Assembly (NCBI GenBank): GCA_963833425.1
Contig: CAWHXP010000013.1
Span: forward strand, 32,001-96,000
DNA: 64,000 bases
Direction of reading: 5' to 3'
Source: an uncultured Methanosarcinaceae archaeon
GTDB lineage: Archaea; Halobacteriota; Methanosarcinia; Methanosarcinales; Methanosarcinaceae
This document shows positions 1-64,000 of this stretch, piece after piece. A program made the position numbers and the translations under genes. The notes beneath the pieces are model-generated. The model did no database searches. It was not told the origin of the DNA and saw only the letters and a list, made by a program, of their open reading frames with translations. How positions within the stretch are numbered: the stretch's first letter is position 1; every line of letters begins with the position of its first letter.

Positions 1-214
1 TTTTAAATGTAGATTACTTTCCTTTTTCATTCTTTTTATTCTTTTTTCCCATTGCCAGCCTATACTTAGTAAGTTCCGAATATAGAATATTCAAATTTAC
101 CTCAAAGTTTTTTTCCCGCCTGAATCCTGTATAACTATTTCTCATTAATTTTTTTATTTGACTCGATTTTTTCTTTTCTGGTTTATTATTTTTTTTAATT
201 TTAGAAATAGATGT

Positions 215-1118
215 AGGTATCTTCAGAATACCCTTTATATTTTTATGTAATCAAATGAGAGATATTATAGAAAAAAGCTGTGCAAAACATCTTCATATTT
301 ACTCTTTGAACATAAGCGACAAGACTTTTCTTGCTAGAACACCTATTTAGTTACTGCGTAAACTAGTTCACATTAAGCTATTTTTTAGCAATCATCTTGT
401 TTCTGATATATTACTCATTCCAAGAAGATGTCATTTTACTCCTCTTTTCATTGTAGCATCTTAATTTTTTGATTTTGTTCACAGTATCCTCTGTCTCTAC
501 AAACAACTTCATTTTTTATTGATAAATTTACACTCGAATCATGAAGTATGAAGTTGTTGTTTTGAATTTTCTGATAAGCTCACAAACATGTTTATTATAC
601 TATGAAATTTATATGCAAGGTGTGACTTATCGTCCCATTTGTCCAGGTTCCATCTCTGATTCTTTTTTGCTTCATTTTTTCGAGGTTTATCATCTGTTGC
701 AGTCAAGGATCTAAATAGATACAGAATGATAAGACTGTAATACCGTTTAGTATGTACTGAGGAGAGTCACAAGATTTTCTGAAAAAAATTCGATCAATAC
801 ATTGTTTCTCAAGTTCAAAGTAGAAAAAAAATCATGCAATTCTGTAAAAAAAGCATTTTTAACATAACTATAACTATTACTTCAGCTTAGGTCTTCACCA
901 AGAAAATTGTTTGTCTAAGTGCATGGATGCAAAAATGATATAAAAAGACTCCAATCAATTAAGAAATGAATTTCAGCAAATTTGTCTCAAACTGACTTAA
1001 GATGTTTGTGGCCTTTTTAAGAGAAGAATCAGTGAGATTTTACATTAATTAAAATTAACGTTAAGAAATTTAAAATATCCAATCCTCAAATACATAGGAG
1101 TCTATCGAAATTCTCTGT
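215..1118 (-). mobile_element. Degraded IS5-family element (transposase pseudogene)
   Basis: Minus-strand fragments read RDGTW..., YKFH..., ELIRKFKTTT..HDS, NEVVCRDRGY, like Methanosarcina IS5 transposases. Many stops and frameshifts. 725-1118 is homologous to 4800-5192. The end TATCGAAATTCTCT matches the MITE-A TIR. Confidence 0.7.
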
Positions 1119-1842
1119 AATTCAGGCATCTTAGGAGAGTTTATATTATTCCTAGTGTGCTTTTCAAGAATTTCCTTATCTTTTGTTGGATTTGGCAGCA
1201 ATTAAATACACCAGTTTGTTTTATCCATTTTGAGAGAACGTCTCTTTTGAAAAAATATCGATTCATGTATAATGTTCCCACTTTTACTCCCATTATTTCG
1301 ATCTTTTCAAATAAGTATTTCATGAAGGTCGAATATTCTTTGTTTAAGCAGCTAATGTTAATAAAATAAAGTATTAGCTTAATCTCTCATTTATATTCAA
1401 GTTGAGAGTTAATATTCTAGGAAATTTTATTCTTTGGTTTTTATCCCTTCATACATGAGCTTGTATATATCACAATATGGGAATCTGACGCAAGTCAACG
1501 ACAATATTTCAAACATGATTTTTAAAATCCATCAAGTTAAAAACATCACTATTTATTTTGCTAAAGTGAGAAAGAATGTTTTCAAAGAATTGGAATTTAA
1601 ATAATTAAAAATAGTATCGTCTAGAAGAATCCTTATTTGGGGTATTTTTGATCTAGATAGTTTATTCCAAATTCAAGGGAATTTGTAGAAGATTTTGAGG
1701 GCTAGAATCAAATATTGCCAACCTCTAAAAGTTATAATTTATTTATTAGGTAAAGTCAATATATCAATGATACTACGAAATTCAGAAGATATAAGCAGTA
1801 AACTGTTCTTACCTATAACAAAATTGGGATTATTTTTTCATA

Positions 1843-1930
1843 AAGAAATCCTATAAACCTACGATTCCATAAAATTGCTTACAGGTATATTATGAACTAC
1901 CAACTAAAAATTGGGGTTTATCCGAATCCC
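1843..1930. repeat. MITE family A copy (degenerate, reverse orientation)
   Basis: AGAAATCCTATAAACC...GGGGTTTATCCGAATCCC resembles the family A TIRs; ~90 bp. Confidence 0.45.
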
Positions 1931-2219
1931 AATAATCGATGAATTAGTTACATTAAATAATTTTTTTATTTCAATGAATAGAAGCTACAACTCACTTTAC
2001 TCAGATGTGCACAAGAATACCATCCATTTTCTCAATATGACAGTAGCTTAAAAATTAATTTAGCTTTCAATAAATAATAGTTTCAAATAAAGCAAACAAA
2101 TTTTACATATGTGTATATCAGCAAGATCCCGATTGAAAAAATTTAAAAAATATTTAGGCTAATATTGAGGCAAAAATTTCCAAAAGAAAAGGATAACTTT
2201 TTTTATCTAACCTAGTTAT

Positions 2220-3842
<1,623 letters not shown>

Positions 3843-3989
3843 TTAATAGAATTTTTGAACCAAAAAGATAATTATATTAACTTAAGATAAAATAATCAAA
3901 TGAATGGTTTTTCTGAAATATCTCATGGAATATTTCTGTAAAAAAATAACATCAATATCCTCATGATATAAAAAACACTCTCTAATTTA

Positions 3990-4216
3990 ACATGGAAGTA
4001 AATGACTAAAATGATTCCTTACCTGCTCTTTCTCTCTCAAGCTTTTTACCCATTATTGAGTTTCTTTATTAATTATGTTACTTGTGCATCAACATCGAAT
4101 GTCTCAGTTTCAACAGTCTTCCTCTTTGAATTTATCTCCCATATATATCCTCTTTTATCTTTGTATATCACGTCATTTGTAATCATATTCCATAAATTGT
4201 GGCAATTTTCCTTGCC
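3990..4216 (-). mobile_element. IS110-family transposase C-terminal relic
   Basis: Minus strand reads ARKIATI.W.MITND..Y across frameshifts; homologous to 23410-23632. Family assignment from recalled Methanosarcina IS110 C-termini. Confidence 0.55.
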
Positions 4217-4249
4217 AAAGAATAAATGATTTCGCATGTCAAATTGATT

Positions 4250-5192
4250 TATTCTTTCAATAAAAAAAACTCTCTTAATCTGCGATTTCTTTTCTTATCG
4301 CTCTGAGCCATCTGCATTAAAATCCATCTTGATATGGTTAGTTCTCTTTTTGAGCTGATCATCCTGTCCCTTAGGATAGCAGTTATCACCAGTGGTGTTC
4401 TTTTATTGCTCTTTTCATTATTGCATCATAACCTTTTGATCTTGCTCAAAAGTATCCTCTATCAATGTAAACCACTTCTTTTTTTCAGATAAATCTACCT
4501 GATCATAAAATTATGCAGCTGTTGTCTTGAATCTTCTTATCAGCTAAGAATTCCGGTATATTATGTAATGTATTTTAGATCCAAAGTAAGATTTTTACCT
4601 TTTCCATTTATGTTCAATCTCTGATCATCCTTTTTTGCTCCAGCTTTTTGATATTTATCTGCTTTTTACGTGAACAAGATCTGAGGATAAAAGTAGCGTC
4701 TTGAATTGTCCTTTTTTATTTCAACCCAAGGCTATTAAAGTGGCTTTTCAACTATTCATTGATTTATTCTTCTTTGAAGTTATCAATAATTCTTTTCCTG
4801 AATGATCAGAATGTGATATTTTCTTGTATGTACAAAGGAAAAATCAACAAATTTTCTGAAAGAAATCTGATAAATTCATTGCTTCACAAGTTCAAAGTCG
4901 GGAAAAAAAAATCATAAATTATTTTAAAACAACTATTTTAAAAATAATAATGACTTCATCTCCAGATCTGCCTCATAAAACTTTTTGTTAAAATGAATGG
5001 ACTCAAAAATGATACGAAAAAACTTCCGATCAATTCAGGAATCAATTGCAGCAAGTTCGTTATCAACTGACAGAAAAAATATGTATTTAGCTTTAAGAGA
5101 AAAATCAGTAAGATTTTTCACGAATAAAAATTATTGTAAATATATTTAAAGTTTCCAATACTCAAAAGCAGAGAAGCTTATAATAATTCTCA
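4250..5192 (-). mobile_element. Degraded IS5-family element, second copy
   Basis: IQDATFI motif near 4690-4710, then LIRRFKTTA, DLSEKKEVVY fragments; paralogous to 215-1118. Confidence 0.7.
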
Positions 5193-5404
5193 GTAACTTC
5201 CCACCTGCTTAATATCAGTTTGATTATGTCCATTTTGACTTATGTTCTAATTAATTGATATGTTAATAAAAAACATGATCAATGACTTACAATTAGAAAG
5301 GCAAAAAAGCTGCACAGTGATTCCTGATAAAAACATCCATTGATGTTGTTTTACCCAGGATAAATATTTGCAAAAAAAATTAGAGCTTCCAAAAATCTTA
5401 AACA

Positions 5405-5479
5405 TAGCGGGGGATGGATTCGAACCATCGGTCTACGGGTTATGAGCCCGTCGGGATCTCCTGGCTACCCTACCCCGCT
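5405..5479 (-). tRNA. Initiator tRNA-Met (CAT)
   Basis: Reverse complement AGCGGGG...GGGCTCATAACCC...GGTTCGAATCC...CCCCGCTA. A1-U72 pair and three G-C pairs in the anticodon stem; no intron, CCA not encoded. Confidence 0.97.
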
Positions 5480-5589
5480 ACAGGGTTATTAGTCGTGTCA
5501 TTTTATTGGTGCAGATATCTCAAAATACAGCTATAGATTAAATAGTTTTCGCTTGACGTTCCAGTTTCTAGGAAGAATCTCAAATTAGC

Positions 5590-6420
5590 TCTTTAAATCC
5601 AGAATCTAATTTGACAATTGTTTTAAAATATCCCCGAATGAATTTTTACTTTGAACCTTTTTTAATCCCTTAAACACCACTAATTGATATGCAATAACGT
5701 CCCAGCATATTGGATATCTGCTTCACTGTCTTATTCTACTTATTTCAGATTTTACTTTATTCATAATATGGTTTGTCCCTTTTTGCATTCCAGTCTTTTT
5801 CCGGAGAGTTCTTTAAATGAATCATCTATAATATTTTGGTTTTTCATGGACATTCAACCTCTATCATTTTTCCATTCTAGCACAGGAAACTGAGTTATCT
5901 TTGATTCTTGAATTGATATATCTTCCTTTTTCTAAATTTTATTGGCCAAGTGTTCTATTCTTTCAATTTTTTCGTCCTAGTGTTACAGTATTTGATGCAC
6001 AAGAGATGATTGATTTTGCTTTTAGGTGGCACCATATTTAGCATGATTAAGGAACTAATCATAACTCGGTCAGTAGAATGTATTATATATCAGCATTATT
6101 TTTTGCAAAGCTTCGATATGTTTGATAGTTTGCGAGAATCAGAGGCGAGACAATAAGTAGAAGTCATGAAAATGGATAGTTTCCAACATCGTGATATACG
6201 TTTTATCCATTTATTCATAATGAGTATTATATCAGAATGCGTATAATATCTTGAAGCTCCGAGTGGAATTGTGTCGACCTTAGCTTCCTTTTATGGTTAG
6301 AGTTTTAGGATTTTTTCCACCAAATAATATAATTATCTTATTGATTCCTCCCTCTCCAGCCTGCAATTCATAAAATGACGAAGGATTTCGCCCGAATGAA
6401 GTTTTATTTCGCTATTTTCA
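5590..6420 (-). pseudogene. Highly decayed ORF, possibly IS4/IS5-type transposase
   Basis: Coding-like fragments with many stops; SEISRIR and FKGLKKVQ resemble DDE transposase C-termini. Confidence 0.3.
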
Positions 6421-6754
6421 TAAAAATAGATATAAAATAGCTTATTCCTTTGTCAAGGAAAAAAAATGGTTTGATCATACTAAAGTTTTCGAAACATTTC
6501 AAAACAAAGGGTGTTATATGCCTTGCAGCTTGTAGCAGAATGAAAACTTTTCCGACAACAATTATTAATTGACTTATGAACCATTAAACTTTCAAAAAAA
6601 TATGTCGATAGAGCTCTATTTTTTATTAATTTATGGGTTTTTGATTTCTTGCAGTCATTGTCAATATAATTGATTTTAAATTTTGGTGATCTCAAGTAAA
6701 ATTAAAAAATTCCTTAAATCATTAAAACATTTGTGGTAAAAATTTTTGGATGTA

Positions 6755-8221
6755 TTATTCTCCTGCGTTTTCTACTCCTACTACACCCAAGAATCTCTTG
6801 ACCACTGATTCATTAACCAACCTCAATAGTGTCTGTCTATCTTTTGTAGAGCTGAAAACTCCAAGAGGAATCTGGGCTCCAGCTGCATTTGCATGCCCAC
6901 CTGCATCTTCGCCAAAAGCCTGGCGCATAATTTCGCCAAGGTTAACTCTAATATCATTGCTGCGTCCCGAGATGTAAATGCGGTCTTCAGTGACTCCAAA
7001 AACGACTGTTGTGGAAATTCCTTCAAGGCTCAAGAGGTAATCCGCAGCTTGCGGTAGAGTGTCTCTGTCCCTAATGTTTCCGACGTTTGAGAGAAGGTAA
7101 CTTCCAAGTACCTGACGATTTCGGATGGCTTCTCCGAGTACTTCCAGAGTTTCAATAGCCATCGAAGGCTGCTCAAGCTGGTCAAGGATTCCATGATTTG
7201 AAAGTGGATAGAGGTATGAAGCAGCTGAGAGGTCTGCAGGATCTGTTTTCCGCTTGAAGTCTTGGGTGTCAGTCCGAATACCATATAGCAGAGCTGTTGA
7301 CAAGGTTTTTGATATATTAATATTAAGCTGCTGGAGGTATTTTGTCATAATAGTTGCAGTTGCCCCAAAATTTGGCCGAATATCTATGTACTCAGCCTTT
7401 ACCTCCGTTTCCCCGGGTGGGTGATGGTCAATTACGATGCCCACATATGAATTGGGTGGAACCATGTTGTTAACACCAGGAACAGAACAGTCTATAAGGG
7501 CAATTTCATCAAAATTTTGAAGATTATTATCTTCAATCTTGCCAAGGTCGATACCTAAAAGGTTTACAAAGGCTTTGTTTTCCTGGTGTCCGATCCTGCC
7601 ATGGTAGAGGATATTTGCTTCTACACCAAGACTTTTTGCAATTTCCTTCAGTGCAAGTCCGCTTGAGATCGCATCAGGATCAGGATTATCATGAATTACA
7701 ATAGCAAGTTTTTTATCCCTTATTCCCTTCAGCCACCTTGCAAGCCTGTTGCCCCTGTGTACTGATTCAGCCCTTTCAAGGGAACGAGAAAGGGAGCTTG
7801 CAATAAGTTTGGATGGCATAAAGACATAATCTGCTCCGAGGTTTTCCATCTTTTCCTTATTAATTATATCTGAAGCCCGGGAAAATAGCTGGACATCAGG
7901 GTTGACCACAGTTTTAAAATTTTCAAGTCCCTTCCGATTTGCTTCGTTATTGGAAGTCAGGAAAAGTATAACTACAACATTTTTAAGATCAATCTTATTA
8001 ACGAGCTCAGGATCTGAGATGTCACCTGCGATTGTTTCGAAGCCTTCCTCTCTAAGAGTTTCCACCTTGGCTTCATCTTTATCTGCAATGATCACCAACT
8101 TGTTGCTTTCCCTTAGCTCTTTTGCAAGTGCAAAACCAACACTTCCACTACCTAGGACCAAGTATCTGGGTTTGATTGAATTTTTAAGGTTGCTATCAAC
8201 ATCTTTTGAAAAATTAGACAA
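6755..8221 (-). CDS. DHH-family phosphoesterase with N-terminal TrkA-N (RCK) domain
   Basis: GSGSVG Rossmann motif, HDNPDPDA, IDHH, GIRTDT, AGGH (DHHA1); TTG start. Confidence 0.9.
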   Translation of the reverse strand: MSNFSKDVDSNLKNSIKPRYLVLGSGSVGFALAKELRESNKLVIIADKDEAKVETLREEGFETIAGDISDPELVNKIDLKNVVVILFLTSNNEANRKGLENFKTVVNPDVQLFSRASDIINKEKMENLGADYVFMPSKLIASSLSRSLERAESVHRGNRLARWLKGIRDKKLAIVIHDNPDPDAISSGLALKEIAKSLGVEANILYHGRIGHQENKAFVNLLGIDLGKIEDNNLQNFDEIALIDCSVPGVNNMVPPNSYVGIVIDHHPPGETEVKAEYIDIRPNFGATATIMTKYLQQLNINISKTLSTALLYGIRTDTQDFKRKTDPADLSAASYLYPLSNHGILDQLEQPSMAIETLEVLGEAIRNRQVLGSYLLSNVGNIRDRDTLPQAADYLLSLEGISTTVVFGVTEDRIYISGRSNDIRVNLGEIMRQAFGEDAGGHANAAGAQIPLGVFSSTKDRQTLLRLVNESVVKRFLGVVGVENAGE

Positions 8222-8536
8222 AAATAATCCTCCTTGTCTTATGTAAATCCGATACCTGCAGAGGAAGGCGAATACCGATTAAAATCCTGCATGATTTGCA
8301 GTTTTACTAAAGTCAGTGACTTTTAATTGATTGCCATATTGGCTCTTTTATTTCAATTTTATTGCTTATATTCTTTATTAATATAGTTACTTCTTATCAC
8401 TTTTCCTGCTCATATCAAACTTAGTGAAGTACACAGAACAAATTTTAATGAAAATTGCTTAGCTTTATTTGGGGGATTAACTTAGGCTCTTGTGATTGAC
8501 ATGGATTTCCGCATAATTTAGTCTGGCAGGTATGTA

Positions 8537-8630
8537 TAGAGGATTTCGATAAACCCTTAAATTTCATCATATGCTTATAAAATTATATGTTGGTAATTCA
8601 TAGAAATAAGAGGTTAATTGAAATCCCCTA
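8537..8630. repeat. MITE family A copy
   Basis: TAGAGGATTTCGATAAACC...GGTTAATTGAAATCCCCTA terminal inverted repeats, 94 bp. Confidence 0.75.
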
Positions 8631-8846
8631 TATAATAGCGAAATGCAACGTATATAGTAATAATATCAAATAATAAATATCAAATAATATTTCCTTGATT
8701 AAAATATAATGAATAATTTGCTTCAATTATCGTTGAGATATTTAATGATTTCTATAATAGTTCCTGATATTAGTTAATTCAGATTTAAAGAGACTATTTG
8801 CTGAATGTTAAAAGTAGAATAACAAAAAAATATATGAGTAATTATT

Positions 8847-10354
8847 ATGAAGTGTATCAGTTCTTCGCAGATGAGGGCAATTGATAAAAATTGCGAATAC
8901 CTTGGCCTATTGCCTATCCAGTTAATGGAGAATGCTGGGGCTATCGTCGCGCAAAATATAAGAGAAAAGATGGAATGTGGGAAAGTACTTTTTGTCGCAG
9001 GCCTGGGAAATAATGGAGGTGATGCTTTTGTTGCCGCCAGACATCTTGCAGGCTTATCAGGCTATACTATCAAATTAATTTTGCTGGGCAAGGCTCAAGA
9101 CATAAAAACCAGAGAATCCTGCCATAACTTTTCCCTGTTAAAGTTCAGCCGATTGCAAGTACTCGAAATCAAGGATTCAAGTCAGCTTATGTCTGCAGCC
9201 TCTGACTGGTTTTCGGAAGCCGATCTGCTAGTAGACTCCATATTCGGGACAGGAGTAAAAGGGAGTATGAAAGAACCAGAGTCAACAGCTGTTGACTTTA
9301 TAAACAAGGAAGAAAAAGCGGGGAAAATAGTAATCTCTGTTGATATCCCTTCAGGTGTGGATCCTGATGGCGGTGATTTTGAAAAAGCTGTGCATGCAAA
9401 GCTTACAGTCACCTTTCACAGAATGAAAAGAGGGCTCATAAGCGAGAAAGCAAAAGGATATATTGGTACTATAAAAATTGCAGATATAGGAATTTGTGCG
9501 GACGCCGAAAAATATGTGGGCCCTGGAGACCTAACGATGTTGCATAAACGAAAGTCTGAAGGGCACAAAGGAGATTCTGGAAAGATTCTTGTGATAGGAG
9601 GCGGTCCTTACTCAGGTGCTCCGGCTCTTGCATCTCTTGCAGCTTTGAGGGGGGGGCAGATATTGTAACCGTAGCGATTCCTGAGCCTATATCAAAAATA
9701 ATTGGATCCTATTCTCCTAACCTGATAGTCAGAAAATTATCTTCGGATTTGCTCTGCCCCGATGACCTTTCAATTCTCATTGATCTTATTAACTCACATG
9801 ACGTCGTCGTATTGGGCATGGGACTAGGGAGAGCCTCAGAAACCCTAGAAGCTGTCGGAAAAATACTGCCGTTCTGCAAGAGAGCCGTCTTAGATGCAGA
9901 TGCTCTTTCAGCTCTCTCCTGCTCTACTTTTGAGTCTCTTACAGGCAAATGTGAATTGATAGTTACCCCACATGCAAGAGAATTCAACAGTTTGAGTGAC
10001 ATGGAACTTTCTGAAAATCAGGAGGCTCGTATCAAAACTGTAAAGGAATTTTCGGAGAAAAGAGATATTGTAACACTCCTCAAAGGAAAAATAGACATTA
10101 TTTCTGATGGAAAACAGACCCTTCTGAACAGAACAGGAAATGCGGGCATGACGGTAGGAGGTACAGGGGATGTCTTGGCAGGACTAACAGGAGCCCTTTT
10201 TACCAGGAATTCAGCATTTCTTGCAGCAGCCTGTGCCGCGTATATCAATGGAGCAGCTGGAGATCTAGCTTTTGAGGAAGCAGGGAATGGCCTGCTTGCA
10301 ACGGACGTAATCGAAAAAATTACTGAAATAGTTAAAGGGAAATGTATAGGGTAA
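8847..10354 (+). pseudogene. nnr: Bifunctional NAD(P)HX epimerase/dehydratase (YjeF/Nnr), frameshifted at a G8 run
   Basis: LMENAG, GNNGGD, VDIPSG, HKGDSG, then in another frame LDADA, TPH, GGTGDVLAG. One extra G at 9649-9656 restores LRGGADIVTVA. Confidence 0.85.
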
Positions 10355-10472
10355 TGAAGGTACACTATAAATATTTCATATGGTAATGGAAGTATAAAAA
10401 TGCAAATCGAATTTAATATTACAAACTTATGAATACTGTGTGGAAATGTGACATAAAGTCGGAGATAACAAG

Positions 10473-10658
10473 ATGGTAATGGGAATTGGAAGGAAAATAA
10501 ATATAGAAATTGAAAGGAATCGGATACGAATCGCTATTTTTCACGGAGAAGACGAGGAAATTATAAAGCTAGACTTTGATGAAGCCAAAGAGCTTACAGA
10601 AGAACTAGGGAAGGTACTCGAGGACTATTCAAGAAGAAAGAAAATAAGGATTGACTAA
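10473..10658 (+). CDS. Small conserved-looking hypothetical protein
   Basis: Clean 61-aa ORF with GGAG-like RBS and protein-like composition. Confidence 0.75.
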   Translation: MVMGIGRKINIEIERNRIRIAIFHGEDEEIIKLDFDEAKELTEELGKVLEDYSRRKKIRID

Positions 10659-10908
10659 AGGGATAGAAACAAATTCAAATTACTTAACGAAAACCTAAGG
10701 CCATAGATTAAAAAATTGGATTTGATATATTTAAACTTCTCATTGAGGAATGTCTGGGAAGAAAGTAAGAGCTAGGATAGTAGTGGAGTGTATGAGATAA
10801 ATGAATGGGGATAAAGCGGAGGAAAAATTTTAGTAAATTAGTGAAGCCAATTAAAATAAGCTTTTTAAAGGATGGAATCTATCAAGACGGCAGACTGAGG
10901 TATATGTT

Positions 10909-11760
10909 TTGAAGATAGTAGGTGGACCAGCATCACAATTACTTGCCAGCCGCACTGCCAAAGCTTTAGGGACAGAGCCAGTGCTCTGCGAATTTAACCG
11001 TTTTCCTGACGGGGAACTTTACCTCCGGATCGCAGATGAGACAAAAGACGAGAATGTAACCATTATCCAGAGTACACCTAACGATTCAGATTTCGTATCC
11101 CTGCTCCAACTTATTAATGCCTGTAATGAGGCAAGAGAACTCAATGTTGTAATCCCTTACATGGGATACGCCAGACAAGATAAAAGATTCAAAACTGGAG
11201 AGCCAATCAGTGCCCGCGCAATTGCCTGCTGCGTCAATGCTGATCGTATCTTTACAATAAATATCCATGCAAAGAATGTTCTTAAATATTTCCCATGTCC
11301 TGCCAAAAACCTCGATGCTGCTAAACTGCTTGGAGAATATATTGCAGGTTTTGGTCTGGAAAATCCGATTTTGGTTGCTCCTGATTCTGGCGCCAAAGTG
11401 CTTGTTAAGAATGTTTCTTCAGATCAGGGTTTCGATTACGATCACCTGCATAAAACCAGACTTAGCGGAGACACTGTTATAATCAATACAAAGAATGTCG
11501 ACGTAACAGGCAGGCACGTAGTCCTTGTAGATGATATGATATCGACAGGTGGTACTATGGCTGAATCTATTAGGATTCTTAGAGATCAGGGAGCAGTTGA
11601 CGTGCATCTTGCTTGCGTGCATCCTGTTCTTGTAAGAAATGCGACATTAAGACTTTTTAATGCTGGCGTAAAAGATATAATTGCAACTGATACTCTCGAA
11701 AAAGCTGAGAGCATACTGAGCGTTGCCCCTTTAATTGCAGATGCTTTGAAGCATATCTGA
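10909..11760 (+). CDS. prs: Ribose-phosphate pyrophosphokinase
   Basis: FPDGE, PYMGYARQD, APDSGA, VDDMISTGGT. Confidence 0.97.
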   Translation: MKIVGGPASQLLASRTAKALGTEPVLCEFNRFPDGELYLRIADETKDENVTIIQSTPNDSDFVSLLQLINACNEARELNVVIPYMGYARQDKRFKTGEPISARAIACCVNADRIFTINIHAKNVLKYFPCPAKNLDAAKLLGEYIAGFGLENPILVAPDSGAKVLVKNVSSDQGFDYDHLHKTRLSGDTVIINTKNVDVTGRHVVLVDDMISTGGTMAESIRILRDQGAVDVHLACVHPVLVRNATLRLFNAGVKDIIATDTLEKAESILSVAPLIADALKHI

Positions 11761-11822
11761 GAATACTATTTTAATTTTTATTACCGTTAACTATTTTTCA
11801 TATTCTGCTATTCTTTAGTACT

Positions 11823-12600
11823 ATGACCCTCCCAGAAATTTGCCCACTTGGCGATAACCAAACGTGTAAAGGGCGAGAATGTCACCTTTTCTTCCTTGAG
11901 TGGAGATTGAGAGAACCCATATGCCTTATAGGCTACAGTACAACAAGTAAACTTAAGTCTGGAAAAGCTGACCGAAACAAAGACACTTACGCTGAAGACA
12001 CCTTCCGCAAGTTAAGTGGACAACCAATCTATAAAAAGAAAAATGTCTCTGAAAAGGGAGATTGGGTTCCCACTAGGCTTGCAGAAAATTTTTTGGAAAA
12101 ATCTGCTGAAAGGAAAAATATCTCTAAAAAAGAAGATTGATTCCTACTTAGCTTGCAGAAGAATCCATGGAAAAACCTGCTGAAATGACAGAAGAAAATT
12201 TTACCCCTAAACATTCCCACAAAACAGTTGTCTTAACCCCTGGTCCAAAAAAAATGAGAAAACAATGATTTTAGGTCAAAAGAAGTGTATACTGCAATTG
12301 GAGTCGGGAAAGTTTCCCTAAAAATTGAAGCCATAATGACAAAAGAGCCTTATGAAGGAAACTCAATTATATGTACTAAAACTCAGCCAGAAGTCATGGA
12401 AAAGTTAAATTTGCCTAGAAAAGTAGTTTCAAGCAATAAAAACTACAATATTTATATCAATTGATACAGATGACAAAACGGATAATTCTCCTTAAGCAAT
12501 GAAGAAAATACAAAAAGAACTCTGAAAATAGGGAAAAAGACGAGAGCTTGATGAAGTCATGGCTATAGAATTTTCTGAAGTTCATGATAAATAATTCTGG
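11823..12600 (+). pseudogene. Cys-rich hypothetical protein, truncated at 12140 with a decayed 3' part
   Basis: N-terminus CPLGDNQTCKGREC; an internal ~75-bp duplication (DWVPTRLAENFLEKSAE) has a frameshift and stop in its second copy; coding-like debris follows. Confidence 0.55.
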
Positions 12601-12786
12601 AGTTAAAAGCCTCTGACAGAGCGGAAATTGCTAATTCAGAGATTTGTACTGGAGTTCATAAAAAAACTTTACTTGCCCTTGAATGTGATGTTGCTTTATT
12701 CAATAGTGGCATTTTTGAAGCTAATCTGCAAAATTTCTTGAAGAGACCGTTATTTGGAGTTTTCGGGTTTTAGGGCTTTGATATCA

Positions 12787-12876
12787 TAGAGGATTTCGAT
12801 CAACCTCTTATTTCAACAAATCGCTTATATGGACTCTATAAGCAACAAACAGAAGGTTGCAGTTAATCGTCCTCTG
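12787..12876. repeat. MITE family A copy
   Basis: TAGAGGATTTCGATCAACC...TCCTCTG. Confidence 0.6.
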
Positions 12877-13020
12877 TAATCTATGAGCATTAAAAGAAAT
12901 CATGTTAAAATCAATTATTCATCTGAAATAAATTTATGATATTGTATGCTTCTCTTCATATTGATTAATTTTCATTTTGCATGCTCCAGAAAAACACAAA
13001 AGGGAATATGTTGATTTAGA

Positions 13021-13809
13021 ATGGACCGCCAGAAATACAAGAACGTATATAGTTCACTGCACGATTTTAAAGACGTTTTCCATTTTTCGGAAAAATATGA
13101 AGAACCTGCAGGCATGCTCGCAACAATTCTGAATCAGAAAGTCGTGAAAATGACAAGGTTCAAACACAGAAAGATCTATGCCAGAGAACATGAACTTTTT
13201 TTGATATGGAAGCAGGGTCTTTCGATTCTTGAACTTGCTAAATTTAATGCTTTTCCTCCAACACTTATGGCGTCTTTAATAATGAAGAATTTTGACATCT
13301 CCAGGAAAAATATAAACTGGCTTTTTAAGAATATCGATTCCATCAAAAACCACCGCCTTAGAAAAGAGGTAGAAAGAGCTCTTGAAGCAGACTATTTTTT
13401 TTCCCCTCGCGCCCACGAGATGCAATGTAAAAAGGGGGAAATGGGAGAAACAGTCATCAGAAAATGGCTGGATGACAGGGGAATTCTCTATTTCACTGAA
13501 GCAGAAATTCGGGCTCAGGGAGATGGCAAGACCCCTGACTTTGTCCTGGCAAGCCCTATATGCATAGATAAGCTCATGGTCAGCTGGATTGAAAGCAAAG
13601 CTCTCTTCGGGGACGACTTCGAACACGAACGTTATGCAAAAAAGCAGTTTAGAGAGTACGTCAATATTTTCGGAAAAGGAATGGTTGTTTATTGGTATGG
13701 TTACCTCGAAGATCTTCCTGCAAATAGCTTCCTGGTAAAGAATCATAACTTTTTTGAAGAATTCAAGACGGAAGTAGATGAACTGTCCAACTACCTTGTG
13801 TACTGGTAA
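13021..13809 (+). CDS. C15orf41/CDIN1-family (TPD domain) PD-(D/E)xK nuclease-like protein
   Basis: GEMGE, KTPDFVL, WIESKALFGD, KQF..Y...FG.G.VVYWYG motifs of the TPD/CDIN1 family. Confidence 0.85.
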   Translation: MDRQKYKNVYSSLHDFKDVFHFSEKYEEPAGMLATILNQKVVKMTRFKHRKIYAREHELFLIWKQGLSILELAKFNAFPPTLMASLIMKNFDISRKNINWLFKNIDSIKNHRLRKEVERALEADYFFSPRAHEMQCKKGEMGETVIRKWLDDRGILYFTEAEIRAQGDGKTPDFVLASPICIDKLMVSWIESKALFGDDFEHERYAKKQFREYVNIFGKGMVVYWYGYLEDLPANSFLVKNHNFFEEFKTEVDELSNYLVYW

Positions 13810-13875
13810 ACCAGCTTAAGGCCATAAAGCTATTTTAGAGAGATTTATTCGGAATTTTTTTGCAAGTTGTATTTT

Positions 13876-16800
13876 TCAGAGCCTAACAATGGAGGACATA
13901 TTGGTAAGAGGATCTTTTTCTACTTGAAAAATATGATCTGCCGAATCTATAAGGGATTCGTCGTGAGAGACCACTATTATCTGGCCGACCCCTATGCTGC
14001 GCATCATATCTATTAGTTGTAAAAGCTGCCTTATATGCCCACGATCAAGGAACACTGTTGGTTCATCAAGGATCATCGGTGGTAGACCATCTGCTCGGTC
14101 TCCGCCAAAACCGAGTGACAGGAGCCGGTAAATAGCACAGCGTAGGACAAGATTAAATATGGCACGTTCGCCACCGCTGAGAAGTTTAGGCTCAAGCGGA
14201 GTTCCATCTTTTCTATAAACAGTAAGATTATATTCAGAATCTAGTTCTATGTGGGAATAGGCATTATTTGCATACATAAAACTGAACATCTCGTTTAAAA
14301 GAACAGAAAGTGCACCAATGTTTTTTGCTCTCATATCAGCCCTGACGAGCATATAAATATTCTCCAGCTCCTCAGAATTATTGTATATGGCTTCGAGATA
14401 CAGAAGCCTATTTTCGAGATAGTTTAGTTCTCTTTTAAGTTTTTTAAGATTTTTCAAGTTATTTTCAACCATACCTATTTCTTTTAAAATTGAGTCTTTT
14501 GTAGCAGTCATTAACCCTATTTCTTTTGTGATATTTGCCTGGGCTTCCTCAAACTGAGCGCGCTTGAGCTGAAGATCTTCGAGCCTGTTCCCCTCCAGTT
14601 TTTCATCGAGCTGTTTTATTTTTTCACTTCTTTCAAGGATATCTCGGTCAAAGAAACTGACCTTTTCGGTAAGATTTCTGATCGAAGTCTCGAGTTCGGA
14701 GATTTTGTACTTTGTGTTATCCATACGGAGTAGGTTTGTTTGAATTTTTTTTACCTGCGTCAGAAATTTTTTACTTTCCTGGTGATTTTTTTTTGCCCCT
14801 TCTTCTTTTTTCCGCAGTTCTTCAAAATTAATTTCCAGGGATTTGAGCTTTTCTTTTTCAAAAATTTCCCTTTCTGAAAGCCCTCTTAACTTATCATTCA
14901 GTTCTTGAAGCCTCTGCTCGTGATTTTTGATTAACGCAAGAGAAGTCCTAATTTTTCCATTCAGAGCCTCAATTTCAGCGTTATTTTCAGCAAGCTTTTT
15001 CTCAAAGGCTTTTGCATCCCTCATAAATTTTTCACTTTCATTGTGAGCTTTTTGAACCGCCTCCTCGGTACCCTGGAGGGCTTTAATATAAAGGGAAAAT
15101 TTTCCAATTTCAGCTTTTAGTTCCTGTTTTCGTGTACTAAGAAATTCCAGTCTAATGGAATCATCCATGATTCGGGATTTATGGATTTTCATCCTTTCTT
15201 TCAAATCCTCTCCCTTAACACTGAGCTTTTCGATTTCCAGATCGTAATCTGAAATTTGTTTTTTCAATTTTTTTGCATCTTTGAGACGGTTCAGTTTTTT
15301 TTCGATCTCTGTCTGCTGGACTTTGATCTCCATGAGTTCTACAGCCATCTTTTCATTTTTCTGTTCAGATTCCTCTATCGCGCAGGCAGTTAAGGACTCT
15401 TCAAGCTCCTGTCCGCATGTAGGACACTTTCCTTCGGAAAGCAACTGCAAATTTTTACGAAGAACTTTTTCAAGCTCTCTGAGAGTTGTCTCCAGCTCTT
15501 TTTCCCTACCATGAAGTCTATTTCTGTTTTCCAGCAGAAGATCACTGAAATATTCCAGATCTTCGAGCTGTTCTCCGGTAAAATTGAGTCCTTTCAATTC
15601 TAATAGGACTTCGGATTTCTGCTCATTAATTACGATGACTGCTCTTGAGTTCACCTTGAGGTCCTCTTCAAGAATTTCAACTTCTTTCTGACTTTTCTGG
15701 ACTGTGCCTCTATAGTTTTGCTGTTCTTTTTCAAGTTCCAGGAGGTTTAAGTCTCTAATTTCGTTTTCTTTAAGAGCAAGTGTAAGCTTTGACGAAGTCT
15801 CACTTTTTTGGTCACGAAGAAAACTTTCTTTTTCTTCCAATTCTTTTATTACTGAAGAAATTTCATTATCTTCTTCAAACCCTGCCTTTCTTTTAAGCTC
15901 CCCATTCTCCTCTTCAGTTCTCCTTATTTTTATTCTGTTCTCTTCTATTTCTCTACTTGTAGCCCCAATATCCTTTCTGCATTGCACATAAACGCCTTCA
16001 GTTTCAACCTTTTCTTTTTCAATCTCTAGTAAGGTCTGCTTGAGGGCATGTTCGTCTTTGAAGTGAAGAGCAACTTCTTTTAAAATCTCATTTACCTTTT
16101 CCCTGATGAGAAATTCTTCATTTTCCTGTTGCTCAACAAGAATCTCAATATCAAGGTCTTCAAAGCCACATTCTTTCTCGATGGTATCATTTTCCTCTTT
16201 AAGTTCTAGTAAAATTTGCCTTTGCTCATGGACTTCACCTGCAAATGTTTCCTTTTCTTGGAAACATACATCTTTTTTTTCCTGCGACTTACAGATAGCC
16301 TGTTTTAAAATATCAATTTCCTGCAGGCGTTCTGTGTACTCCACAATCATCAAGTCGTGCTTATCTTTACGGGCAGTTGCAGCCTCTTTCATCTCATTTA
16401 AACCTTTCAATTCAATCTCATTTTCCTTCACCTTCTGCCTAAGTCCATTCAGTAATGTAACGGGTCCTGTACTTTCAATCTCTTCAATTTCAGCTTTCAC
16501 ACTTAATTGGTTGTTTTTAGTATCCCTTCCAAGCCTTTTAACAGCTGTTTTTGCACTATTTGCCCTTTCCCTATACTCTTCAAGCTTTCCAAGCTGCAGT
16601 AGATCATCAATCATGAGCTGCCTGTCTTTTGGCTTTGCATTAATGAGTACATCGATTTCTCCCTGTCGGATGTAAGCACAGTTCCTGTATGCTTCTTCAT
16701 CCATATTCAGGAGGGAACAGACTTCCTCATAAGTCCGTATGGCCTGATCAACAATAATTTCCCCATCTGCATACAGTACGCATTTTGAGCTTGAGGCATT

Positions 16801-17088
16801 CTCACTTTTAACCGAATATCTGAAAGCCTGATCAATAAGATACTCACGGCCTAAGTGCTCGAAACCCAGACTAATTTTAGCATTCTCAGCCCCTTTGAAA
16901 ATTATATCTGCAAGCACAAAATCCTTTGAAAGGATCTTACTACCAAAAAGTCCCATGAAGCATGCTTCGAGCAAGCTTGATTTTCCACTTCCGTTAACCC
17001 CAGAAATGACTGTCACTCCATCTTCGAAAGTGAAATCCAGATTTTTGTAGCTCCGGATATTTTCAGCATGAAGATTTTTCAGCTTCAC
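13876..17088 (-). CDS. rad50: DNA double-strand break repair ATPase Rad50
   Basis: GVNGSGKSS Walker A, CPTC zinc hook, LSGGE signature, ILDEPT Walker B, long coiled coil; GTG start overlaps the mre11 stop. Confidence 0.97.
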   Translation of the reverse strand: MKLKNLHAENIRSYKNLDFTFEDGVTVISGVNGSGKSSLLEACFMGLFGSKILSKDFVLADIIFKGAENAKISLGFEHLGREYLIDQAFRYSVKSENASSSKCVLYADGEIIVDQAIRTYEEVCSLLNMDEEAYRNCAYIRQGEIDVLINAKPKDRQLMIDDLLQLGKLEEYRERANSAKTAVKRLGRDTKNNQLSVKAEIEEIESTGPVTLLNGLRQKVKENEIELKGLNEMKEAATARKDKHDLMIVEYTERLQEIDILKQAICKSQEKKDVCFQEKETFAGEVHEQRQILLELKEENDTIEKECGFEDLDIEILVEQQENEEFLIREKVNEILKEVALHFKDEHALKQTLLEIEKEKVETEGVYVQCRKDIGATSREIEENRIKIRRTEEENGELKRKAGFEEDNEISSVIKELEEKESFLRDQKSETSSKLTLALKENEIRDLNLLELEKEQQNYRGTVQKSQKEVEILEEDLKVNSRAVIVINEQKSEVLLELKGLNFTGEQLEDLEYFSDLLLENRNRLHGREKELETTLRELEKVLRKNLQLLSEGKCPTCGQELEESLTACAIEESEQKNEKMAVELMEIKVQQTEIEKKLNRLKDAKKLKKQISDYDLEIEKLSVKGEDLKERMKIHKSRIMDDSIRLEFLSTRKQELKAEIGKFSLYIKALQGTEEAVQKAHNESEKFMRDAKAFEKKLAENNAEIEALNGKIRTSLALIKNHEQRLQELNDKLRGLSEREIFEKEKLKSLEINFEELRKKEEGAKKNHQESKKFLTQVKKIQTNLLRMDNTKYKISELETSIRNLTEKVSFFDRDILERSEKIKQLDEKLEGNRLEDLQLKRAQFEEAQANITKEIGLMTATKDSILKEIGMVENNLKNLKKLKRELNYLENRLLYLEAIYNNSEELENIYMLVRADMRAKNIGALSVLLNEMFSFMYANNAYSHIELDSEYNLTVYRKDGTPLEPKLLSGGERAIFNLVLRCAIYRLLSLGFGGDRADGLPPMILDEPTVFLDRGHIRQLLQLIDMMRSIGVGQIIVVSHDESLIDSADHIFQVEKDPLTNMSSIVRL

Positions 17089-18860
17089 AAGTAATCACCA
17101 AGGTTATACTGTCGAGGTGCAGAAAGTTTTCCTTTTCCCTTTTTCTGCCCCGAATTTACCTTTTTTCCAACTGCATCCGAAACTTTGATCGGATATTCTT
17201 CGTCCAGCCCCTCTGTTTTGTCTCCCGTATCCTTTTCAAAGGTAACTTCATCTTCGGGATCAGGCAAAATCTCAACCTCTTTTTCAAGTCCTTTTTCACC
17301 GTCTTTCCAAAATATAATTTCTTTTCGACGGCTTTCTGCCAAAATTTTGGGTCTTTCCTGGTGGAAAGCAAATTTATATGCAGGTTCACCTATAGATTCA
17401 GGCGAAGATTCAGATAAAGATGAAGTTTCAGGCGCTGATCCGGAGCTCTCCAGACTCAATATAGACGATCCAGCAATTTTTATTTCAGAACTTTTAATAT
17501 TTTTGAAGGGTCTCAAAATTTCAGATTCTTCAGTAATTCCAGAGCCTTCGACAGTTTTAGAATTCCCAAAAATCGCCACACCAAATTCAGTTTTATCGGC
17601 TGGATCGGGATCCACAACCATTTTAACTTCGTCATCACATACGCATTCTTTTGTTTCTTTAGACTCAGTAAGTTTGATAGATCTGACAGAACTTTCTATT
17701 CTGAAATCCGGGTGTTTGAAATCAATGGATTCAATCAACTTTGAAATTCGACTTTCAGTTTCTTCATCCACTCTTGACCTTGTGACGGTTGGGTTTCGGA
17801 CAACTTCATCAACAATTAACCCGCCATCATTTAAGCTTATTTTCTTGATCTCTTCTGCAACTGCTTGATCAGGATCAGAAAATGTGACTTTCAAAACGTC
17901 GTTGGGTAAAGATTTTACTGTCCTGAAGTCTTTGACCTTTGTCACCAGGGCTCCTTTATTTAGGAGGTATTCCTCGATCTCGCTGAAGGAAAGAATCATC
18001 CTCGAATTCCCATAAATTTCCAGGAACACTACTGATTCGGGAAGCTCTTCAAGGTGTTCATTTACTGCAGAAAAAATCTGTTCATAAGTCTTCTCTTCCT
18101 CATTCAACTCTACTATAATGGAAAGGAATTTGCGGGTAGGAATTGTGCGCCTGCTAATCTCAAACCTTTCATCGGAAAGAGTGATGATGTTGTAAGAACG
18201 AAATTCCTCTTCAGAAGTGCTGTTTCTTTCTGTACTGCCTGAATACGTGACCCATGTATCTCCAACCTTAATTTTTTCATATTTGTGATAATCTCCAAGG
18301 AGAAGTGCGTCAATCTTGAACGGAAACTTATTAAGCACTTCAACACAGTCCCATTCAGCATATGGAAAAGGCTGCATGATCTGGTGCATTACAAGTAATT
18401 TCTTGCAGTTTCCAGGCAGTAGAGAATCTGAAGTTTCAAATCGAGAATAATCAAATAAAGGAATCTTTGACCTAGGGACGTTATCGATCCCGTAGATTGC
18501 AGCACCCCGTACAATTACTGGTTTTTTACCAAGTCTTACAGCAAGTTCCATTTTCTCCAAAAGATCTAGCCACTGATTATTTTGCTTACTTTCATGGTTC
18601 CCGACAATTCCGAAAAAAGGTATCCCAACAGCTTTTAACTTAAACAGGATGTTGATCGTCTCAAGAAGATCTTCTAGGGTAGGGTTTCGCGAATCAAAAA
18701 GGTCTCCTGCATGCACTACAGCATCAACTTGCATTTCAATCGCGTCATTTATTACAATTTCAAAAGACTTAAAAAAATCCTTCCTACGGACCTCGCTGTG
18801 AAATTGGCTATATCCCAGATGCGTGTCCGCAGTGTGGAGTATTCTTATTTCCTTGGCCAT
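17085..18860 (-). CDS. mre11: DNA double-strand break repair nuclease Mre11
   Basis: ADTHLG, AGDLFD, GNHE, GDYH, YSGSTE phosphoesterase motifs; operonic with rad50. Confidence 0.96.
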   Translation of the reverse strand: MAKEIRILHTADTHLGYSQFHSEVRRKDFFKSFEIVINDAIEMQVDAVVHAGDLFDSRNPTLEDLLETINILFKLKAVGIPFFGIVGNHESKQNNQWLDLLEKMELAVRLGKKPVIVRGAAIYGIDNVPRSKIPLFDYSRFETSDSLLPGNCKKLLVMHQIMQPFPYAEWDCVEVLNKFPFKIDALLLGDYHKYEKIKVGDTWVTYSGSTERNSTSEEEFRSYNIITLSDERFEISRRTIPTRKFLSIIVELNEEEKTYEQIFSAVNEHLEELPESVVFLEIYGNSRMILSFSEIEEYLLNKGALVTKVKDFRTVKSLPNDVLKVTFSDPDQAVAEEIKKISLNDGGLIVDEVVRNPTVTRSRVDEETESRISKLIESIDFKHPDFRIESSVRSIKLTESKETKECVCDDEVKMVVDPDPADKTEFGVAIFGNSKTVEGSGITEESEILRPFKNIKSSEIKIAGSSILSLESSGSAPETSSLSESSPESIGEPAYKFAFHQERPKILAESRRKEIIFWKDGEKGLEKEVEILPDPEDEVTFEKDTGDKTEGLDEEYPIKVSDAVGKKVNSGQKKGKGKLSAPRQYNLGDYL

Positions 18861-19152
18861 GGAGTTCTCAGTCTCTGATATTTATCCTATAAAGATTTCT
18901 ATTTTAGTATTTAACTCATTTCCACAGGACGCAAACTCCAATCAAAAAAGAAACTCAACGCTCCAATTAGATCACGATTCTTTCTCAACTTTATATGTAA
19001 ATCAACAATGAATTTTCAATGTACTATGGGGCTTTGCAAGTAAACTCTCTTTTGCACCTAAAGTTTGGGAGTTAAATCTAAAGTAAGGAATTAATGGAAG
19101 CCAGTGGCGACACTTGGTGGCAATTATTGGATTTATAATTATACGAGATTAA

Positions 19153-20151
19153 GGCTCTGTAGAAATGCTCTAAATTGAACTTTTACACCAGTATTATAAC
19201 TATTCAGTTATAATATTCTTTTTATTTTTTTCGCTAAAAATGAAGGAACATTCAATATTGAAGTTTAAAAGTACATTAAATTTGTTGATACTAGTCTTGA
19301 AACTGTTCAGTCTTCGAGACTGAAGCTTTATTCCTGCAAGTATTCAAAACACGTTTATACTCAGCATCAGCTTCTTTCACTGGTTTTATTGAAAGAGTAT
19401 ATTAGTACAGACTATCGAGATTTTGTAGAATTTATTGACCTTATGAGCGATATAAAAGAAAAACTTGCTCTTGAAAAGATTCCATATTTCACTACCCTAC
19501 AAAAGTTTGTAACTAGGATTCCTTCCTCTCTGTTTAACCTTCTTCTGTCAAGGATTCTAAAGCTGTTTTACTCATATGGAGAAAATGTCTCTGTTGCAGC
19601 GATTGATGCAACAGGATTTACGAGTTCATATGCGAGTTATTATTATTCCAGAAGAACAGGGAAGCTTCGAAAAAGCTTACTGAGAACTTCAATGTCAGTG
19701 GACACAAGTAAAAAGATAATATTGGGATGGAAATTAGTCAAAAAACAGACCATGAAATCAAACATGCAAATGCTCTGATAAGGCAATCAAATAAGATGAG
19801 AAAGTCTGATTGTTATGTAATGGATAAACGATACGATTCAGAAAAAATACATTCTATAATTAGAGAAGAAATCAAAGCAGATTCAATTATACCTGTAAGA
19901 GAGAGAAAAAGAAAGAAAATAAGAGGTAAATATAGAAAACAGTTGAATCTGGTCTTTGACAGAATTAAATATAATCAAAGAAATATCGTGGAGACAATAT
20001 TTTATGTAGTTAAAAGAAAATTAGGAGAAACACTAAGGGCAAGGAAATTCCGTTATCAAGTGAAAGAGATTAAAATTAAATTAATAATATACAACATAAA
20101 TAAAAAAGTTGTAGAGGTAATTGGCATCAAATTGAGGATTTCTACAGAGCC
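19153..20151 (+). mobile_element. IS5-family (IS903-like TIR) element with frameshifted transposase
   Basis: TIRs GGCTCTGTAGAAAT / ATTTCTACAGAGCC; perfect 8-bp TSD GAGATTAA; AIDATG, MDKRYD, RNIVET DDE motifs; frameshift near 19730. Confidence 0.93.
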
Positions 20152-20769
20152 GAGATTAATATAGTTTATAAAAAATTATCGAAAATTTAGTTTTGTAAAA
20201 AGTCTTTTTTTTCACGAACTTCAAAAGATATATTTTTTGAAAAAAATCTTTTCTATTTCTGATTTAATCTGTTTACTAGAGTTTTTCATATTCTCTAATT
20301 TTTAGTATGTCTTAACTATTTCCATGTGTTCTTCGTAAGATTGGATATTTATAAATAATATTTAAAAAAATCTGTTATATTCCAAGTCCCATTATCAGAA
20401 TTTGGCTAGTATTCGAGAAGAGTTTTTCGATATTGTGTAATTGCCCATTTGAGTGATATTTTATATTTACAATCATTTTTCAACGAATAAGTTTATGCAG
20501 GTCATTAATTGTATGCTCCCCTTTAATTAAATAGAATGTAGTCCCTGCGTTCTCATTTCTAATAACGAGAATTTTTTCTTTATCTTCAAAAACTTTTATT
20601 TTTCCCATTTATTTCATATGCTAAAATCTTCCCATTTTTGTATATTGTAGAAATGATTTTTGAACTGATGAGATGCAGAACTATTGCAAGACCAGATATA
20701 TTTAAATAATCGCAAGCACTCTAGGACTCCAGCAATTCGTACACCATTTTCCAATCATGGAGTGTCTCT

Positions 20770-23382
20770 ATGAAAGAATCGGAAATTCAAGTAGAATACA
20801 ATGCAAACGATATTGAGGAAAAGTGGATGGAGAAATGGGATCTTTCCATGTACCACTTCAACTGGGAAAAGGATTCACGTCTCCAATATATTATCGACAC
20901 CCCACCCCCTTATCCGACAGGCAATTTCCATATTGGGAACGCACTTAATTGGTGCTATATAGACTTTGTTGCTCGTTACAAACGAATGCGTGGATACAAT
21001 GTGATGTTCCCCGAGGGTTGGGACTGTCATGGCTTGCCAACGGAAGTAAAGGTTGAAGAAATTCATGGAATAACTAAAAACCAAGTTTCTCGTGTAGAAT
21101 TTCGGAGAATGTGTAGGGAACTAACGGCAGAAAACATTGACAAGATGCGCAAAACAATGCTGCGTCTGGGCTTTTCTGTGGACTGGAGCAACGAATTCGT
21201 AACTATGGAACCGTCATATTTTGTAAAGACACAGAAATCTTTTGTTCGGATGTACAATGATGGATACATCTATCACGAAGAGCATCCTGTTAACTGGTGC
21301 CCTCGCTGCGAAACTGCCATTGCTTTTGCAGAAGTAGAATATGATACAAGGCAAACGAAACTTAACTTTATCCATTTCGGCAAGCTCGACATTGCAACTA
21401 CAAGGCCAGAACTTATGTCAGCCTGTGTTGCCATTGCAGTCAATCCTAAAGACAAGCGATACAAGCAATATGTCGGCCAGGAAATTAGGGTACCTATTTT
21501 TAAGCAGAAAGTGACTTTGATTACTGATGAAGTTGTTGAGCCTGAATTCGGCACAGGAGCTGTAATGATCTGTACTTTTGGGGATAAACAAGATGTACAC
21601 TGGCGGGCAAAATACGGGTTACCACTTGTAAAAACTATCGACAAGCAAGGAAAGATGACGAAAGCTGCAGGCAAGTATGAAGGCTTGAGTACAACAGCAT
21701 GCAGGAAGGCTATAATTTCTGACCTGAAGGCCGAAGGTTTTCTGTATGACCAAAAATCACTGAAGCAAAATGTAGGACTTTGCTGGCGTTGCGACACTCC
21801 TATAGAAATTCTTTCCGAACCCCAATGGTTCGTGAAGATCAACCATGAAAGCATTCTGAAAGCTGCAGAAGAGATTAATTGGTGTCCAGAATATATGAAA
21901 ACTAGGCTGCAGAACTGGACAGGCACCATGGAATGGGACTGGTGTATTTCCAGGCAGAGAATCTTTGCAACTCCAATTCCGATATGGTATTGTAAACATT
22001 GTGGAGAAGTCATGCTTGCAGAAGAGAGCTGGCTTCCGATTGATCCAAATGAAACAGCTCCAAAGAAGGCCTGTACTTGTGGCTCAACCGAATTTCGACC
22101 CGAGATCGATGTCCTTGATACCTGGATGGATTCCTCGATTACTGCGTTACACGTCACTGGTTGGGAAAGCGAGCATGAACTCCGCTTGCCTGCTCAGATC
22201 CGTCCTCAAGGACATGATATCATCAGAACCTGGGCTTTTTATACAATACTGCGTAGCATGGCTCTTGAAAACAAGAAGCCCTGGGACTCTATAATAATTA
22301 ATGGTATGGTGCTTGGGCCTGATGGCCATAAAATGAGCAAATCCCTTGGAAACATTATTTCCCCCGAAGAAGTGATATTACAGTACAGTGCCGATGCTTT
22401 TAGGCAGTGGGGAGCAGTTGGAGGTTCCACAGGCTCAGATATAATGTTCCGCTGGAAAGATGTAGTTTCAGCTTCTCGCTTTCTCCAGAAGACGTGGAGC
22501 ATCTATCGTTTCTCTATGTCTCATTTAAATGATTTCGGACCTGAAGACGCAGAAAAATTCCCCATTAATTCCCTCTTTACTATTGACAGATGGCTCCTAA
22601 GCAAGCTTAACAGACTTGTGTCTACTACCACTGAAGAGCTTGATGGATACAACTTTGATTCAACTTTCAAGTCTATTCGAAACTTTACTTGGGAAGTCCT
22701 TGCGGACAATTATTTAGAAATTGTAAAAGGCAGACTCTATGGCGACAAGCTCGAAGACAGGAGAGCAGGCCAATATGTTCTCCACCAAACGATGAAAACT
22801 CTTTCATTGCTGCTTGCGCCTTTTGTACCTTTCTTTGCAGAAGAGCTGCATTCAAGATTTAGCAAGGAAAGTGTCCATATGCAGGCTTGGCCAACTATCG
22901 ATAAAAGTCTCATCAGCGAAGAAGCTGAAGCGGCAGGAGAACTGATTAAGCGAATCACTAGTGAAGTTCGCAGGTATAAATCAGATTTAGGGATGGCTCT
23001 CAATGCCCCACTGAAGAAAATCGAGATATATAATGCGGATGATATCGATATAGGAGATATTTCAGGCGCTACGAACTCTGAAGTGGAATTGATGGGAGGT
23101 GCTCCTTGCTTTGAATATATGCCCGTGGAAATTAAGGTTAACATGGGTTTAATTGGGCCACGCTTCAGGAAGGATGCAAATAATGTTGTAAGAGCCCTAA
23201 AAAATGGAGATCTTGCGACTATTGAGGCCCAGCAAGCTTCAGGAGACATAACCATTGTTGTAAAAGGTCAACAAATAAAAATCGAATCTGAAGCCGTGGT
23301 GATAACAAAGGAAGTGATCTCAGAAGGTCGAGAAGTCGATATTCTAGAAGTTAATGATGTGATTGTTGTAATAGTAAGGTAA
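20770..23382 (+). CDS. valS: Valyl-tRNA synthetase
   Basis: DTPPPYPTG, HIGN, DWCISRQR, KMSKS. Confidence 0.98.
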   Translation: MKESEIQVEYNANDIEEKWMEKWDLSMYHFNWEKDSRLQYIIDTPPPYPTGNFHIGNALNWCYIDFVARYKRMRGYNVMFPEGWDCHGLPTEVKVEEIHGITKNQVSRVEFRRMCRELTAENIDKMRKTMLRLGFSVDWSNEFVTMEPSYFVKTQKSFVRMYNDGYIYHEEHPVNWCPRCETAIAFAEVEYDTRQTKLNFIHFGKLDIATTRPELMSACVAIAVNPKDKRYKQYVGQEIRVPIFKQKVTLITDEVVEPEFGTGAVMICTFGDKQDVHWRAKYGLPLVKTIDKQGKMTKAAGKYEGLSTTACRKAIISDLKAEGFLYDQKSLKQNVGLCWRCDTPIEILSEPQWFVKINHESILKAAEEINWCPEYMKTRLQNWTGTMEWDWCISRQRIFATPIPIWYCKHCGEVMLAEESWLPIDPNETAPKKACTCGSTEFRPEIDVLDTWMDSSITALHVTGWESEHELRLPAQIRPQGHDIIRTWAFYTILRSMALENKKPWDSIIINGMVLGPDGHKMSKSLGNIISPEEVILQYSADAFRQWGAVGGSTGSDIMFRWKDVVSASRFLQKTWSIYRFSMSHLNDFGPEDAEKFPINSLFTIDRWLLSKLNRLVSTTTEELDGYNFDSTFKSIRNFTWEVLADNYLEIVKGRLYGDKLEDRRAGQYVLHQTMKTLSLLLAPFVPFFAEELHSRFSKESVHMQAWPTIDKSLISEEAEAAGELIKRITSEVRRYKSDLGMALNAPLKKIEIYNADDIDIGDISGATNSEVELMGGAPCFEYMPVEIKVNMGLIGPRFRKDANNVVRALKNGDLATIEAQQASGDITIVVKGQQIKIESEAVVITKEVISEGREVDILEVNDVIVVIVR

Positions 23383-23400
23383 GCATATGCTTACCTTTTT
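23376..23400 (+). terminator. Hairpin plus T tract at the valS stop
   Basis: Perfect palindrome AAGGTAAGCATATGCTTACCTT followed by TTT. Confidence 0.55.
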
Positions 23401-23409
23401 ACCCCTACT

Positions 23410-23632
23410 CTGGCATGAAAGTACATGAGGATATTTTCTCATATTATTCTCACAGTCTCTTTTCTCATAATTGCAATTATTCCACTAATTAATTTTATAC
23501 GTTTATTAACCAAGAATTCATCAGCTTCAACAATCTTCCTCTTTTGAATGCCTCCCTTTTTATACTCTGTTTCATATCCATATATCTAGTCATTTGTAAT
23601 CAGATGCCATATAATTGTGGAAAATTTTCCTT
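23410..23632 (-). mobile_element. IS110-family transposase C-terminal relic
   Basis: RKIF.TIIWHLITND...YKKGGIQKRKIVEA; paralog of 3990-4216. Confidence 0.6.
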
Positions 23633-23694
23633 GATATAAAATAATTTCAAGCTTTCAATTTTTATAGATCAGCTTGATAGGGCTGAAAGGCTCT

Positions 23695-24950
23695 TCAAAT
23701 AGTCCTTTGTTTTCCTGTAAACATACTTTGATAGGTTTTCAAGAGGTCGGTACTCAATTGAATTAATTTTTTCCAAAAAACCAAAAAGAAGTTTATCTCT
23801 TGTTTTGCAGCCTTTTTCTTCAAAGATCTGCAGGAGGTTCTAAAATGAAGCTCGGATGCTGGGGTGACATCATAAGATCGTGTTTTGGTAACCTCTTCTA
23901 CAACCTTTTTCAATTTTGGGACATCCTATCTCCTCAGATTTTTCAATTTCCTTCAGGACTTCAAACGGCCCTGTATATACGCAGTATCAAACATTTGCTT
24001 TTTCATGCGTTTCAGTTGCTTTTTTGAATTGTTCCATTGCCTGGTTAAGCCGTTCCATATCAGGTTACTTTAAAGAAAGTTCTTCATTTACAAGTTTTCT
24101 TCCAGAAAGGTAATATAGGTAGAATCGCAGAGTTTTGAAATAGCCTCGTCGTCTTCAACAGATTTTTGTTTTCGATTGCTTTTATAGTTTTTTTCATATG
24201 CTTCTGCACGTTTTCCAGAATCGGTTTCAGCTCTGATGTTCTTCAGCAGAAAATCGATATATGCACTCAGCCCTGCCCCCATAACCAGTTCTCTTTCGTG
24301 CTTCAGCTCATATTTAATAAGAAAATCATGATATTTTTTGCACTACTCGACTGCTTTTTTTAGATATTTCATCTGATCACATTTATTGCCTTTTTTTCCC
24401 AAGTCAGACTTTATTTCAACGAGTCAGATTATAAACTTTGGTTTTTTTGCCTAAAGTCCGGTATTGCATGGGTTCTGTATAAATTTCAAGTGTTTTTTAG
24501 TACCTTTTATTGCTTCTTCAATGCGACCAATGTTTTTAAGCAAGGCGCTAGGATTATTGAGCGTCCTTCCAACGTATGATTGGTAAGCTACATTTTCTGG
24601 GTATGTTTGGAGTAGGTTTTGAGAGATTGATAGGTTCAGCTCATTGCAATTTTTAGCTTGAAGAAAAAGTCCCATGCTATAGGAAAGATTTCCAAGGTTG
24701 AATATGGCGTCGAAATTCAACTGAAAAATAGACTGATAAAGTTCATCATTAAGGCCCTTTGAGAGAAATTCCTCAGTAACTTTTAAGGTACAACGGTAGA
24801 TTTTCAAAGCCTCTACCTACTCACCTCAGGTCTGCCTTAGATACCCTTTCTCAGTTTGGACAGAGATCAATATCATTTGCTTTTGCCTTCTGTGAGGCTT
24901 TTTAGGCTTGTTCAAGTTCTATTAAGGTTTACACAGGTTTGCCTTTTTGC
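23695..24950 (-). pseudogene. Tetratricopeptide-repeat protein pseudogene
   Basis: PENVAYQSYVGRTLNN...IGRIEEA repeat typical of Methanosarcina TPR proteins; broken into several short ORFs. Confidence 0.75.
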
Positions 24951-25661
24951 ATTAAGTATAAGGTCTTATGAAAATGCCTTTCTGCTGAATCTCTAAAACG
25001 CCCAGGCATAGTAAAAGAATTAATTCAGGGCGGCTTAAATATTGCGTTTTTTGCGCTGTAAATGTAACAAAAAGTATGAGAACAAGACCTACCTTCCGCA
25101 GATGCCCTCAAAAAAATACCATTTTTGCACCACAGCTTATTTACCTGCATTGTGGACACAAAGAGTTTTCCTTCTTCTGTAGGCACCGAAAGTGCGGTTG
25201 TGATGCAAAAATGATATTTCCACAGTTTAATCCCATAATTCTTACCTTTGTATACCATTTTCCTGAATGGAAATGAAATAAAAGATTTCCTGAAAAAGAT
25301 TATAACTGGAGGATACAATCCAGATCTTCAAATCAAAGAAGGCCAGATATCCGGAAAATAAAGAAAGACATGCTGGAAAAAGAAAAGAAGATGTTTCCTG
25401 GGAGTATATTTTTGAATAAAAGAAAGACATGAAGAAAGGAATGAGGGGTCTTTTCAGACCGTTACCGACCGTAACCTCTTGACGGATAGTGCGAGAATGA
25501 AATAGTAGTGAATCTGTGGATCTCATGGTATCCAGGCAATATAAAATAATGTTTTCACAACGAAGAAGAAAATCTGATAATTAAAAGGTTGTACTTCTTA
25601 GAATCAAGTAAATAGAAAAACATGAATAGTTGTAACTCAAAAAAATAAATGATATACAATT

Positions 25662-25812
25662 GGGTTCCGTTGCAAAAATAATTTTACTGCCTTTTTAGGC
25701 TATAATTATTGTTTTTTGTATCATTATTAACCTGTTTATGGCATATAAATACTCCATTTGTGATGTTTTTCACTGATTTTGTAAAATAGCCAGATTTTTT
25801 GCAACGGAGCCC
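25662..25812. mobile_element. IS6-derived MITE (151 bp)
   Basis: GGGTTCCGTTGCAAAAA...TTTTTGCAACGGAGCCC, the same TIR as the IS6 at 55863; internally homologous to 55598-55749. Confidence 0.85.
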
Positions 25813-26637
25813 ATCTAAAGAACAACTTTTTGATAATGTTGTTTTGTTCTTCAAGGGTATCTGTCTACTATACAACAATGAATTATATGAATTTTCTAAC
25901 ACATATAAATTAAACATTTATACCATAATTGCAATAATAATTACCATTGGAATAATGTATTTTGTATTTAGCAATATCTCGAAAAGAATTACTAATTCTA
26001 TATGGTTGTTATTTGTTTATTTATCCATTACATTCATTTCAATAATTTATGTTTTCACTTCAATTTCTATTGATATTAATACAACAAGATACCTTACATT
26101 CCCACTAATACTTAATTAGCATCTTGGCTTTGACATACAATCAAAACATGAAATTTCGACGGATATATATTTTCTTATTTTTGTCATTAATTATTATGAA
26201 TTCAGTTTCTAATGCGGAAATTTTAAAAGACGAGCATAATAACCCAAATAGAGAACAATATGAATTAATAGATTATTTGAAAGAATCAAATTTAATTTTT
26301 GATTATGGTAACTATTGGGACTCTAACATCATAACTTATCTATCCAAAGAAAAAAATCATTATTAGGCCTATCAAATTTCATTTTAGACACAATCCATAC
26401 ACAATTGAAAGAAATGAAAGCCTATCAAGTAGAAATGCAATGATAAAGCCTTATATGTGGCTCTTATGCGAAAGATGGTTTACAGAATTACCTAAGACCA
26501 ATGGAAACTTTTTCATTATACAAAGCCAGTTCCAAAAAGAAGAAAATGAGAATTTTGTGCATAAAAATCCGCCAAAAAAAATACTTGAATTTAAAAATTA
26601 TAAAATTTATGTGTATGATATTCCAAAAATGAAATAA
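25813..26637 (+). pseudogene. Membrane protein fragment, GT-C glycosyltransferase-like C-terminal half
   Basis: Three consecutive frameshifted ORFs with TM segments, TRYL and GNYWDSNIITYLS; 5' part missing next to the MITE. Confidence 0.55.
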
Positions 26638-27104
26638 GTGATGGATTTTAATAATAAATAATGAAAAATTTCAAAATCCCGGGATCATTTATTTAATTAG
26701 TTTTCTTTTGGATCAAGTGATAAATAAATATTTTCTGCTTAACTTGAAGGCAACAGATTTAATATAACTATCCAGGCATCCAATGAGCACTACAATTTTT
26801 CTCTTTTTGAGAATAAATAGATATCTCTTTAATTTTATTTTTTTTTGATTAAGACTTACACAATAACAGGCATATGATATTTTTACTTACTTTTAATGTT
26901 GCAGTATCTTTAGGTGATCTATTGGCCTGTCCAAAGATATCATTGATACTATTATGTGAATTAATTATAATATATAAAAACAAATATTAAAAAATATTGA
27001 AGATTATATTCTGAAAAATATACACAGGTTTTATAGCAAAAACTATGTCTAAAAAAGAATATCAAAAATGCTTTTCCTTCTTTCGTCTCAGTGAGAAGAA
27101 GTTC

Positions 27105-27190
27105 AAAAAAGTAAATGGGCATCTGTTTTTTAAATAACTGGATGGGGGGTGTATTAATTGGGGGAAACAAAAAAGTTATCTCTGATGCCC
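27105..27190 (-). ncRNA. Candidate small RNA with closing stem and C-rich loops
   Basis: TATA-like TTCATATAAT ~26 nt upstream; GGGCATC...GATGCCC stem enclosing CCCCC and CACCCCCC; T6 tract at the 3' end. Confidence 0.6.
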
Positions 27191-28108
27191 TATAGTATAA
27201 TGTAACTTATTATTATATGAACTAATGTTTATACAGATAAATTACTATGTTTTTCAGAAGTACTGTGAATAAATCCATATAACAAACAGTACAGCTTTTA
27301 GATTCAAGTTTGCTTATTATGCAATTCTAAAAAAAATGATTTAATTTTGAGCCACGCTCTTATTTGAAAGATTGCTATATTTATTTTGTCCTTGAGATTC
27401 TGCAGCTTCTGACTCCACAGGGATACCCTAGAGAAGCTATCAGCAGTGAATAAGTGAAGTGTTATGAGCATCAGTGATGCACAAAAAAATAGATCTTGTA
27501 AGTTGTGGGTAAGACATACTATTTATCGAAGAGATCTTTGATATTTTTTTGCTTTTAGACGCATAACTACACTCCTACATTCAAACATTCTATTTTTGGA
27601 TTTATGCAATAGTGCATTTATGGATCATTGTATACTTGAATGTGATCAGATATACATCTTTTGAACAAAAAATATTTATAAAAATTTTTAGCTATATAGT
27701 TTATAGCTATCCTATGTGTATTTATAAGGCTTATGACCAGGGGCAGTAACCTTTTGAAATTTAACTATCTGTAACGGTGCTTTATATGAAATCGTTTAAA
27801 ATGTTCCAGGAGATCCATAAGCTCTATGAGTACCATAAGCTCCATGAGTAATGAGATCAGCAATGTTTTCTTATTTAGTATGGAACGTAGGGAATCCAGA
27901 GATTTAGACACAATAAACGATTCACTTTCAAGGTTAACTTTCCATAACCTTTTTTACCCTATTCTTCTTCACAAACTTAAAAGTATAGTGAAATACTTAG
28001 TCGTTTGATCTTAAAGGAATAAGTCTAATAAATACACACCAGTTGATTCAGAAAAAGATCGAAATCAAACTATAATCAGCTACTCAAGACTAGACAGAAA
28101 ATAGTAAA

Positions 28109-28207
28109 CAGGAATTTTGATAGCTAATTTGAGATCCTTTTTCTATATAGCTTATTTCTGCATCGCCATAAATAACTCATTTAAATTAGGGTTTATCGAA
28201 ATCTTCA
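28109..28207. repeat. MITE family A copy (degenerate)
   Basis: GGAATTTTGATAG...GGGTTTATCGAAATCTTC. Confidence 0.5.
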
Positions 28208-28249
28208 AAAATTAAAGAAAAACTGGAAACTAAAAAATCTAACTTCGAA

Positions 28250-28750
28250 TTACTTCAACATTTTAATCATCTCCCTCCCAAAAGCATAAAGGTCATGCGG
28301 GCTCCTTGATGATATCAGGTTTCCATCTATAACGACTTCACGGTCTTCGTAAAGTGCTCCTGCAGCTATAATATCGTCCCTTATCCCTAACCAACAGGTG
28401 GCTTTTCTGCCTTTTATAACACCTGCCGAGACTAAAACCTGGGGACCATGGCAGATTGCTGCAACTGGTTTGTTTTCTTTGAAGAAGTATCTTGTAATCT
28501 CAAGTGCATCTTTGTCAAGCCTCATTTTTTCAGGCCCTTTTCCTCCGGAGATCACGAGGAGATTATAATCTGCAGGATTCACATCCTTAAATGCAACATC
28601 AGCATTGATTTCATATCCGTGTTTTCCTGTTATAGGCCCTGTCTTCATCGAAGCTATATGTGTGGTTATTTCTTTTTCTTTCAAACGATGGTATGGATAG
28701 ATAAGTTCCACATCTTCAAAACCATCGGCTCCGAATATAAGTGCTTTCAG
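28250..28750 (-). CDS. pfpI: PfpI/DJ-1-family protease/deglycase (type 1 glutamine amidotransferase-like)
   Basis: (M)KALIFGADGFEDVELIYPY, ISGG, AICHGP, SRSPHDL; the expected start position is CTG. Confidence 0.9.
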   Translation of the reverse strand: MKALIFGADGFEDVELIYPYHRLKEKEITTHIASMKTGPITGKHGYEINADVAFKDVNPADYNLLVISGGKGPEKMRLDKDALEITRYFFKENKPVAAICHGPQVLVSAGVIKGRKATCWLGIRDDIIAAGALYEDREVVIDGNLISSRSPHDLYAFGREMIKMLK

Positions 28751-28937
28751 ATAGATCCAACCGGGATTTTATTTCGCTTTTTCAACCTCTTGCACTTAAA
28801 AACTGTGCACACAAAAAATTATTCATAAAGCAAATATAGCTTTCTGATTGTGAAAACTTAAAAGGTATAAATCTGTCCATAATCTGTGTGGGGTTAGATT
28901 GTTTCAAAGCTCGTGTTGAGGAAAACCCGGAAATCCA

Positions 28938-29030
28938 GAGAGAATTTCGATAAACTTCAATTTTTGGTTTATTACCTATAAAACGAATGTAACCAATTTA
29001 TTAAAATCGGAGGTTTACCGAAATTCGCTA
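28938..29030. repeat. MITE family A copy
   Basis: AGAGAATTTCGATAAAC...GGTTTACCGAAATTCGCTA. Confidence 0.75.
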
Positions 29031-29124
29031 CAATTTCCCCATATATTCATACATACTACCAATTCTACCTTACTCTTTCACTGTTTGCTGTTCACTTTAA
29101 ATCAATGTATAATTTCCCCCCTCG

Positions 29125-29300
29125 TTTTTTAAATTAATTATACAAAAAATAGTTTCTTGATAAAAATTAATTTTCCCTAAAATATTTTAATCTAGAACAA
29201 TAATTTGATATTAATGATTTTTTTATCTTTCCCAGAAATCTTCACAAATTTAACATTAGCTTTTTCCTAAAAAAGCAGTATACACTAACCCTATATTTAA
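29125..29300 (-). promoter_or_regulatory. Conserved upstream module, copy 1 (faces pfpI)
   Basis: TTTAAATTAATTATACAAAAAATAGTTTCTTGATAAAAATT...ATATTTTAA...ACAATAATTTGATATTAATGA shared with five other loci. Confidence 0.6.
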
Positions 29301-29708
29301 TTCTAAATTTTCGGTGGCCTTATCCTTCTAGGACTTGGAACAAGTTCATTGATTTTGAGTAATTGATTAAAACAATAATCAATTAGAAGATAATGACTTT
29401 TTTAACTTTAATGAACCCCATGAGTCAATGGATATGCTAACAAAGTTATTTTCTAGTTTCATTGACACAAGTTTTTGTGTCAAAAAATATACTAATGAAA
29501 ACAAGAGAAAAGAAGTTTTGGAAGCATAAAAATTAACTTTTCTTCCTATATTTTTGCAGATCTTCTGTAAGCTGCCTTACTCCGTTTTAGATGTGCGTTC
29601 TTCATAATCTGTATCCCTTTTTATTAAGATTTTAGTTTATTTTAACGTTGATGCTTTACATTTTGCATTTCAACATACAATTTATTATAAGATCACTATC
29701 ATACAAGA

Positions 29709-30227
29709 ATGTGTGATAAGATAAAGCAATTTTTTTTAGAGAATAGATTTATGGACAAAAAATTTAAAGTAAACGAGAAAGAAAGTTTAACGAAATACAT
29801 CACCGATGAGGAACGCAGGCAGTTGCTTACAGCTTTACATTCACGCCTTTTCTGGGTAGGTCAATACATCCCACATAGTATAGAAGTAGAAGGAAAAAAC
29901 TGTCACTTGCATGATTATGTATGGGAATTAATCCAGAAAGAAACGCTTACTCAAACTGAAAAGTCCACTATAGATAAATGTATTGAGATGATTTCGACAA
30001 AGGAAAAGGAAGATGAGAGAAATCTGGAAGAACGATCCCTTACACAGGAAGAAGCAAAAGCTTTATATCACGAAACTGCAGGCCTACTGCGTGCGATAAT
30101 GGACCTAAAAGAAATAAAGGATGGAACTCTTAGGGAAAATACAAAACATTTTCAAGAACAGTTTGGTGACCAAAGAGTCAAAGATGCCAAGCTCTGGCTT
30201 GAATTTATCAAAAAAGTATCTAAGTAA
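29709..30227 (+). CDS. Conserved methanogen hypothetical protein (DUF5788-like)
   Basis: LHSRLFWVG..IP and GLLRAIMDL motifs; start may be the ATG at 29751. Confidence 0.75.
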   Translation: MCDKIKQFFLENRFMDKKFKVNEKESLTKYITDEERRQLLTALHSRLFWVGQYIPHSIEVEGKNCHLHDYVWELIQKETLTQTEKSTIDKCIEMISTKEKEDERNLEERSLTQEEAKALYHETAGLLRAIMDLKEIKDGTLRENTKHFQEQFGDQRVKDAKLWLEFIKKVSK

Positions 30228-30279
30228 AGTGCTGGAAATGAGTAATAACAGGTTTTGATTTTACGCTTTACCTGACTAT

Positions 30280-31210
30280 ATTTTGTCAAAAATTCTAAAG
30301 CTGTTTACTCATATGGACAACTGGCCCCTATTACAGCACTGATACAACAGGATTTACGAGTTCCTATGCAGGTCATGATTATTCCTGCAGAACAGAAAAT
30401 CTACGAAGGAGCTTTTGAAAATTTTAAGATCATTCGACACAGTAAAAAATATTACGGCCCTTAAAAATTGTCCAATTTTTAAGGACTAATGAACTTTATT
30501 TACCAGATCAGATACCTTTTAATTGTTATTAAAAGAAAAAAACGTTTTTAATATCATTTTTCTTAATTTAAAAGAATATTCGCCTTTAATTTATTCCTTA
30601 GACTCTTATTTATTTTTTGACACTAAACCCAGTATAAGTAAAAAACGTGATCTAATCAATAATTATAAATAAATAAAGTTTGGCAATAAACCAAGCTATT
30701 ATTAAGTGCAGTTACCAATTTTAAAGCTTAATTTTATTTATTAGCTTAAAATTTGAATTATTGGAGTGTATTTTTCTTTTAAGAATTCCAATTATTTATA
30801 TTTCCTAAAATAAATATATTGGGATATTAGTTTATGCACTAATTATGAAAGATCCTAAAAAATATGATATTAAAGATAGAAAATTAATCAGAAAGGTTGT
30901 CTAAAAACTCTAACCAATTATACAACTGTGACAAAATATTCTACTATAAGGTCGAATTGTACCGGAATTACGGAATAATTTCCTATCCAAATTTAAAGTA
31001 AAAATTTGTGATCACTCAATTGTATTATTGAGTTGAGTTGTGAGACAGCTTGCAGAAAATAGATCATGAAATCAAACATCAAACGCTAGATTAGACAATC
31101 AGATAGGATAAGAAAATTTCAATGTATTTAATGAATAAGAGACATGATTCAGAAAAATCCATTTTCTAATTAGAGATGAAATAAGATCAGACTCAATCCT
31201 ACCTGTAAAA
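30280..31210 (+). mobile_element. Old fragment of the 19153-type IS5, split by a ~600-bp insertion
   Basis: 30280-30452 aligns to ~19545-19720 and 31056-31210 aligns to ~19742-19897. Confidence 0.7.
30894..31051. repeat. MITE-like element, ~158 bp
   Basis: Imperfect TIRs AGGTTGTCTAAAAACTC / GAGTTGTGAGACAGCTT. Confidence 0.55.
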
Positions 31211-31300
31211 TAATCAGTAGCCAACAGTTGAATAAAATAAACTCACCTAAATTTGCTCATTAATCTTAGTAACAGTAACTAATGATATTGTTTTCCACAG

Positions 31301-31407
31301 GTTGGATATCTGAGTTTGAATAATTCCTTTATATCAGAGCAATGATTCACCCAGTTGTTTCTAAATGGATTATGACCCAAAATATTTATTTCAGTCGGAT
31401 ACCCAAC
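31301..31407. repeat. MITE-like element, ~107 bp
   Basis: Imperfect TIRs GTTGGATATCTGAGTTTGAATAA / TTATTTCAGTCGGATACCCAAC. Confidence 0.45.
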
Positions 31408-31576
31408 AGCAATTTATAGGATATTAGACTGAAATAAATTCATTTTTATAAATTTTTTAAGTTTTAATTTTCGCTATGTAGCCCACAATTTGAAGAACTA
31501 AAATTAACTTTTAGTTGGCTCAGGGTTTCGGGTATCGTTTTACTTATATTTCAAAGTATCCTATTAGATCTATTAC

Positions 31577-32875
31577 TCAGGCTTTTAATTTTTCTATAAG
31601 CTCTTCTGCAGCTTTTTTCGCATCTTCCATTACTTTTTGCTCATCAAGAACCAGCACCTTGTAATTGTCCATTAGTACTTTACCGTTCACGATTGTTGTC
31701 CTCACATCGCTCCCTTTTGCTGAATACACAAGATGGGATCGAACGTCAAAGCAAGGGGTAAGGTGTGGCTTTTTCATGTCCAGGATTATCATGTCAGCCT
31801 TTTTACCAATTTTTAACATACCTGTTTCAGGATCAAGAGCCTTGGACCCATTAACCGTCCCCATCTCAATTAACTGCCTGACAGGAAGGATAAGCGGATT
31901 TGAAGTATTTACTTTATGTAGAAGAGCAGCGGTTTTCATCTCTTCGAAGAGATCGAGGTTATTATTTGAGGCGCAGCCATCAGTGCCAAGGCTGACATTT
32001 ACACCTTTTTCGAGCATCTTATGTACAGGTGCAATTCCAGAAGCCATTTTCATATTACTCACGACATTATGGGAAACATTGACTTCTCTTTTCCTCAAAA
32101 TATCAATATCCCTGTCCGAAAGCCAGATACAGTGAGCTGCAAGCACGTCAGGGCCAAAAAATCCGATATCATCCAGTAGGTGTACTGAACATTTCCCGTA
32201 CTTTTCCTTCATTAATACGAGTTCGGCTTCTGTTTCCAGTACATGGATATGAATTCCAACTCCATCCTTAGTAGCTTCTTCTCTAACCTTTGCGAGAAAA
32301 TCCTCTGAGCACGTATTAGGAGCATGCGGCCCATACATTGTTTTTATTCTGCCGTCTGCTGCACCCTGCCATCTCCGGACAAAGCGTTTTCCTTCTTTAA
32401 GGTCTGTTTCTCCTTTTTCTTTGTTCCAGAGCTCTACTAGGCCGTGAGAAAGCGAGGCTCGAAGTCCGGATAGCTCAACAGCTTTTGAAGTTTCGTCCAT
32501 AAAAAAGTACATGTCTGCAAAAAAAGTAGTTCCTGACTTTATCATTTCCAGGCATGCAAGTAGGCTGCCTTTGTAGACATCTTCTGCTGTGAGCCTGGCT
32601 TCAGCAGGCCATATATGTCCATTAAGCCATTCCGAAAGTTGCAGGTCGTCGGCATAACCTCGTAAAAGAGTCATTGCTGCGTGAGTATGTGTATTTACAA
32701 GCCCAGGCATTACTACAGAATTTTTTGCATCAATCACTGTCTCTGCTCTTTCATTTGTCTTTTCCCCAACTGCCGTAATTCTATTGTCTTCAATAACAAT
32801 GGTTCCGTTTTTAAGATCACCAAGATCTGGATCCATCGTTAAAATATAAGCATTTTTTATAATTATGTCAGCCAT
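31577..32875 (-). CDS. mtaD: 5'-deoxyadenosine/MTA/SAH deaminase (amidohydrolase)
   Basis: PGLVNTHTH, GPHA, HIHVLET, AAHC, SNMK, GTDGCASNN; SAM-cycle gene context. Confidence 0.9.
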   Translation of the reverse strand: MADIIIKNAYILTMDPDLGDLKNGTIVIEDNRITAVGEKTNERAETVIDAKNSVVMPGLVNTHTHAAMTLLRGYADDLQLSEWLNGHIWPAEARLTAEDVYKGSLLACLEMIKSGTTFFADMYFFMDETSKAVELSGLRASLSHGLVELWNKEKGETDLKEGKRFVRRWQGAADGRIKTMYGPHAPNTCSEDFLAKVREEATKDGVGIHIHVLETEAELVLMKEKYGKCSVHLLDDIGFFGPDVLAAHCIWLSDRDIDILRKREVNVSHNVVSNMKMASGIAPVHKMLEKGVNVSLGTDGCASNNNLDLFEEMKTAALLHKVNTSNPLILPVRQLIEMGTVNGSKALDPETGMLKIGKKADMIILDMKKPHLTPCFDVRSHLVYSAKGSDVRTTIVNGKVLMDNYKVLVLDEQKVMEDAKKAAEELIEKLKA

Positions 32876-32895
32876 ATGATCATGTCCATCATGTA

Positions 32896-33970
32896 GTCAA
32901 CTACCTGCCATTCAAGTAACAAATATGGATCTCCCTGATATATTATCCGTATAAGTGGTAAACAGACACACATGAAACTCTAAGATATACCGATAGTCTC
33001 ATGTTCTGTGTTCGATGTTTCTAGCGACATCAACTCGGCATTGAATTCAAAATTGCAAGTTTACACAGAAATTCAATCCATTTATTTTTAGAGATATGTT
33101 TACACCTGCAACAAGCCTTGGGAGTATAATTCTGGATCCACACATTCTGTTATTATACCAGAATTTTTTGTTTTTTACTCAACGAATTATTGTAATTGGT
33201 AAAAAGCCCAGTTATTATGGAGATATTTTTGTTTCTTTCTTAGATTGTTGTTAGTTATATTCCTTATTCAGGTTAAGTCTTCTAAATCTATTACAGAAAC
33301 ACCGTTTTCAACTCAAATTTTACGATTGCTTTGGAAATAAAATGATTAACGTTTGTCATAAGATGTTTCTCTCTTCCAGCTAAATGCTTTATCATCCTCT
33401 TCGCTTACAAATTCCCTTAGATTGTAATCTTGCTCTCATATTTTTGTATACGTTTCTTTTATTTTTCATTTCTCCACCGGCAAAAAACTTGCATTTCTTG
33501 TCAGTATTGGAAGCTACAGCTAAGAAATTTATGCATAGATCTATACTCATGAAAGTCGAAACTTCTTTTGTTCTCTTGTTTGGAGTTCTTGTGATACAGT
33601 AAGATGGAAATAATAATAATCATCTTTATGCTTTACGACTATAGAAGCTTCAAATTTTCAAGGAATTTTGAAGAATTGCTTTGCATCAGGATAATTACAG
33701 ATTTTATAGATTTTCCTACCATGACTAAAGGTAGTTATACAAACCAACTAGAAACTTAGTTCATACCATTTGCATATTTTTCATCTTCTCTACTAAATCA
33801 AAATCAACATCTATTATCCTCAATGGTATTATTTTAATAGATTTCATGATAAGTACATTCACATAAAAATAAATGTAACTTTCGTTTGAATTTTGTACTA
33901 AAACAGGGATTGAGAAAATCACGCATTCCTACCATATCTAAAGAATTAGAAATTTTGCTTCGATTCTTGA
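32896..33970 (-). mobile_element. tnpB: IS200/IS605-family (TnpB-only) element, tnpB pseudogene at ~32943-33847
   Basis: Minus strand reads, across frameshifts: SIDLCINFLAVAS (RuvC-I), NHFISKAIV, LEDL (RuvC-II), NWAFYQL, VDP, C..C zinc-finger remnants, RNIEHR. Right end GGTAGTTGAC at 32896. Confidence 0.85.
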
Positions 33971-33984
33971 ACTAAAGCTTATAA

Positions 33985-34074
33985 GAGAGAATTTCGATAA
34001 ATCCCTAAATTTCGTAATATTCTCATATGGCATATCAATATCCGTGAAAATCAGAAGTTTACCGAAATTCTCTA
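33985..34074. repeat. MITE family A copy
   Basis: AGAGAATTTCGATAAA...TTTACCGAAATTCTCTA. Confidence 0.8.
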
Positions 34075-34527
34075 TATTAGATAATTATTATCAATTTAAG
34101 TTCCCTCTGTTTTGTATGGGTAATTTGATCCATTTCCAAAATATGAGAACATCACTTTTAGAAATTCGAGATATCTGTTGTCTAAAAATACATTCAATCT
34201 CTGTGTTTATATTTTTGATCGGCTACTTTTAACTAAATATTTATTTTTACCACACAAAACAGCGATGAGCCATAATTATTAAAGATATATAGGATTTATG
34301 CACTTGAGGTACAAAATCAGATATAACCGTCACTGTTGTTTAAATTTAAACTTTTGGATCTTGAGAGGTTCAATGCTATTGATTTTTCAGTTCAACTAGT
34401 AAGTCTTAGATCTAAAAATGTAAATATCAGTAAGTGTGCATTCGCAGGATATTTGCATCAAAAAATTGACTGGCAAATTAATGACAGACGTTGTTGTTAA
34501 TCGGCAGGTGAATATATTTTGGCTTGA

Positions 34528-35451
34528 TCATTCAGTAACTGCACATGCAAAGTGCACATACTCAAGATGTCCATCCGGACGTTCTTGTAAGTAGCGTTCT
34601 TCGATATCTGCTGGACTCAAATTTTCGTGAAGACGAAATCCCAAAGTTGTGAGATTTTCAGCCAATCTTGATGGATTGAAGCCATCTGTCTTCATTTGTT
34701 CGTCTATTTTTTGCAAAAACTCCAGTGTTTTTTGCATTTGTGGAGATAATTTTTCGGGAGCAAGTGCATCGGTATCAAAATAATCAAAAACTATAGTACT
34801 ATCCACAGGGGCAACCTCGGTAATGGAACGTAGTGTTGCAAACACTTCTTCTTGGGTCAAGTAAGGGGTAACACCGAACCAGCTAAAGAAGCTTTTAACA
34901 TTTGGATTATAAGATGATGATCGAGTCAGTGATGTCACCAGACTTTCCTTCGTAAAATCTATAGGAACAAAGTGTAATTTTGCTGGATGTTTCCATCCCA
35001 ACTGAGCAATGCGAAGAAGTTTAAATTCTTGTGTGGCTGGATGGTCAACCTCAAACACTTCCAAGTGTTCCATCATTTCTGGTCGCCTAAATGCAAAGGT
35101 ATCCATCCCTGCCCCAAGGATCACATACTGCTTTACACCCTGCAGGACAGCTTTTTCAAGAGTTTCTTCAGTATATCGTGCACGGCTTATAACATTATTA
35201 ATTGCTTGCATAAAATGCGTTGAGGTGGTAATCTGGTCTGAGAGCGAGGTCGTATGCTTAGAATCGTTTAATTCTTTATTCAAATTCAAATAATATTCAA
35301 CCAAATGTTGTTCGATTATTGTTCTTTTTTCCTCTGGTATCAAATTATAGGCTAGAAAGTCATCAAAAATTTTTGAATTATCGTGCATGGAATGATAGGC
35401 ACGCATGTAGGCTACCATCATTGCAGTAAAGCTAGCTTGGTTATCTTTCAT
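34528..35451 (-). CDS. Class I SAM-dependent methyltransferase (LCM/YktD-like)
   Basis: QYVILGAGMDT, FEVDHP, GVTPYL, FDY motifs. Confidence 0.9.
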   Translation of the reverse strand: MKDNQASFTAMMVAYMRAYHSMHDNSKIFDDFLAYNLIPEEKRTIIEQHLVEYYLNLNKELNDSKHTTSLSDQITTSTHFMQAINNVISRARYTEETLEKAVLQGVKQYVILGAGMDTFAFRRPEMMEHLEVFEVDHPATQEFKLLRIAQLGWKHPAKLHFVPIDFTKESLVTSLTRSSSYNPNVKSFFSWFGVTPYLTQEEVFATLRSITEVAPVDSTIVFDYFDTDALAPEKLSPQMQKTLEFLQKIDEQMKTDGFNPSRLAENLTTLGFRLHENLSPADIEERYLQERPDGHLEYVHFACAVTE

Positions 35452-36726
35452 TTGATAATCCCTTTTTTGCTATAGTATCTTAAAAACTGAAAATATTAAT
35501 CTCTTAAAAAAACCATATCTGTGTGGTATTTATGCATTTGAGGCACAAAATAGAGTGCAATCGACACTTTGATTTGAATTTATGTTTTAAATAAGTAAAA
35601 GATTAATTATATATTTTTCAGCTAAGCTGCTTAAGTCCTACAGTTTGCAAGTAATTACACTCAAGTAATCATTTATCACCTACTATTATATAATGATTTT
35701 GAGAATTTTTGCCCACTTTACGCAGATGTTTTCAAAAAAATAACATTTTTCATGCTATATTTTTTGAAGAAATATTTAAAAATCTTCTGTTATTGTCATG
35801 ACTTAACCACGGCGATTACAGAAAAAAACAGTAGCATAAAGCCGATTATTTTTTTAAAACATATATAGAAAGGGGCTTTAGGTATAGGCGGTTAAAATAC
35901 ATATGCAATAAATATAATGCTTTTATCCATTTTGTTCATTTTTCTGTGAGAACCTATGAATATAAAATTTTACTTTTATATTAGAATTTTAATTTTAAAA
36001 ACGTCTTTTTTTCATCAGCTTATCCTTTACCAGTTCTTCTTCAGGAATATCACTGGAATAACATAAAATTGGTTGTTATTATGAAAATAAACAATATTAC
36101 GTATTAACTTTATTTTAACATATCGCACTAATTATTTGATATTTCATAAAAAAAGCATTGTATAGAACACTTTATTTCAAAAAATGAAAAATATCAAAAA
36201 TCAAAGAATATAAGAGTATACCTTTTAATGGCATGAGAAAGCTGAGGCTTGAAGCCCTAGTATACTTTGTGATATATAGGCATCTGTCGATTTTCAAAAA
36301 CCATAAACCTATTAAAGTATTAATTAATGCTCTGCAAGTCATCACTTACTATCAAAAAACGTATAAATATACGCATTGGTAAATACAGGATAAAATATTT
36401 CAGGCGAACCCCATAAGGTGCTCTCCAGTTAAACTAGTAAACCAAATTTGACATATTCTACCGATTGATACAGTACCTCGTGCAAAAATAGATTGTATTG
36501 GACAGAATCCATTTTGGAATGAAAATATCAAAAATAAAAAAATACAACGTTGAATTTTTAGTAATATTGGAAAATCAAGGACATAAAGCCCATTTAAACA
36601 TTACAAAGCGTATTTTTCTGTCAAATTTAGGTACCAACAGTAAAACTCAGAAATAACATTCGATTTATATACTCACATTTAATACAATTAATTTAACTGT
36701 CTGTCTGATATTACGGAATTATCAAG

Positions 36727-37681
36727 ATAGAAAAGGGATTATAGAATCTGGAAACATGAAAGTGGAATAGTCAAGAAATCATATGCCAGTGCTTGCTACT
36801 GTAAGGGAGATATTTGAGAAAGAGAAAACCTAAAAGGGTTGAAGGTGGGGATGGCCCGTCACGAAAAAGCGAAAACTGCAGTCTTTGCAGAAACCCTAGC
36901 TTCAGTCGTTGCAAAGATATACGTCACTGATTGCAAATCCTTTAGAAATGCCTATAATTGCAGTAAATGACGCCATACTAATATCTTTTCGACAATCGAT
37001 GTGGTACAGGAAGTCAACTTGGGAAGTAATTAACGGACCACGAATCTCTTGGTTGCAGGCAAAAACGTTGTATAGTAGGTTATTGTTAGTGCAGGCATGG
37101 GGTTGCAATGCTAGCTGCAGGCCTCGGAGTAAATGTAATAGTTACTGAAATAGACCATATAAGAGCTTTAGAAACCAGAATGGATGATACAGTGTACGAA
37201 AATGGTAGAAGCCACAAAATTAGATGATATCTTTGTTACTACCACCGGAAACCGCGATATCCTCACAACTGAATATTTCCAGATTATAAAGGAGGTAACA
37301 ATTCTTACAACTCCGGACGCTTCAATGTGGAAATAGGTTTAGAAGCTCTCGCTTCTCTTTAAAAGTCAGTTCGAACCATCAGGCAAAATATTAAGGAACA
37401 TATGTCAATAACCGATGTATCAATGTTATATCTGAAGGAAGACAGTTAATTTGGCTGCAGGTGATGGACACCCTACCGAGTTTACGGATATGAGATTTAC
37501 AAATCAAGCTCTATGTGTACGCTATATTGCTGAAAACAAACTCCACAACTGAGTACTCAAAGTGCCTCATGTACTAGATATGTAAGTAGCAAAGATCAAA
37601 CTTGCATCCATGGTCATAATAATTGATGAACTTACAGCAGTATATGAATTTTATTTGAGCAGCTGGGAGTGTGGGACATAA
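36727..37681 (+). pseudogene. ahcY: Adenosylhomocysteinase / inosylhomocysteinase pseudogene
   Basis: ESGNMK..RNHMPVL, GLKVGMA..AKTAV, MPIIAVNDA, TNLLVAGKNV, VTEID.IRALE, IFVTTTGNRDIL, LAAGDGHP, NQALCVRYIAE, SWECGT*. Multiple stops and frameshifts plus a large internal deletion near 36900. Confidence 0.93.
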
Positions 37682-38038
37682 TTTAGAAACAAAAAAGTAT
37701 AAAATATTTTTAGTAATTTTCCGGTGCATTTTATGCAGTAAGTATGAATACATTTCTACTCTGGAAACGTGAAAATGTATGATGGACTTCAATTAAAACA
37801 AAGAAAATTATTCAGCCTATGCAAAACATTATCAATCGTTATCTTTATTAAGAGTGAATTGGCAAATTTAAGTGAGCTTATTTTCTTTAATTGTTGGTTG
37901 ATGATCATATCATATCTTTTACATTAAAACAATGTCAATAGATCTATTTTAAGTAAGCTAAATAATTACGGACAAAGTAAAATAAGATCTCAAAATACTC
38001 TAAAAAAGCATGTTAACTTCAAAAAAAAGTTGATCCAA

Positions 38039-39235
38039 ATGACTCGAAATATTAAAGTGGAAGAGCTCTTTCAAACCCCGATCGAGAAACAACGAATAGA
38101 GCTTGTAGAACGCAAAGGTATCGGGCATCCTGATAGCATATCAGACGGATTGGCAGAAGCCGTAAGCCGCGCACTATGCCGAGAATACAGCAGCAAATGT
38201 GGGACTGTACTCCACCACAACACCGATGAAACGCAGATTGTAGCTGGAAGGTCATGTCCCAGATTCGGGGGCGGAGAAGTACTGCAACCGATTTATATTC
38301 TACTTGTGGGTAGAGCCACAAAAGAGTTTGAAGGTGTCGAACTTGCTACTGAGTCTGTAGCCATTCAAGCTGCGAGGAGATACCTTAAGAACACTCTTGT
38401 GAATATTGATCTTGAGAGGGACATAATAATGGACTGCAAACTCGGAACAGGGTCCTCAGACCTGATGGATGTATTCAAGAGAGACAGAGTTCCGCTTGCA
38501 AATGACACTTCTTTCGGTGTTGGACATGCTCCGTTTTCTGAGCTTGAACATCTTGTATACAATACAGAAAGGCAACTTCTCACAGACCTGAAATCTAGCA
38601 TTCCTGGAATCGGAGAGGATATGAAGATCATGGGACTTCGGGATGGAGAGGACATAACACTTACAATAGCCAGTGGCATGATTGGGAAATATATTGACGA
38701 TTTAAATGGTTATATAAACATGACTGAAGAGATGAAATGTTATGTAGAAGAGCTTGCAGCTCACTATACTGAACGCAACGTGAAAGTTTACATTAACACC
38801 GCAGACGATTTGAAAAAAGGCAGCGTTTTCCTGACAGTCACTGGAACTTCAGCTGAGATGGGAGATGATGGTTCAGTGGGGCGTGGAAACCGTTGTAATG
38901 GGTTGATTACACCAAATAGACCTATGAGTATGGAAGCAACAAGCGGAAAGAATCCTATCAACCATATAGGGAAAATCTACAACCTTCTATCGACTCAGAT
39001 ATCTCGTGATATTGTAAAAAAAGTCTCAGACGTACAGGAAGTATATGTTAAACTGCTTTCTCAGATAGGAAAACCCATTGATAAGCCACTTGTGGCAAGC
39101 GCTCAGATTATTCCCAAAGAGGGTACATCTTTTGAAAAGGTTAAAGCTGAAACCGAAGTTGTAATTGATGATTGGTTTTCCAACGTGACAAAGATTACCG
39201 AAATGGTGATTAAAGGCGATTTGAATACTTTCTAA
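38039..39235 (+). CDS. mat: Archaeal S-adenosylmethionine synthetase
   Basis: [47 protein letters not shown]. Confidence 0.97.
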
Positions 39236-39289
39236 ACAAGACAAATTATTGTAGAGAAAAACTTTCGAGTTCTTTTCTTATGGAGCTTT

Positions 39290-40561
39290 ATGTTTACGAT
39301 AATCACAGGTGCGCAATTTGGTGACGAGGGAAAAGGCAAGATTGTAGATATGATTGCAAAAGATTATGACATTGTTGCCCGTTTTCAGGGAGGAAATAAT
39401 GCAGGTCATACGGTCAAGGTAGGAGACAATATCTACAAATTGCATCTAATCCCTTCTGGTATTCTGCTTAATGCCAGAGTTCTTATTGGGCCTGGAGTTG
39501 CCCTGAACCCGGAGATCCTAGCCGAAGAAATCATGATGTTTGAGAAGCATGGCATAAAGGTAGATACTAGAAAACTCGGCATAGATGCGAAAACAAGTGT
39601 AATTATGCCCTATCATATTGAAATGGATAGGCTAAGAGAAGCATCTAGGGAACAAAAAATAGGAACTACAAAACGTGGAATCGGCTATGCATACATAGAT
39701 AAAGTATCGCGGGACGAGATCCGCATGGCTGAGCTTATAAACAATAAACGTTTTTTAAAGAGACTTCAGGAACTTGCCCCTCAAAAGGAAAGAGAAATCG
39801 CAGCAATGGGAGGAGATCCGAAGATAGTAATGGACCCTACTCTAATAGAAAGATATATCGAACTTGGTAAGCAGTTTACAATTTATATTACTGATGTTTC
39901 CATGGAAATAAACGAAGCTCTTGACGAAGGAAAACATGTAATGGCTGAAGCTGCTCAGGGCACTCATTTAGATATCATACATGGAACCCAAAAATTCGTA
40001 ACATCTTCCTCTACAATCGCGGGCTCTGCCTGTGTCAACCTTGGAGTAGGTCCTACAAGAGTGGACAACGTGATAGCTATAGTGAAAGCTTATATTACAA
40101 GAGTAGGGGAAGGCCCATTACCTACAGAGCTTACAGGGGAACTGGGTGAAAAGATACAAAAAGCTGGGCACGAATTCGGAACCACTACCGGCAGAAGCAG
40201 AAGATGTGGATGGTTTGATCTACCCCTTATGAAAAAATCAATTGCTCTTAATGGATATACGGAAATTTCTCTAACCAAATTGGATGTATTGACAGGCATT
40301 AACCCGATTAGGATCTGTGTTTGCTACAATTACAAGGGAGAAAATGTGGATTACCCTCTTGAACTCACAGATGATCTATTGGAATGTAAGCCTGTCTACG
40401 AAGACCTCCCTGGCTGGGAAAAAGACCTTACTGTGATAAAAACTTTTAATGAACTTCCGGAAAATGCCAGAAGTTATGTCAAAAGATTAGAAGAATTAAT
40501 GAAGGTATCTATCAATTATATTTCAGTAGGTCCGGACAGAGCACAAACCTTTAGAAAATAA
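39290..40561 (+). CDS. purA: Adenylosuccinate synthetase
   Basis: QFGDEGKGK, GGNNAGHT, GTTTGRSRRCGWFD, TKLD. Confidence 0.98.
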   Translation: MFTIITGAQFGDEGKGKIVDMIAKDYDIVARFQGGNNAGHTVKVGDNIYKLHLIPSGILLNARVLIGPGVALNPEILAEEIMMFEKHGIKVDTRKLGIDAKTSVIMPYHIEMDRLREASREQKIGTTKRGIGYAYIDKVSRDEIRMAELINNKRFLKRLQELAPQKEREIAAMGGDPKIVMDPTLIERYIELGKQFTIYITDVSMEINEALDEGKHVMAEAAQGTHLDIIHGTQKFVTSSSTIAGSACVNLGVGPTRVDNVIAIVKAYITRVGEGPLPTELTGELGEKIQKAGHEFGTTTGRSRRCGWFDLPLMKKSIALNGYTEISLTKLDVLTGINPIRICVCYNYKGENVDYPLELTDDLLECKPVYEDLPGWEKDLTVIKTFNELPENARSYVKRLEELMKVSINYISVGPDRAQTFRK

Positions 40562-41052
40562 TATTTTATTGGACTTATGCGGCCGAGCTTAGAAATCAAT
40601 AACATTAAACATTTAGCTGTATAAAACATAAATTTGACCATAATGTATGAGAAGTATTATGTTGTTCCTTAAGTGGGCAACCCTATCAAATTTTGATCAC
40701 TTAAAACAGCATTCAGTAGAATATTTTGCTCATAGAGAAGCATAAATATTCGGTATAAATAAAGATTGATGAATTTGTACCGATTTCTTTTGATTTACAA
40801 AAAAATACTTTGGTCCTTGCAGTTATAGGATTCATAATATCAAGGGCAAGTAAATTAAATGAAAGAAAATTCATTTTATTCGGTTAAGAACCAATCTTTA
40901 AGGAATATATTACTTTTGATGCATTTTCTGTAAACCTATAAATGCAAATCGCAATAAGTGGATAAGTGCAATAGTCATTTTAAAATTAATAGATTCCTCA
41001 ACCGGATACAAATGAATTCAGAAAAATAGACCCACGGAACAGAGGAAACTAC

Positions 41053-41964
41053 ATGGACCGAGTAATTTCTATAGTTGGGCACACTGCCCTTGATTACATC
41101 GTAAATGTTGAAAAAATAGCAGGGAAAAACGAATCTTCTCCTATCATTGATTACGAAGAATACCCAGGTGGAGGAGCCGCCAACATTGCAGTTGCCATCG
41201 AAAGACTGGGAGGAAAAAGCCAGTTAATTTCTCCTGTAGGTGTGGATTTTGCAAGTTCAGGATACGAAAAACTTTTTATAGAGTCCCACGTAGACCTCTC
41301 CTGCCTCTATAGGCTTGAAGACCAGAAAATTTCCAAGGCGTTCATTTTTACGGATAAAGATAACAACCAAACAACCTATTTTTACTGGGGAGCTTCTTCA
41401 AAATTCAAAGAACTGGAACCAAAACCTGTGGATTTTGTCCATTTAGCAACTGCAGATCCCGTATACAACGCAAAAATCGCACAAATAGCTGATTTCGTAT
41501 CCTTTGATCCGGGCCAGGACCTTGTTACATATTCAAAAGAGAAACTTGACATCATTCTTGCTTACACTAATATCCTCTTTGCTAACCGACACGAAATCAA
41601 GCGGGTCTTGGAGATCACCGGAAAAAGCTTTTCTGAACTCAAAACCAGAATCGACATCATCGTAGTTACATGCGATACAAAGGGTAGCAGAATCTACATG
41701 TGTGAAGAAGAATTCTCAATTCCAGTGATTTCTGTTGAAGCCGTGGACCCGACAGGGGCAGGAGACGCTTACAGAGCAGGATTTTTGCTAGCTTTTACTA
41801 GAGGATACTCTTTGTCCATATGCGGAAAAGTTGGGTCAACTGTAGCTTCTTTTGTCGTACAGACACGGGGCTGCCAGACGGGACTTCCAACATGGGACGA
41901 AATGAAAAGCCGTTACGAAGCCAATTTTGGAAAGCTTGAGAAGGGGACTGAGGTTTCAAATTAG
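41053..41964 (+). CDS. PfkB-family carbohydrate/nucleoside kinase
   Basis: GGGAANIA, FDPGQ, DPTGAGDAY. Confidence 0.92.
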   Translation: MDRVISIVGHTALDYIVNVEKIAGKNESSPIIDYEEYPGGGAANIAVAIERLGGKSQLISPVGVDFASSGYEKLFIESHVDLSCLYRLEDQKISKAFIFTDKDNNQTTYFYWGASSKFKELEPKPVDFVHLATADPVYNAKIAQIADFVSFDPGQDLVTYSKEKLDIILAYTNILFANRHEIKRVLEITGKSFSELKTRIDIIVVTCDTKGSRIYMCEEEFSIPVISVEAVDPTGAGDAYRAGFLLAFTRGYSLSICGKVGSTVASFVVQTRGCQTGLPTWDEMKSRYEANFGKLEKGTEVSN

Positions 41965-42120
41965 GAGTTCACAGCTGAAAAAAATACAAAGTATATAGTA
42001 CATCATCTGTACTCAATTAAGGAATCTGGTACCTTTAAAATAGCTACTTAAATAATCCATTCATTTCGATTTACATTTTAGAGGTTTACAAAAAACATAG
42101 CAAAAGTGACACATTTATTA

Positions 42121-42212
42121 TATAAGATTTCAATAAGCTCCTAAATTTTGTCATATGCTTATAAATGACATATAAATGCTTCGTGGAATCAGAAGTTTAT
42201 CGAAATACTTCA
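42121..42212. repeat. MITE family A copy
   Basis: AGATTTCAATAAGC...AGTTTATCGAAATAC; internal CATATGCTTATAAA shared with the 8537 copy. Confidence 0.7.
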
Positions 42213-43469
42213 CAGAATGTAACTTAACCAAATACAAATGCATCAAATAATCATAAGTCATCGATTATATCATTCTCCACCTACTTTTGAAAACTTTCTT
42301 CAGAAAATATTTGCTAAATAATGTTTGAGAAAAAAAGCTAAGAGGCGGATCTGAGAATATGTGAAGTTAAATTGATCATTTCATCATCTTTTGGATTTTA
42401 ATTCCTAGTTTTCATGTACACTCAAGCATACGCTTGTAATTTAAAAAGAAAAGATGAAAAATGCAAATGACACCGTAAGCAACAGTGCTGATGTTACCAT
42501 TTAACTTAATAATTTATTGAATTTCTTCATCAATGTGTTACCCATTTCATAGAAAAATTTACAAAAAACCGGCAAAAAACAATAATAAATATAATTATAT
42601 ATTAAAGGTTTTGCGACACCCTTAATGAGAAGACCTTAAATAGAGTCGCATGTGGCTCGCATTGCAGCTCATGAGATTAACTTTTTGACATCTTTGAATT
42701 AACGCTATTATTTCTTTGCAATCCTATCAAAGTTGAAATAAACACAATTCTTAGCTGAATATTCGATTTTAGACCATCTTATGAATTTGGATTCCATTAT
42801 CACGAAAAAAATGAATATCCATAATAATGCTACTGTCGCTTTTTAGAAATATATAAACAAAAATGCTGTCTTTTTAGATATTTCTCGGTATTATTTTCAT
42901 AATCTTTCCGGTGAGAACAGTTAACAATAATAGCAATTGTGCCCACTGTAACAAGCAGAGATTACAGGGTTAAAATGCGATAGTGTAACAGGAATTATGC
43001 CTGCTAAAATAGGTCTTCTTGGATCTGTTACAGGTTCATTATTGATTTAATCGCATTTATTACAATTTTAAATCTATCCGGATTGAAAAACTAGTAAAAA
43101 AGAAGAGGAGCATCTATAAATAAAAAATAGTTTAATGGATATCTAGCTCCACAAAATAGAAGAATAATTGGCAAATTCTTTATGACAATACTATTATTTA
43201 TGAACAATATATATGTACATATGTAAATAAATAATAATATTTCTGATTGATAGATATGCGCATCATTTTTTAATTTTCAAGTTGGCCTTATTGAGGAGTA
43301 TTACCATATTTAAAAAGGAAAAAAGTTATGATAATTAAACAAAAGTTGTGTAAAATAACCTTAATTTCAACAGCTATAATTTTAATCTTGGTGAATATTG
43401 CAAATTGAGGACCATATACATATATTACGAACTCTGGCAGCAATCTTATTTAATTTAGAGCCTATCTTT

Positions 43470-43780
43470 GATTCGGCTATTTGTTGAATAGGACACTAGA
43501 AATTCATAACTACCTCCAGAATCAAAGTTGTTGACAGCGAGTTTTCAAATATCCTATTCTAACCTGTAAGAATTAATGGACCTATTTTTATTGTTTCATT
43601 AGGAAACAGTTTCTGTCACTTTTGCACCTTTAAAGTATTCAAAAATCTCGATATAATCATTATTTACTTCGGGAATATCATTTCAAAAGAGTAAATTGTA
43701 GACCGATTTTTACATGACTTTTGGATTTGATCTGCCCATGTTTCATGGACTACACTATACTGCTAGGCTATTTCCATCAA
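43470..43780 (-). pseudogene. C-terminal fragment of an oligosaccharyltransferase (AglB-like)
   Basis: Minus strand reads DIPEVNNDYIEIFEYFKGAKVT.TV.PNETIKI..LILTG.NRIFE.S.ST..SGGSYEFLVSYST, matching recalled Methanosarcina AglB C-termini. Confidence 0.65.
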
Positions 43781-44164
43781 AGATATGCAAATTTTACTGC
43801 TTTCTTCTGTAAACCTAAAAATGTAAATCGAGATTAATAGATTATTGCGGCATTCATTTTTATATGAGCAGATTTTTTTAACCGAATAAATTTAGGTTCT
43901 ATGGAATTAATTATTCAATGTTGTTGATTTGTTTCAACCCAACTACAGAAGTCCTATTCCATTTATTTTGTGAAGACACACTAGTATCTATTTAATATGA
44001 AATAACTTTATTTACGCAAACATAGATATATATCTACAAATGTTATTTTTATTAAGCTAACTTTAAAATTTACTGACTGATGAGAAATCAAAAATCGCCA
44101 AATGTCGTAATTTAGCCTATCATTCAGTAAAACTATCACAATAATACTCAAAAGATGGTGCCTT

Positions 44165-46162
44165 ATGGAAATGACGTATAAAGCATTCTTTGTATTAATC
44201 AGCATGATTTTATTATCGACAACTGCACTTGCAACATCTACACCCTTGAAATCTGCTGCACAACCGTATTACATAGATCCACAGCATAATTTGTGGCTCA
44301 AGATCAACATGAATGGCAGCACACAACATTTTAATGTTTACAATGCGTCTGGCTATTCTCCCAATGGAGATACAGTTATGTGGGCATTCGATAACTTTAG
44401 CTCAGGCAAGTTAAATACGTCAAAGTGGACAGCTTACAAAGGAGGAAGCAATGACTCAACATTAGATGTACAGAACGGACATCTGGTGTTGTCAGGCTCT
44501 GGTAACACATCTTCTGCAAATGTTGTGCTGAATAAACAATTCACGAACGGCATTGAATTGGCGGTCAATGAAACAATAACAGGGGGTACTCATGACATGG
44601 GTACATTTTCTGATGCTTCTTTTGGTTCCGGAGCACTAGTAGGTGGTCTCAGAGGGGAAGATTGGTGGCACACAAGCTTCAAAGCTGGTGGAGGATCATT
44701 CCAAAGCCAGGGGATACACAAATCAATGATTTGGGTAAATTCAAATGATTCGAATGTTGTGATGCCCACTCCTGGTATCACGCTAAGTGATTACATCAAA
44801 GGAAATATTTCACATACATTGGCATATAGTTATGACGTTTCTGGTAATGCAAATATGTATATTCTAAATGTAACTCAAAATCGTCTACCCTTATCTATAC
44901 CTGATCCATATGGGTATAACCAGTTCAATCACCCATCTATCTATTTCAATGAGACTGGAGTATTTGGTCACAAATGGTGGATGTTTATTACACCATATGC
45001 ATATTCGAAAGGTACATATGAAAATGCATGTTTGTATTATTCTGATGATGGACTAATTTGGTATGTACCGCCAGGAGTGAAAAATCCCATTGGAACACCA
45101 ATAGAATCTGAATATAAACCAAATGCTTATGGTTGTGATCCTTACGGTTCTGATCCATATGGTTCTGATCCTTATGGTGCTGATCCACATGGTTCTGATC
45201 CATACGGTTCTGATTCTCATCTCATATATAATCCTAATATCGGAAAATTCATGTGCTACTATGTAATTGGGGATGTAATTGGTGATGTAACCGTGGAAGA
45301 CCCAAAAGTTAAAACATATGATGGGATTACTGTTTCACCTGAAATAAATGTCACAGCCCATGGTGTATCACCAGCTGTTCTGTATGATAAAGCCACAAGA
45401 ACGTATTACATGTGGATTGTTGATATCGATCCTCAACCGCATGTAATATACAGATACACATCCACAGATGGTGTACATTTTGGTAATAAGCAAGCTGTGA
45501 GCCAATCGAGCAATTTCCAAACCTGGCATATGAATACTATGAATTATCCCGGAAACTCAACAATATATGCATTATTTACATTGATGACTAATAAAAAGGA
45601 TTTCATCAAAGATTTACATATCGCAACCGCAAATAATTACACCGATAATTTCACAGTTCAAAGTTCACCACTTCTAAAAGTCAAGGATTCGTCATCTGCA
45701 ACACATAAAGAAGTCCTATTATATCGGAGTGCAGGTATATTTAGCGATGATGGAAACATCTTGAAACTCTGGATACCTGCACAAGATACTAATGGAGTCT
45801 GGACTGTATTTTACACACAAGCAATGAAGGAAAATGGTGTCTGGGCAGTCGCAAATTTCACAACTCTGCGTGCACCTCTTATGACAGTCCAAAACACACA
45901 ATATCTCTATACTCCGAAGCATTGGATGCTATCACAAGGCGATTCCCCAAAAAGCCATGGAGTCAAAAGAGAAATCAGTGAAGTTTGGGGATACAAAACA
46001 GGTCACACACCAAAAACAATAGTAAAAAATATGGGAGAATACACTCAAATTGATATTGCACCAATAGATTTACAAAACGTTTCCGATTACCAGGTGATGG
46101 TCCCTTCTAGTATGCTTAACTTGTCATCTCAAAACGATTCTCTGGACATTGAGCGTGCTTAA
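44165..46162 (+). CDS. Secreted/surface protein with beta-propeller glycoside-hydrolase-like domain
   Basis: Signal peptide (ending ...TTALA); HPSI, WMFITPY, EN.CLYYSDDGLIW, SPAV, STDGVHF (Asp-box-like), WHM, LYRS. Confidence 0.8.
   Translation: MEMTYKAFFVLISMILLSTTALATSTPLKSAAQPYYIDPQHNLWLKINMNGSTQHFNVYNASGYSPNGDTVMWAFDNFSSGKLNTSKWTAYKGGSNDSTLDVQNGHLVLSGSGNTSSANVVLNKQFTNGIELAVNETITGGTHDMGTFSDASFGSGALVGGLRGEDWWHTSFKAGGGSFQSQGIHKSMIWVNSNDSNVVMPTPGITLSDYIKGNISHTLAYSYDVSGNANMYILNVTQNRLPLSIPDPYGYNQFNHPSIYFNETGVFGHKWWMFITPYAYSKGTYENACLYYSDDGLIWYVPPGVKNPIGTPIESEYKPNAYGCDPYGSDPYGSDPYGADPHGSDPYGSDSHLIYNPNIGKFMCYYVIGDVIGDVTVEDPKVKTYDGITVSPEINVTAHGVSPAVLYDKATRTYYMWIVDIDPQPHVIYRYTSTDGVHFGNKQAVSQSSNFQTWHMNTMNYPGNSTIYALFTLMTNKKDFIKDLHIATANNYTDNFTVQSSPLLKVKDSSSATHKEVLLYRSAGIFSDDGNILKLWIPAQDTNGVWTVFYTQAMKENGVWAVANFTTLRAPLMTVQNTQYLYTPKHWMLSQGDSPKSHGVKREISEVWGYKTGHTPKTIVKNMGEYTQIDIAPIDLQNVSDYQVMVPSSMLNLSSQNDSLDIERA
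45128..45217 (+). repeat. Six 15-bp coding tandem repeats encoding (Y/H)G(S/C/A)DP
   Basis: YGCDP YGSDP YGSDP YGADP HGSDP YGSDS. Confidence 0.95.
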
Positions 46163-46255
46163 ATTCACAAACAAACATTATTTCAGACAGGGCATTTTGA
46201 TGATCTTACTGCGGACAATGACATTAGGGCTTACAGAGCTTCTTTTGGAAAACTA

Positions 46256-46377
46256 GGTCAACGGCAGTTAAAAAGTCCCCATTTTCGGCAGTCCAACAAT
46301 TCAAAATCTTCAGCATTTGAGAAAAATTTGAGGATTGTATAATGCTGAAAATGGAGGAATGGCTGTTGATACGAGAT
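46256..46377 (+). mobile_element. IS21-family left end and first codons of istA
   Basis: GTCAACGGCAG...AAAAGTCCCCATTTTCGGCAG end repeats, then MLKMEEWLLIRD. Confidence 0.6.
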
Positions 46378-46689
46378 AGAAAGGTTATTCACGATTTTAC
46401 AGAAAATAAGTGCACCGCTGTAAATCGCCGCATCCCAGATTTGCTGTAAAATCTACCATGTATCTCAATTTTCTTTTTTGATTATTATTCTATTTTTCCT
46501 ATGACCCACGTTGGCGCCTTAATTTGATCTGATAGCACCATTTTATTTTTTATCATTCCGTAATTTCAGTAAATGATGTGTTTATTCCAAATTCAGATGA
46601 AAATATCCTACAATTAAGGATTAAACTGAAAAAAATGCATAGATTTTCTGACAAAAAAACTACTTTCTTACATTCGTTAATTCTTATTC

Positions 46690-47420
46690 ATTTTTCTTAA
46701 AATCGTGGATCTCATCGCGAATTTCATTCTATTGTATCCTTTCAGTCAAATTCCTTATCCAATTATCTACAAGGGCTGCTATTAACTGAAATTCAAGAAT
46801 ATCAAGGCTTTCAATTCAAAGTTCTCAGAAATCACGCACTGTTTTCTAAGACCTTCAGGGTAAAACTGGTGTTCTTACATTCATCTTTTTTGTTTTCTTC
46901 GCCATGAAGTTTGATTTAATTTCTCTTAGATATGCCGGAGAATCGTGTTTGAGAGAGTTAAAACGAGTTCATTAACAATCTTTTATAAGGTAACTGCAGT
47001 ATCTATCTCAAAGAAAAAAATTCTCTTCCAAATCTATATTTAAGCTGAAATCAACATTTCCAAATTGTATATCAGAAAAATATTCTCAACAAGTTTTTCA
47101 AGTTATGTTGAGAAAGCATCTGTGTCTCTTTATCTGACTTCTTGTAGCTCCTCATGAATAAAAGCTATAGATATCACTCTGTGTTGAATTTCCCTGATAT
47201 AACCAAAAGATAATTCGTGATAATATGGATAATTTCCTTTTTGCAAAAATGTTCAATATTATCCAGAATTTCGTCTGCCTTTTATGCTTCAAAATATTTT
47301 GGACTGTTGCTTCTATTCGAATAGGGATATTTTGTTATCAAAAATAACTTCAATTTGCTCATTGGCTATTCTTTCTTCTCTATTGGCTAAAATGCTCTTA
47401 TGAGCACTGTTATAAGACCC
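46690..47420 (-). pseudogene. Sensor histidine kinase (HisKA_2/HATPase) pseudogene
   Basis: REIQHRVISIAFIHEEL, LEKLVEN, SLNIDLEENFF, DTAV, IVNELV.NSLKH, FQLIAALVD; many frameshifts. Confidence 0.8.
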
Positions 47421-47499
47421 TTTTTATAAAGACCTTTCAATGGCATAAGCCATAGCTTTGACTATATAATTTGATGAGGTGAAAAATAATTGAAGGTTA

Positions 47500-48486
47500 A
47501 GATCTGTAGAAACCCTCAATTTGATGCAAATTAGTTCTATAATTTTTTTGTTTATGTTGTATACTATTAATTTAATTTTAATCTCTTTTGTTTGATAACG
47601 GAATTTCCTTACCCATAGTGTTTCTCCTAATTTTCTTTTAACTACGAAAAATATTGTCTCCACAATATTTCTTTGATTATATTTAATTCTGTCAAAGACC
47701 AGGTTCAACTGTTTTCTATATTTACCTCTTATTTTCTTTCTTTTTCTCTCTTACAGGTATAATTGAATCTGCTTTGATTTCTTCTCTAATTATAGAATGT
47801 ATTTTTTCTGAATCGTATCGTTTATCCATTACATAACAATCAGACTTTCTAATCTTATTTGATTGTCTTATCAGAGCATTTGCATGTTTGATTTCATGGT
47901 CTGTTTTTTGACTAATTTCCCATCCCAATATTATCTTTTTACTTGTGCCCACTGACATTGAAATTCTCAGGAAGCTTCCCTGTTCTTCTGGAATAATAAT
48001 AACTTGCATATGAACTCGTAAATCCTGTTGCATCAATCGCTGCAACAGAGACATTTACTCCATATGAGTAAAACAGCTTTAGAATCCTTGACAGAAGAGG
48101 GTTAAACAGAGAGGAAGGAATCCTAGTTACAAACTTTTGTAGGGTAGTGAAATATGGAATCTTTTCAAGAGCAAGTTTTTCTTTTATATCGCTCATAAGG
48201 TCAATAAGTTCTACAAAATCTCGATAGTCTGTACTAATATACTCTTTCAATAAAACCAGTGAAAGAAGCTGATGCTGAGTATAAACGTGTTTTGAATACT
48301 TGCAGGAATAAAGCTTCAGTCTCGAAGACTGAACAGTTTCAAGACTAGTATCAACAAATTTAATGTACTTTTAAACTTCAATATTGAATGTTCCTTCGTT
48401 TTTAGCGAAAAAAATAAGAAGAATATTATAACTGAATAGTTATAATACTGGTGTAAAAGTTCAATTTAGAACATTTCTGCAGAGCC
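47500..48486 (-). mobile_element. IS5-family element, second copy of the 19153-20151 element
   Basis: Near-identical sequence; mutated TIRs; TSD GAAGGTTA/AAAGGTTA; 11-bp and 2-bp deletions. Confidence 0.92.
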
Positions 48487-48798
48487 AAAGGTTAAAAAAT
48501 AAATATTATTGTACAGAGTTGGCTTCTTACTATCAGTAGCAGTTAAATCAGAAAGTGCGAACCATAGGATGGTAAAAGTAGCGCCAATTCTGGCTGCAGC
48601 TTCTACATTTTACCATATATTTCACATCCTTTTTCCAATTTCTGATACATCAACTAAATATCACATTGTTAGTAATTAATTTATAGTTAATTGGAATCAA
48701 AATATACTAAATACATTTCTATATATTTAATAAACGCATATTGAATATTCTGGAAAATATGACAGAAATCTTAAAAATAAATTAGATAGGTATAAAGC

Positions 48799-50724
48799 AT
48801 GAACAAGGTTAACAAGGAGACGGAAGACAATTCTGAATATCCTAAAAAATTTGAAAATCTAGAAATGAAGGAGATAAAGTCTATAAGTGAAAAACTTTCC
48901 GAAATGCACTGTGATATCAAAACAGTGATGGAATATTCCAACAGGCTTCGTTTCGAAACTGCTCTTGAAAGTTCAAGGCAGGAATATTCACATGCTCTTC
49001 TAAATCATCTTTTTGAAGATATAGAGACTGGACTTGAACGAAATATGGCGAAAAGATGTCCTGAAAAAGGAAATTGCATTTCTAAGTTCACGGCTATTCT
49101 ACAGCACAATGGAAGGATTCTAAAAAATATTAAAATAGATGAGGCCCTTATTTCGGACAACAGAAATAAGTTGGATGAACTGAAATGCAGAGCTCCTTAT
49201 AGGAAATGTGAGCGGTGCTTTTCCGAAGTTTCGAATCTCTTCATAAAACAAATAAACCTCATGCATTCCATAAAGAGTTATAAAATTGATCAAGGACAGA
49301 AGCCCGATATTTCAGCCCTAGAAACCAACGTGGTTATGAACGAAATCCTTGAGCCGGTCTCAAATAAACAGCGCTTGAAAATTTTAAAAGCTGTCGCCAT
49401 CGAACCGAAAAGCTTCTCCGCTTTTTCCAAACTTACGGGTCTTATAGCAGGGAACTTACACTTTCATCTCCAGAAACTCATGGACTGCGAGCTAATTCTG
49501 CAACAACATGATAGAGGAAATTATATGATCACTGAAAAAGGGCTCAAAATCCTGCAGAGTTTAAACGAGATATATTTTTCACTCCAATATTTCCCACAGC
49601 AAATATATCATTCTAATTTGTTTGAGGAATCGAAAAAGGAAAAATTAACTAGCGAATCGGAGATAGTAACACTTACTGAATCTCTAAAAAAAATGGCTCT
49701 GACCCGTGGGGCCGCCAAAGTAGGCATTGCAACGACAAAAAATCTTTTAGGCGGCCCTCCTTCCACCGACCTGACCTATGTGTTGCCAGAAGCAAAATCT
49801 GCTATCTGTTTTGCCCTAGCTTTTGATCAGAACCTTATAGACCCTTATTTCAGAAAACTGGATTACGAATCCCTTGAAATGAATAAGGTATTGACCACTA
49901 TCCTTGCCGATGGAATAGCTCTTGAAATTGCAAATTTTTTGCAGCAATCTGGATTCAAAGCTGCCCCTCAGGCTGCAAATTTCGTTTACCGGAAGGGTAC
50001 AGAAAATTGGCTGTTGGATATGCATCCTCCTATTTCCCACAGGTATCTGGCAGCACGCTCTGGGATAGGACATCTAGGATATTCAGGAAATATTATTACA
50101 AAGGAATATGGATCCGCGATTGTCTTGGCCACAGTCGTAACGGACGCTGAACTTATTCCAACAGACCCCTTGTCAGAAGAAGAAAACTATTGTGACGAAT
50201 GCAAGCTTTGCCTTTCAGTATGTTTATCTGGATACGTAGACCCTGTTGAGAAAATTTCTGTAACCCTGGGTGGAAAGGAGTTTAGTTATGGGAAGCGAAG
50301 AAGCAATAGTCGCGGTTTACTTGTATGTATGGGACTTACAGGTCTGAGTGCCTCAGGAAAATGGTCCACCTGGTCTCCTGGGCGCTTTAAAATTCCCGAA
50401 AAAGATGAAGAGTTCATTTCTGCAATAGCTACTGCCACACAAGCGTATCAAGAAAGACCGAAGTTAAAAGGCGGATTTTTTGTACCCATAATGTCAGGAT
50501 GCATGATGGAATATCCCTGTTCTAGCTGCCAGTTAGTCTGTCACCCTGACAAAGAAGTTCGAACAGCAAGATACAAGATGCTAATAGAAAGCGGAGTGGT
50601 CATACAAGAACTTGATGGAACTCGTAGAGTAGTATCCCCAGAAGAAGCAAAAGAGTATCTCAACTCCATACCTCTAGAAAAAAGAAAACTATATGAATCT
50701 ATTTCTGCGGGGGAATCGGTCTAA
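48799..50724 (+). CDS. Fusion of an Msr/ArsR-type winged-helix regulator with a QueG/reductive-dehalogenase-like Fe-S (cobalamin) domain
   Basis: aa ~1-263: CPEKGNC, CERC, LEPVSNKQRL..L...TGL..GNL.FHLQKL...Y.ITEKG. aa ~290-641: GAAKVGIA, SHRYLAARSGIG..G.SG, G..IVL..VVTDAEL, CDECKLCLSVC, CSSCQLVC. Confidence 0.88.
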   Translation: MNKVNKETEDNSEYPKKFENLEMKEIKSISEKLSEMHCDIKTVMEYSNRLRFETALESSRQEYSHALLNHLFEDIETGLERNMAKRCPEKGNCISKFTAILQHNGRILKNIKIDEALISDNRNKLDELKCRAPYRKCERCFSEVSNLFIKQINLMHSIKSYKIDQGQKPDISALETNVVMNEILEPVSNKQRLKILKAVAIEPKSFSAFSKLTGLIAGNLHFHLQKLMDCELILQQHDRGNYMITEKGLKILQSLNEIYFSLQYFPQQIYHSNLFEESKKEKLTSESEIVTLTESLKKMALTRGAAKVGIATTKNLLGGPPSTDLTYVLPEAKSAICFALAFDQNLIDPYFRKLDYESLEMNKVLTTILADGIALEIANFLQQSGFKAAPQAANFVYRKGTENWLLDMHPPISHRYLAARSGIGHLGYSGNIITKEYGSAIVLATVVTDAELIPTDPLSEEENYCDECKLCLSVCLSGYVDPVEKISVTLGGKEFSYGKRRSNSRGLLVCMGLTGLSASGKWSTWSPGRFKIPEKDEEFISAIATATQAYQERPKLKGGFFVPIMSGCMMEYPCSSCQLVCHPDKEVRTARYKMLIESGVVIQELDGTRRVVSPEEAKEYLNSIPLEKRKLYESISAGESV

Positions 50725-51031
50725 AAACAGAGGAAATTATTTCTTAAAACAAAATTTGGATTATCCTTTTTAAAGATATTCAAATTTTTAAGGATAAATC
50801 ATTTGGAGCTCAAGCCGTTGAACTGAAAAATCAATGACATTAAACCTATAAATCTATAAAGGATGTATTTTAACTTTAATATCTGTTTCACTTTTTTTGT
50901 ACTTCATTGATGCTTGAAGACTTATATGCATGTGGTAACTGCCTCATGTATTCCTTCGATCTTGGGGAGACTGGATAAAATTTATACATAACAAAATTTG
51001 GTGACAACATCTCCTCCAATGCTCAAATTTT

Positions 51032-51163
51032 GGCTTTGTAGAAATTCTCCTAAAATATAATCTTTAGACTATAATGAGCATTTACCCTTATTGATATCAA
51101 AGCTAATTTTATAATATTATGATTTTGAAGTGCTGCTCGAATTTGGAGGATTTCTACATAGCC
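51032..51163. mobile_element. MITE with the TIRs of the 19153-type IS5
   Basis: GGCTTTGTAGAAATTCTCC...GGAGGATTTCTACATAGCC, 132 bp; flanks CAAATTTT/TAAATTTC. Confidence 0.8.
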
Positions 51164-51165
51164 TA

Positions 51166-51278
51166 AATTTCAATATTGAATTTTCCTTCTTTTTTAGCGG
51201 AAAATAAGAAGAATATTATAACTAAATAATTATAATATTATAGTGTAAAAATTCAATTTAGAGCATTTCTACAAAGCC
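51166..51278 (-). mobile_element. Solo left end of the 19153-type IS5
   Basis: Matches ~48375-48486, ends ATTTCTACAAAGCC. Confidence 0.85.
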
Positions 51279-52110
51279 TACTTCTTCTTAATATTTAAAA
51301 AAATATTGAATGGAGTAAAGTGATGCTGATGAATTCTAAAGATAAAATAAGAGGATACGTCATACCCAAATGCCTTCAGAATGGATTGTGAAGTTACCTT
51401 CCAATTCAGTGAGACACACATATGGATGGATATGTATATTTGGCACTTAAAAGTGGTGAAGACGTCTAAAGATTTAGTAGTCACCTTGAAAGATATAAAT
51501 TCATTTTTACTTTCCCATATTGGGCTTTTCCGAAAGCATTGAATGAGTTAGAAAAATGTGGGATGATAAAGCTACAAGACAACGTGGTAAAAGTCCCACT
51601 TTAACTGTGTTATATGACGTTTGTATGAAGGATGTCCAACTTTAAATTTTGATAAAAGAGATGGAATAACAGTGAATAGGTAATGATGTGGCGCTTGATC
51701 TGTTCTATAAAACTAATTTCCTAATTTTTATTTCAATTCGCAATCTATAGAATTAATATTTATTAGATTTCGTCCATGTGTTTGAATCCGGAGCAAATAC
51801 CCTAAGCAGCTCTTTAAGGGCTTTCATGAACCTTATACCCATATTCTCCTTACCGATCATTTTAGTTATATTCCCCAGTAATGTCTTGTGCCCCATCATT
51901 ATAGTCATATTCTCCTGACTCGTAATACAAATAAAATTTTCAAAAATTTTATATGAAGAGTGAACTACTCCTCTCTAACCTTCGATTCTCCAGTTCTTCT
52001 AGGACAGATTTGCTAACCCTAAGGATATATTCTTTCATACTCAACTCAAGAGTTTATCAAAGGATGGCAAATATTCATAATCTATCTAAAGAAATTTTTA
52101 CTTATTGTTT

Positions 52111-52659
52111 TCATGTCCTCATTTTCATTCCCCCAATAACTTCTCCAATTCCACCGAAAATAAGGAAAAATCCAAATACCCATGGCAGCAGCAGGATTCC
52201 CGCTAGGGAGTTAGTTAATAGAAGTAAGCCCAGGATTATGTTAAGCAAGCCACAAATTCCCATGCCCATTCCTCCCCCTTTAAGCGACAAAGTAAATCTC
52301 ACAGCACCGTTGATAAGAACTAAAATTCCTATTAAGAGAATGAAAAGTTTAAGAACTATGAAAGGACTGAGGATGGGATACATAATTATAACAACTCCTG
52401 CAATAATGCTCAAGATACCTGAAATCGGGTTCCACATCCGGTTCTTCGTAAAAATCAGTGATTCTATAACAGAAATAATTCCTTGAGCTAGCCAAAAAAT
52501 GGCTAAAATTTGTATTAGCAGAATGGTGGTTGCTATAGGCTCGTATAAGAGAAATATGCCTATAAGAATAGCAATAATCCCTTCCAAAAAAACCGACCAC
52601 CAAGGTGGCTGCACTACTTCAAATTTTATCATTGACTCAGTATAAATTGGTTGTTCCAT
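52111..52659 (-). CDS. HdeD/DUF308-family membrane protein
   Basis: WWSVFLEGIIAILIGIFLL..P repeat, six TM segments. Confidence 0.85.
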   Translation of the reverse strand: MEQPIYTESMIKFEVVQPPWWSVFLEGIIAILIGIFLLYEPIATTILLIQILAIFWLAQGIISVIESLIFTKNRMWNPISGILSIIAGVVIIMYPILSPFIVLKLFILLIGILVLINGAVRFTLSLKGGGMGMGICGLLNIILGLLLLTNSLAGILLLPWVFGFFLIFGGIGEVIGGMKMRT

Positions 52660-52769
52660 ATAATATCTCTCCCTAATTATTTTGACGCGTTATGCAGACA
52701 TTCCCCCTACCAAGATACGATACGTAGGCAAGATACACCAAAGCGTTACCTGTCCAGGACCAAACACTT

Positions 52770-52905
52770 CAGAATCAGATGTCTGTTGCTGTGTCGATCA
52801 CAGAGACAGGGTTGCTGCCTTTCATTCGTTACATTACTTTCGTTCCATAGGGGAGACTGCAACTCCCCCAGTCCAGCTTTCAGCATTTCCCATGGCTATA
52901 CCTTA
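52770..52905 (-). pseudogene. YVTN beta-propeller repeat relic
   Basis: GGVAVSP-GTKV-VTN...VSVIDTATD across frameshifts. Confidence 0.6.
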
Positions 52906-53007
52906 TTTTTGATAACTATTCAAACTACCAAAAATTAGTTGGTTGGTGTCTATTCTATCACATCAACAAAATTCGATGAACAATAATATTTACTAGTTTG
53001 TTCTTTA

Positions 53008-53150
53008 TTTTAAATTAATTATAAAAAAAATAGTTTCTGGATAAAAATTACTTCTAGATAAAATATTTTAACACTGAACAACTATTTATTATTAATTATA
53101 GTTTTAATTATTTCTAGATAACATCACAAGACTATCAATAATTAACATAC
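53008..53150 (-). promoter_or_regulatory. Conserved upstream module, copy 2 (faces the YVTN relic and hdeD-like gene)
   Basis: TTTAAATTAATTATAAAAAAAATAGTTTCTGGATAAAAATTAC...ATATTTTAA. Confidence 0.6.
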
Positions 53151-53418
53151 TTTACTAGACAACAACCATTATCATAAAATATTGCTATTTTTCAAATTTT
53201 ACATTTAATTTCGATAGGTTTCTTTAATAGTGGAACTAAAGTTCTGTGAAATCTGATTGGCTCTTTTACCATTTTCTTTCACTGCAAAAAAATCCGGGTG
53301 CTGAACCAATGGTTATGTTAAAAAAGTATGTTCTATTGTTTCATTAATGCATAGTTTTTTTGCGATAAAACCTATGTATTAGTAAAACAGAGACAAAAAC
53401 TGTATTCAGAAGTTATTT

Positions 53419-53515
53419 TAAAACATTATTACTATTAAAGCAATGTTCAATTTTAAAATATTTAGGCGAACATAAGTTTTATTCAGAAACTATTTTTTTG
53501 ATAAATACTTTAAAA
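53419..53515 (+). promoter_or_regulatory. Conserved upstream module, copy 3 (faces ycaC-like gene)
   Basis: TTAAAATAT...TTTTATTCAGAAACTATTTTTTTGATAA, the inverted copy of the module. Confidence 0.6.
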
Positions 53516-53619
53516 TAACTAAAAAGCAAAGTAAATTTTGTAGTTCATTGAAATTTTATTATTCAGACAACATAAATGAAACTAGAGAGATTATCTTACC
53601 TAAACAGAAAGTCTAAGCC

Positions 53620-54263
53620 ATGTCCAAAGCGAATCCAATTCCGGGAAAAACGCTTCTGAATCCGACCAACCATACGTGATCATGATCGATAATCAGTCGC
53701 AGATGGCCTTCGCTACCAAGTCGATTGATATCGTATATCTCCGTAACAACGCTGGACTTGTCGCCAGTGCGGCAAAAGAATTCAAAGTCTCAACCATTCT
53801 GACTACCATTGCAGAAAAAACATTCAGTGGCCCTATTTCCGGTGAAATCAAAGAAGTTTTTCCTCACGAAGAAATTATTGATCGTTCAATTATCAATGCA
53901 TGGGAAGACAGCCGTATCACTGATAAGATCAATAAATTTGGCAAAGACAAAATCGTTCTTTGCGGTTTGTGGACGAGCGTTTGTATTGCGGATCCAGCGC
54001 TGTCGGCAATTGATCAAGGCTTTGAAGTCTATTTCATCGCGGACGCCTGCGGCGATATTTCGACTGAAGCACATGATCGCGCTTGTGAACGTATGATTCA
54101 AGCTGGATGCCGTCCCATGACTAGCGTGCAATATCTTCTTGAATTGCAACGCGACTGGGCGCGTGTCGAGACTTACAACGAAACATGTGCCAACTCTATT
54201 AAGTTCGGTGGCGCTTATGGCCTTGGCCTCATTTATGCCCAAACAATGATCGTTGGCCATTAA
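53620..54263 (+). pseudogene. YcaC-like isochorismatase-family hydrolase with a 1-bp frameshift near codon 19
   Basis: MSKANPIPGKTLLNPTNHT / IMIDNQ, INAWED, GLWTSVC, ELQRDWAR; more GC-rich than its flanks. Confidence 0.85.
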
Positions 54264-54289
54264 AGTGCGAAAGGAACTTAACTCATAAA

Positions 54290-54319
54290 GGGCTGTATTT
54301 TGCAGCCCCTTCTTTTTTT
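54290..54319 (+). terminator. GC hairpin plus T tract
   Basis: GGGCTG-TATTTTG-CAGCCC then CTTCTTTTTTT. Confidence 0.6.
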
Positions 54320-54602
54320 GCAGAATTGTGGGGGCGCTATGACAGTTAAAACAGTTCTCTTTTATTTAAAAACTTACAGGAATTATTTTATTCAATTTTC
54401 ATAAGGATTCATACAAAGTTTTTTTTGTAATTAAAGCTATGTATTTTTGGTTTGAAATTTAGATAAAAAGTTTCTGCTGTAGTCGTTTATTTTTTGTTAG
54501 TTTTTCTAATTTTGAGTACATCATACTATTATGCATAGATTTTATTAAAAAATATTTCATATTAAATAGCCGAAAAGTTGCTATATCCACATTCATGAAT
54601 AA

Positions 54603-54668
54603 GATGGATTCTTATCAACTGTTATTGCTCTCGGCATTTGATTGTGATTTGAACTCAATGTTTCTTAG
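54603..54668 (-). mobile_element. Short IS6 transposase fragment
   Basis: Aligns to ~56235-56300. Confidence 0.55.
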
Positions 54669-54798
54669 GGAAAATGAAGAGGTTTCCACTTAATTCGACG
54701 AGGATATGTAACTTGAAGAGGATATATAATTAGACTAATCTACTTTGGGTCAAAAGCTATTTACAAAGCTGAAAAATTTCGATTAAGGGTGAGGATTT

Positions 54799-55580
54799 AT
54801 GAGCAAGAAAATACTTATTACTGGTGCTGGGCATGGTTTAGGCAAAGGAGTAGCATTGGGTTTGGCCAAGCAGGTCACAAAGTTATTGCGACTGCACAAA
54901 TCTGGCCACAGGTTTGGGATTTAAGATGTGAAACCAAAGAACAGGCTATCGAGCTTGATGTAATTAAGCTTGATATTCGAGATGACATAGATAGACGGCA
55001 TGCTCTGACCTATGATATTGACATTTTGGTCAACAATGCAGGAATTGGAAAATCGATCCCATGGCCGAGATACCTATTTATAGAGTACGTGAATCCTTCG
55101 AGACAAATGTTTTTAGTCGCCTAGAGCTAATGCAGGACTTTGTGCATAAGATGATCAAACAAGGACGTGAGAAAGTTGTCTGGATTTCTTCGGAGGACGG
55201 TATTTTGACGGATGCTTTTGCAGGAACTTATTGCGCTACTAAGCATGCTATCGAAGCTATCGCCTGGGCGATGAAAGAAGAGCTTGATCCTATGGAATTC
55301 AGGTCACAACGATTAACCCGGGAGCCTATCGGACTGGTTTTAACGACATAGGATTAGATGATGGCATCAATGGTACGATCCTGAAAAAAATTTAATCAAA
55401 CCCCGAGACCCCAGTGAAATGGCTGAAGAGTTATCCAAACAGCGTGATCCACAAGAGATGATCGATGTTATTGTGGAAGTAATCAAAGCTGACAACCATA
55501 TGTACCGCACTGTAAAACCAGATGAAGATGTGCATGAGCTGAAAAAGTTTCAGGCTAATGTATGGAAGGCTGGGGTATAA
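54799..55580 (+). pseudogene. Short-chain dehydrogenase/reductase pseudogene
   Basis: MSKKILITGAGHGLG, ILVNNAG, YCATK; at least three frameshifts and a deletion. Confidence 0.88.
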
Positions 55581-55597
55581 GGAAATATTAGTTTTGG

Positions 55598-55749
55598 AGG
55601 TACTGTTGCAAAAAATCAAAATATTTTACAAAAATCGTTGAAAACTTTCACAATAAGGTGATTTAGTGATCAAACTGGGGTTTAAACAGCATTTAAAGGA
55701 AATTAAAATGTCCTCAAAGTACAGAAAAATTCTTTTTGCAATGGAACCC
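55598..55749. mobile_element. IS6-derived MITE (152 bp)
   Basis: GGTACTGTTGCAAAAA...TTTTTGCAATGGAACCC; reverse homolog of 25662-25812. Confidence 0.8.
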
Positions 55750-55862
55750 TAGTACTAATTGTCGTCGTTTTACCCCAAAATTGAATCGTAGTCAGTCTGT
55801 GCATGATTAGGTCTTTCCGCTGTTCCGTCTCACTCCCCTACATAATAAAAAGTCTTCCAAAA

Positions 55863-56719
55863 GGGTTCCGTTGCAAAAAATTCAAAAAAAGATGTGACTC
55901 CATAAGTAATGAACAAAAGTCAAAAGTATCCGAGGAAAATGTATCAATATTATAAAACTAAACCAAATAATTGATTAATGTATTTGACTTCATTAAGAAC
56001 AGAGTAATTTAGATCGATTACTTGTCCTTTTTTGATCATATTTATAGCTTCAATTCCTTTTAAAGTCTTATTAGCAGATCGAAAAGACTGAAATCCTAAC
56101 ATTGGATTAACGATTCGCTTCATAGATCTGTGATCTTGTTCTATAATGTTATTCAAATACTTGATTTGTCTAATGCCTACGTTTTTAGGTAGTATTTTAT
56201 CATTTTTCAGTCCATCTATAGCAAGTGGATAAGCTGGATTCTTATCAACGGTTATTACTCCTGAAATTTGATTATGATTAGAACTCAAAACTTTCTTAAA
56301 GAATCTCTTCGCTACTTTTCTATTTCGTTTTGAACTTAACATGAAATCATTTGTATCTCCATTTGAGTCAACTGCTCGGTAAAAATATTTCCATTTACTT
56401 TGTACTTTGATATAGGTTTCATCAACTCTCCACGAATCGTTTGTTGGTCTTAAATGTTTTCTGATCTTCTTTTCTATTTCAGGGGAATATCGATGTACCT
56501 ATCTCATAATTTTCGTATGGTAGACTTTTATTCCCCTTTCTGCCATCATTTTCTTTAATTTCTATAGCTTAATGCATATTTTAGGTACCATCTTACATTC
56601 AATAGGATAATTTCTCCGTTATAATGCTTCCATTTAAAGGAATTAGATAGCATGTCACTACCTTTGGTTTTCTTTTTATTCTATTGTATCATTAGAAAGG
56701 ATTTTTTGCAACGGAACCC
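55863..56719 (-). mobile_element. IS6-family element, transposase pseudogene at 55950-56653
   Basis: Perfect TIR GGGTTCCGTTGCAAAAAAT; FKWKHY, SWRVDETY, YRAVD, NNIIEQDHR; frameshift and internal TAG. Confidence 0.93.
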
Positions 56720-56909
56720 TTTTTATTCTGTAATTCCGTTCTTGCATTTGACCCAAAACGCTTTATCAGCAAAAATCTCTATCGATCTATAGATAGTCTT
56801 TTGAATTTAAAATTTTTAAACCCAAATTTATTGGGATTAAAGGTTTACACAATGAAACATTTTTTTTAATTGAAAATATCAGCGATCCATAGATCTGAAA
56901 GCTGTAATT

Positions 56910-57569
56910 TCACAGCCCTACTCTGGTTTTGAAATTTTCAAGGCCGATTTCTTCGATATATTTTCCTAGCCTCTTTTTTGTACCTGAGCTTTTGTAGAAA
57001 TTTAATATTTTATCTACTACCTCAAGGACTTCCTCTTCAGATAACTCCTTTGCGACAACTTCAGCAATTCTTGGCGCTGCAGCTGCAGAGCCTCCAACCA
57101 TCAAGGTATATCCTTTGGCAGTGCCCATTATCCCTATGTCCTTGATAGCAGGTTCAGCGCAGGAGTTTGGACAGCCGCATACAGCCATTTTTAGTTTGGA
57201 AGGCATAGGCATTCCATGATACTTCTCATCGAGTTTTAGGCCCAAACCAACTGCATCCTGCTTCCCCTGCTTGCAGAAAGTCGTCCCTGGACAAAGTTTT
57301 ATGCTCCTAACACAAAGCCCTATTGCTGCTCCAGGATGCATACCAAGATCTGTCCACACACTATCGAGATCCTCTTTTTTCAGACCAACGATTGCTATTC
57401 TTTGAGCAGAAGTAATCTTGAGGGCTGAAGCTCCGTACCTTTCGGCGACATCGCCGATTTTCCTTAGGGTTGCAGGGTCTACAAGTCCTCCGGAGATCTG
57501 GGGAGCGATGGCGTATGTTTCACGGTCTCGCTGAACTATTGCGCCTTTTTCTGGTAAGTTATCTTTCAT
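56910..57569 (-). CDS. Small siroheme/4Fe-4S sulfite/nitrite-reductase-like protein (alSir-like)
   Basis: MKDNLPEKGAIVQRD with GGAGG RBS; TSAQR, CPGTTFC, GCPNSC; 219 aa. Confidence 0.88.
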   Translation of the reverse strand: MKDNLPEKGAIVQRDRETYAIAPQISGGLVDPATLRKIGDVAERYGASALKITSAQRIAIVGLKKEDLDSVWTDLGMHPGAAIGLCVRSIKLCPGTTFCKQGKQDAVGLGLKLDEKYHGMPMPSKLKMAVCGCPNSCAEPAIKDIGIMGTAKGYTLMVGGSAAAAPRIAEVVAKELSEEEVLEVVDKILNFYKSSGTKKRLGKYIEEIGLENFKTRVGL

Positions 57570-57918
57570 ATTTTTCCTTCCTCCAAATTTATATTTTGAG
57601 ATTTTACTGTATAATGAAACTACTTGATAGTTCTTGTGTAGCGAAAGCAAAATATCTCAGTTGTGAACTGATTATAAGTCTGTTTTAACTATACCTAATG
57701 CATCGATTTCAAAATATTTTTTTTGTGGGAACGTCATTGATCAATGGCCAGAGTTATAAGTTTAGGTTTATGGATATACTCCGGAATAGACGCATTCGAA
57801 AGCTTTTACTATATTTACTTTAACAAATATTATAACTCAAATTATTTTTAAGTATGCTTTTGATACCAGTATATTCGAGATATCGATTTATATATTAAAC
57901 AGTTTCTATGTCTATACT

Positions 57919-58275
57919 ATGAAAGACTGCACAGTCTATAAGACAATGAATATAATTGGGAAAAAATGGACTATTCACATACTTCTCGAATTGCACAAAG
58001 GAGAAATGAAGAAGAAACGCTTTAATGAACTAAAAAGAAAGCTCGTTTACATAACCCCAAAAATACTTTCTGAAAGGCTGACAGAACTAGAAGATGAAGG
58101 CTTGATTGCAAATAAGGTTGACGACTCAACAGAGCTCCCAAAATCCGAGTATTACTTAACTGAAAGTGGTATGGATTTTGTGAAGATAATACAAGCAATT
58201 AAATGCTGGGGACTGAAGTGGAAATTCCAGGATGAAGAGTGTGAGAAGGCTATTTGTATGTATTGTGACCACTGA
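57919..58275 (+). CDS. HxlR-family winged-helix regulator
   Basis: C.V...IGKKW, RFNEL, ITPKILSERL.ELE, EY.LT..G; C-terminal C...C..C. Confidence 0.9.
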   Translation: MKDCTVYKTMNIIGKKWTIHILLELHKGEMKKKRFNELKRKLVYITPKILSERLTELEDEGLIANKVDDSTELPKSEYYLTESGMDFVKIIQAIKCWGLKWKFQDEECEKAICMYCDH

Positions 58276-59169
58276 GCGAGCGGAGTGCAAATACAAAACT
58301 AAGCAAAGAGGTATATAGAATTTATTGTAATAGAAGATTGAAAGTTATCGTTTTTAACTCTGTATTATGGCTTGCAATTCTTAAACATTATAGAGATTAC
58401 ATAGTTGGAATGAAAGATCTATAGCATTAAGTCTTCAACTATCTAAATTGTGCATTTGAATTACAAAGTCAAATGTGCTTTATTTTAATCAGCAAGTGAA
58501 TAAGTCTTAATTAAGGGACCCTACATTTATTTACCATCGGTTAACAAATTTTATGTACATCTTCGAACCAATATACGGATTTCACGATTTGGATTATGAA
58601 TACCGGATTTTTAAAAACGAGATTCATATCCAGTTACATTAGTATAAACAAGTCTCATCTGCACCGTATCTAAAGGGCTATAGGCTTTCAGCCTTTGTAT
58701 TTTACTTTTAATGTCTCATTGGTGTCATTGATCGTCAACTAATTTATGATTGATTACACGACATTTTCTAAAAACAGTTTCGGTTTAGAGTATATGCTCG
58801 TAACTTTCCTGAAATGTTCGGTACTATACGGAATTTGAAGATCTTAGTTTCTTAAATTCAAATATTGGTTTAGGTATAGACAAGCATTTCGAATTTGAAA
58901 CTATCCTATTAATACATTGAAACACATAATTGTGTATACAAGAGTGCAGTAGTCGGTGTTATACACATCAACACAAGCTGTTCATAGGCAAGAAATAAGT
59001 GATAGAATTTAAAAGGACATAAATTTTTGAAAAAAAATATGCTACCAAAAAGGTGCTGTATTCGAAGCAGCAACAATCAAATTTAAGGCTATAGCCCTTG
59101 GTCGTTAAGTTTGGAAATATGAAAATCATTTCTGTTCAGGTCTTTTTTTACATGCATAGTTTTTATGTG

Positions 59170-59300
59170 GATAAACTACTTTTATTGTGCCAAGTTTTTG
59201 AGTTCTGCAAGTTAATTTCAATCGCTTTTTGTATGCTTTATTGTTTCATCCGACTGGTCTAATGTCACTAAAGAGATTCTTTATTGAACCAAGAATCTGA
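59170..59300 (-). pseudogene. TPR repeat relic
   Basis: SWFNK..SL..L..SDETIKAY / KAIEIN.QNSKTWHNK. Confidence 0.55.
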
Positions 59301-59611
59301 ATCTTGCATCATGTCAGTTATACTCACCAGGATTTAAAACGCCAACATATTGATTCCTAATACTTTTATAAAGATATGCCCTCTTCTTGCTTTATCGTAT
59401 GTAGCTTTTCAATTTTCAGCCTCTTGATGTTTATTCAGATATCAATGCTGAAAAATAACCACAACGTGATGTAGCTAATTTTAATTATGGGCAGACAGAA
59501 TCAATAAAAGGTAGGTAAGATTATAATCTTCAATTGTCAAACCCTTACCCTCTACGGGTGATCTGTGGGATAACTGATTTAACTTCAACTAAATTTGTTT
59601 GATTTGGTCTT

Positions 59612-59968
59612 CTAATAATTTTTGACCTTTGAGTGTAATATTCTATTTTCTACTATTATCAGACTAACTTCTGCATCCAGTACTTTGTTTATTGCTTCTT
59701 CACGTTTTGTTTCTGCTTTCCTTATTAGGTCTCCAATACTTTGGATTTGTGAATCTAATTTATTGGTGATTGTATCTAATTTTTTAGATTGGGTTTGTAT
59801 AATCTTAGATTCTGCTAATTTCCTCAGGTTGTTAGCAGCATTTATTAAATCCTCGAAATACTTGACTTTTTCCATTTCTATATTGAGCTCTGCTTTTATT
59901 TTTTCAAACTCTTCTTCGTCAATCTTTCTGTTATGTTCTTGTTTTTCGATATCATGTTCTGTATTCAT
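59612..59968 (-). CDS. Hypothetical coiled-coil protein
   Basis: 118-aa ORF with AGAGG RBS, E/K-rich heptads. Confidence 0.6.
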   Translation of the reverse strand: MNTEHDIEKQEHNRKIDEEEFEKIKAELNIEMEKVKYFEDLINAANNLRKLAESKIIQTQSKKLDTITNKLDSQIQSIGDLIRKAETKREEAINKVLDAEVSLIIVENRILHSKVKNY

Positions 59969-60694
59969 AATATAACCTCTTTGTTTTATCTATTGTTTTA
60001 TCTACGCCTTTCGTACACACTGAAATATTTTTAAATTATTAATTTTAGTTTTTGGTGAATTTCACTGCTTTTTGTTGCTTTATAGTTCTCTGTGTGTTTC
60101 TTGTGTAGTCTGAGCTGGCTAATGCCATATCCGACATGCTTTACTACTATACGTGAACTTTCCTTTCAATTTTGAAATAAAATTTATTTGTATCCAGTTA
60201 GTATGTAAATGCCAAAAAGCATTATTTTTATACCAATAGCGATGTTCTCAATATTGTCCCATAAAACTTGTTCAATCCTTCAAGAGTCTTGCCCTTAATA
60301 CAATTTGATCATTAGGAAGAGAGTAAGTTTACCTGGTTTAACAGTTTTACTAACTTCTGTGATAAAATTACCACAAGTAAGACTACCGAAATGATTGGTG
60401 CTTTTTATTCGGTCAATTTTTTTTTCAATATATCATGCATTCAATACTTTTTGATACAATTGATTTAGTAAATTAATCTGCAGATAAATTAATGATTAAT
60501 TTTCCAATAACCGATCTAGATTTATGGCGGAAGGATATTATATTGATATTAAAATCTTATCTTTGACAAATTATTATTTGGATTATACAGGACCAAAGTC
60601 TTTCAGACACTTATTTATTCAAATATCTACCAATTATTCCTCAACTTTTTGACCGAGCAGTTTTCGTTAAAATGCAAAATAATCCCCTTAGTTA

Positions 60695-60870
60695 TTTTTA
60701 ATTAATTGTGTGAAAAATATATTCGGAATAAAAATTACTTTTGCACAAAATATTTTAATCTTAAACAATAATTTGATATTAATGATGTTATATTATTTCA
60801 AAAGAAGTTATAAACTTAGTATTATAGTTTTTTTCTAAGAAGTAATATATATTGACTTCATATCAAATTT
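60695..60870 (-). promoter_or_regulatory. Conserved upstream module, copy 4 (faces coding debris at ~60.2-60.4 kb)
   Basis: TTTTAATTAATTGTGTGAAAAATATATTCGGAATAAAAATTAC...ATATTTTAATCTTAAACAATAATTTGATATTAATGA. Confidence 0.6.
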
Positions 60871-60903
60871 TGGTCAAACCCTTAAGTCGTCTTTGAGTCG
60901 TTA

Positions 60904-60985
60904 TAGAGGATTTCGAGAAATCCCTCCATTTCGTACTATGATATAAATGACATATAAATTGTACATGAAAATAAGATATTATCGG
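60904..60985. repeat. MITE family A copy
   Basis: TAGAGGATTTCGAGAAATCCC...TATAAATGACATATAAAT shared with the 42121 copy. Confidence 0.7.
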
Positions 60986-61469
60986 CAGCTTGATTACTTT
61001 TCTAGAAAAATAAAAAATCATATCTCCAATGCGGTCGATATCTCAAAAAATTTGGAAATGAGTGTTCACCATGCTAGGTGCCTCTTCAACTCATGGAGTT
61101 TGATATAAAATATATATATTACCAATGTCAACATTTCATTACAATTTTTCCACTATTAACCCTAACTCACAAGTTTAAGAGTAAAGAGAAATGCAAAGTC
61201 ATTTAAATTTAAACAAACTATTTTTTTACCCAGCTCAATTTGCTTTTCTGTTTACAAGTCCATACTAAATATTGTTTTATTTTCATGATTGTAGTGAGAA
61301 TGCCCACTGCTTTAGATATGGTACCCTACCTCATAGCCCTAATATACGATATAACCAATCTATCCACATAGATGTTATATTCTATGCTATAAATTATCTG
61401 ATTTAATTGCAGATAGATAGGTTGAATTTATTGCGGTTAAAACATACATAAATTTACCGATAATTTTAG

Positions 61470-62319
61470 GGAAAAATTTCTTTCCTATATTTTTCAATTC
61501 CAGGCTTGTCAAAAGTTCTCCTAATCTGTCTCCATTAAGACACTCTTTACTGTAATAATCAATTGTTTTTTAGAATTGAAAAAAGATTCTCCTCGTCCAC
61601 AAGTTCAATAAATTTTATTCCATGCCTTGGCTTACGTCCCATACTACCCCCAACAAAAATCGTATATCCGATTTTTTTCCGTTCTCAATGCATTTTTTCG
61701 ACAAGCTGCAATACAGGCTCCGCAAAGAACGCATTTTTCCCTGACTATCCGTATTTTTTCTTCCTCGATTGTTATTGCTCCCATTTTACAAGCTTGTTCA
61801 CAGCTTCCGCAACCAATACAATTCTCTTCGAGAATTTCTGGTTTTTTCATACCCATGATTCCAAAATCATCATCCTGGGGTTTTACACACGCAGAAGGAC
61901 AGCCTGTTATTGCAATTTTAAATTTTTGAGGGACAGCTTCACCGAAATATTTCTCATTTATGAAGTAAGCCAGTCACTAACAGTCAATTAACCTATATTT
62001 ACAGACATTGTTCCCATGACAAGCAACAATTGCCCTCACTTTTTACCCGGAAGAACTTCCAAAAATCTATTGCATTTCGAGCTCATAAATTGCTTTTTCC
62101 GTATCTTCAAGTTTTTTAAACGGAACTCCAATCTGTTGCCTTGAAGTTAAATGAACGTAACAAGAACCGTATTTCTCTGCAGCATCCGCATTAGTCCTTA
62201 AATTTTTGGCGAACACCATTCTGCCCACAACTTTAAGCCTCATTGAAAACATCTTTTCTTATCTCTGAGATAGAAAACCTTTGTTTTTGAGTGAAGATTA
62301 ATCAATTTTTATAGGCCAT
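61470..62319 (-). pseudogene. Dsr-like/AsrC-like sulfite reductase with 2x4Fe-4S ferredoxin domain, pseudogene
   Basis: HLTSRQ, VACHGNNVC, KFKIAITGCPSAC, CIGCGSCEQAC, CVLCGACIAAC, GGSMGR; stops, frameshifts and a deletion. Confidence 0.88.
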
Positions 62320-62707
62320 ATGAGATCACTTAACTGCAAAAGTATTATAATTAATTTCTATAAAAATTAGGATTTATGTAACTTATCTAATAGATCCAAA
62401 AACAAGGTGCATAATTTTCCGTAAAATCCGCTCTACATCACATTTTTTTCTGATTACCATTCTATTATTATCTTGTTACCTGTGATCCAAGATGGAGCCT
62501 TAATTTAATCTAAAAGCAGTATTTTAGTTTTTCATTATTCGATGATTTCAATAAAACCTATTTATTCATTTCAAGAAACAAGCAATTAGTAATGGGAAAA
62601 TAATCAAAAAAAAGATTAAATGGTACGAGCAGATTTGACAGAAAACAATGCGCATGCCAACTTGAGCATTGTACTGGGAATTCTGTAAAATTTTATCTCA
62701 AAAATAT

Positions 62708-62763
62708 TAGAAAATTTAGATAAACTACATGCTCAAGAGCATTGAGTTTATCTAAATTCTCTA
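62708..62763. repeat. Minimal 56-bp palindromic member of MITE family A
   Basis: TAGAAAATTTAGATAAACT-ACATGCTC-AA-GAGCATTG-AGTTTATCTAAATTCTCTA. Confidence 0.75.
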
Positions 62764-63053
62764 TAATTAGTATAGTATTCTTTCATTCTGTTAGTGCTGA
62801 TATTACCACTAACAACGAATAGTAAGTATATTTTTAAATTTGTTTTGCCAGAGCCATCAATTCCTAAATTATAACTTTTGACAGAAGTAGGTGTGCAGAA
62901 AATTAACCTTTAATGGATGGATTTAATTGAATACTATATTTATCCAAAAAAATAGCCTTCAGAGGCTACATGAATAGTTACGGAATTTGCTATTTGAGAT
63001 AATTTATACAGAATCCAAATTCCATTATCATTTGATATGTTGAATTTATTTTT

Positions 63054-63278
63054 TTATTTGAGCATTGTCTGAACTTTTTTAATATCCGCGATAGCTTCTT
63101 TTTTTAGTTCGATCATCTTTTCCATTTTACCTATTTTCATTTCTAAAATTTTTATGAATTTATCCATTCTCATTACTGCAACTTTTTTCTTCTGTTCTAT
63201 AGTCAGAAGTTCCCACATCTCAACCATAGCGGTCTCCATTATAGACCCCTGTCCCATCATGGAATGTTCTTCGCACAT
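63054..63278 (-). CDS. Small Met-rich coiled-coil hypothetical protein
   Basis: 74-aa ORF, GGAG RBS, TATA-like element upstream. Confidence 0.75.
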   Translation of the reverse strand: MCEEHSMMGQGSIMETAMVEMWELLTIEQKKKVAVMRMDKFIKILEMKIGKMEKMIELKKEAIADIKKVQTMLK

Positions 63279-63436
63279 GTTTCAATATCTCCTTGATTGA
63301 TAATATTTTTTTGAATTTACACTTCAAGAATAGACCAAAATATTAGTATATTTTAATCTCCGGTTTCAACAAATTATTTATAGAGTATATATAAAGCAAT
63401 TTATTGCAACCAGATGTTTATTATTTTCCCATATTA

Positions 63437-63560
63437 TTTTTAATTAATGATATGAAAAAAAGTTTCTGAATAAAATTTACTTTCCAATAACATATTTTAA
63501 AACTAAAAAATCATTTCATATTAATAATGTTTTTATCATATTCTGACATTTTTAAAATTT
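63437..63560 (-). promoter_or_regulatory. Conserved upstream module, copy 5 (faces the 74-aa gene)
   Basis: TTTTAATTAATGATATGAAAAAAAGTTTCTGAATAAAATTTAC...ATATTTTAA. Confidence 0.6.
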
Positions 63561-63589
63561 AATATTTAATCTAGGGTCCAATGTTCGTT

Positions 63590-63740
63590 CTGTTTTAGGA
63601 AAAAGTTGATGTTAAGTTCTGAAGATTTTAAAACATAATTAAAAAATCATTTTTAAATATTTAGTTGTTTTTTGATTTGAAAAATCTTATGTGGGATTAC
63701 TTTTCATTCAGAAACTATTTTTGGTATAATTAATTTGATA
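63590..63740 (+). promoter_or_regulatory. Conserved upstream module, copy 6 (faces the ORF at 63830)
   Basis: TTCATTCAGAAACTATTTTTGGTATAATTAATTT, inverted copy with upstream homology to copy 1. Confidence 0.6.
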
Positions 63741-63829
63741 TAAAAATAAAAAGTGGTTTTACAGCATATTTTAATATAACTGATATAGTTTTAGTAAGTT
63801 AGAGAGTTAGTGAGTTAAGGAATAATACA

Positions 63830-64000
63830 ATGGTAAATGTAGGTGAAATGGAAGCTAAACATATAACAGAGCATATACTTGGAACTATAAACAAGAATAT
63901 CCAGGTGCATATCATCGATGGAAATTGGCAATGGAGTAAAGAGATAGGTCTTGAAAAAACAATTGATGGCAATTTAAAGATCAGATCTCCAGCTAAAGGT
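63830..64000 (+). CDS. Hypothetical protein, partial (runs off the window)
   Basis: AAGGA RBS, then ATG and an open frame MVNVGEMEAKHITEHILG...RSPAKG. Confidence 0.6.
   Translation, partial: MVNVGEMEAKHITEHILGTINKNIQVHIIDGNWQWSKEIGLEKTIDGNLKIRSPAKG

Follow-up and report, generated by a model that had tools for sequence, protein, structure and literature searches.

The 64,000-nt stretch of DNA analysed here (the window), from an uncultured Methanosarcinaceae archaeon, carries six copies of an AT-rich, non-coding module, several of them close to genes of bacterial stress-protein families. This raises the question of whether the module is a promoter cassette shared by a set of co-regulated genes, as proposed in an initial annotation made from the sequence of the window, or a repeat of another kind. 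An archaeal host is indicated by the related loci, all from Methanosarcina/Methanosarcinaceae, and by an archaeal-type AdoMet synthetase encoded in the window.

The repeat family and its distribution

A repeat search of the window recovered four direct copies of 105 nt, as well as inverted matches to two plus-strand copies, and an HMM built from 35 copies located all six modules at the positions claimed in the initial annotation. Copy 1 (29116..29235, minus strand; 76.8 bits) faces left toward pfpI, copy 2 (52994..53121, minus strand; 75.0 bits) faces left toward an hdeD-like gene, and copy 3 (53400..53531, plus strand; 74.9 bits) lies upstream of a ycaC-like gene. Copy 4 (60681..60798, minus strand; 71.0 bits) has a degenerate core, copy 5 (63427..63542, minus strand; 69.4 bits) faces a gene for a 74-aa protein, and copy 6 (63590..63749, plus strand; 56.2 bits for the HMM match at 63645-63749) has in the alignment an extra shared block upstream, from about 63590. 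Copies 2 and 3 (gap 278 nt) and copies 5 and 6 (gap about 102 nt) form the two back-to-back divergent pairs that had been described. With an HMM of the six copies, the window copies score 58.7-64.9 bits, compared with 5.7 bits for the next match in the window and 9.0 bits for the best match in 50 second-order-Markov shuffled windows (3.2 Mb). When each copy was scored with a model of the other five, the omitted copy reached 29.1-52.5 bits (copy 1, 52.5; copy 2, 50.4; copy 6, 29.1), against at most 10.0 bits in the shuffled AT-rich controls and at most 7.6 bits for the next real match in the window. The six repeat copies are genuine and far above chance.

The homologous block is discrete, about 105-115 nt long, and ends sharply on the gene-facing side: among 1190 ordered pairs of copies, in-register homology is present in 77-99% at positions -100 to -1, and falls to 25% at +1 to +20 and to 16% at -139. 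An accessory block (53295..53400, plus strand) lies between the divergent copies 2 and 3. The initial annotation had reported a further block common to 29440-29520 and 53320-53410; the mutual similarity is weak (29415-29520 vs. 53295-53400, only about 12 bits, E about 0.1, match at 29421-29487), whereas 53295-53400 has matches of 17-27 bits in six other loci (L022, L034, L027, L012, L035, and L020), in three of which the counterpart is directly upstream of an element copy. A second repeat family, D2, is represented in the leader between copy 1 and pfpI by an inverted-repeat element of ~100 nt (28925..29045, minus strand) with a predicted hairpin of -31.4 kcal/mol (z = -2.96); the D2 block also follows the element in L007 and L008.

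A single pattern scan found the module in 26 of 26 Methanosarcina/Methanosarcinaceae loci and in none of 10 chance loci of other taxa, this pattern being strict enough that diverged copies in model Methanosarcina species would escape it. Beyond the window, there are many further copies in six related genomes. Two separate copies are present in 9 of 25 distinct loci, and the 35-copy HMM detects tandem partial units in six loci, with five units in L022. Orthologous copies (same gene, different genomes) share 85.9% identity (n = 15), and paralogous copies share 73.9% within a genome (n = 109) vs. 74.2% between genomes (n = 435). Because paralogues are equally divergent regardless of genome, and orthologues are more alike, the family is old, vertically inherited, and not recently mobile. 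The earlier proposal that the element spread by duplication is supported, as is its confinement to one Methanosarcina lineage.

Orientation and downstream genes

The module is directional. Twenty-nine of 39 non-redundant copies face a supported co-oriented gene, at a distance of 55-480 nt from its start (supported meaning a Pfam hit or recurrence in two or more loci), and no copy (0/39) is directed at a supported gene's 3' end. All five copies that have a co-directional gene with Pfam support upstream of them (L023, L018, L015, L035, and L028) point to the next gene. Given this gene-facing orientation, which the initial annotation had anticipated, the module is most likely a promoter cassette that stress-protection genes share with genes for small secreted proteins; counting against a promoter cassette are the 10 of 39 copies without a well-supported downstream gene, eight of which have ahead of them only a co-oriented ORF that is distant or unsupported and two of which face nothing.

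The 29 supported targets, from loci sampled by one strict pattern and hence not an unbiased survey of whole genomes, comprise 16 small secreted low-complexity proteins, eight bacterial-type stress genes, three members of the 74-aa family, and two others. The 16 secreted proteins constitute one family, in which the leader and the signal peptide (assessed by eye, without a predictor) are also held in common. The stress targets encode Hsp20, 1-Cys peroxiredoxin, PfpI, HdeD-like, YcaC-like, and PRC plus CsbD proteins, and a beta-propeller protein followed by DUF1269. The copies that lie before Hsp20, peroxiredoxin, PRC plus CsbD, and beta-propeller/DUF1269 genes in other genomes fit the general-stress theme that had been suggested, but the largest class is the secreted proteins (16/29), not classical stress genes. 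No recurrent regulator gene was found in the flanks of the copies (+/-5 kb), and no TBP or TFB gene in the window or the loci.

Within the window, the four genes named earlier as targets were recovered with the corresponding domains (DJ-1/PfpI, DUF308, and isochorismatase) or, for the 74-aa protein, as an ORF. The DJ-1/PfpI gene downstream of copy 1 (28250..28768, minus strand, given as the stop-to-stop frame) has matches to Pfam DJ-1_PfpI (1.2e-51) and NCBIfam TIGR01382 (172 bits, cut-off 139); the earliest start codon in frame, a GTG at 28711, falls 13 profile positions inside the domain, and the open frame reaches upstream to 28768, with no start codon in that part. The DUF308/HdeD-like membrane protein (52111..52659, minus strand; Pfam DUF308, 2.1e-18) is encoded 345 nt downstream of copy 2 and matches NCBIfam HdeD weakly; the putative YVTN relic previously named alongside it has a single blastx match (E = 0.009) in its favor. 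Downstream of copy 3, the isochorismatase/YcaC-like gene (53621..54263, plus strand, ATG at 53621; Pfam Isochorismatase, 9.5e-25) has YcaC as its best NCBIfam match, below cut-off, and its reading frame changes near 53676, owing to a frameshift or to an error in assembly. The 74-aa coiled-coil-like protein downstream of copy 5 (63054..63278, minus strand) belongs to a family that also follows the element in L004 and L015, with relics in L008 and L029; it has no Pfam or NCBIfam match, and its Atlas assignment is a hypothetical archaeal family. The ORF proposed as the target of copy 6 (63830..64000, plus strand) does start 84 nt downstream of that copy, but it is cut by the window end and matches no Pfam or NCBIfam family. 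Copy 4 has no supported gene within 700 nt downstream, and blastx against ORFs from the loci gave no match for the DNA beyond this copy (59500-60690), the ORF at 63830, or 61900-63060. In three of six cases the target in the window appears damaged or absent (the start of pfpI, the frame of ycaC, and the DNA that follows copy 4), which also counts against a promoter cassette, with some apparent frameshifts possibly being MAG assembly errors.

Promoter-like boxes and competing explanations

The core named in the initial annotation is present. Across the family, AGAAAC is found in 37 of 41 copies, with TATTTTT behind it in 38 of 41. This run and the T-rich box are the best-conserved part of the element, also in 12 copies outside the search pattern, in which the core and upstream-box columns are conserved at 80-99%. 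Further upstream, a near-palindrome (AAAA-N-ATTTTA; 21/41 copies) lies about 63 nt before the inferred start, and a distal box, ATAATTAAT in 26 of 41 copies and AATTAAT in 29 of 41, is located at about -90; in DNA with a GC content of 17.7%, however, TATA-like and palindromic words come about easily. The T-rich box differs from the canonical archaeal TATA sequence, and the true TATA box may instead be another TATA-like stretch, 9 nt further on. A TATA-to-start distance of 27 nt is given for M. acetivorans msvR in the mapping described in PMC3729527; with the T-rich box in the role of TATA box, its center plus 27 nt would place the start exactly where family-wide homology ends. For copy 3 (AGAAAC run 53485-53490, T-rich box 53491-53498), transcription would start near 53521. 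The box counts and the coincidence of the homology edge with the predicted start are consistent with the proposed BRE plus non-canonical TATA box, as judged from sequence.

The element is probably a BRE/TATA-type promoter cassette that is specific to this lineage, has conserved boxes flanking the core, and defines a regulon. The analysis shows the repeat with its sharp edges, its orientation, its downstream genes, its age, and its lack of mobile-element or RNA features, and from there promoter activity, start position, co-regulation, and any stress trigger are inferred. The gene-facing 45 nt would consist of the purine-rich, BRE-like AGAAAC, the TATA-like box rich in T, and an AT-rich stretch, almost invariant, that runs up to the putative transcription start, placed at the point where between-copy homology stops. 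The near-palindrome and the distal ATAATTAAT-type box may be binding sites of a dedicated regulator. Through the cassette, tens of genes per genome would come under one control, namely the bacterial-type stress-protection genes, the 74-aa family, and the large, fast-diverging family of small secreted proteins. Local duplication would have multiplied the cassette, either taking along the leader and the coding start of the signal peptide or through recombination inside the leader, followed by vertical inheritance under purifying selection. Long 5' UTRs are among the features reported for Methanosarcinales in PMC5378194, and the 5' UTR lengths implied by the putative start agree with these (PMC5378194).

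Alternatively, an ordinary strong promoter may have been copied passively with expanding secreted-protein genes and occasionally recombined in front of other genes, with neither a dedicated regulator nor a common physiological trigger. The single secreted family with its common leader and signal peptide (16/29 supported targets), the local clustering (two copies in 9/25 loci), and the lack of a regulator gene within +/-5 kb would all be expected under passive copying. We regard it as unlikely, because the paralogues are old (74%, with no within-genome homogenisation) and yet conservation stays at 80-99% in the 45-nt core and both upstream boxes, implying constraint beyond recognition by TBP/TFB alone. 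In addition, before the Hsp20, peroxiredoxin, PfpI, PRC/CsbD, and HdeD-like genes, the cassette is combined with leaders that are unrelated.

Promoter-bearing interspersed repeats and MITEs are short, non-coding, present in many copies, and sharply bounded, and can lend a promoter to a neighboring gene. The element shares these properties, its promoter being putative, and its back-to-back pairs could be read as inverted ends, so that a non-autonomous, MITE-like element with an outward-facing promoter, inserting upstream of genes, was considered as a candidate. It was rejected after tests for target-site duplications (TSDs), terminal inverted repeats (TIRs), and within-genome similarity were all negative, and we hold it to be very improbable. 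As the initial annotation had noted, TSDs and TIRs are lacking: the longest word shared by the flanks averages 5.56 nt vs. 5.72 in mismatched-flank controls, and the longest inverted word 7.71 nt vs. 7.28 +/- 1.32 in shuffles. There is no recent burst, same-genome copies being no more alike than different-genome copies and orthologous copies being conserved by vertical inheritance; plasmid and phage sequences contained no blastn match; and the element is never oriented to the 3' end of a supported gene. The hdeD region of the window and L029 (84% identity, with similarity breaking 170 nt upstream of hdeD) provide the only orthologous stretch for an empty-site comparison, from which no insertion boundary is definable.

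About equally improbable is a transcribed RNA element, either an sRNA gene or the start of a long structured 5' leader with its promoter further upstream. Methanosarcinales have long 5' UTRs and many sRNAs, according to PMC5378194, and the copy at 53400-53531 folds better than shuffles (z = -2.16). The other five copies have z-scores of -0.29 to +0.67, and the predicted structures are all different. There is no Rfam match to the element at gathering score, where tRNA-Met is the only match in the window (Rfam 15), and E-value mode yielded three sub-threshold chance matches. Runs of T are archaeal termination signals, and the sense strand averages 1.7 runs of at least five T per copy. Conservation tracks sequence blocks and not base pairs, and a structured leader was rejected after 11 "leader-a" sequences had given an alifold consensus of -3.98 kcal/mol with a covariation term of -0.01. 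Least probable of all is that the element lacks promoter function itself and acts as a terminator/insulator or as a landing pad for chromatin proteins. The sense-strand T-runs, the five copies directly behind co-directional genes, and the extremely low GC could be referred to such a role, but it leaves unexplained the strict orientation to downstream starts, the BRE-like run upstream of the T-rich box, the divergent pairs, and the tandem amplification before one gene (L022).

Relation to known regulons and significance

A literature search found no description of this element. The heat-shock regulons of Euryarchaeota, Phr in Pyrococcus and HSR1 in Archaeoglobus, comprise a few protective genes, including hsp20, and a conserved sequence overlapping the TATA-to-start region. 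The element likewise precedes protective genes including hsp20, and a repressor released on stress could operate here too; it differs in a far larger gene set dominated by secreted peptides, and in a lineage of mesophilic or cold-adapted Methanosarcina. In bacteria, general stress regulons (SigB, RpoS, and EcfG) are each marked by one promoter type, and the gene overlap with these includes CsbD, HdeD-like, YcaC-like, PfpI/YhbO-type, Hsp20, PRC-barrel, and DUF1269 proteins. To our knowledge, archaea have no sigma factors; the mechanism therefore cannot equal that of the bacterial regulons, and the likeness is one of function and gene content only, not of family membership.

Among archaeal promoters, that of M. 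acetivorans msvR, as presented in PMC3729527, also has a purine-rich run directly upstream of an AT-rich box and regulator boxes adjoining the core promoter (putative in the element), and its distance logic, with the TATA center ~27 nt before the start, puts the predicted transcription start in the element at the homology edge. The MsvR operator itself was rejected, as the motif TTCGN7-9CGAA (from PMC3729527) is present in 0 of 41 copies. Unlike msvR-type promoters, with an operator of 15-20 nt, the element is conserved over about 110 nt and is repeated tens of times, sometimes tandem-amplified. A heat-shock promoter directed by general transcription factors is described for Halobacterium hsp5 in PMC2396416, which offers, as an idea only, a parallel in which individual stress promoters are served by specific TBP/TFB paralogues; for M. 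acetivorans, one primary and two accessory TBPs are given in PMC5112694. Tentatively, and with doubt, the system might be to archaea what the general stress response is to bacteria: a single factor, either a dedicated regulator or a TBP/TFB paralogue, would read the ~45-nt near-invariant core promoter and switch on tens of genes together in peat- and cold-adapted Methanosarcina; these would encode general-stress proteins, probably horizontally acquired, and hypervariable secreted Gly/Tyr/His-rich peptides that would remodel the cell envelope in preparation for dormancy or for contact with cold, acid, or oxygen.

Short operators are the usual mark of archaeal regulons; here, a ~110-nt module is repeated tens of times and precedes bacterial-type stress genes. 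The element would serve as a portable promoter for Methanosarcina genetics, and it draws attention to the small secreted proteins, a large and unannotated family, as a probable coordinated output. The module is an unusually clear handle on the regulator and the stimulus of a stress program in methanogens relevant to peatland methane.

Copies, boundaries and internal structure

An AT-rich module of ~105–115 nt (GC content 17.7%) recurs in the window at 29116–29235(-), 52994–53121(-), 53400–53531(+), 60681–60798(-), 63427–63542(-), and 63645–63749(+) (copies 1–6). These six copies, proposed in the initial annotation, are borne out by both a repeat search and an HMM. The repeat search grouped four direct 105-nt copies (at 29127, 53008, 60695, and 63437), which inverted matches tie to 53419–53525 and 63668–63751. 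A six-copy HMM scored its own copies at 58.7–64.9 bits, with the next window match at 5.7 bits and the best score in 50 second-order-Markov shuffled windows at 9.0 bits; the total in 64 kb is exactly six, five of them within 53.0–63.8 kb. Left-out copies scored 29.1–52.5 bits vs. ≤10.0 for shuffles.

All-against-all comparison of ±700 nt placed in-register homology (77–99% of ordered pairs) only between about −100 and −1, counted upstream from the gene-facing end; it drops to 25% of ordered pairs just past that end and to 16% by −139. The gene-facing 45 nt are the most conserved stretch, and comprise an AGAAAC run, a T-rich box, and a ATAATTAAT-type box that reaches the element edge. Farther from the gene, a near-palindrome (AAAA-N-ATTTTA) is accompanied by another ATAATTAAT-type box; the upstream half resembles a degenerate tandem duplicate of the core. 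Additional tandem partial units occur in six loci; at L022, a locus from a related genome, five ~50-nt units precede one gene.

Relatives and downstream genes

GTDB representative genomes were scanned once, with a strict pattern drawn from four of the six window copies. The 36 loci recovered form a biased sample, and a pattern this strict would miss diverged copies in further Methanosarcina species. Twenty-six loci belong to six Methanosarcina/Methanosarcinaceae genomes other than the window's own (three Danish MAGs, one fen MAG, one bog MAG, and Methanosarcina sp. Ant1); all 26 contain full-length HMM matches, and the best DNA identity between window and loci is 84–92%. The remaining 10, from unrelated taxa, gave no HMM match to the element and thus serve as an internal chance control. 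A 35-copy model found 51 element matches across the window and loci, of which 41 scored at least 35 bits after removal of one duplicate and one overlapping locus. Twelve of these 41 misfit the search pattern, yet retain the same blocks at 80–99%, so seeding does not account for the block conservation. The near-invariant blocks imply that selection acts on the element.

Across genomes, copies upstream of one gene class share 85.9% identity (n = 15), whereas for copies upstream of different classes identity is 73.9% in within-genome pairs (n = 109) and 74.2% in between-genome pairs (n = 435). The family is thus older than the split of the sampled species, and it has passed down vertically with no concerted evolution. 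Two separate copies are present at nine of the 25 distinct loci, suggesting that the family spread by local duplication.

Orientation was tallied for 39 non-redundant copies (the 41 minus two tandem-internal units). The earlier proposal that each module points at a gene agrees with the outcome: 29 face a supported co-oriented gene (Pfam hit or recurrence in at least two loci) starting 55–480 nt away, for eight the sole co-oriented ORF ahead is unsupported or distant, two have no downstream gene, and in no case does a copy point into a supported gene's 3′ end. Where a co-directional supported gene lies on the upstream side (five copies), the copy always faces the following gene.

Among the 29 supported targets, 16 are small secreted low-complexity proteins (signal peptides called by eye), one with a cytochrome-b5 domain. 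Eight are stress-type genes or gene pairs: Hsp20 (two cases, one behind a 74-aa-gene relic), 1-Cys peroxiredoxin, PfpI, DUF308/HdeD-like, isochorismatase/YcaC-like, a PRC + CsbD pair, and a YNCE-type propeller followed by DUF1269. The others are three members of the 74-aa family (window member at 63054–63278(-), coiled-coil-like), one pro-kumamolisin, and one zinc-ribbon protein followed by DUF5661. At the Hsp20 locus, genes for another Hsp20, ferritin, rubrerythrin, and Fe/Mn SOD are present as well.

The secreted-protein family is large, with ORFs of 59–168 aa located 139–284 nt past the element (L014, L028, L023, L018, L012, L024, L013, L020, L034, L035, and L033). A common leader and N-terminal signal-like peptide (MLKQ..KK.LAILL type) unite its members, whose divergent low-complexity tails are rich in Gly/Tyr, Gly/Trp, His, or Lys; only chance-level matches below cut-offs were found, and no Pfam or NCBIfam family.

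Beyond the element edge, the sequence splits into three leader subfamilies. Leader a occurs ahead of secreted proteins and runs on into their common signal peptide; leader b is found ahead of PfpI, peroxiredoxin, the 74-aa-gene relic then Hsp20, and PRC/CsbD, and leader c ahead of the 74-aa family. In leader a, a second stretch resembling the gene-facing box lies ~25–45 nt before start codons (e.g., L014 4817–4978), and is duplicated in L028. It may be a proximal second promoter, of which Methanolobus psychrophilus Hsp20 genes are a reported example (PMC5378194).

Neighboring repeats and damaged genes

An accessory block of ~90 nt (53295–53400 and 29415–29520), weakly conserved and partly self-complementary, is also found at six other loci, three of which have it immediately upstream of element copies. 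A second repeat family (~95–110 nt; 20-nt terminal inverted arms, left arm GAGGATTTCGATAAA-type) occurs at 8530–8640, 12780–12890, 33978–34088, 28925–29045(-), and 60897–60948, the last without its second arm, and also at 1096–1116(-). Long hairpins are predicted in four of five tested copies (z = −5.47, −2.01, −2.06, −2.96), and the left-arm motif has 16 matches in related loci. Members of this family precede the YjeF_N and TPD genes, and in leader b the repeat holds a constant position, separating the proposed promoter cassette from pfpI or peroxiredoxin. It may represent either a MITE or a structured element of the leader.

Five of the six element copies lie in an island (52000–62300) rich in damaged genes: a frameshifted ycaC-like gene (53621–54263), a split short-chain dehydrogenase (54789–55351), an IS240-type transposase fragment (55950–56342), and nitrite/sulfite-reductase and ferredoxin fragments (61563–62252). 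Nearby are an intact NIR_SIR gene (56910–57650) and an HxlR-type regulator (57919–58275). The damage could be real decay or assembly error, the latter possibly explaining several apparent frameshifts. An inverted pair of IS copies (DDE_Tnp_1 transposase fragments; 19153–20164 and 47424–48486; 93–98% identical) brackets ~27 kb including copy 1, and a third related fragment lies at 30304–30414. A 665-aa ORF (44165–46162) has no Pfam hit and contains a 15-nt tandem repeat (45108–45227) encoding DPYGS-type repeats. About 2 kb from the island, a 641-aa protein (48799–50724) combining a winged-helix (ArsR-like) and a QueG/reductive-dehalogenase-like Fe-S domain may be a redox-sensing regulator.

Proposed promoter function

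The best reading of the element is a promoter cassette. The AGAAAC run would act as BRE and the T-rich box as TATA box, and if the 27-nt TATA-to-start spacing of M. acetivorans msvR (PMC3729527) applies, transcription would start at the homology edge, near 53521 for copy 3. This would give the ycaC-like gene a ~100-nt 5′ UTR; long 5′ UTRs of this kind are reported in Methanosarcinales (PMC5378194). Alternatively, the TATA box may lie 9 nt further on. A structured RNA was rejected (no consistent fold; z −2.16 to +0.67, the predicted structure varying from copy to copy), and an Rfam search returned no family. A mobile element was likewise rejected, with neither TSD nor TIR signal, as the initial annotation had held, and no match in plasmids or phages.

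On the promoter reading, the additional conserved boxes point to a dedicated regulator; the MsvR motif (as defined in PMC3729527) is absent from the copies. Because M. acetivorans has three TBPs (PMC5112694), an accessory TBP possibly reads the element. Only from gene content do we infer stress as the trigger. A literature search found no description of the element. Archaeal promoters and regulon markers are a known kind of feature; unusual here are the element's length, copy number, tandem amplification, and link to bacterial-type stress genes.

Follow-up and report, generated by a model that had tools for sequence, protein, structure and literature searches.

A four-cysteine ArsR-type regulator joined in frame to a domain of predicted RdhA/QueG fold in an uncultured Methanosarcinaceae archaeon

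The window (the whole stretch of 64,000 nucleotides that was analysed, on contig C13 of the genome G000, 4.07 Mb and 80% complete) carries one uninterrupted frame of 641 aa, designated P0001, whose features are collected in Table 1. The frame is flanked by insertion-sequence relics and gene fragments, in agreement with a preliminary description of a single frame left intact amid decaying neighbours. The motif in the sensor-kinase relic upstream is presumably the one named KEIHHRIKNNLQV. When neutral drift was simulated, the P0001 frame stayed open in 4/500 runs at 0.05 substitutions per site and in 0/500 at both 0.10 and 0.136; because drift almost never kept it, the open frame is regarded as beyond chance. 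Of the sequence words, each of 19 runs examined for habitat contained less than 0.2, and no habitat is claimed. Contigs from related strains cross the junction between the two halves in 4/4 public runs examined, and the junction-spanning contigs from the RNA libraries X7 and X10 (one study) are not proof of transcription. The fusion is genuine and not an assembly artefact; assembly artefact and stop loss were both rejected as its origin on the basis of full-length homologs, spanning contigs and the anatomy of the junction.

Table 1. Coordinates of the fused gene, its parts and its upstream features (window positions)
Feature	Position	Strand	Remarks
Sensor-kinase gene relic	47196..47500	-	KEIHHRIKNNLQV-like motif; common to most copies of the duplicated block
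Insertion-sequence relic	47503..48486	-	Interrupts the shared upstream block; 28 copies over 800 nt in G000
Likely TATA box (48680-48685), then weak family palindrome (48697-48731)	48680..48731	+	Predicted autoregulatory operator
Fused gene P0001	48799..50724	+	641 aa: ArsR-type regulator, then linker, then RdhA/QueG-fold domain
Helical N-terminal domain	48799..49341	+	Residues 1-181; Cys 87, 93, 137, 140; model pLDDT 81.9, pTM 0.43
ArsR/SmtB-type winged helix	49342..49572	+	Residues 182-258; clade-wide R216I, G217A
Linker	49603..49638	+	Former 5' leader of enzyme gene; GAGGA 49624-49628, likely former ribosome-binding site; former start codon, now AAG = Lys280, 49636-49638
Predicted cobalamin/2x[4Fe-4S] oxidoreductase half	49636..50724	+	Cys motifs 50191-50223, 50518-50541; Arg415 aligns with QueG Arg141
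Gly506, Cys510, Met511	50314..50331	+	Gly506 private; Cys510 invariant ninth Cys; Met511 common to one fusion subclade

The two Cys pairs and the winged helix that had been noticed in the N half were both borne out. The winged helix passed the Pfam cut-offs (HTH_45, 29.9 bits; HTH_5 (PF01022), 24.6 bits against a cut-off of 22), and a structural comparison gave the N half Z-scores of 12-13 to Rv0081, HlyU, NolR, CadC and BigR, these matches being taken up by the winged helix with the Cys domain barely probed. In Cys87-x5-Cys93 and Cys137-x2-Cys140, Cys was present in 118, 118, 116 and 118 of 118 close relatives at positions 87, 93, 137 and 140, respectively; C87, C93 and C140 did not vary at all among 36 sequences from several genera, and all four were retained in 5/5 intact fusions. 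The four-Cys domain is predicted to hold a metal, Fe-S or thiol sensing site. R216I and G217A fall where the predicted recognition helix begins, at near-invariant positions that are changed clade-wide. Judged by its sequence, the N half belongs to an uncharacterised methanogen family of ArsR-type regulators with four conserved Cys and a C-terminal winged helix, on which the literature search returned nothing relevant. Stand-alone members were found across the order, and P0001 was the sole uninterrupted one found in G000, where a stand-alone regulator may have been missed because the genome is only 80% complete. The genes neighbouring this family include FMN_red (presumably the iron-sulfur flavoprotein), CMD, flavodoxin, MTH865, redoxin, DsrE and DUF2284, and their redox type suggests oxidant or electrophile stress as the signal.

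The N half had been called Msr-type in the preliminary description, which gave Msr-type ArsR proteins as regulators of corrinoid methyltransferase genes in Methanosarcina. MsrA-H of Methanosarcina, the genus of the unfused regulator, are likewise winged-helix proteins of about 260 aa, but their HTH is N-terminal and that of P0001 (182-258) lies C-terminal to a Cys-rich helical domain. No match to PF08350, which we take to be equivalent to DUF1724, was found in P0001, and the PF08350 proteins of 20 loci were similar to it over the HTH only (best E 6e-4). Msr proteins consist of an HTH plus DUF1724 in the accessible part of bioRxiv 10.1101/2021.03.04.434021, and their roles are treated in the portions seen of PMC3419521 and PMC11218639. 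On these differences the Msr name was abandoned, and the link to corrinoid methyltransferase genes falls with it; no such gene lay beside the regulator family among 50 neighbour proteins scanned. In function, the unfused regulator is best compared with MsvR and likely works like it. As far as the consulted text of PMC3729527 goes, MsvR is a methanogen ArsR-like, cysteine-based and autoregulatory protein, divergent from an oxidative-stress operon in Methanothermobacter; its HTH is N-terminal and accompanied by a V4R domain, and its DNA site is TTCG-N7-9-CGAA. The P0001 regulator, in which no V4R match was found, is unlike MsvR in the order of its domains, in its sensor domain and in its palindrome.

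The enzyme half (residues 280-641) contains CxxCxxCxxxC at residues 465-475 and CxxCxxxC at 574-581. Its model had a pLDDT of 93.6, and the top matches by Foldseek and VIA-align were RdhA and QueG, with structure Z-scores of 17.0 for NpRdhA (4ras; rmsd 4.1 Å, 240 aligned), 16.4 for PceA (4uqu, 8q4h; rmsd 3.2 Å, 218 aligned) and 15.1 for QueG (5d0a, 5d6s; rmsd 3.4 Å, 218 aligned), followed by MMACHC at 9.0. Profile scores were 43.6 bits for QueG (TIGR00276, cut-off 200) and 32 for RdhA (TIGR02486, cut-off 160.35). According to the model, the C half has the RdhA/QueG (class III cobalamin/[4Fe-4S]) fold, a nitroreductase-like cobalamin fold with a ferredoxin domain, but it is not a true QueG, nor is it a typical RdhA; its Cys motifs and its modelled fold both agree with the class first assigned to it. 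The databases label the enzyme family QueG, and the literature search on this family found nothing relevant. In the part of PMC4646009 that was available, further class III families are expected, and a sequence motif for base-off cobalamin binding is said not to exist.

With RdhA the C half has two ferredoxin-type Cys motifs in common, but the identity is only 13-23%, and the C half is about 360 aa long, has a ninth near-invariant Cys and is fused to a regulator. RdhA is marked by an active-site Tyr/Lys/Arg set, a Tat signal and an RdhB anchor; no twin-arginine leader or signal peptide was visible by eye in the stand-alone enzyme starts. The C-half Cys pattern matches that of QueG as given in the accessible sections of PMC5175355. 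The QueG D-Y-H motif, on the other hand, aligns with N-K-V in the C half, QueG Asp134 with Met408 (the adjoining Asp407 is partly conserved in the enzyme family, 37/54), and the profile alignment of the C half stops before the HEAT part of QueG. QueA was found in 0/5 genomes tested (four with a completeness of 90% or more; controls positive 9/14), and QueF (TIGR03138) likewise in 0/5. The C half is thus not a true QueG, a role already considered unlikely in the preliminary description: the TIGR00276 score is far below cut-off, D-Y-H is absent and QueA was not found in the five genomes.

Class III enzymes have eight Cys ligands for their two clusters; the enzyme family has nine near-invariant Cys, of which P0001 is without Cys506 and with Cys510. 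The assembled codon 506 is GGT, and Cys stands there in 54/54 other rows of alignment A1; residue 511 is Gly in most of the family. The P0001 enzyme half departs from the conserved positions solely at C506G (private) and G511M (shared), and the suspicion of a Cys loss in SRGLLVC was borne out for a conserved Cys, a putative ligand. In QueG a lone Cys214 ligates the cluster next to cobalamin (PMC5175355, from the text available). Cys506 is likely its counterpart, from motif order only, and since Cys506Gly likely weakens the cluster nearest cobalamin, the enzyme half of P0001 is likely impaired. Cys510 may serve as a thiol in the pocket or stand in as ligand.

The origin of the linker was read from the junction. 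Stand-alone regulators run ...CCA CTG CAG and end about 15 codons later; the sequence at the start of stand-alone enzyme genes (L009, L021) is AAT TTG CTT GAG GAG TCG AAA ATG GAA GAA; and the fusion junction reads CCA CAG CAA ATA TAT CAT TCT AAT TTG TTT GAG GAA TCG AAA AAG GAA. On this comparison the crossover is placed after codon 268, residues 269-279 are leader that is now translated, with GAGGA as the likely former ribosome-binding site of the enzyme gene, and Lys280 stands at the old start codon. Codon 280 was Lys in 14/16, Gln in 1/16 and ATG in 1/16 (L071) junction-bearing copies. Since the linker reads as the 5' leader of an enzyme gene with its ribosome-binding site and former start codon, two genes were joined. 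The preliminary description had argued against this from the lack of Met in the linker; indeed no Met occurs between residues 243 and 299, but the argument itself failed, the linker being the former leader. A single origin is indicated by the one junction that all copies share. The trees of the two halves were poorly resolved and in places conflicting, some enzyme halves grouping with stand-alone genes, and this conflict suggests gene conversion. Synonymous distances were about 0.1-0.47 among fusion copies against 0.22-0.38 between orthologs of the same genomes, and because of this resemblance the age of the fusion is put at about that of the clade's radiation. The fusion is young and, among the matches listed, confined to one clade.

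Some part of P0001 was matched in 59/59 genomes of the genus, presumed to be Methanosarcina from the names of close relatives. Among the matches listed (the best 150 of 334 in the genus-wide count), five full-length fusions occurred in 3/59 genus genomes, namely G000 (1), G045 (2, one of them ending at codon 628) and G049 (2), and broken junction-bearing copies occurred in the same three genomes plus G044 and G021. Further full-length fusions came from metagenome-derived protein collections, and the eight compared were 76-93% mutually identical; the full-length two-domain homologs for which the preliminary description advised a search do exist. In 13 of 1249 candidate proteins of 352-1122 aa a regulator domain was present (59-84% identical to that of the fusion), running into the enzyme in 12 and into PAS in 1. 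Across 229 genomes of the order, with at most five candidates scored per genome, about 600 matches were obtained, and the 150 listed included no full-length fusion from outside the genus. The enzyme relatives of 727-836 aa (21 of 150 scanned) had no HTH and carried repeated QueG-like or ferredoxin units. A 696-aa open frame in G158 was rejected as a fusion, being two separate genes. Regulator and enzyme were separate genes at most 3 kb apart in at least 8 genomes listed, with the enzyme first in G004, G018, G025, G032, G047, G054 and G056 and a divergent arrangement in G044, and a tandem regulator-then-enzyme pair (L098) was found in G158, of another genus. Separate adjacent genes in relatives had been expected to speak against a two-domain protein: the halves are indeed separate in most relatives and often neighbours, yet full-length fusion homologs exist. 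Stand-alone enzymes 44-81% identical were found in Methanosarcina, Methanococcus and Desulfobacterota-labelled records.

When 16 junction-bearing copies were cut out, 5 were full length, 8 broken or re-split, 2 stopped just past the linker and 1 ran into PAS, so that 11/16 are no longer full length and several are back to regulator only. The copies have about 2.3 kb in common and, upstream of it, relics of a sensor kinase and of the start of a secreted protein; they lie at unrelated genomic sites, L043, a re-split copy, being the only one syntenic with the window. Inspection of the aligned flanks by eye showed neither terminal repeats nor target duplications, and the block ends vary between copies. 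A one-base deletion at codon 289 is common to L043, L067, L044 and L072; the regulator is unbroken in L043 and L067 (enzyme decayed) and in L044 (enzyme cut off beside an IS), and L072 is broken in both halves. Further frameshifts in the regulator and the enzyme half numbered 0 vs 6 in L043 and 0 vs 3 in L067, and the chance of all 9 landing in the enzyme part was about 0.002 by hand arithmetic. Eight protein clusters of 282-291 aa terminate in the linker, and in L045/P0120 PAS repeats replace the enzyme at nearly the same point. The only uninterrupted enzyme copies found in G045 and G049 (76% and 79% complete, respectively) were fusions; G000 also has an intact stand-alone enzyme gene, with palindrome, on contig C3.

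Omega values were estimated with a custom GY94-type branch model, in which L033 was grouped with the broken copies, although its tail is of the stand-alone type and it does not derive from the fusion. All these values may be lowered by gene conversion and by drift in base composition. For the enzyme half, omega was 0.078 on the background, 0.66 on internal fusion branches, 0.28 on intact tips (p = 9e-21 vs 1; p = 3e-14 vs background), 0.26 on broken tips and 0.30 on P0001's own branch (below 1, p = 3e-6). For the regulator half, it was 0.108 on the background, 0.65 on intact tips (p = 0.012 vs 1) and 0.60 on re-split tips. Housekeeping comparison pairs in the clade gave 0.03-0.27 in 9/10 and 0.95 in one, and two of them resemble paralogs. 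Of the 91 conserved enzyme positions 1-3 were changed in intact copies, and of the 52 conserved regulator positions 2-7, against 20 and 14, respectively, in clear pseudogenes (14/52 for the regulator of pseudogene L033). Pairwise dN/dS of the linker was 0.16-1.25, with no sign of special constraint. Selection maintains the frame, but it is relaxed relative to the background of 0.08-0.11.

The stand-alone enzyme genes are preceded, about 60-80 nt upstream, by a 35-bp palindrome TTGGACTATAC-N13-GTATAGTCCAA (spacer 12 or 13 nt) and then TGCCGATYAAGTATAT, a likely BRE/TATA element. In the regulator promoters this palindrome-TATA cassette is reversed, and the site therefore falls just downstream of the regulator's own TATA. 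By analogy with known archaeal promoters, such positions relative to TATA go with target activation and self-repression, respectively. The promoter that the fusion retained is that of the regulator. In fusion-type promoters the best palindrome match lay at -102 to -105 in 9/9, with at least 7.8 bits in 7; that of P0001 scored 8.8 bits at 48697, which places it in the top 0.4% of the 1777 upstream regions in G000. The matrix had enzyme promoters as its training set; the scores of most stand-alone regulator promoters are low, 5/6 further enzyme promoters were below zero bits with the fixed 13-nt spacer, and only 2/22 neighbouring redox genes were above 7 bits. Genome-wide matches of at least 14 bits in G000 numbered 7 vs 0, 6 and 3 in shuffles, which is near chance. 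Among five complete genomes, the pattern matched only enzyme promoters in 3/5 and had no match in 2/5. The palindrome at the enzyme genes, together with its weaker copy in the fusion promoter, suggests that the regulator was fused to its own target, and the palindrome could also be owned by another regulator.

The reading preferred here, held with belief and doubt about equal, is that P0001 is a recent, clade-restricted fusion of a regulator to its target, autoregulated and sensing through its own four Cys, with the enzyme tethered and partly dispensable. The stand-alone regulator of most Methanosarcina would bind the palindrome and thereby activate the enzyme gene from a site just upstream of the enzyme TATA and repress its own gene from a site just downstream of the regulator TATA, with oxidant or electrophile stress as the likely signal to judge from the gene neighbours. 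A single recombination would have fused the regulator gene, at codon 268, to the enzyme leader 33 nt ahead of the start codon, with the loss of the enzyme promoter and palindrome; the start codon would then have mutated to Lys, the fused enzyme being made solely within the hybrid from the regulator's promoter, and the block would have been copied to several sites, where copies were kept, re-split or lost. In P0001, the presumed weakening of the cobalamin-proximal cluster by Cys506Gly would leave the enzyme half impaired, and the hybrid, as the sole intact family regulator found in G000, would control the stand-alone enzyme gene on C3. Running counter to the autoregulated hybrid, the omega of the regulator half on intact tips lies only slightly under 1, the enzyme half is more constrained than the regulator half (0.28 vs 0.65), the reverse of a dispensable passenger, and R216I/G217A alter near-invariant helix residues clade-wide.

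It is unlikely, in our estimate, that a one-component sensor is evolving in which DNA binding by the regulator half is gated from the enzyme half, through its cobalamin/Fe-S state or a substrate bound to it. Such a sensor would account for the 88-90 of 91 conserved enzyme positions retained in intact copies at an omega of 0.28, for the omega of 0.66 on internal fusion branches with shared changes (such as G511M/I and ICLIPG to VPIMSG) in a stretch inferred to line the substrate pocket, for the PAS repeats that took over from the enzyme at almost the same position in L045/P0120, and for a fusion enforced by the loss of the enzyme start codon. The regulator, however, has a conserved Cys site of its own and is unfused in nearly all relatives, the linker is an accidental leader with no sign of special constraint, the enzyme half was shed repeatedly (11/16 copies), and G511 is retained in several full-length fusions, so that G511M/I is not required. 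Equally doubtful is the bolder proposal of a transcription factor caught forming, with the RdhA-fold domain as the switch and G511M/I and C506G turning a catalyst into a corrinoid-redox or organohalide-like receptor.

The lower omega of the enzyme half, the changes R216I, G217A, E238D and D241N at conserved regulator positions, and the fusions as the only uninterrupted enzymes found in G045 and G049 would all fit an enzyme that is itself the selected function, the regulator half being kept in frame, with no useful DNA binding, mainly because the enzyme had lost its start codon and promoter. This, too, is improbable: the four Cys and the helix core are retained in all intact copies, unlike in the pseudogene L033, the palindrome is retained, regulator-only derivatives hold their frame, and G000 has an intact stand-alone enzyme while its fused copy lost Cys506. 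Least credible, and very unlikely, is a neutral chimera in a repeat-rich decaying lineage whose constraint is only apparent, owing to gene conversion with working copies and recent copying. Copies at unrelated sites behind gene relics, mostly broken, would be expected of it, as would the similar omega of broken and intact tips (0.26 vs 0.28) and the conflicting half-trees in which some enzyme halves group with stand-alone genes. Against it, full-length copies only 76-93% identical are still open, drift keeps the frame in 0/500 runs at the P0001 branch distance, the omega of 0.30 on that branch is below 1 (p = 3e-6), and gene conversion cannot maintain the junction because no unfused donor exists for it.

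DNA-binding and enzyme or cobalamin domains are joined in one chain in BirA, NadR, PutA and CarH, which are old and stable and have shown coupling, CarH using another B12 fold; the P0001 fusion, in contrast, is young, multi-copy and often undone. A regulator fused to an RdhA/QueG-fold domain had no precedent in the literature searched, most subscription journals lying outside it. The entire history of this fusion is legible at base level, from leader capture and start-codon loss to block copying, re-splitting and the PAS swap. If the cobalamin domain does gate DNA binding, the cofactor fold would have found a new use. The enzyme family, which goes under the wrong name QueG and has a ninth invariant Cys, occurs in methanogens and Desulfobacterota-type anaerobes. 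Through the fusion, an uncharacterised set of regulator, operator and enzyme comes into view in Methanosarcina that may be tested with the stand-alone proteins of M. acetivorans (regulator Q8TSP5, enzyme WP_048064942.1).

Derivatives of the regulator-enzyme fusion were recognized among the relatives. The 665-aa protein P0120 (L045:6299-8293, contig C36 of genome G049) consists of the regulator, the linker and the first ~25 enzyme residues followed by PAS repeats, and its Cys domain carries an internal deletion. It represents another exchange of domains, at nearly the position of the fusion junction. A one-base deletion at codon 289, common to several copies (L043, L044, L067, L072; P0122-P0135), re-splits the fusion and leaves a regulator of 289-291 aa as the remnant; eight protein clusters end within the linker.

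As for the sites of fusion copies and relatives, the intact copy at L038:10140-14571 adjoins an integrase gene and a DNA polymerase A-like gene, and this region is possibly an integrated element. L033 (G000:C2, the genome of the window) and L041 (G021:C35) are one and the same housekeeping site, occupied in the former by a decayed regulator and in the latter by an intact enzyme gene. The features around the fusion in the window are listed below; a weak match to DUF2341 was the only domain match of the likely secreted protein.

Features surrounding the fusion in the window
Feature	Position in window	Remark
Likely secreted protein, 665 aa	44165-46162	Short tandem DPYGS-type repeats
IS relic	47503-48486	28 long copies in genome
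117-bp fragment of the end of the same IS	51164-51278	Shortly downstream of fusion

Nine Cys residues (including positions 506 and 510) are near-invariant in the enzyme-family alignment A1, which is one above the requirement of two clusters. Several proteins of 727-836 aa (P0301, P0310, P0312, P0317, P0322 and others) apparently contain several tandem QueG-like units. The sole in-gene break of the stand-alone enzyme gene L068 (G049:C63:16434-17486) is an in-frame TAG at codon 437; in the genus of G049, pyrrolysine amber read-through is possible.

The stand-alone enzyme gene closes an operon in L049, L101 and L103 which we take, from its appearance, to be rnf-like, and a DUF2284 gene adjoins it in L049 and L101. 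In L047 and L048 the enzyme gene is followed by another QueG-like gene (L047:9336-10076 and L048:8265-8696), which is shorter, has 25-26% identity and belongs to one cluster with the DUF2284, regulator and enzyme genes. Upstream of stand-alone enzyme genes, for example at L051:7960, L051:9349 and L031 (G000:C3:435322), a 35-bp palindrome, TTGGACTATAC-N13-GTATAGTCCAA, is adjoined by a likely BRE/TATA element; a family of regulators that is so far uncharacterised may use this palindrome as its operator.
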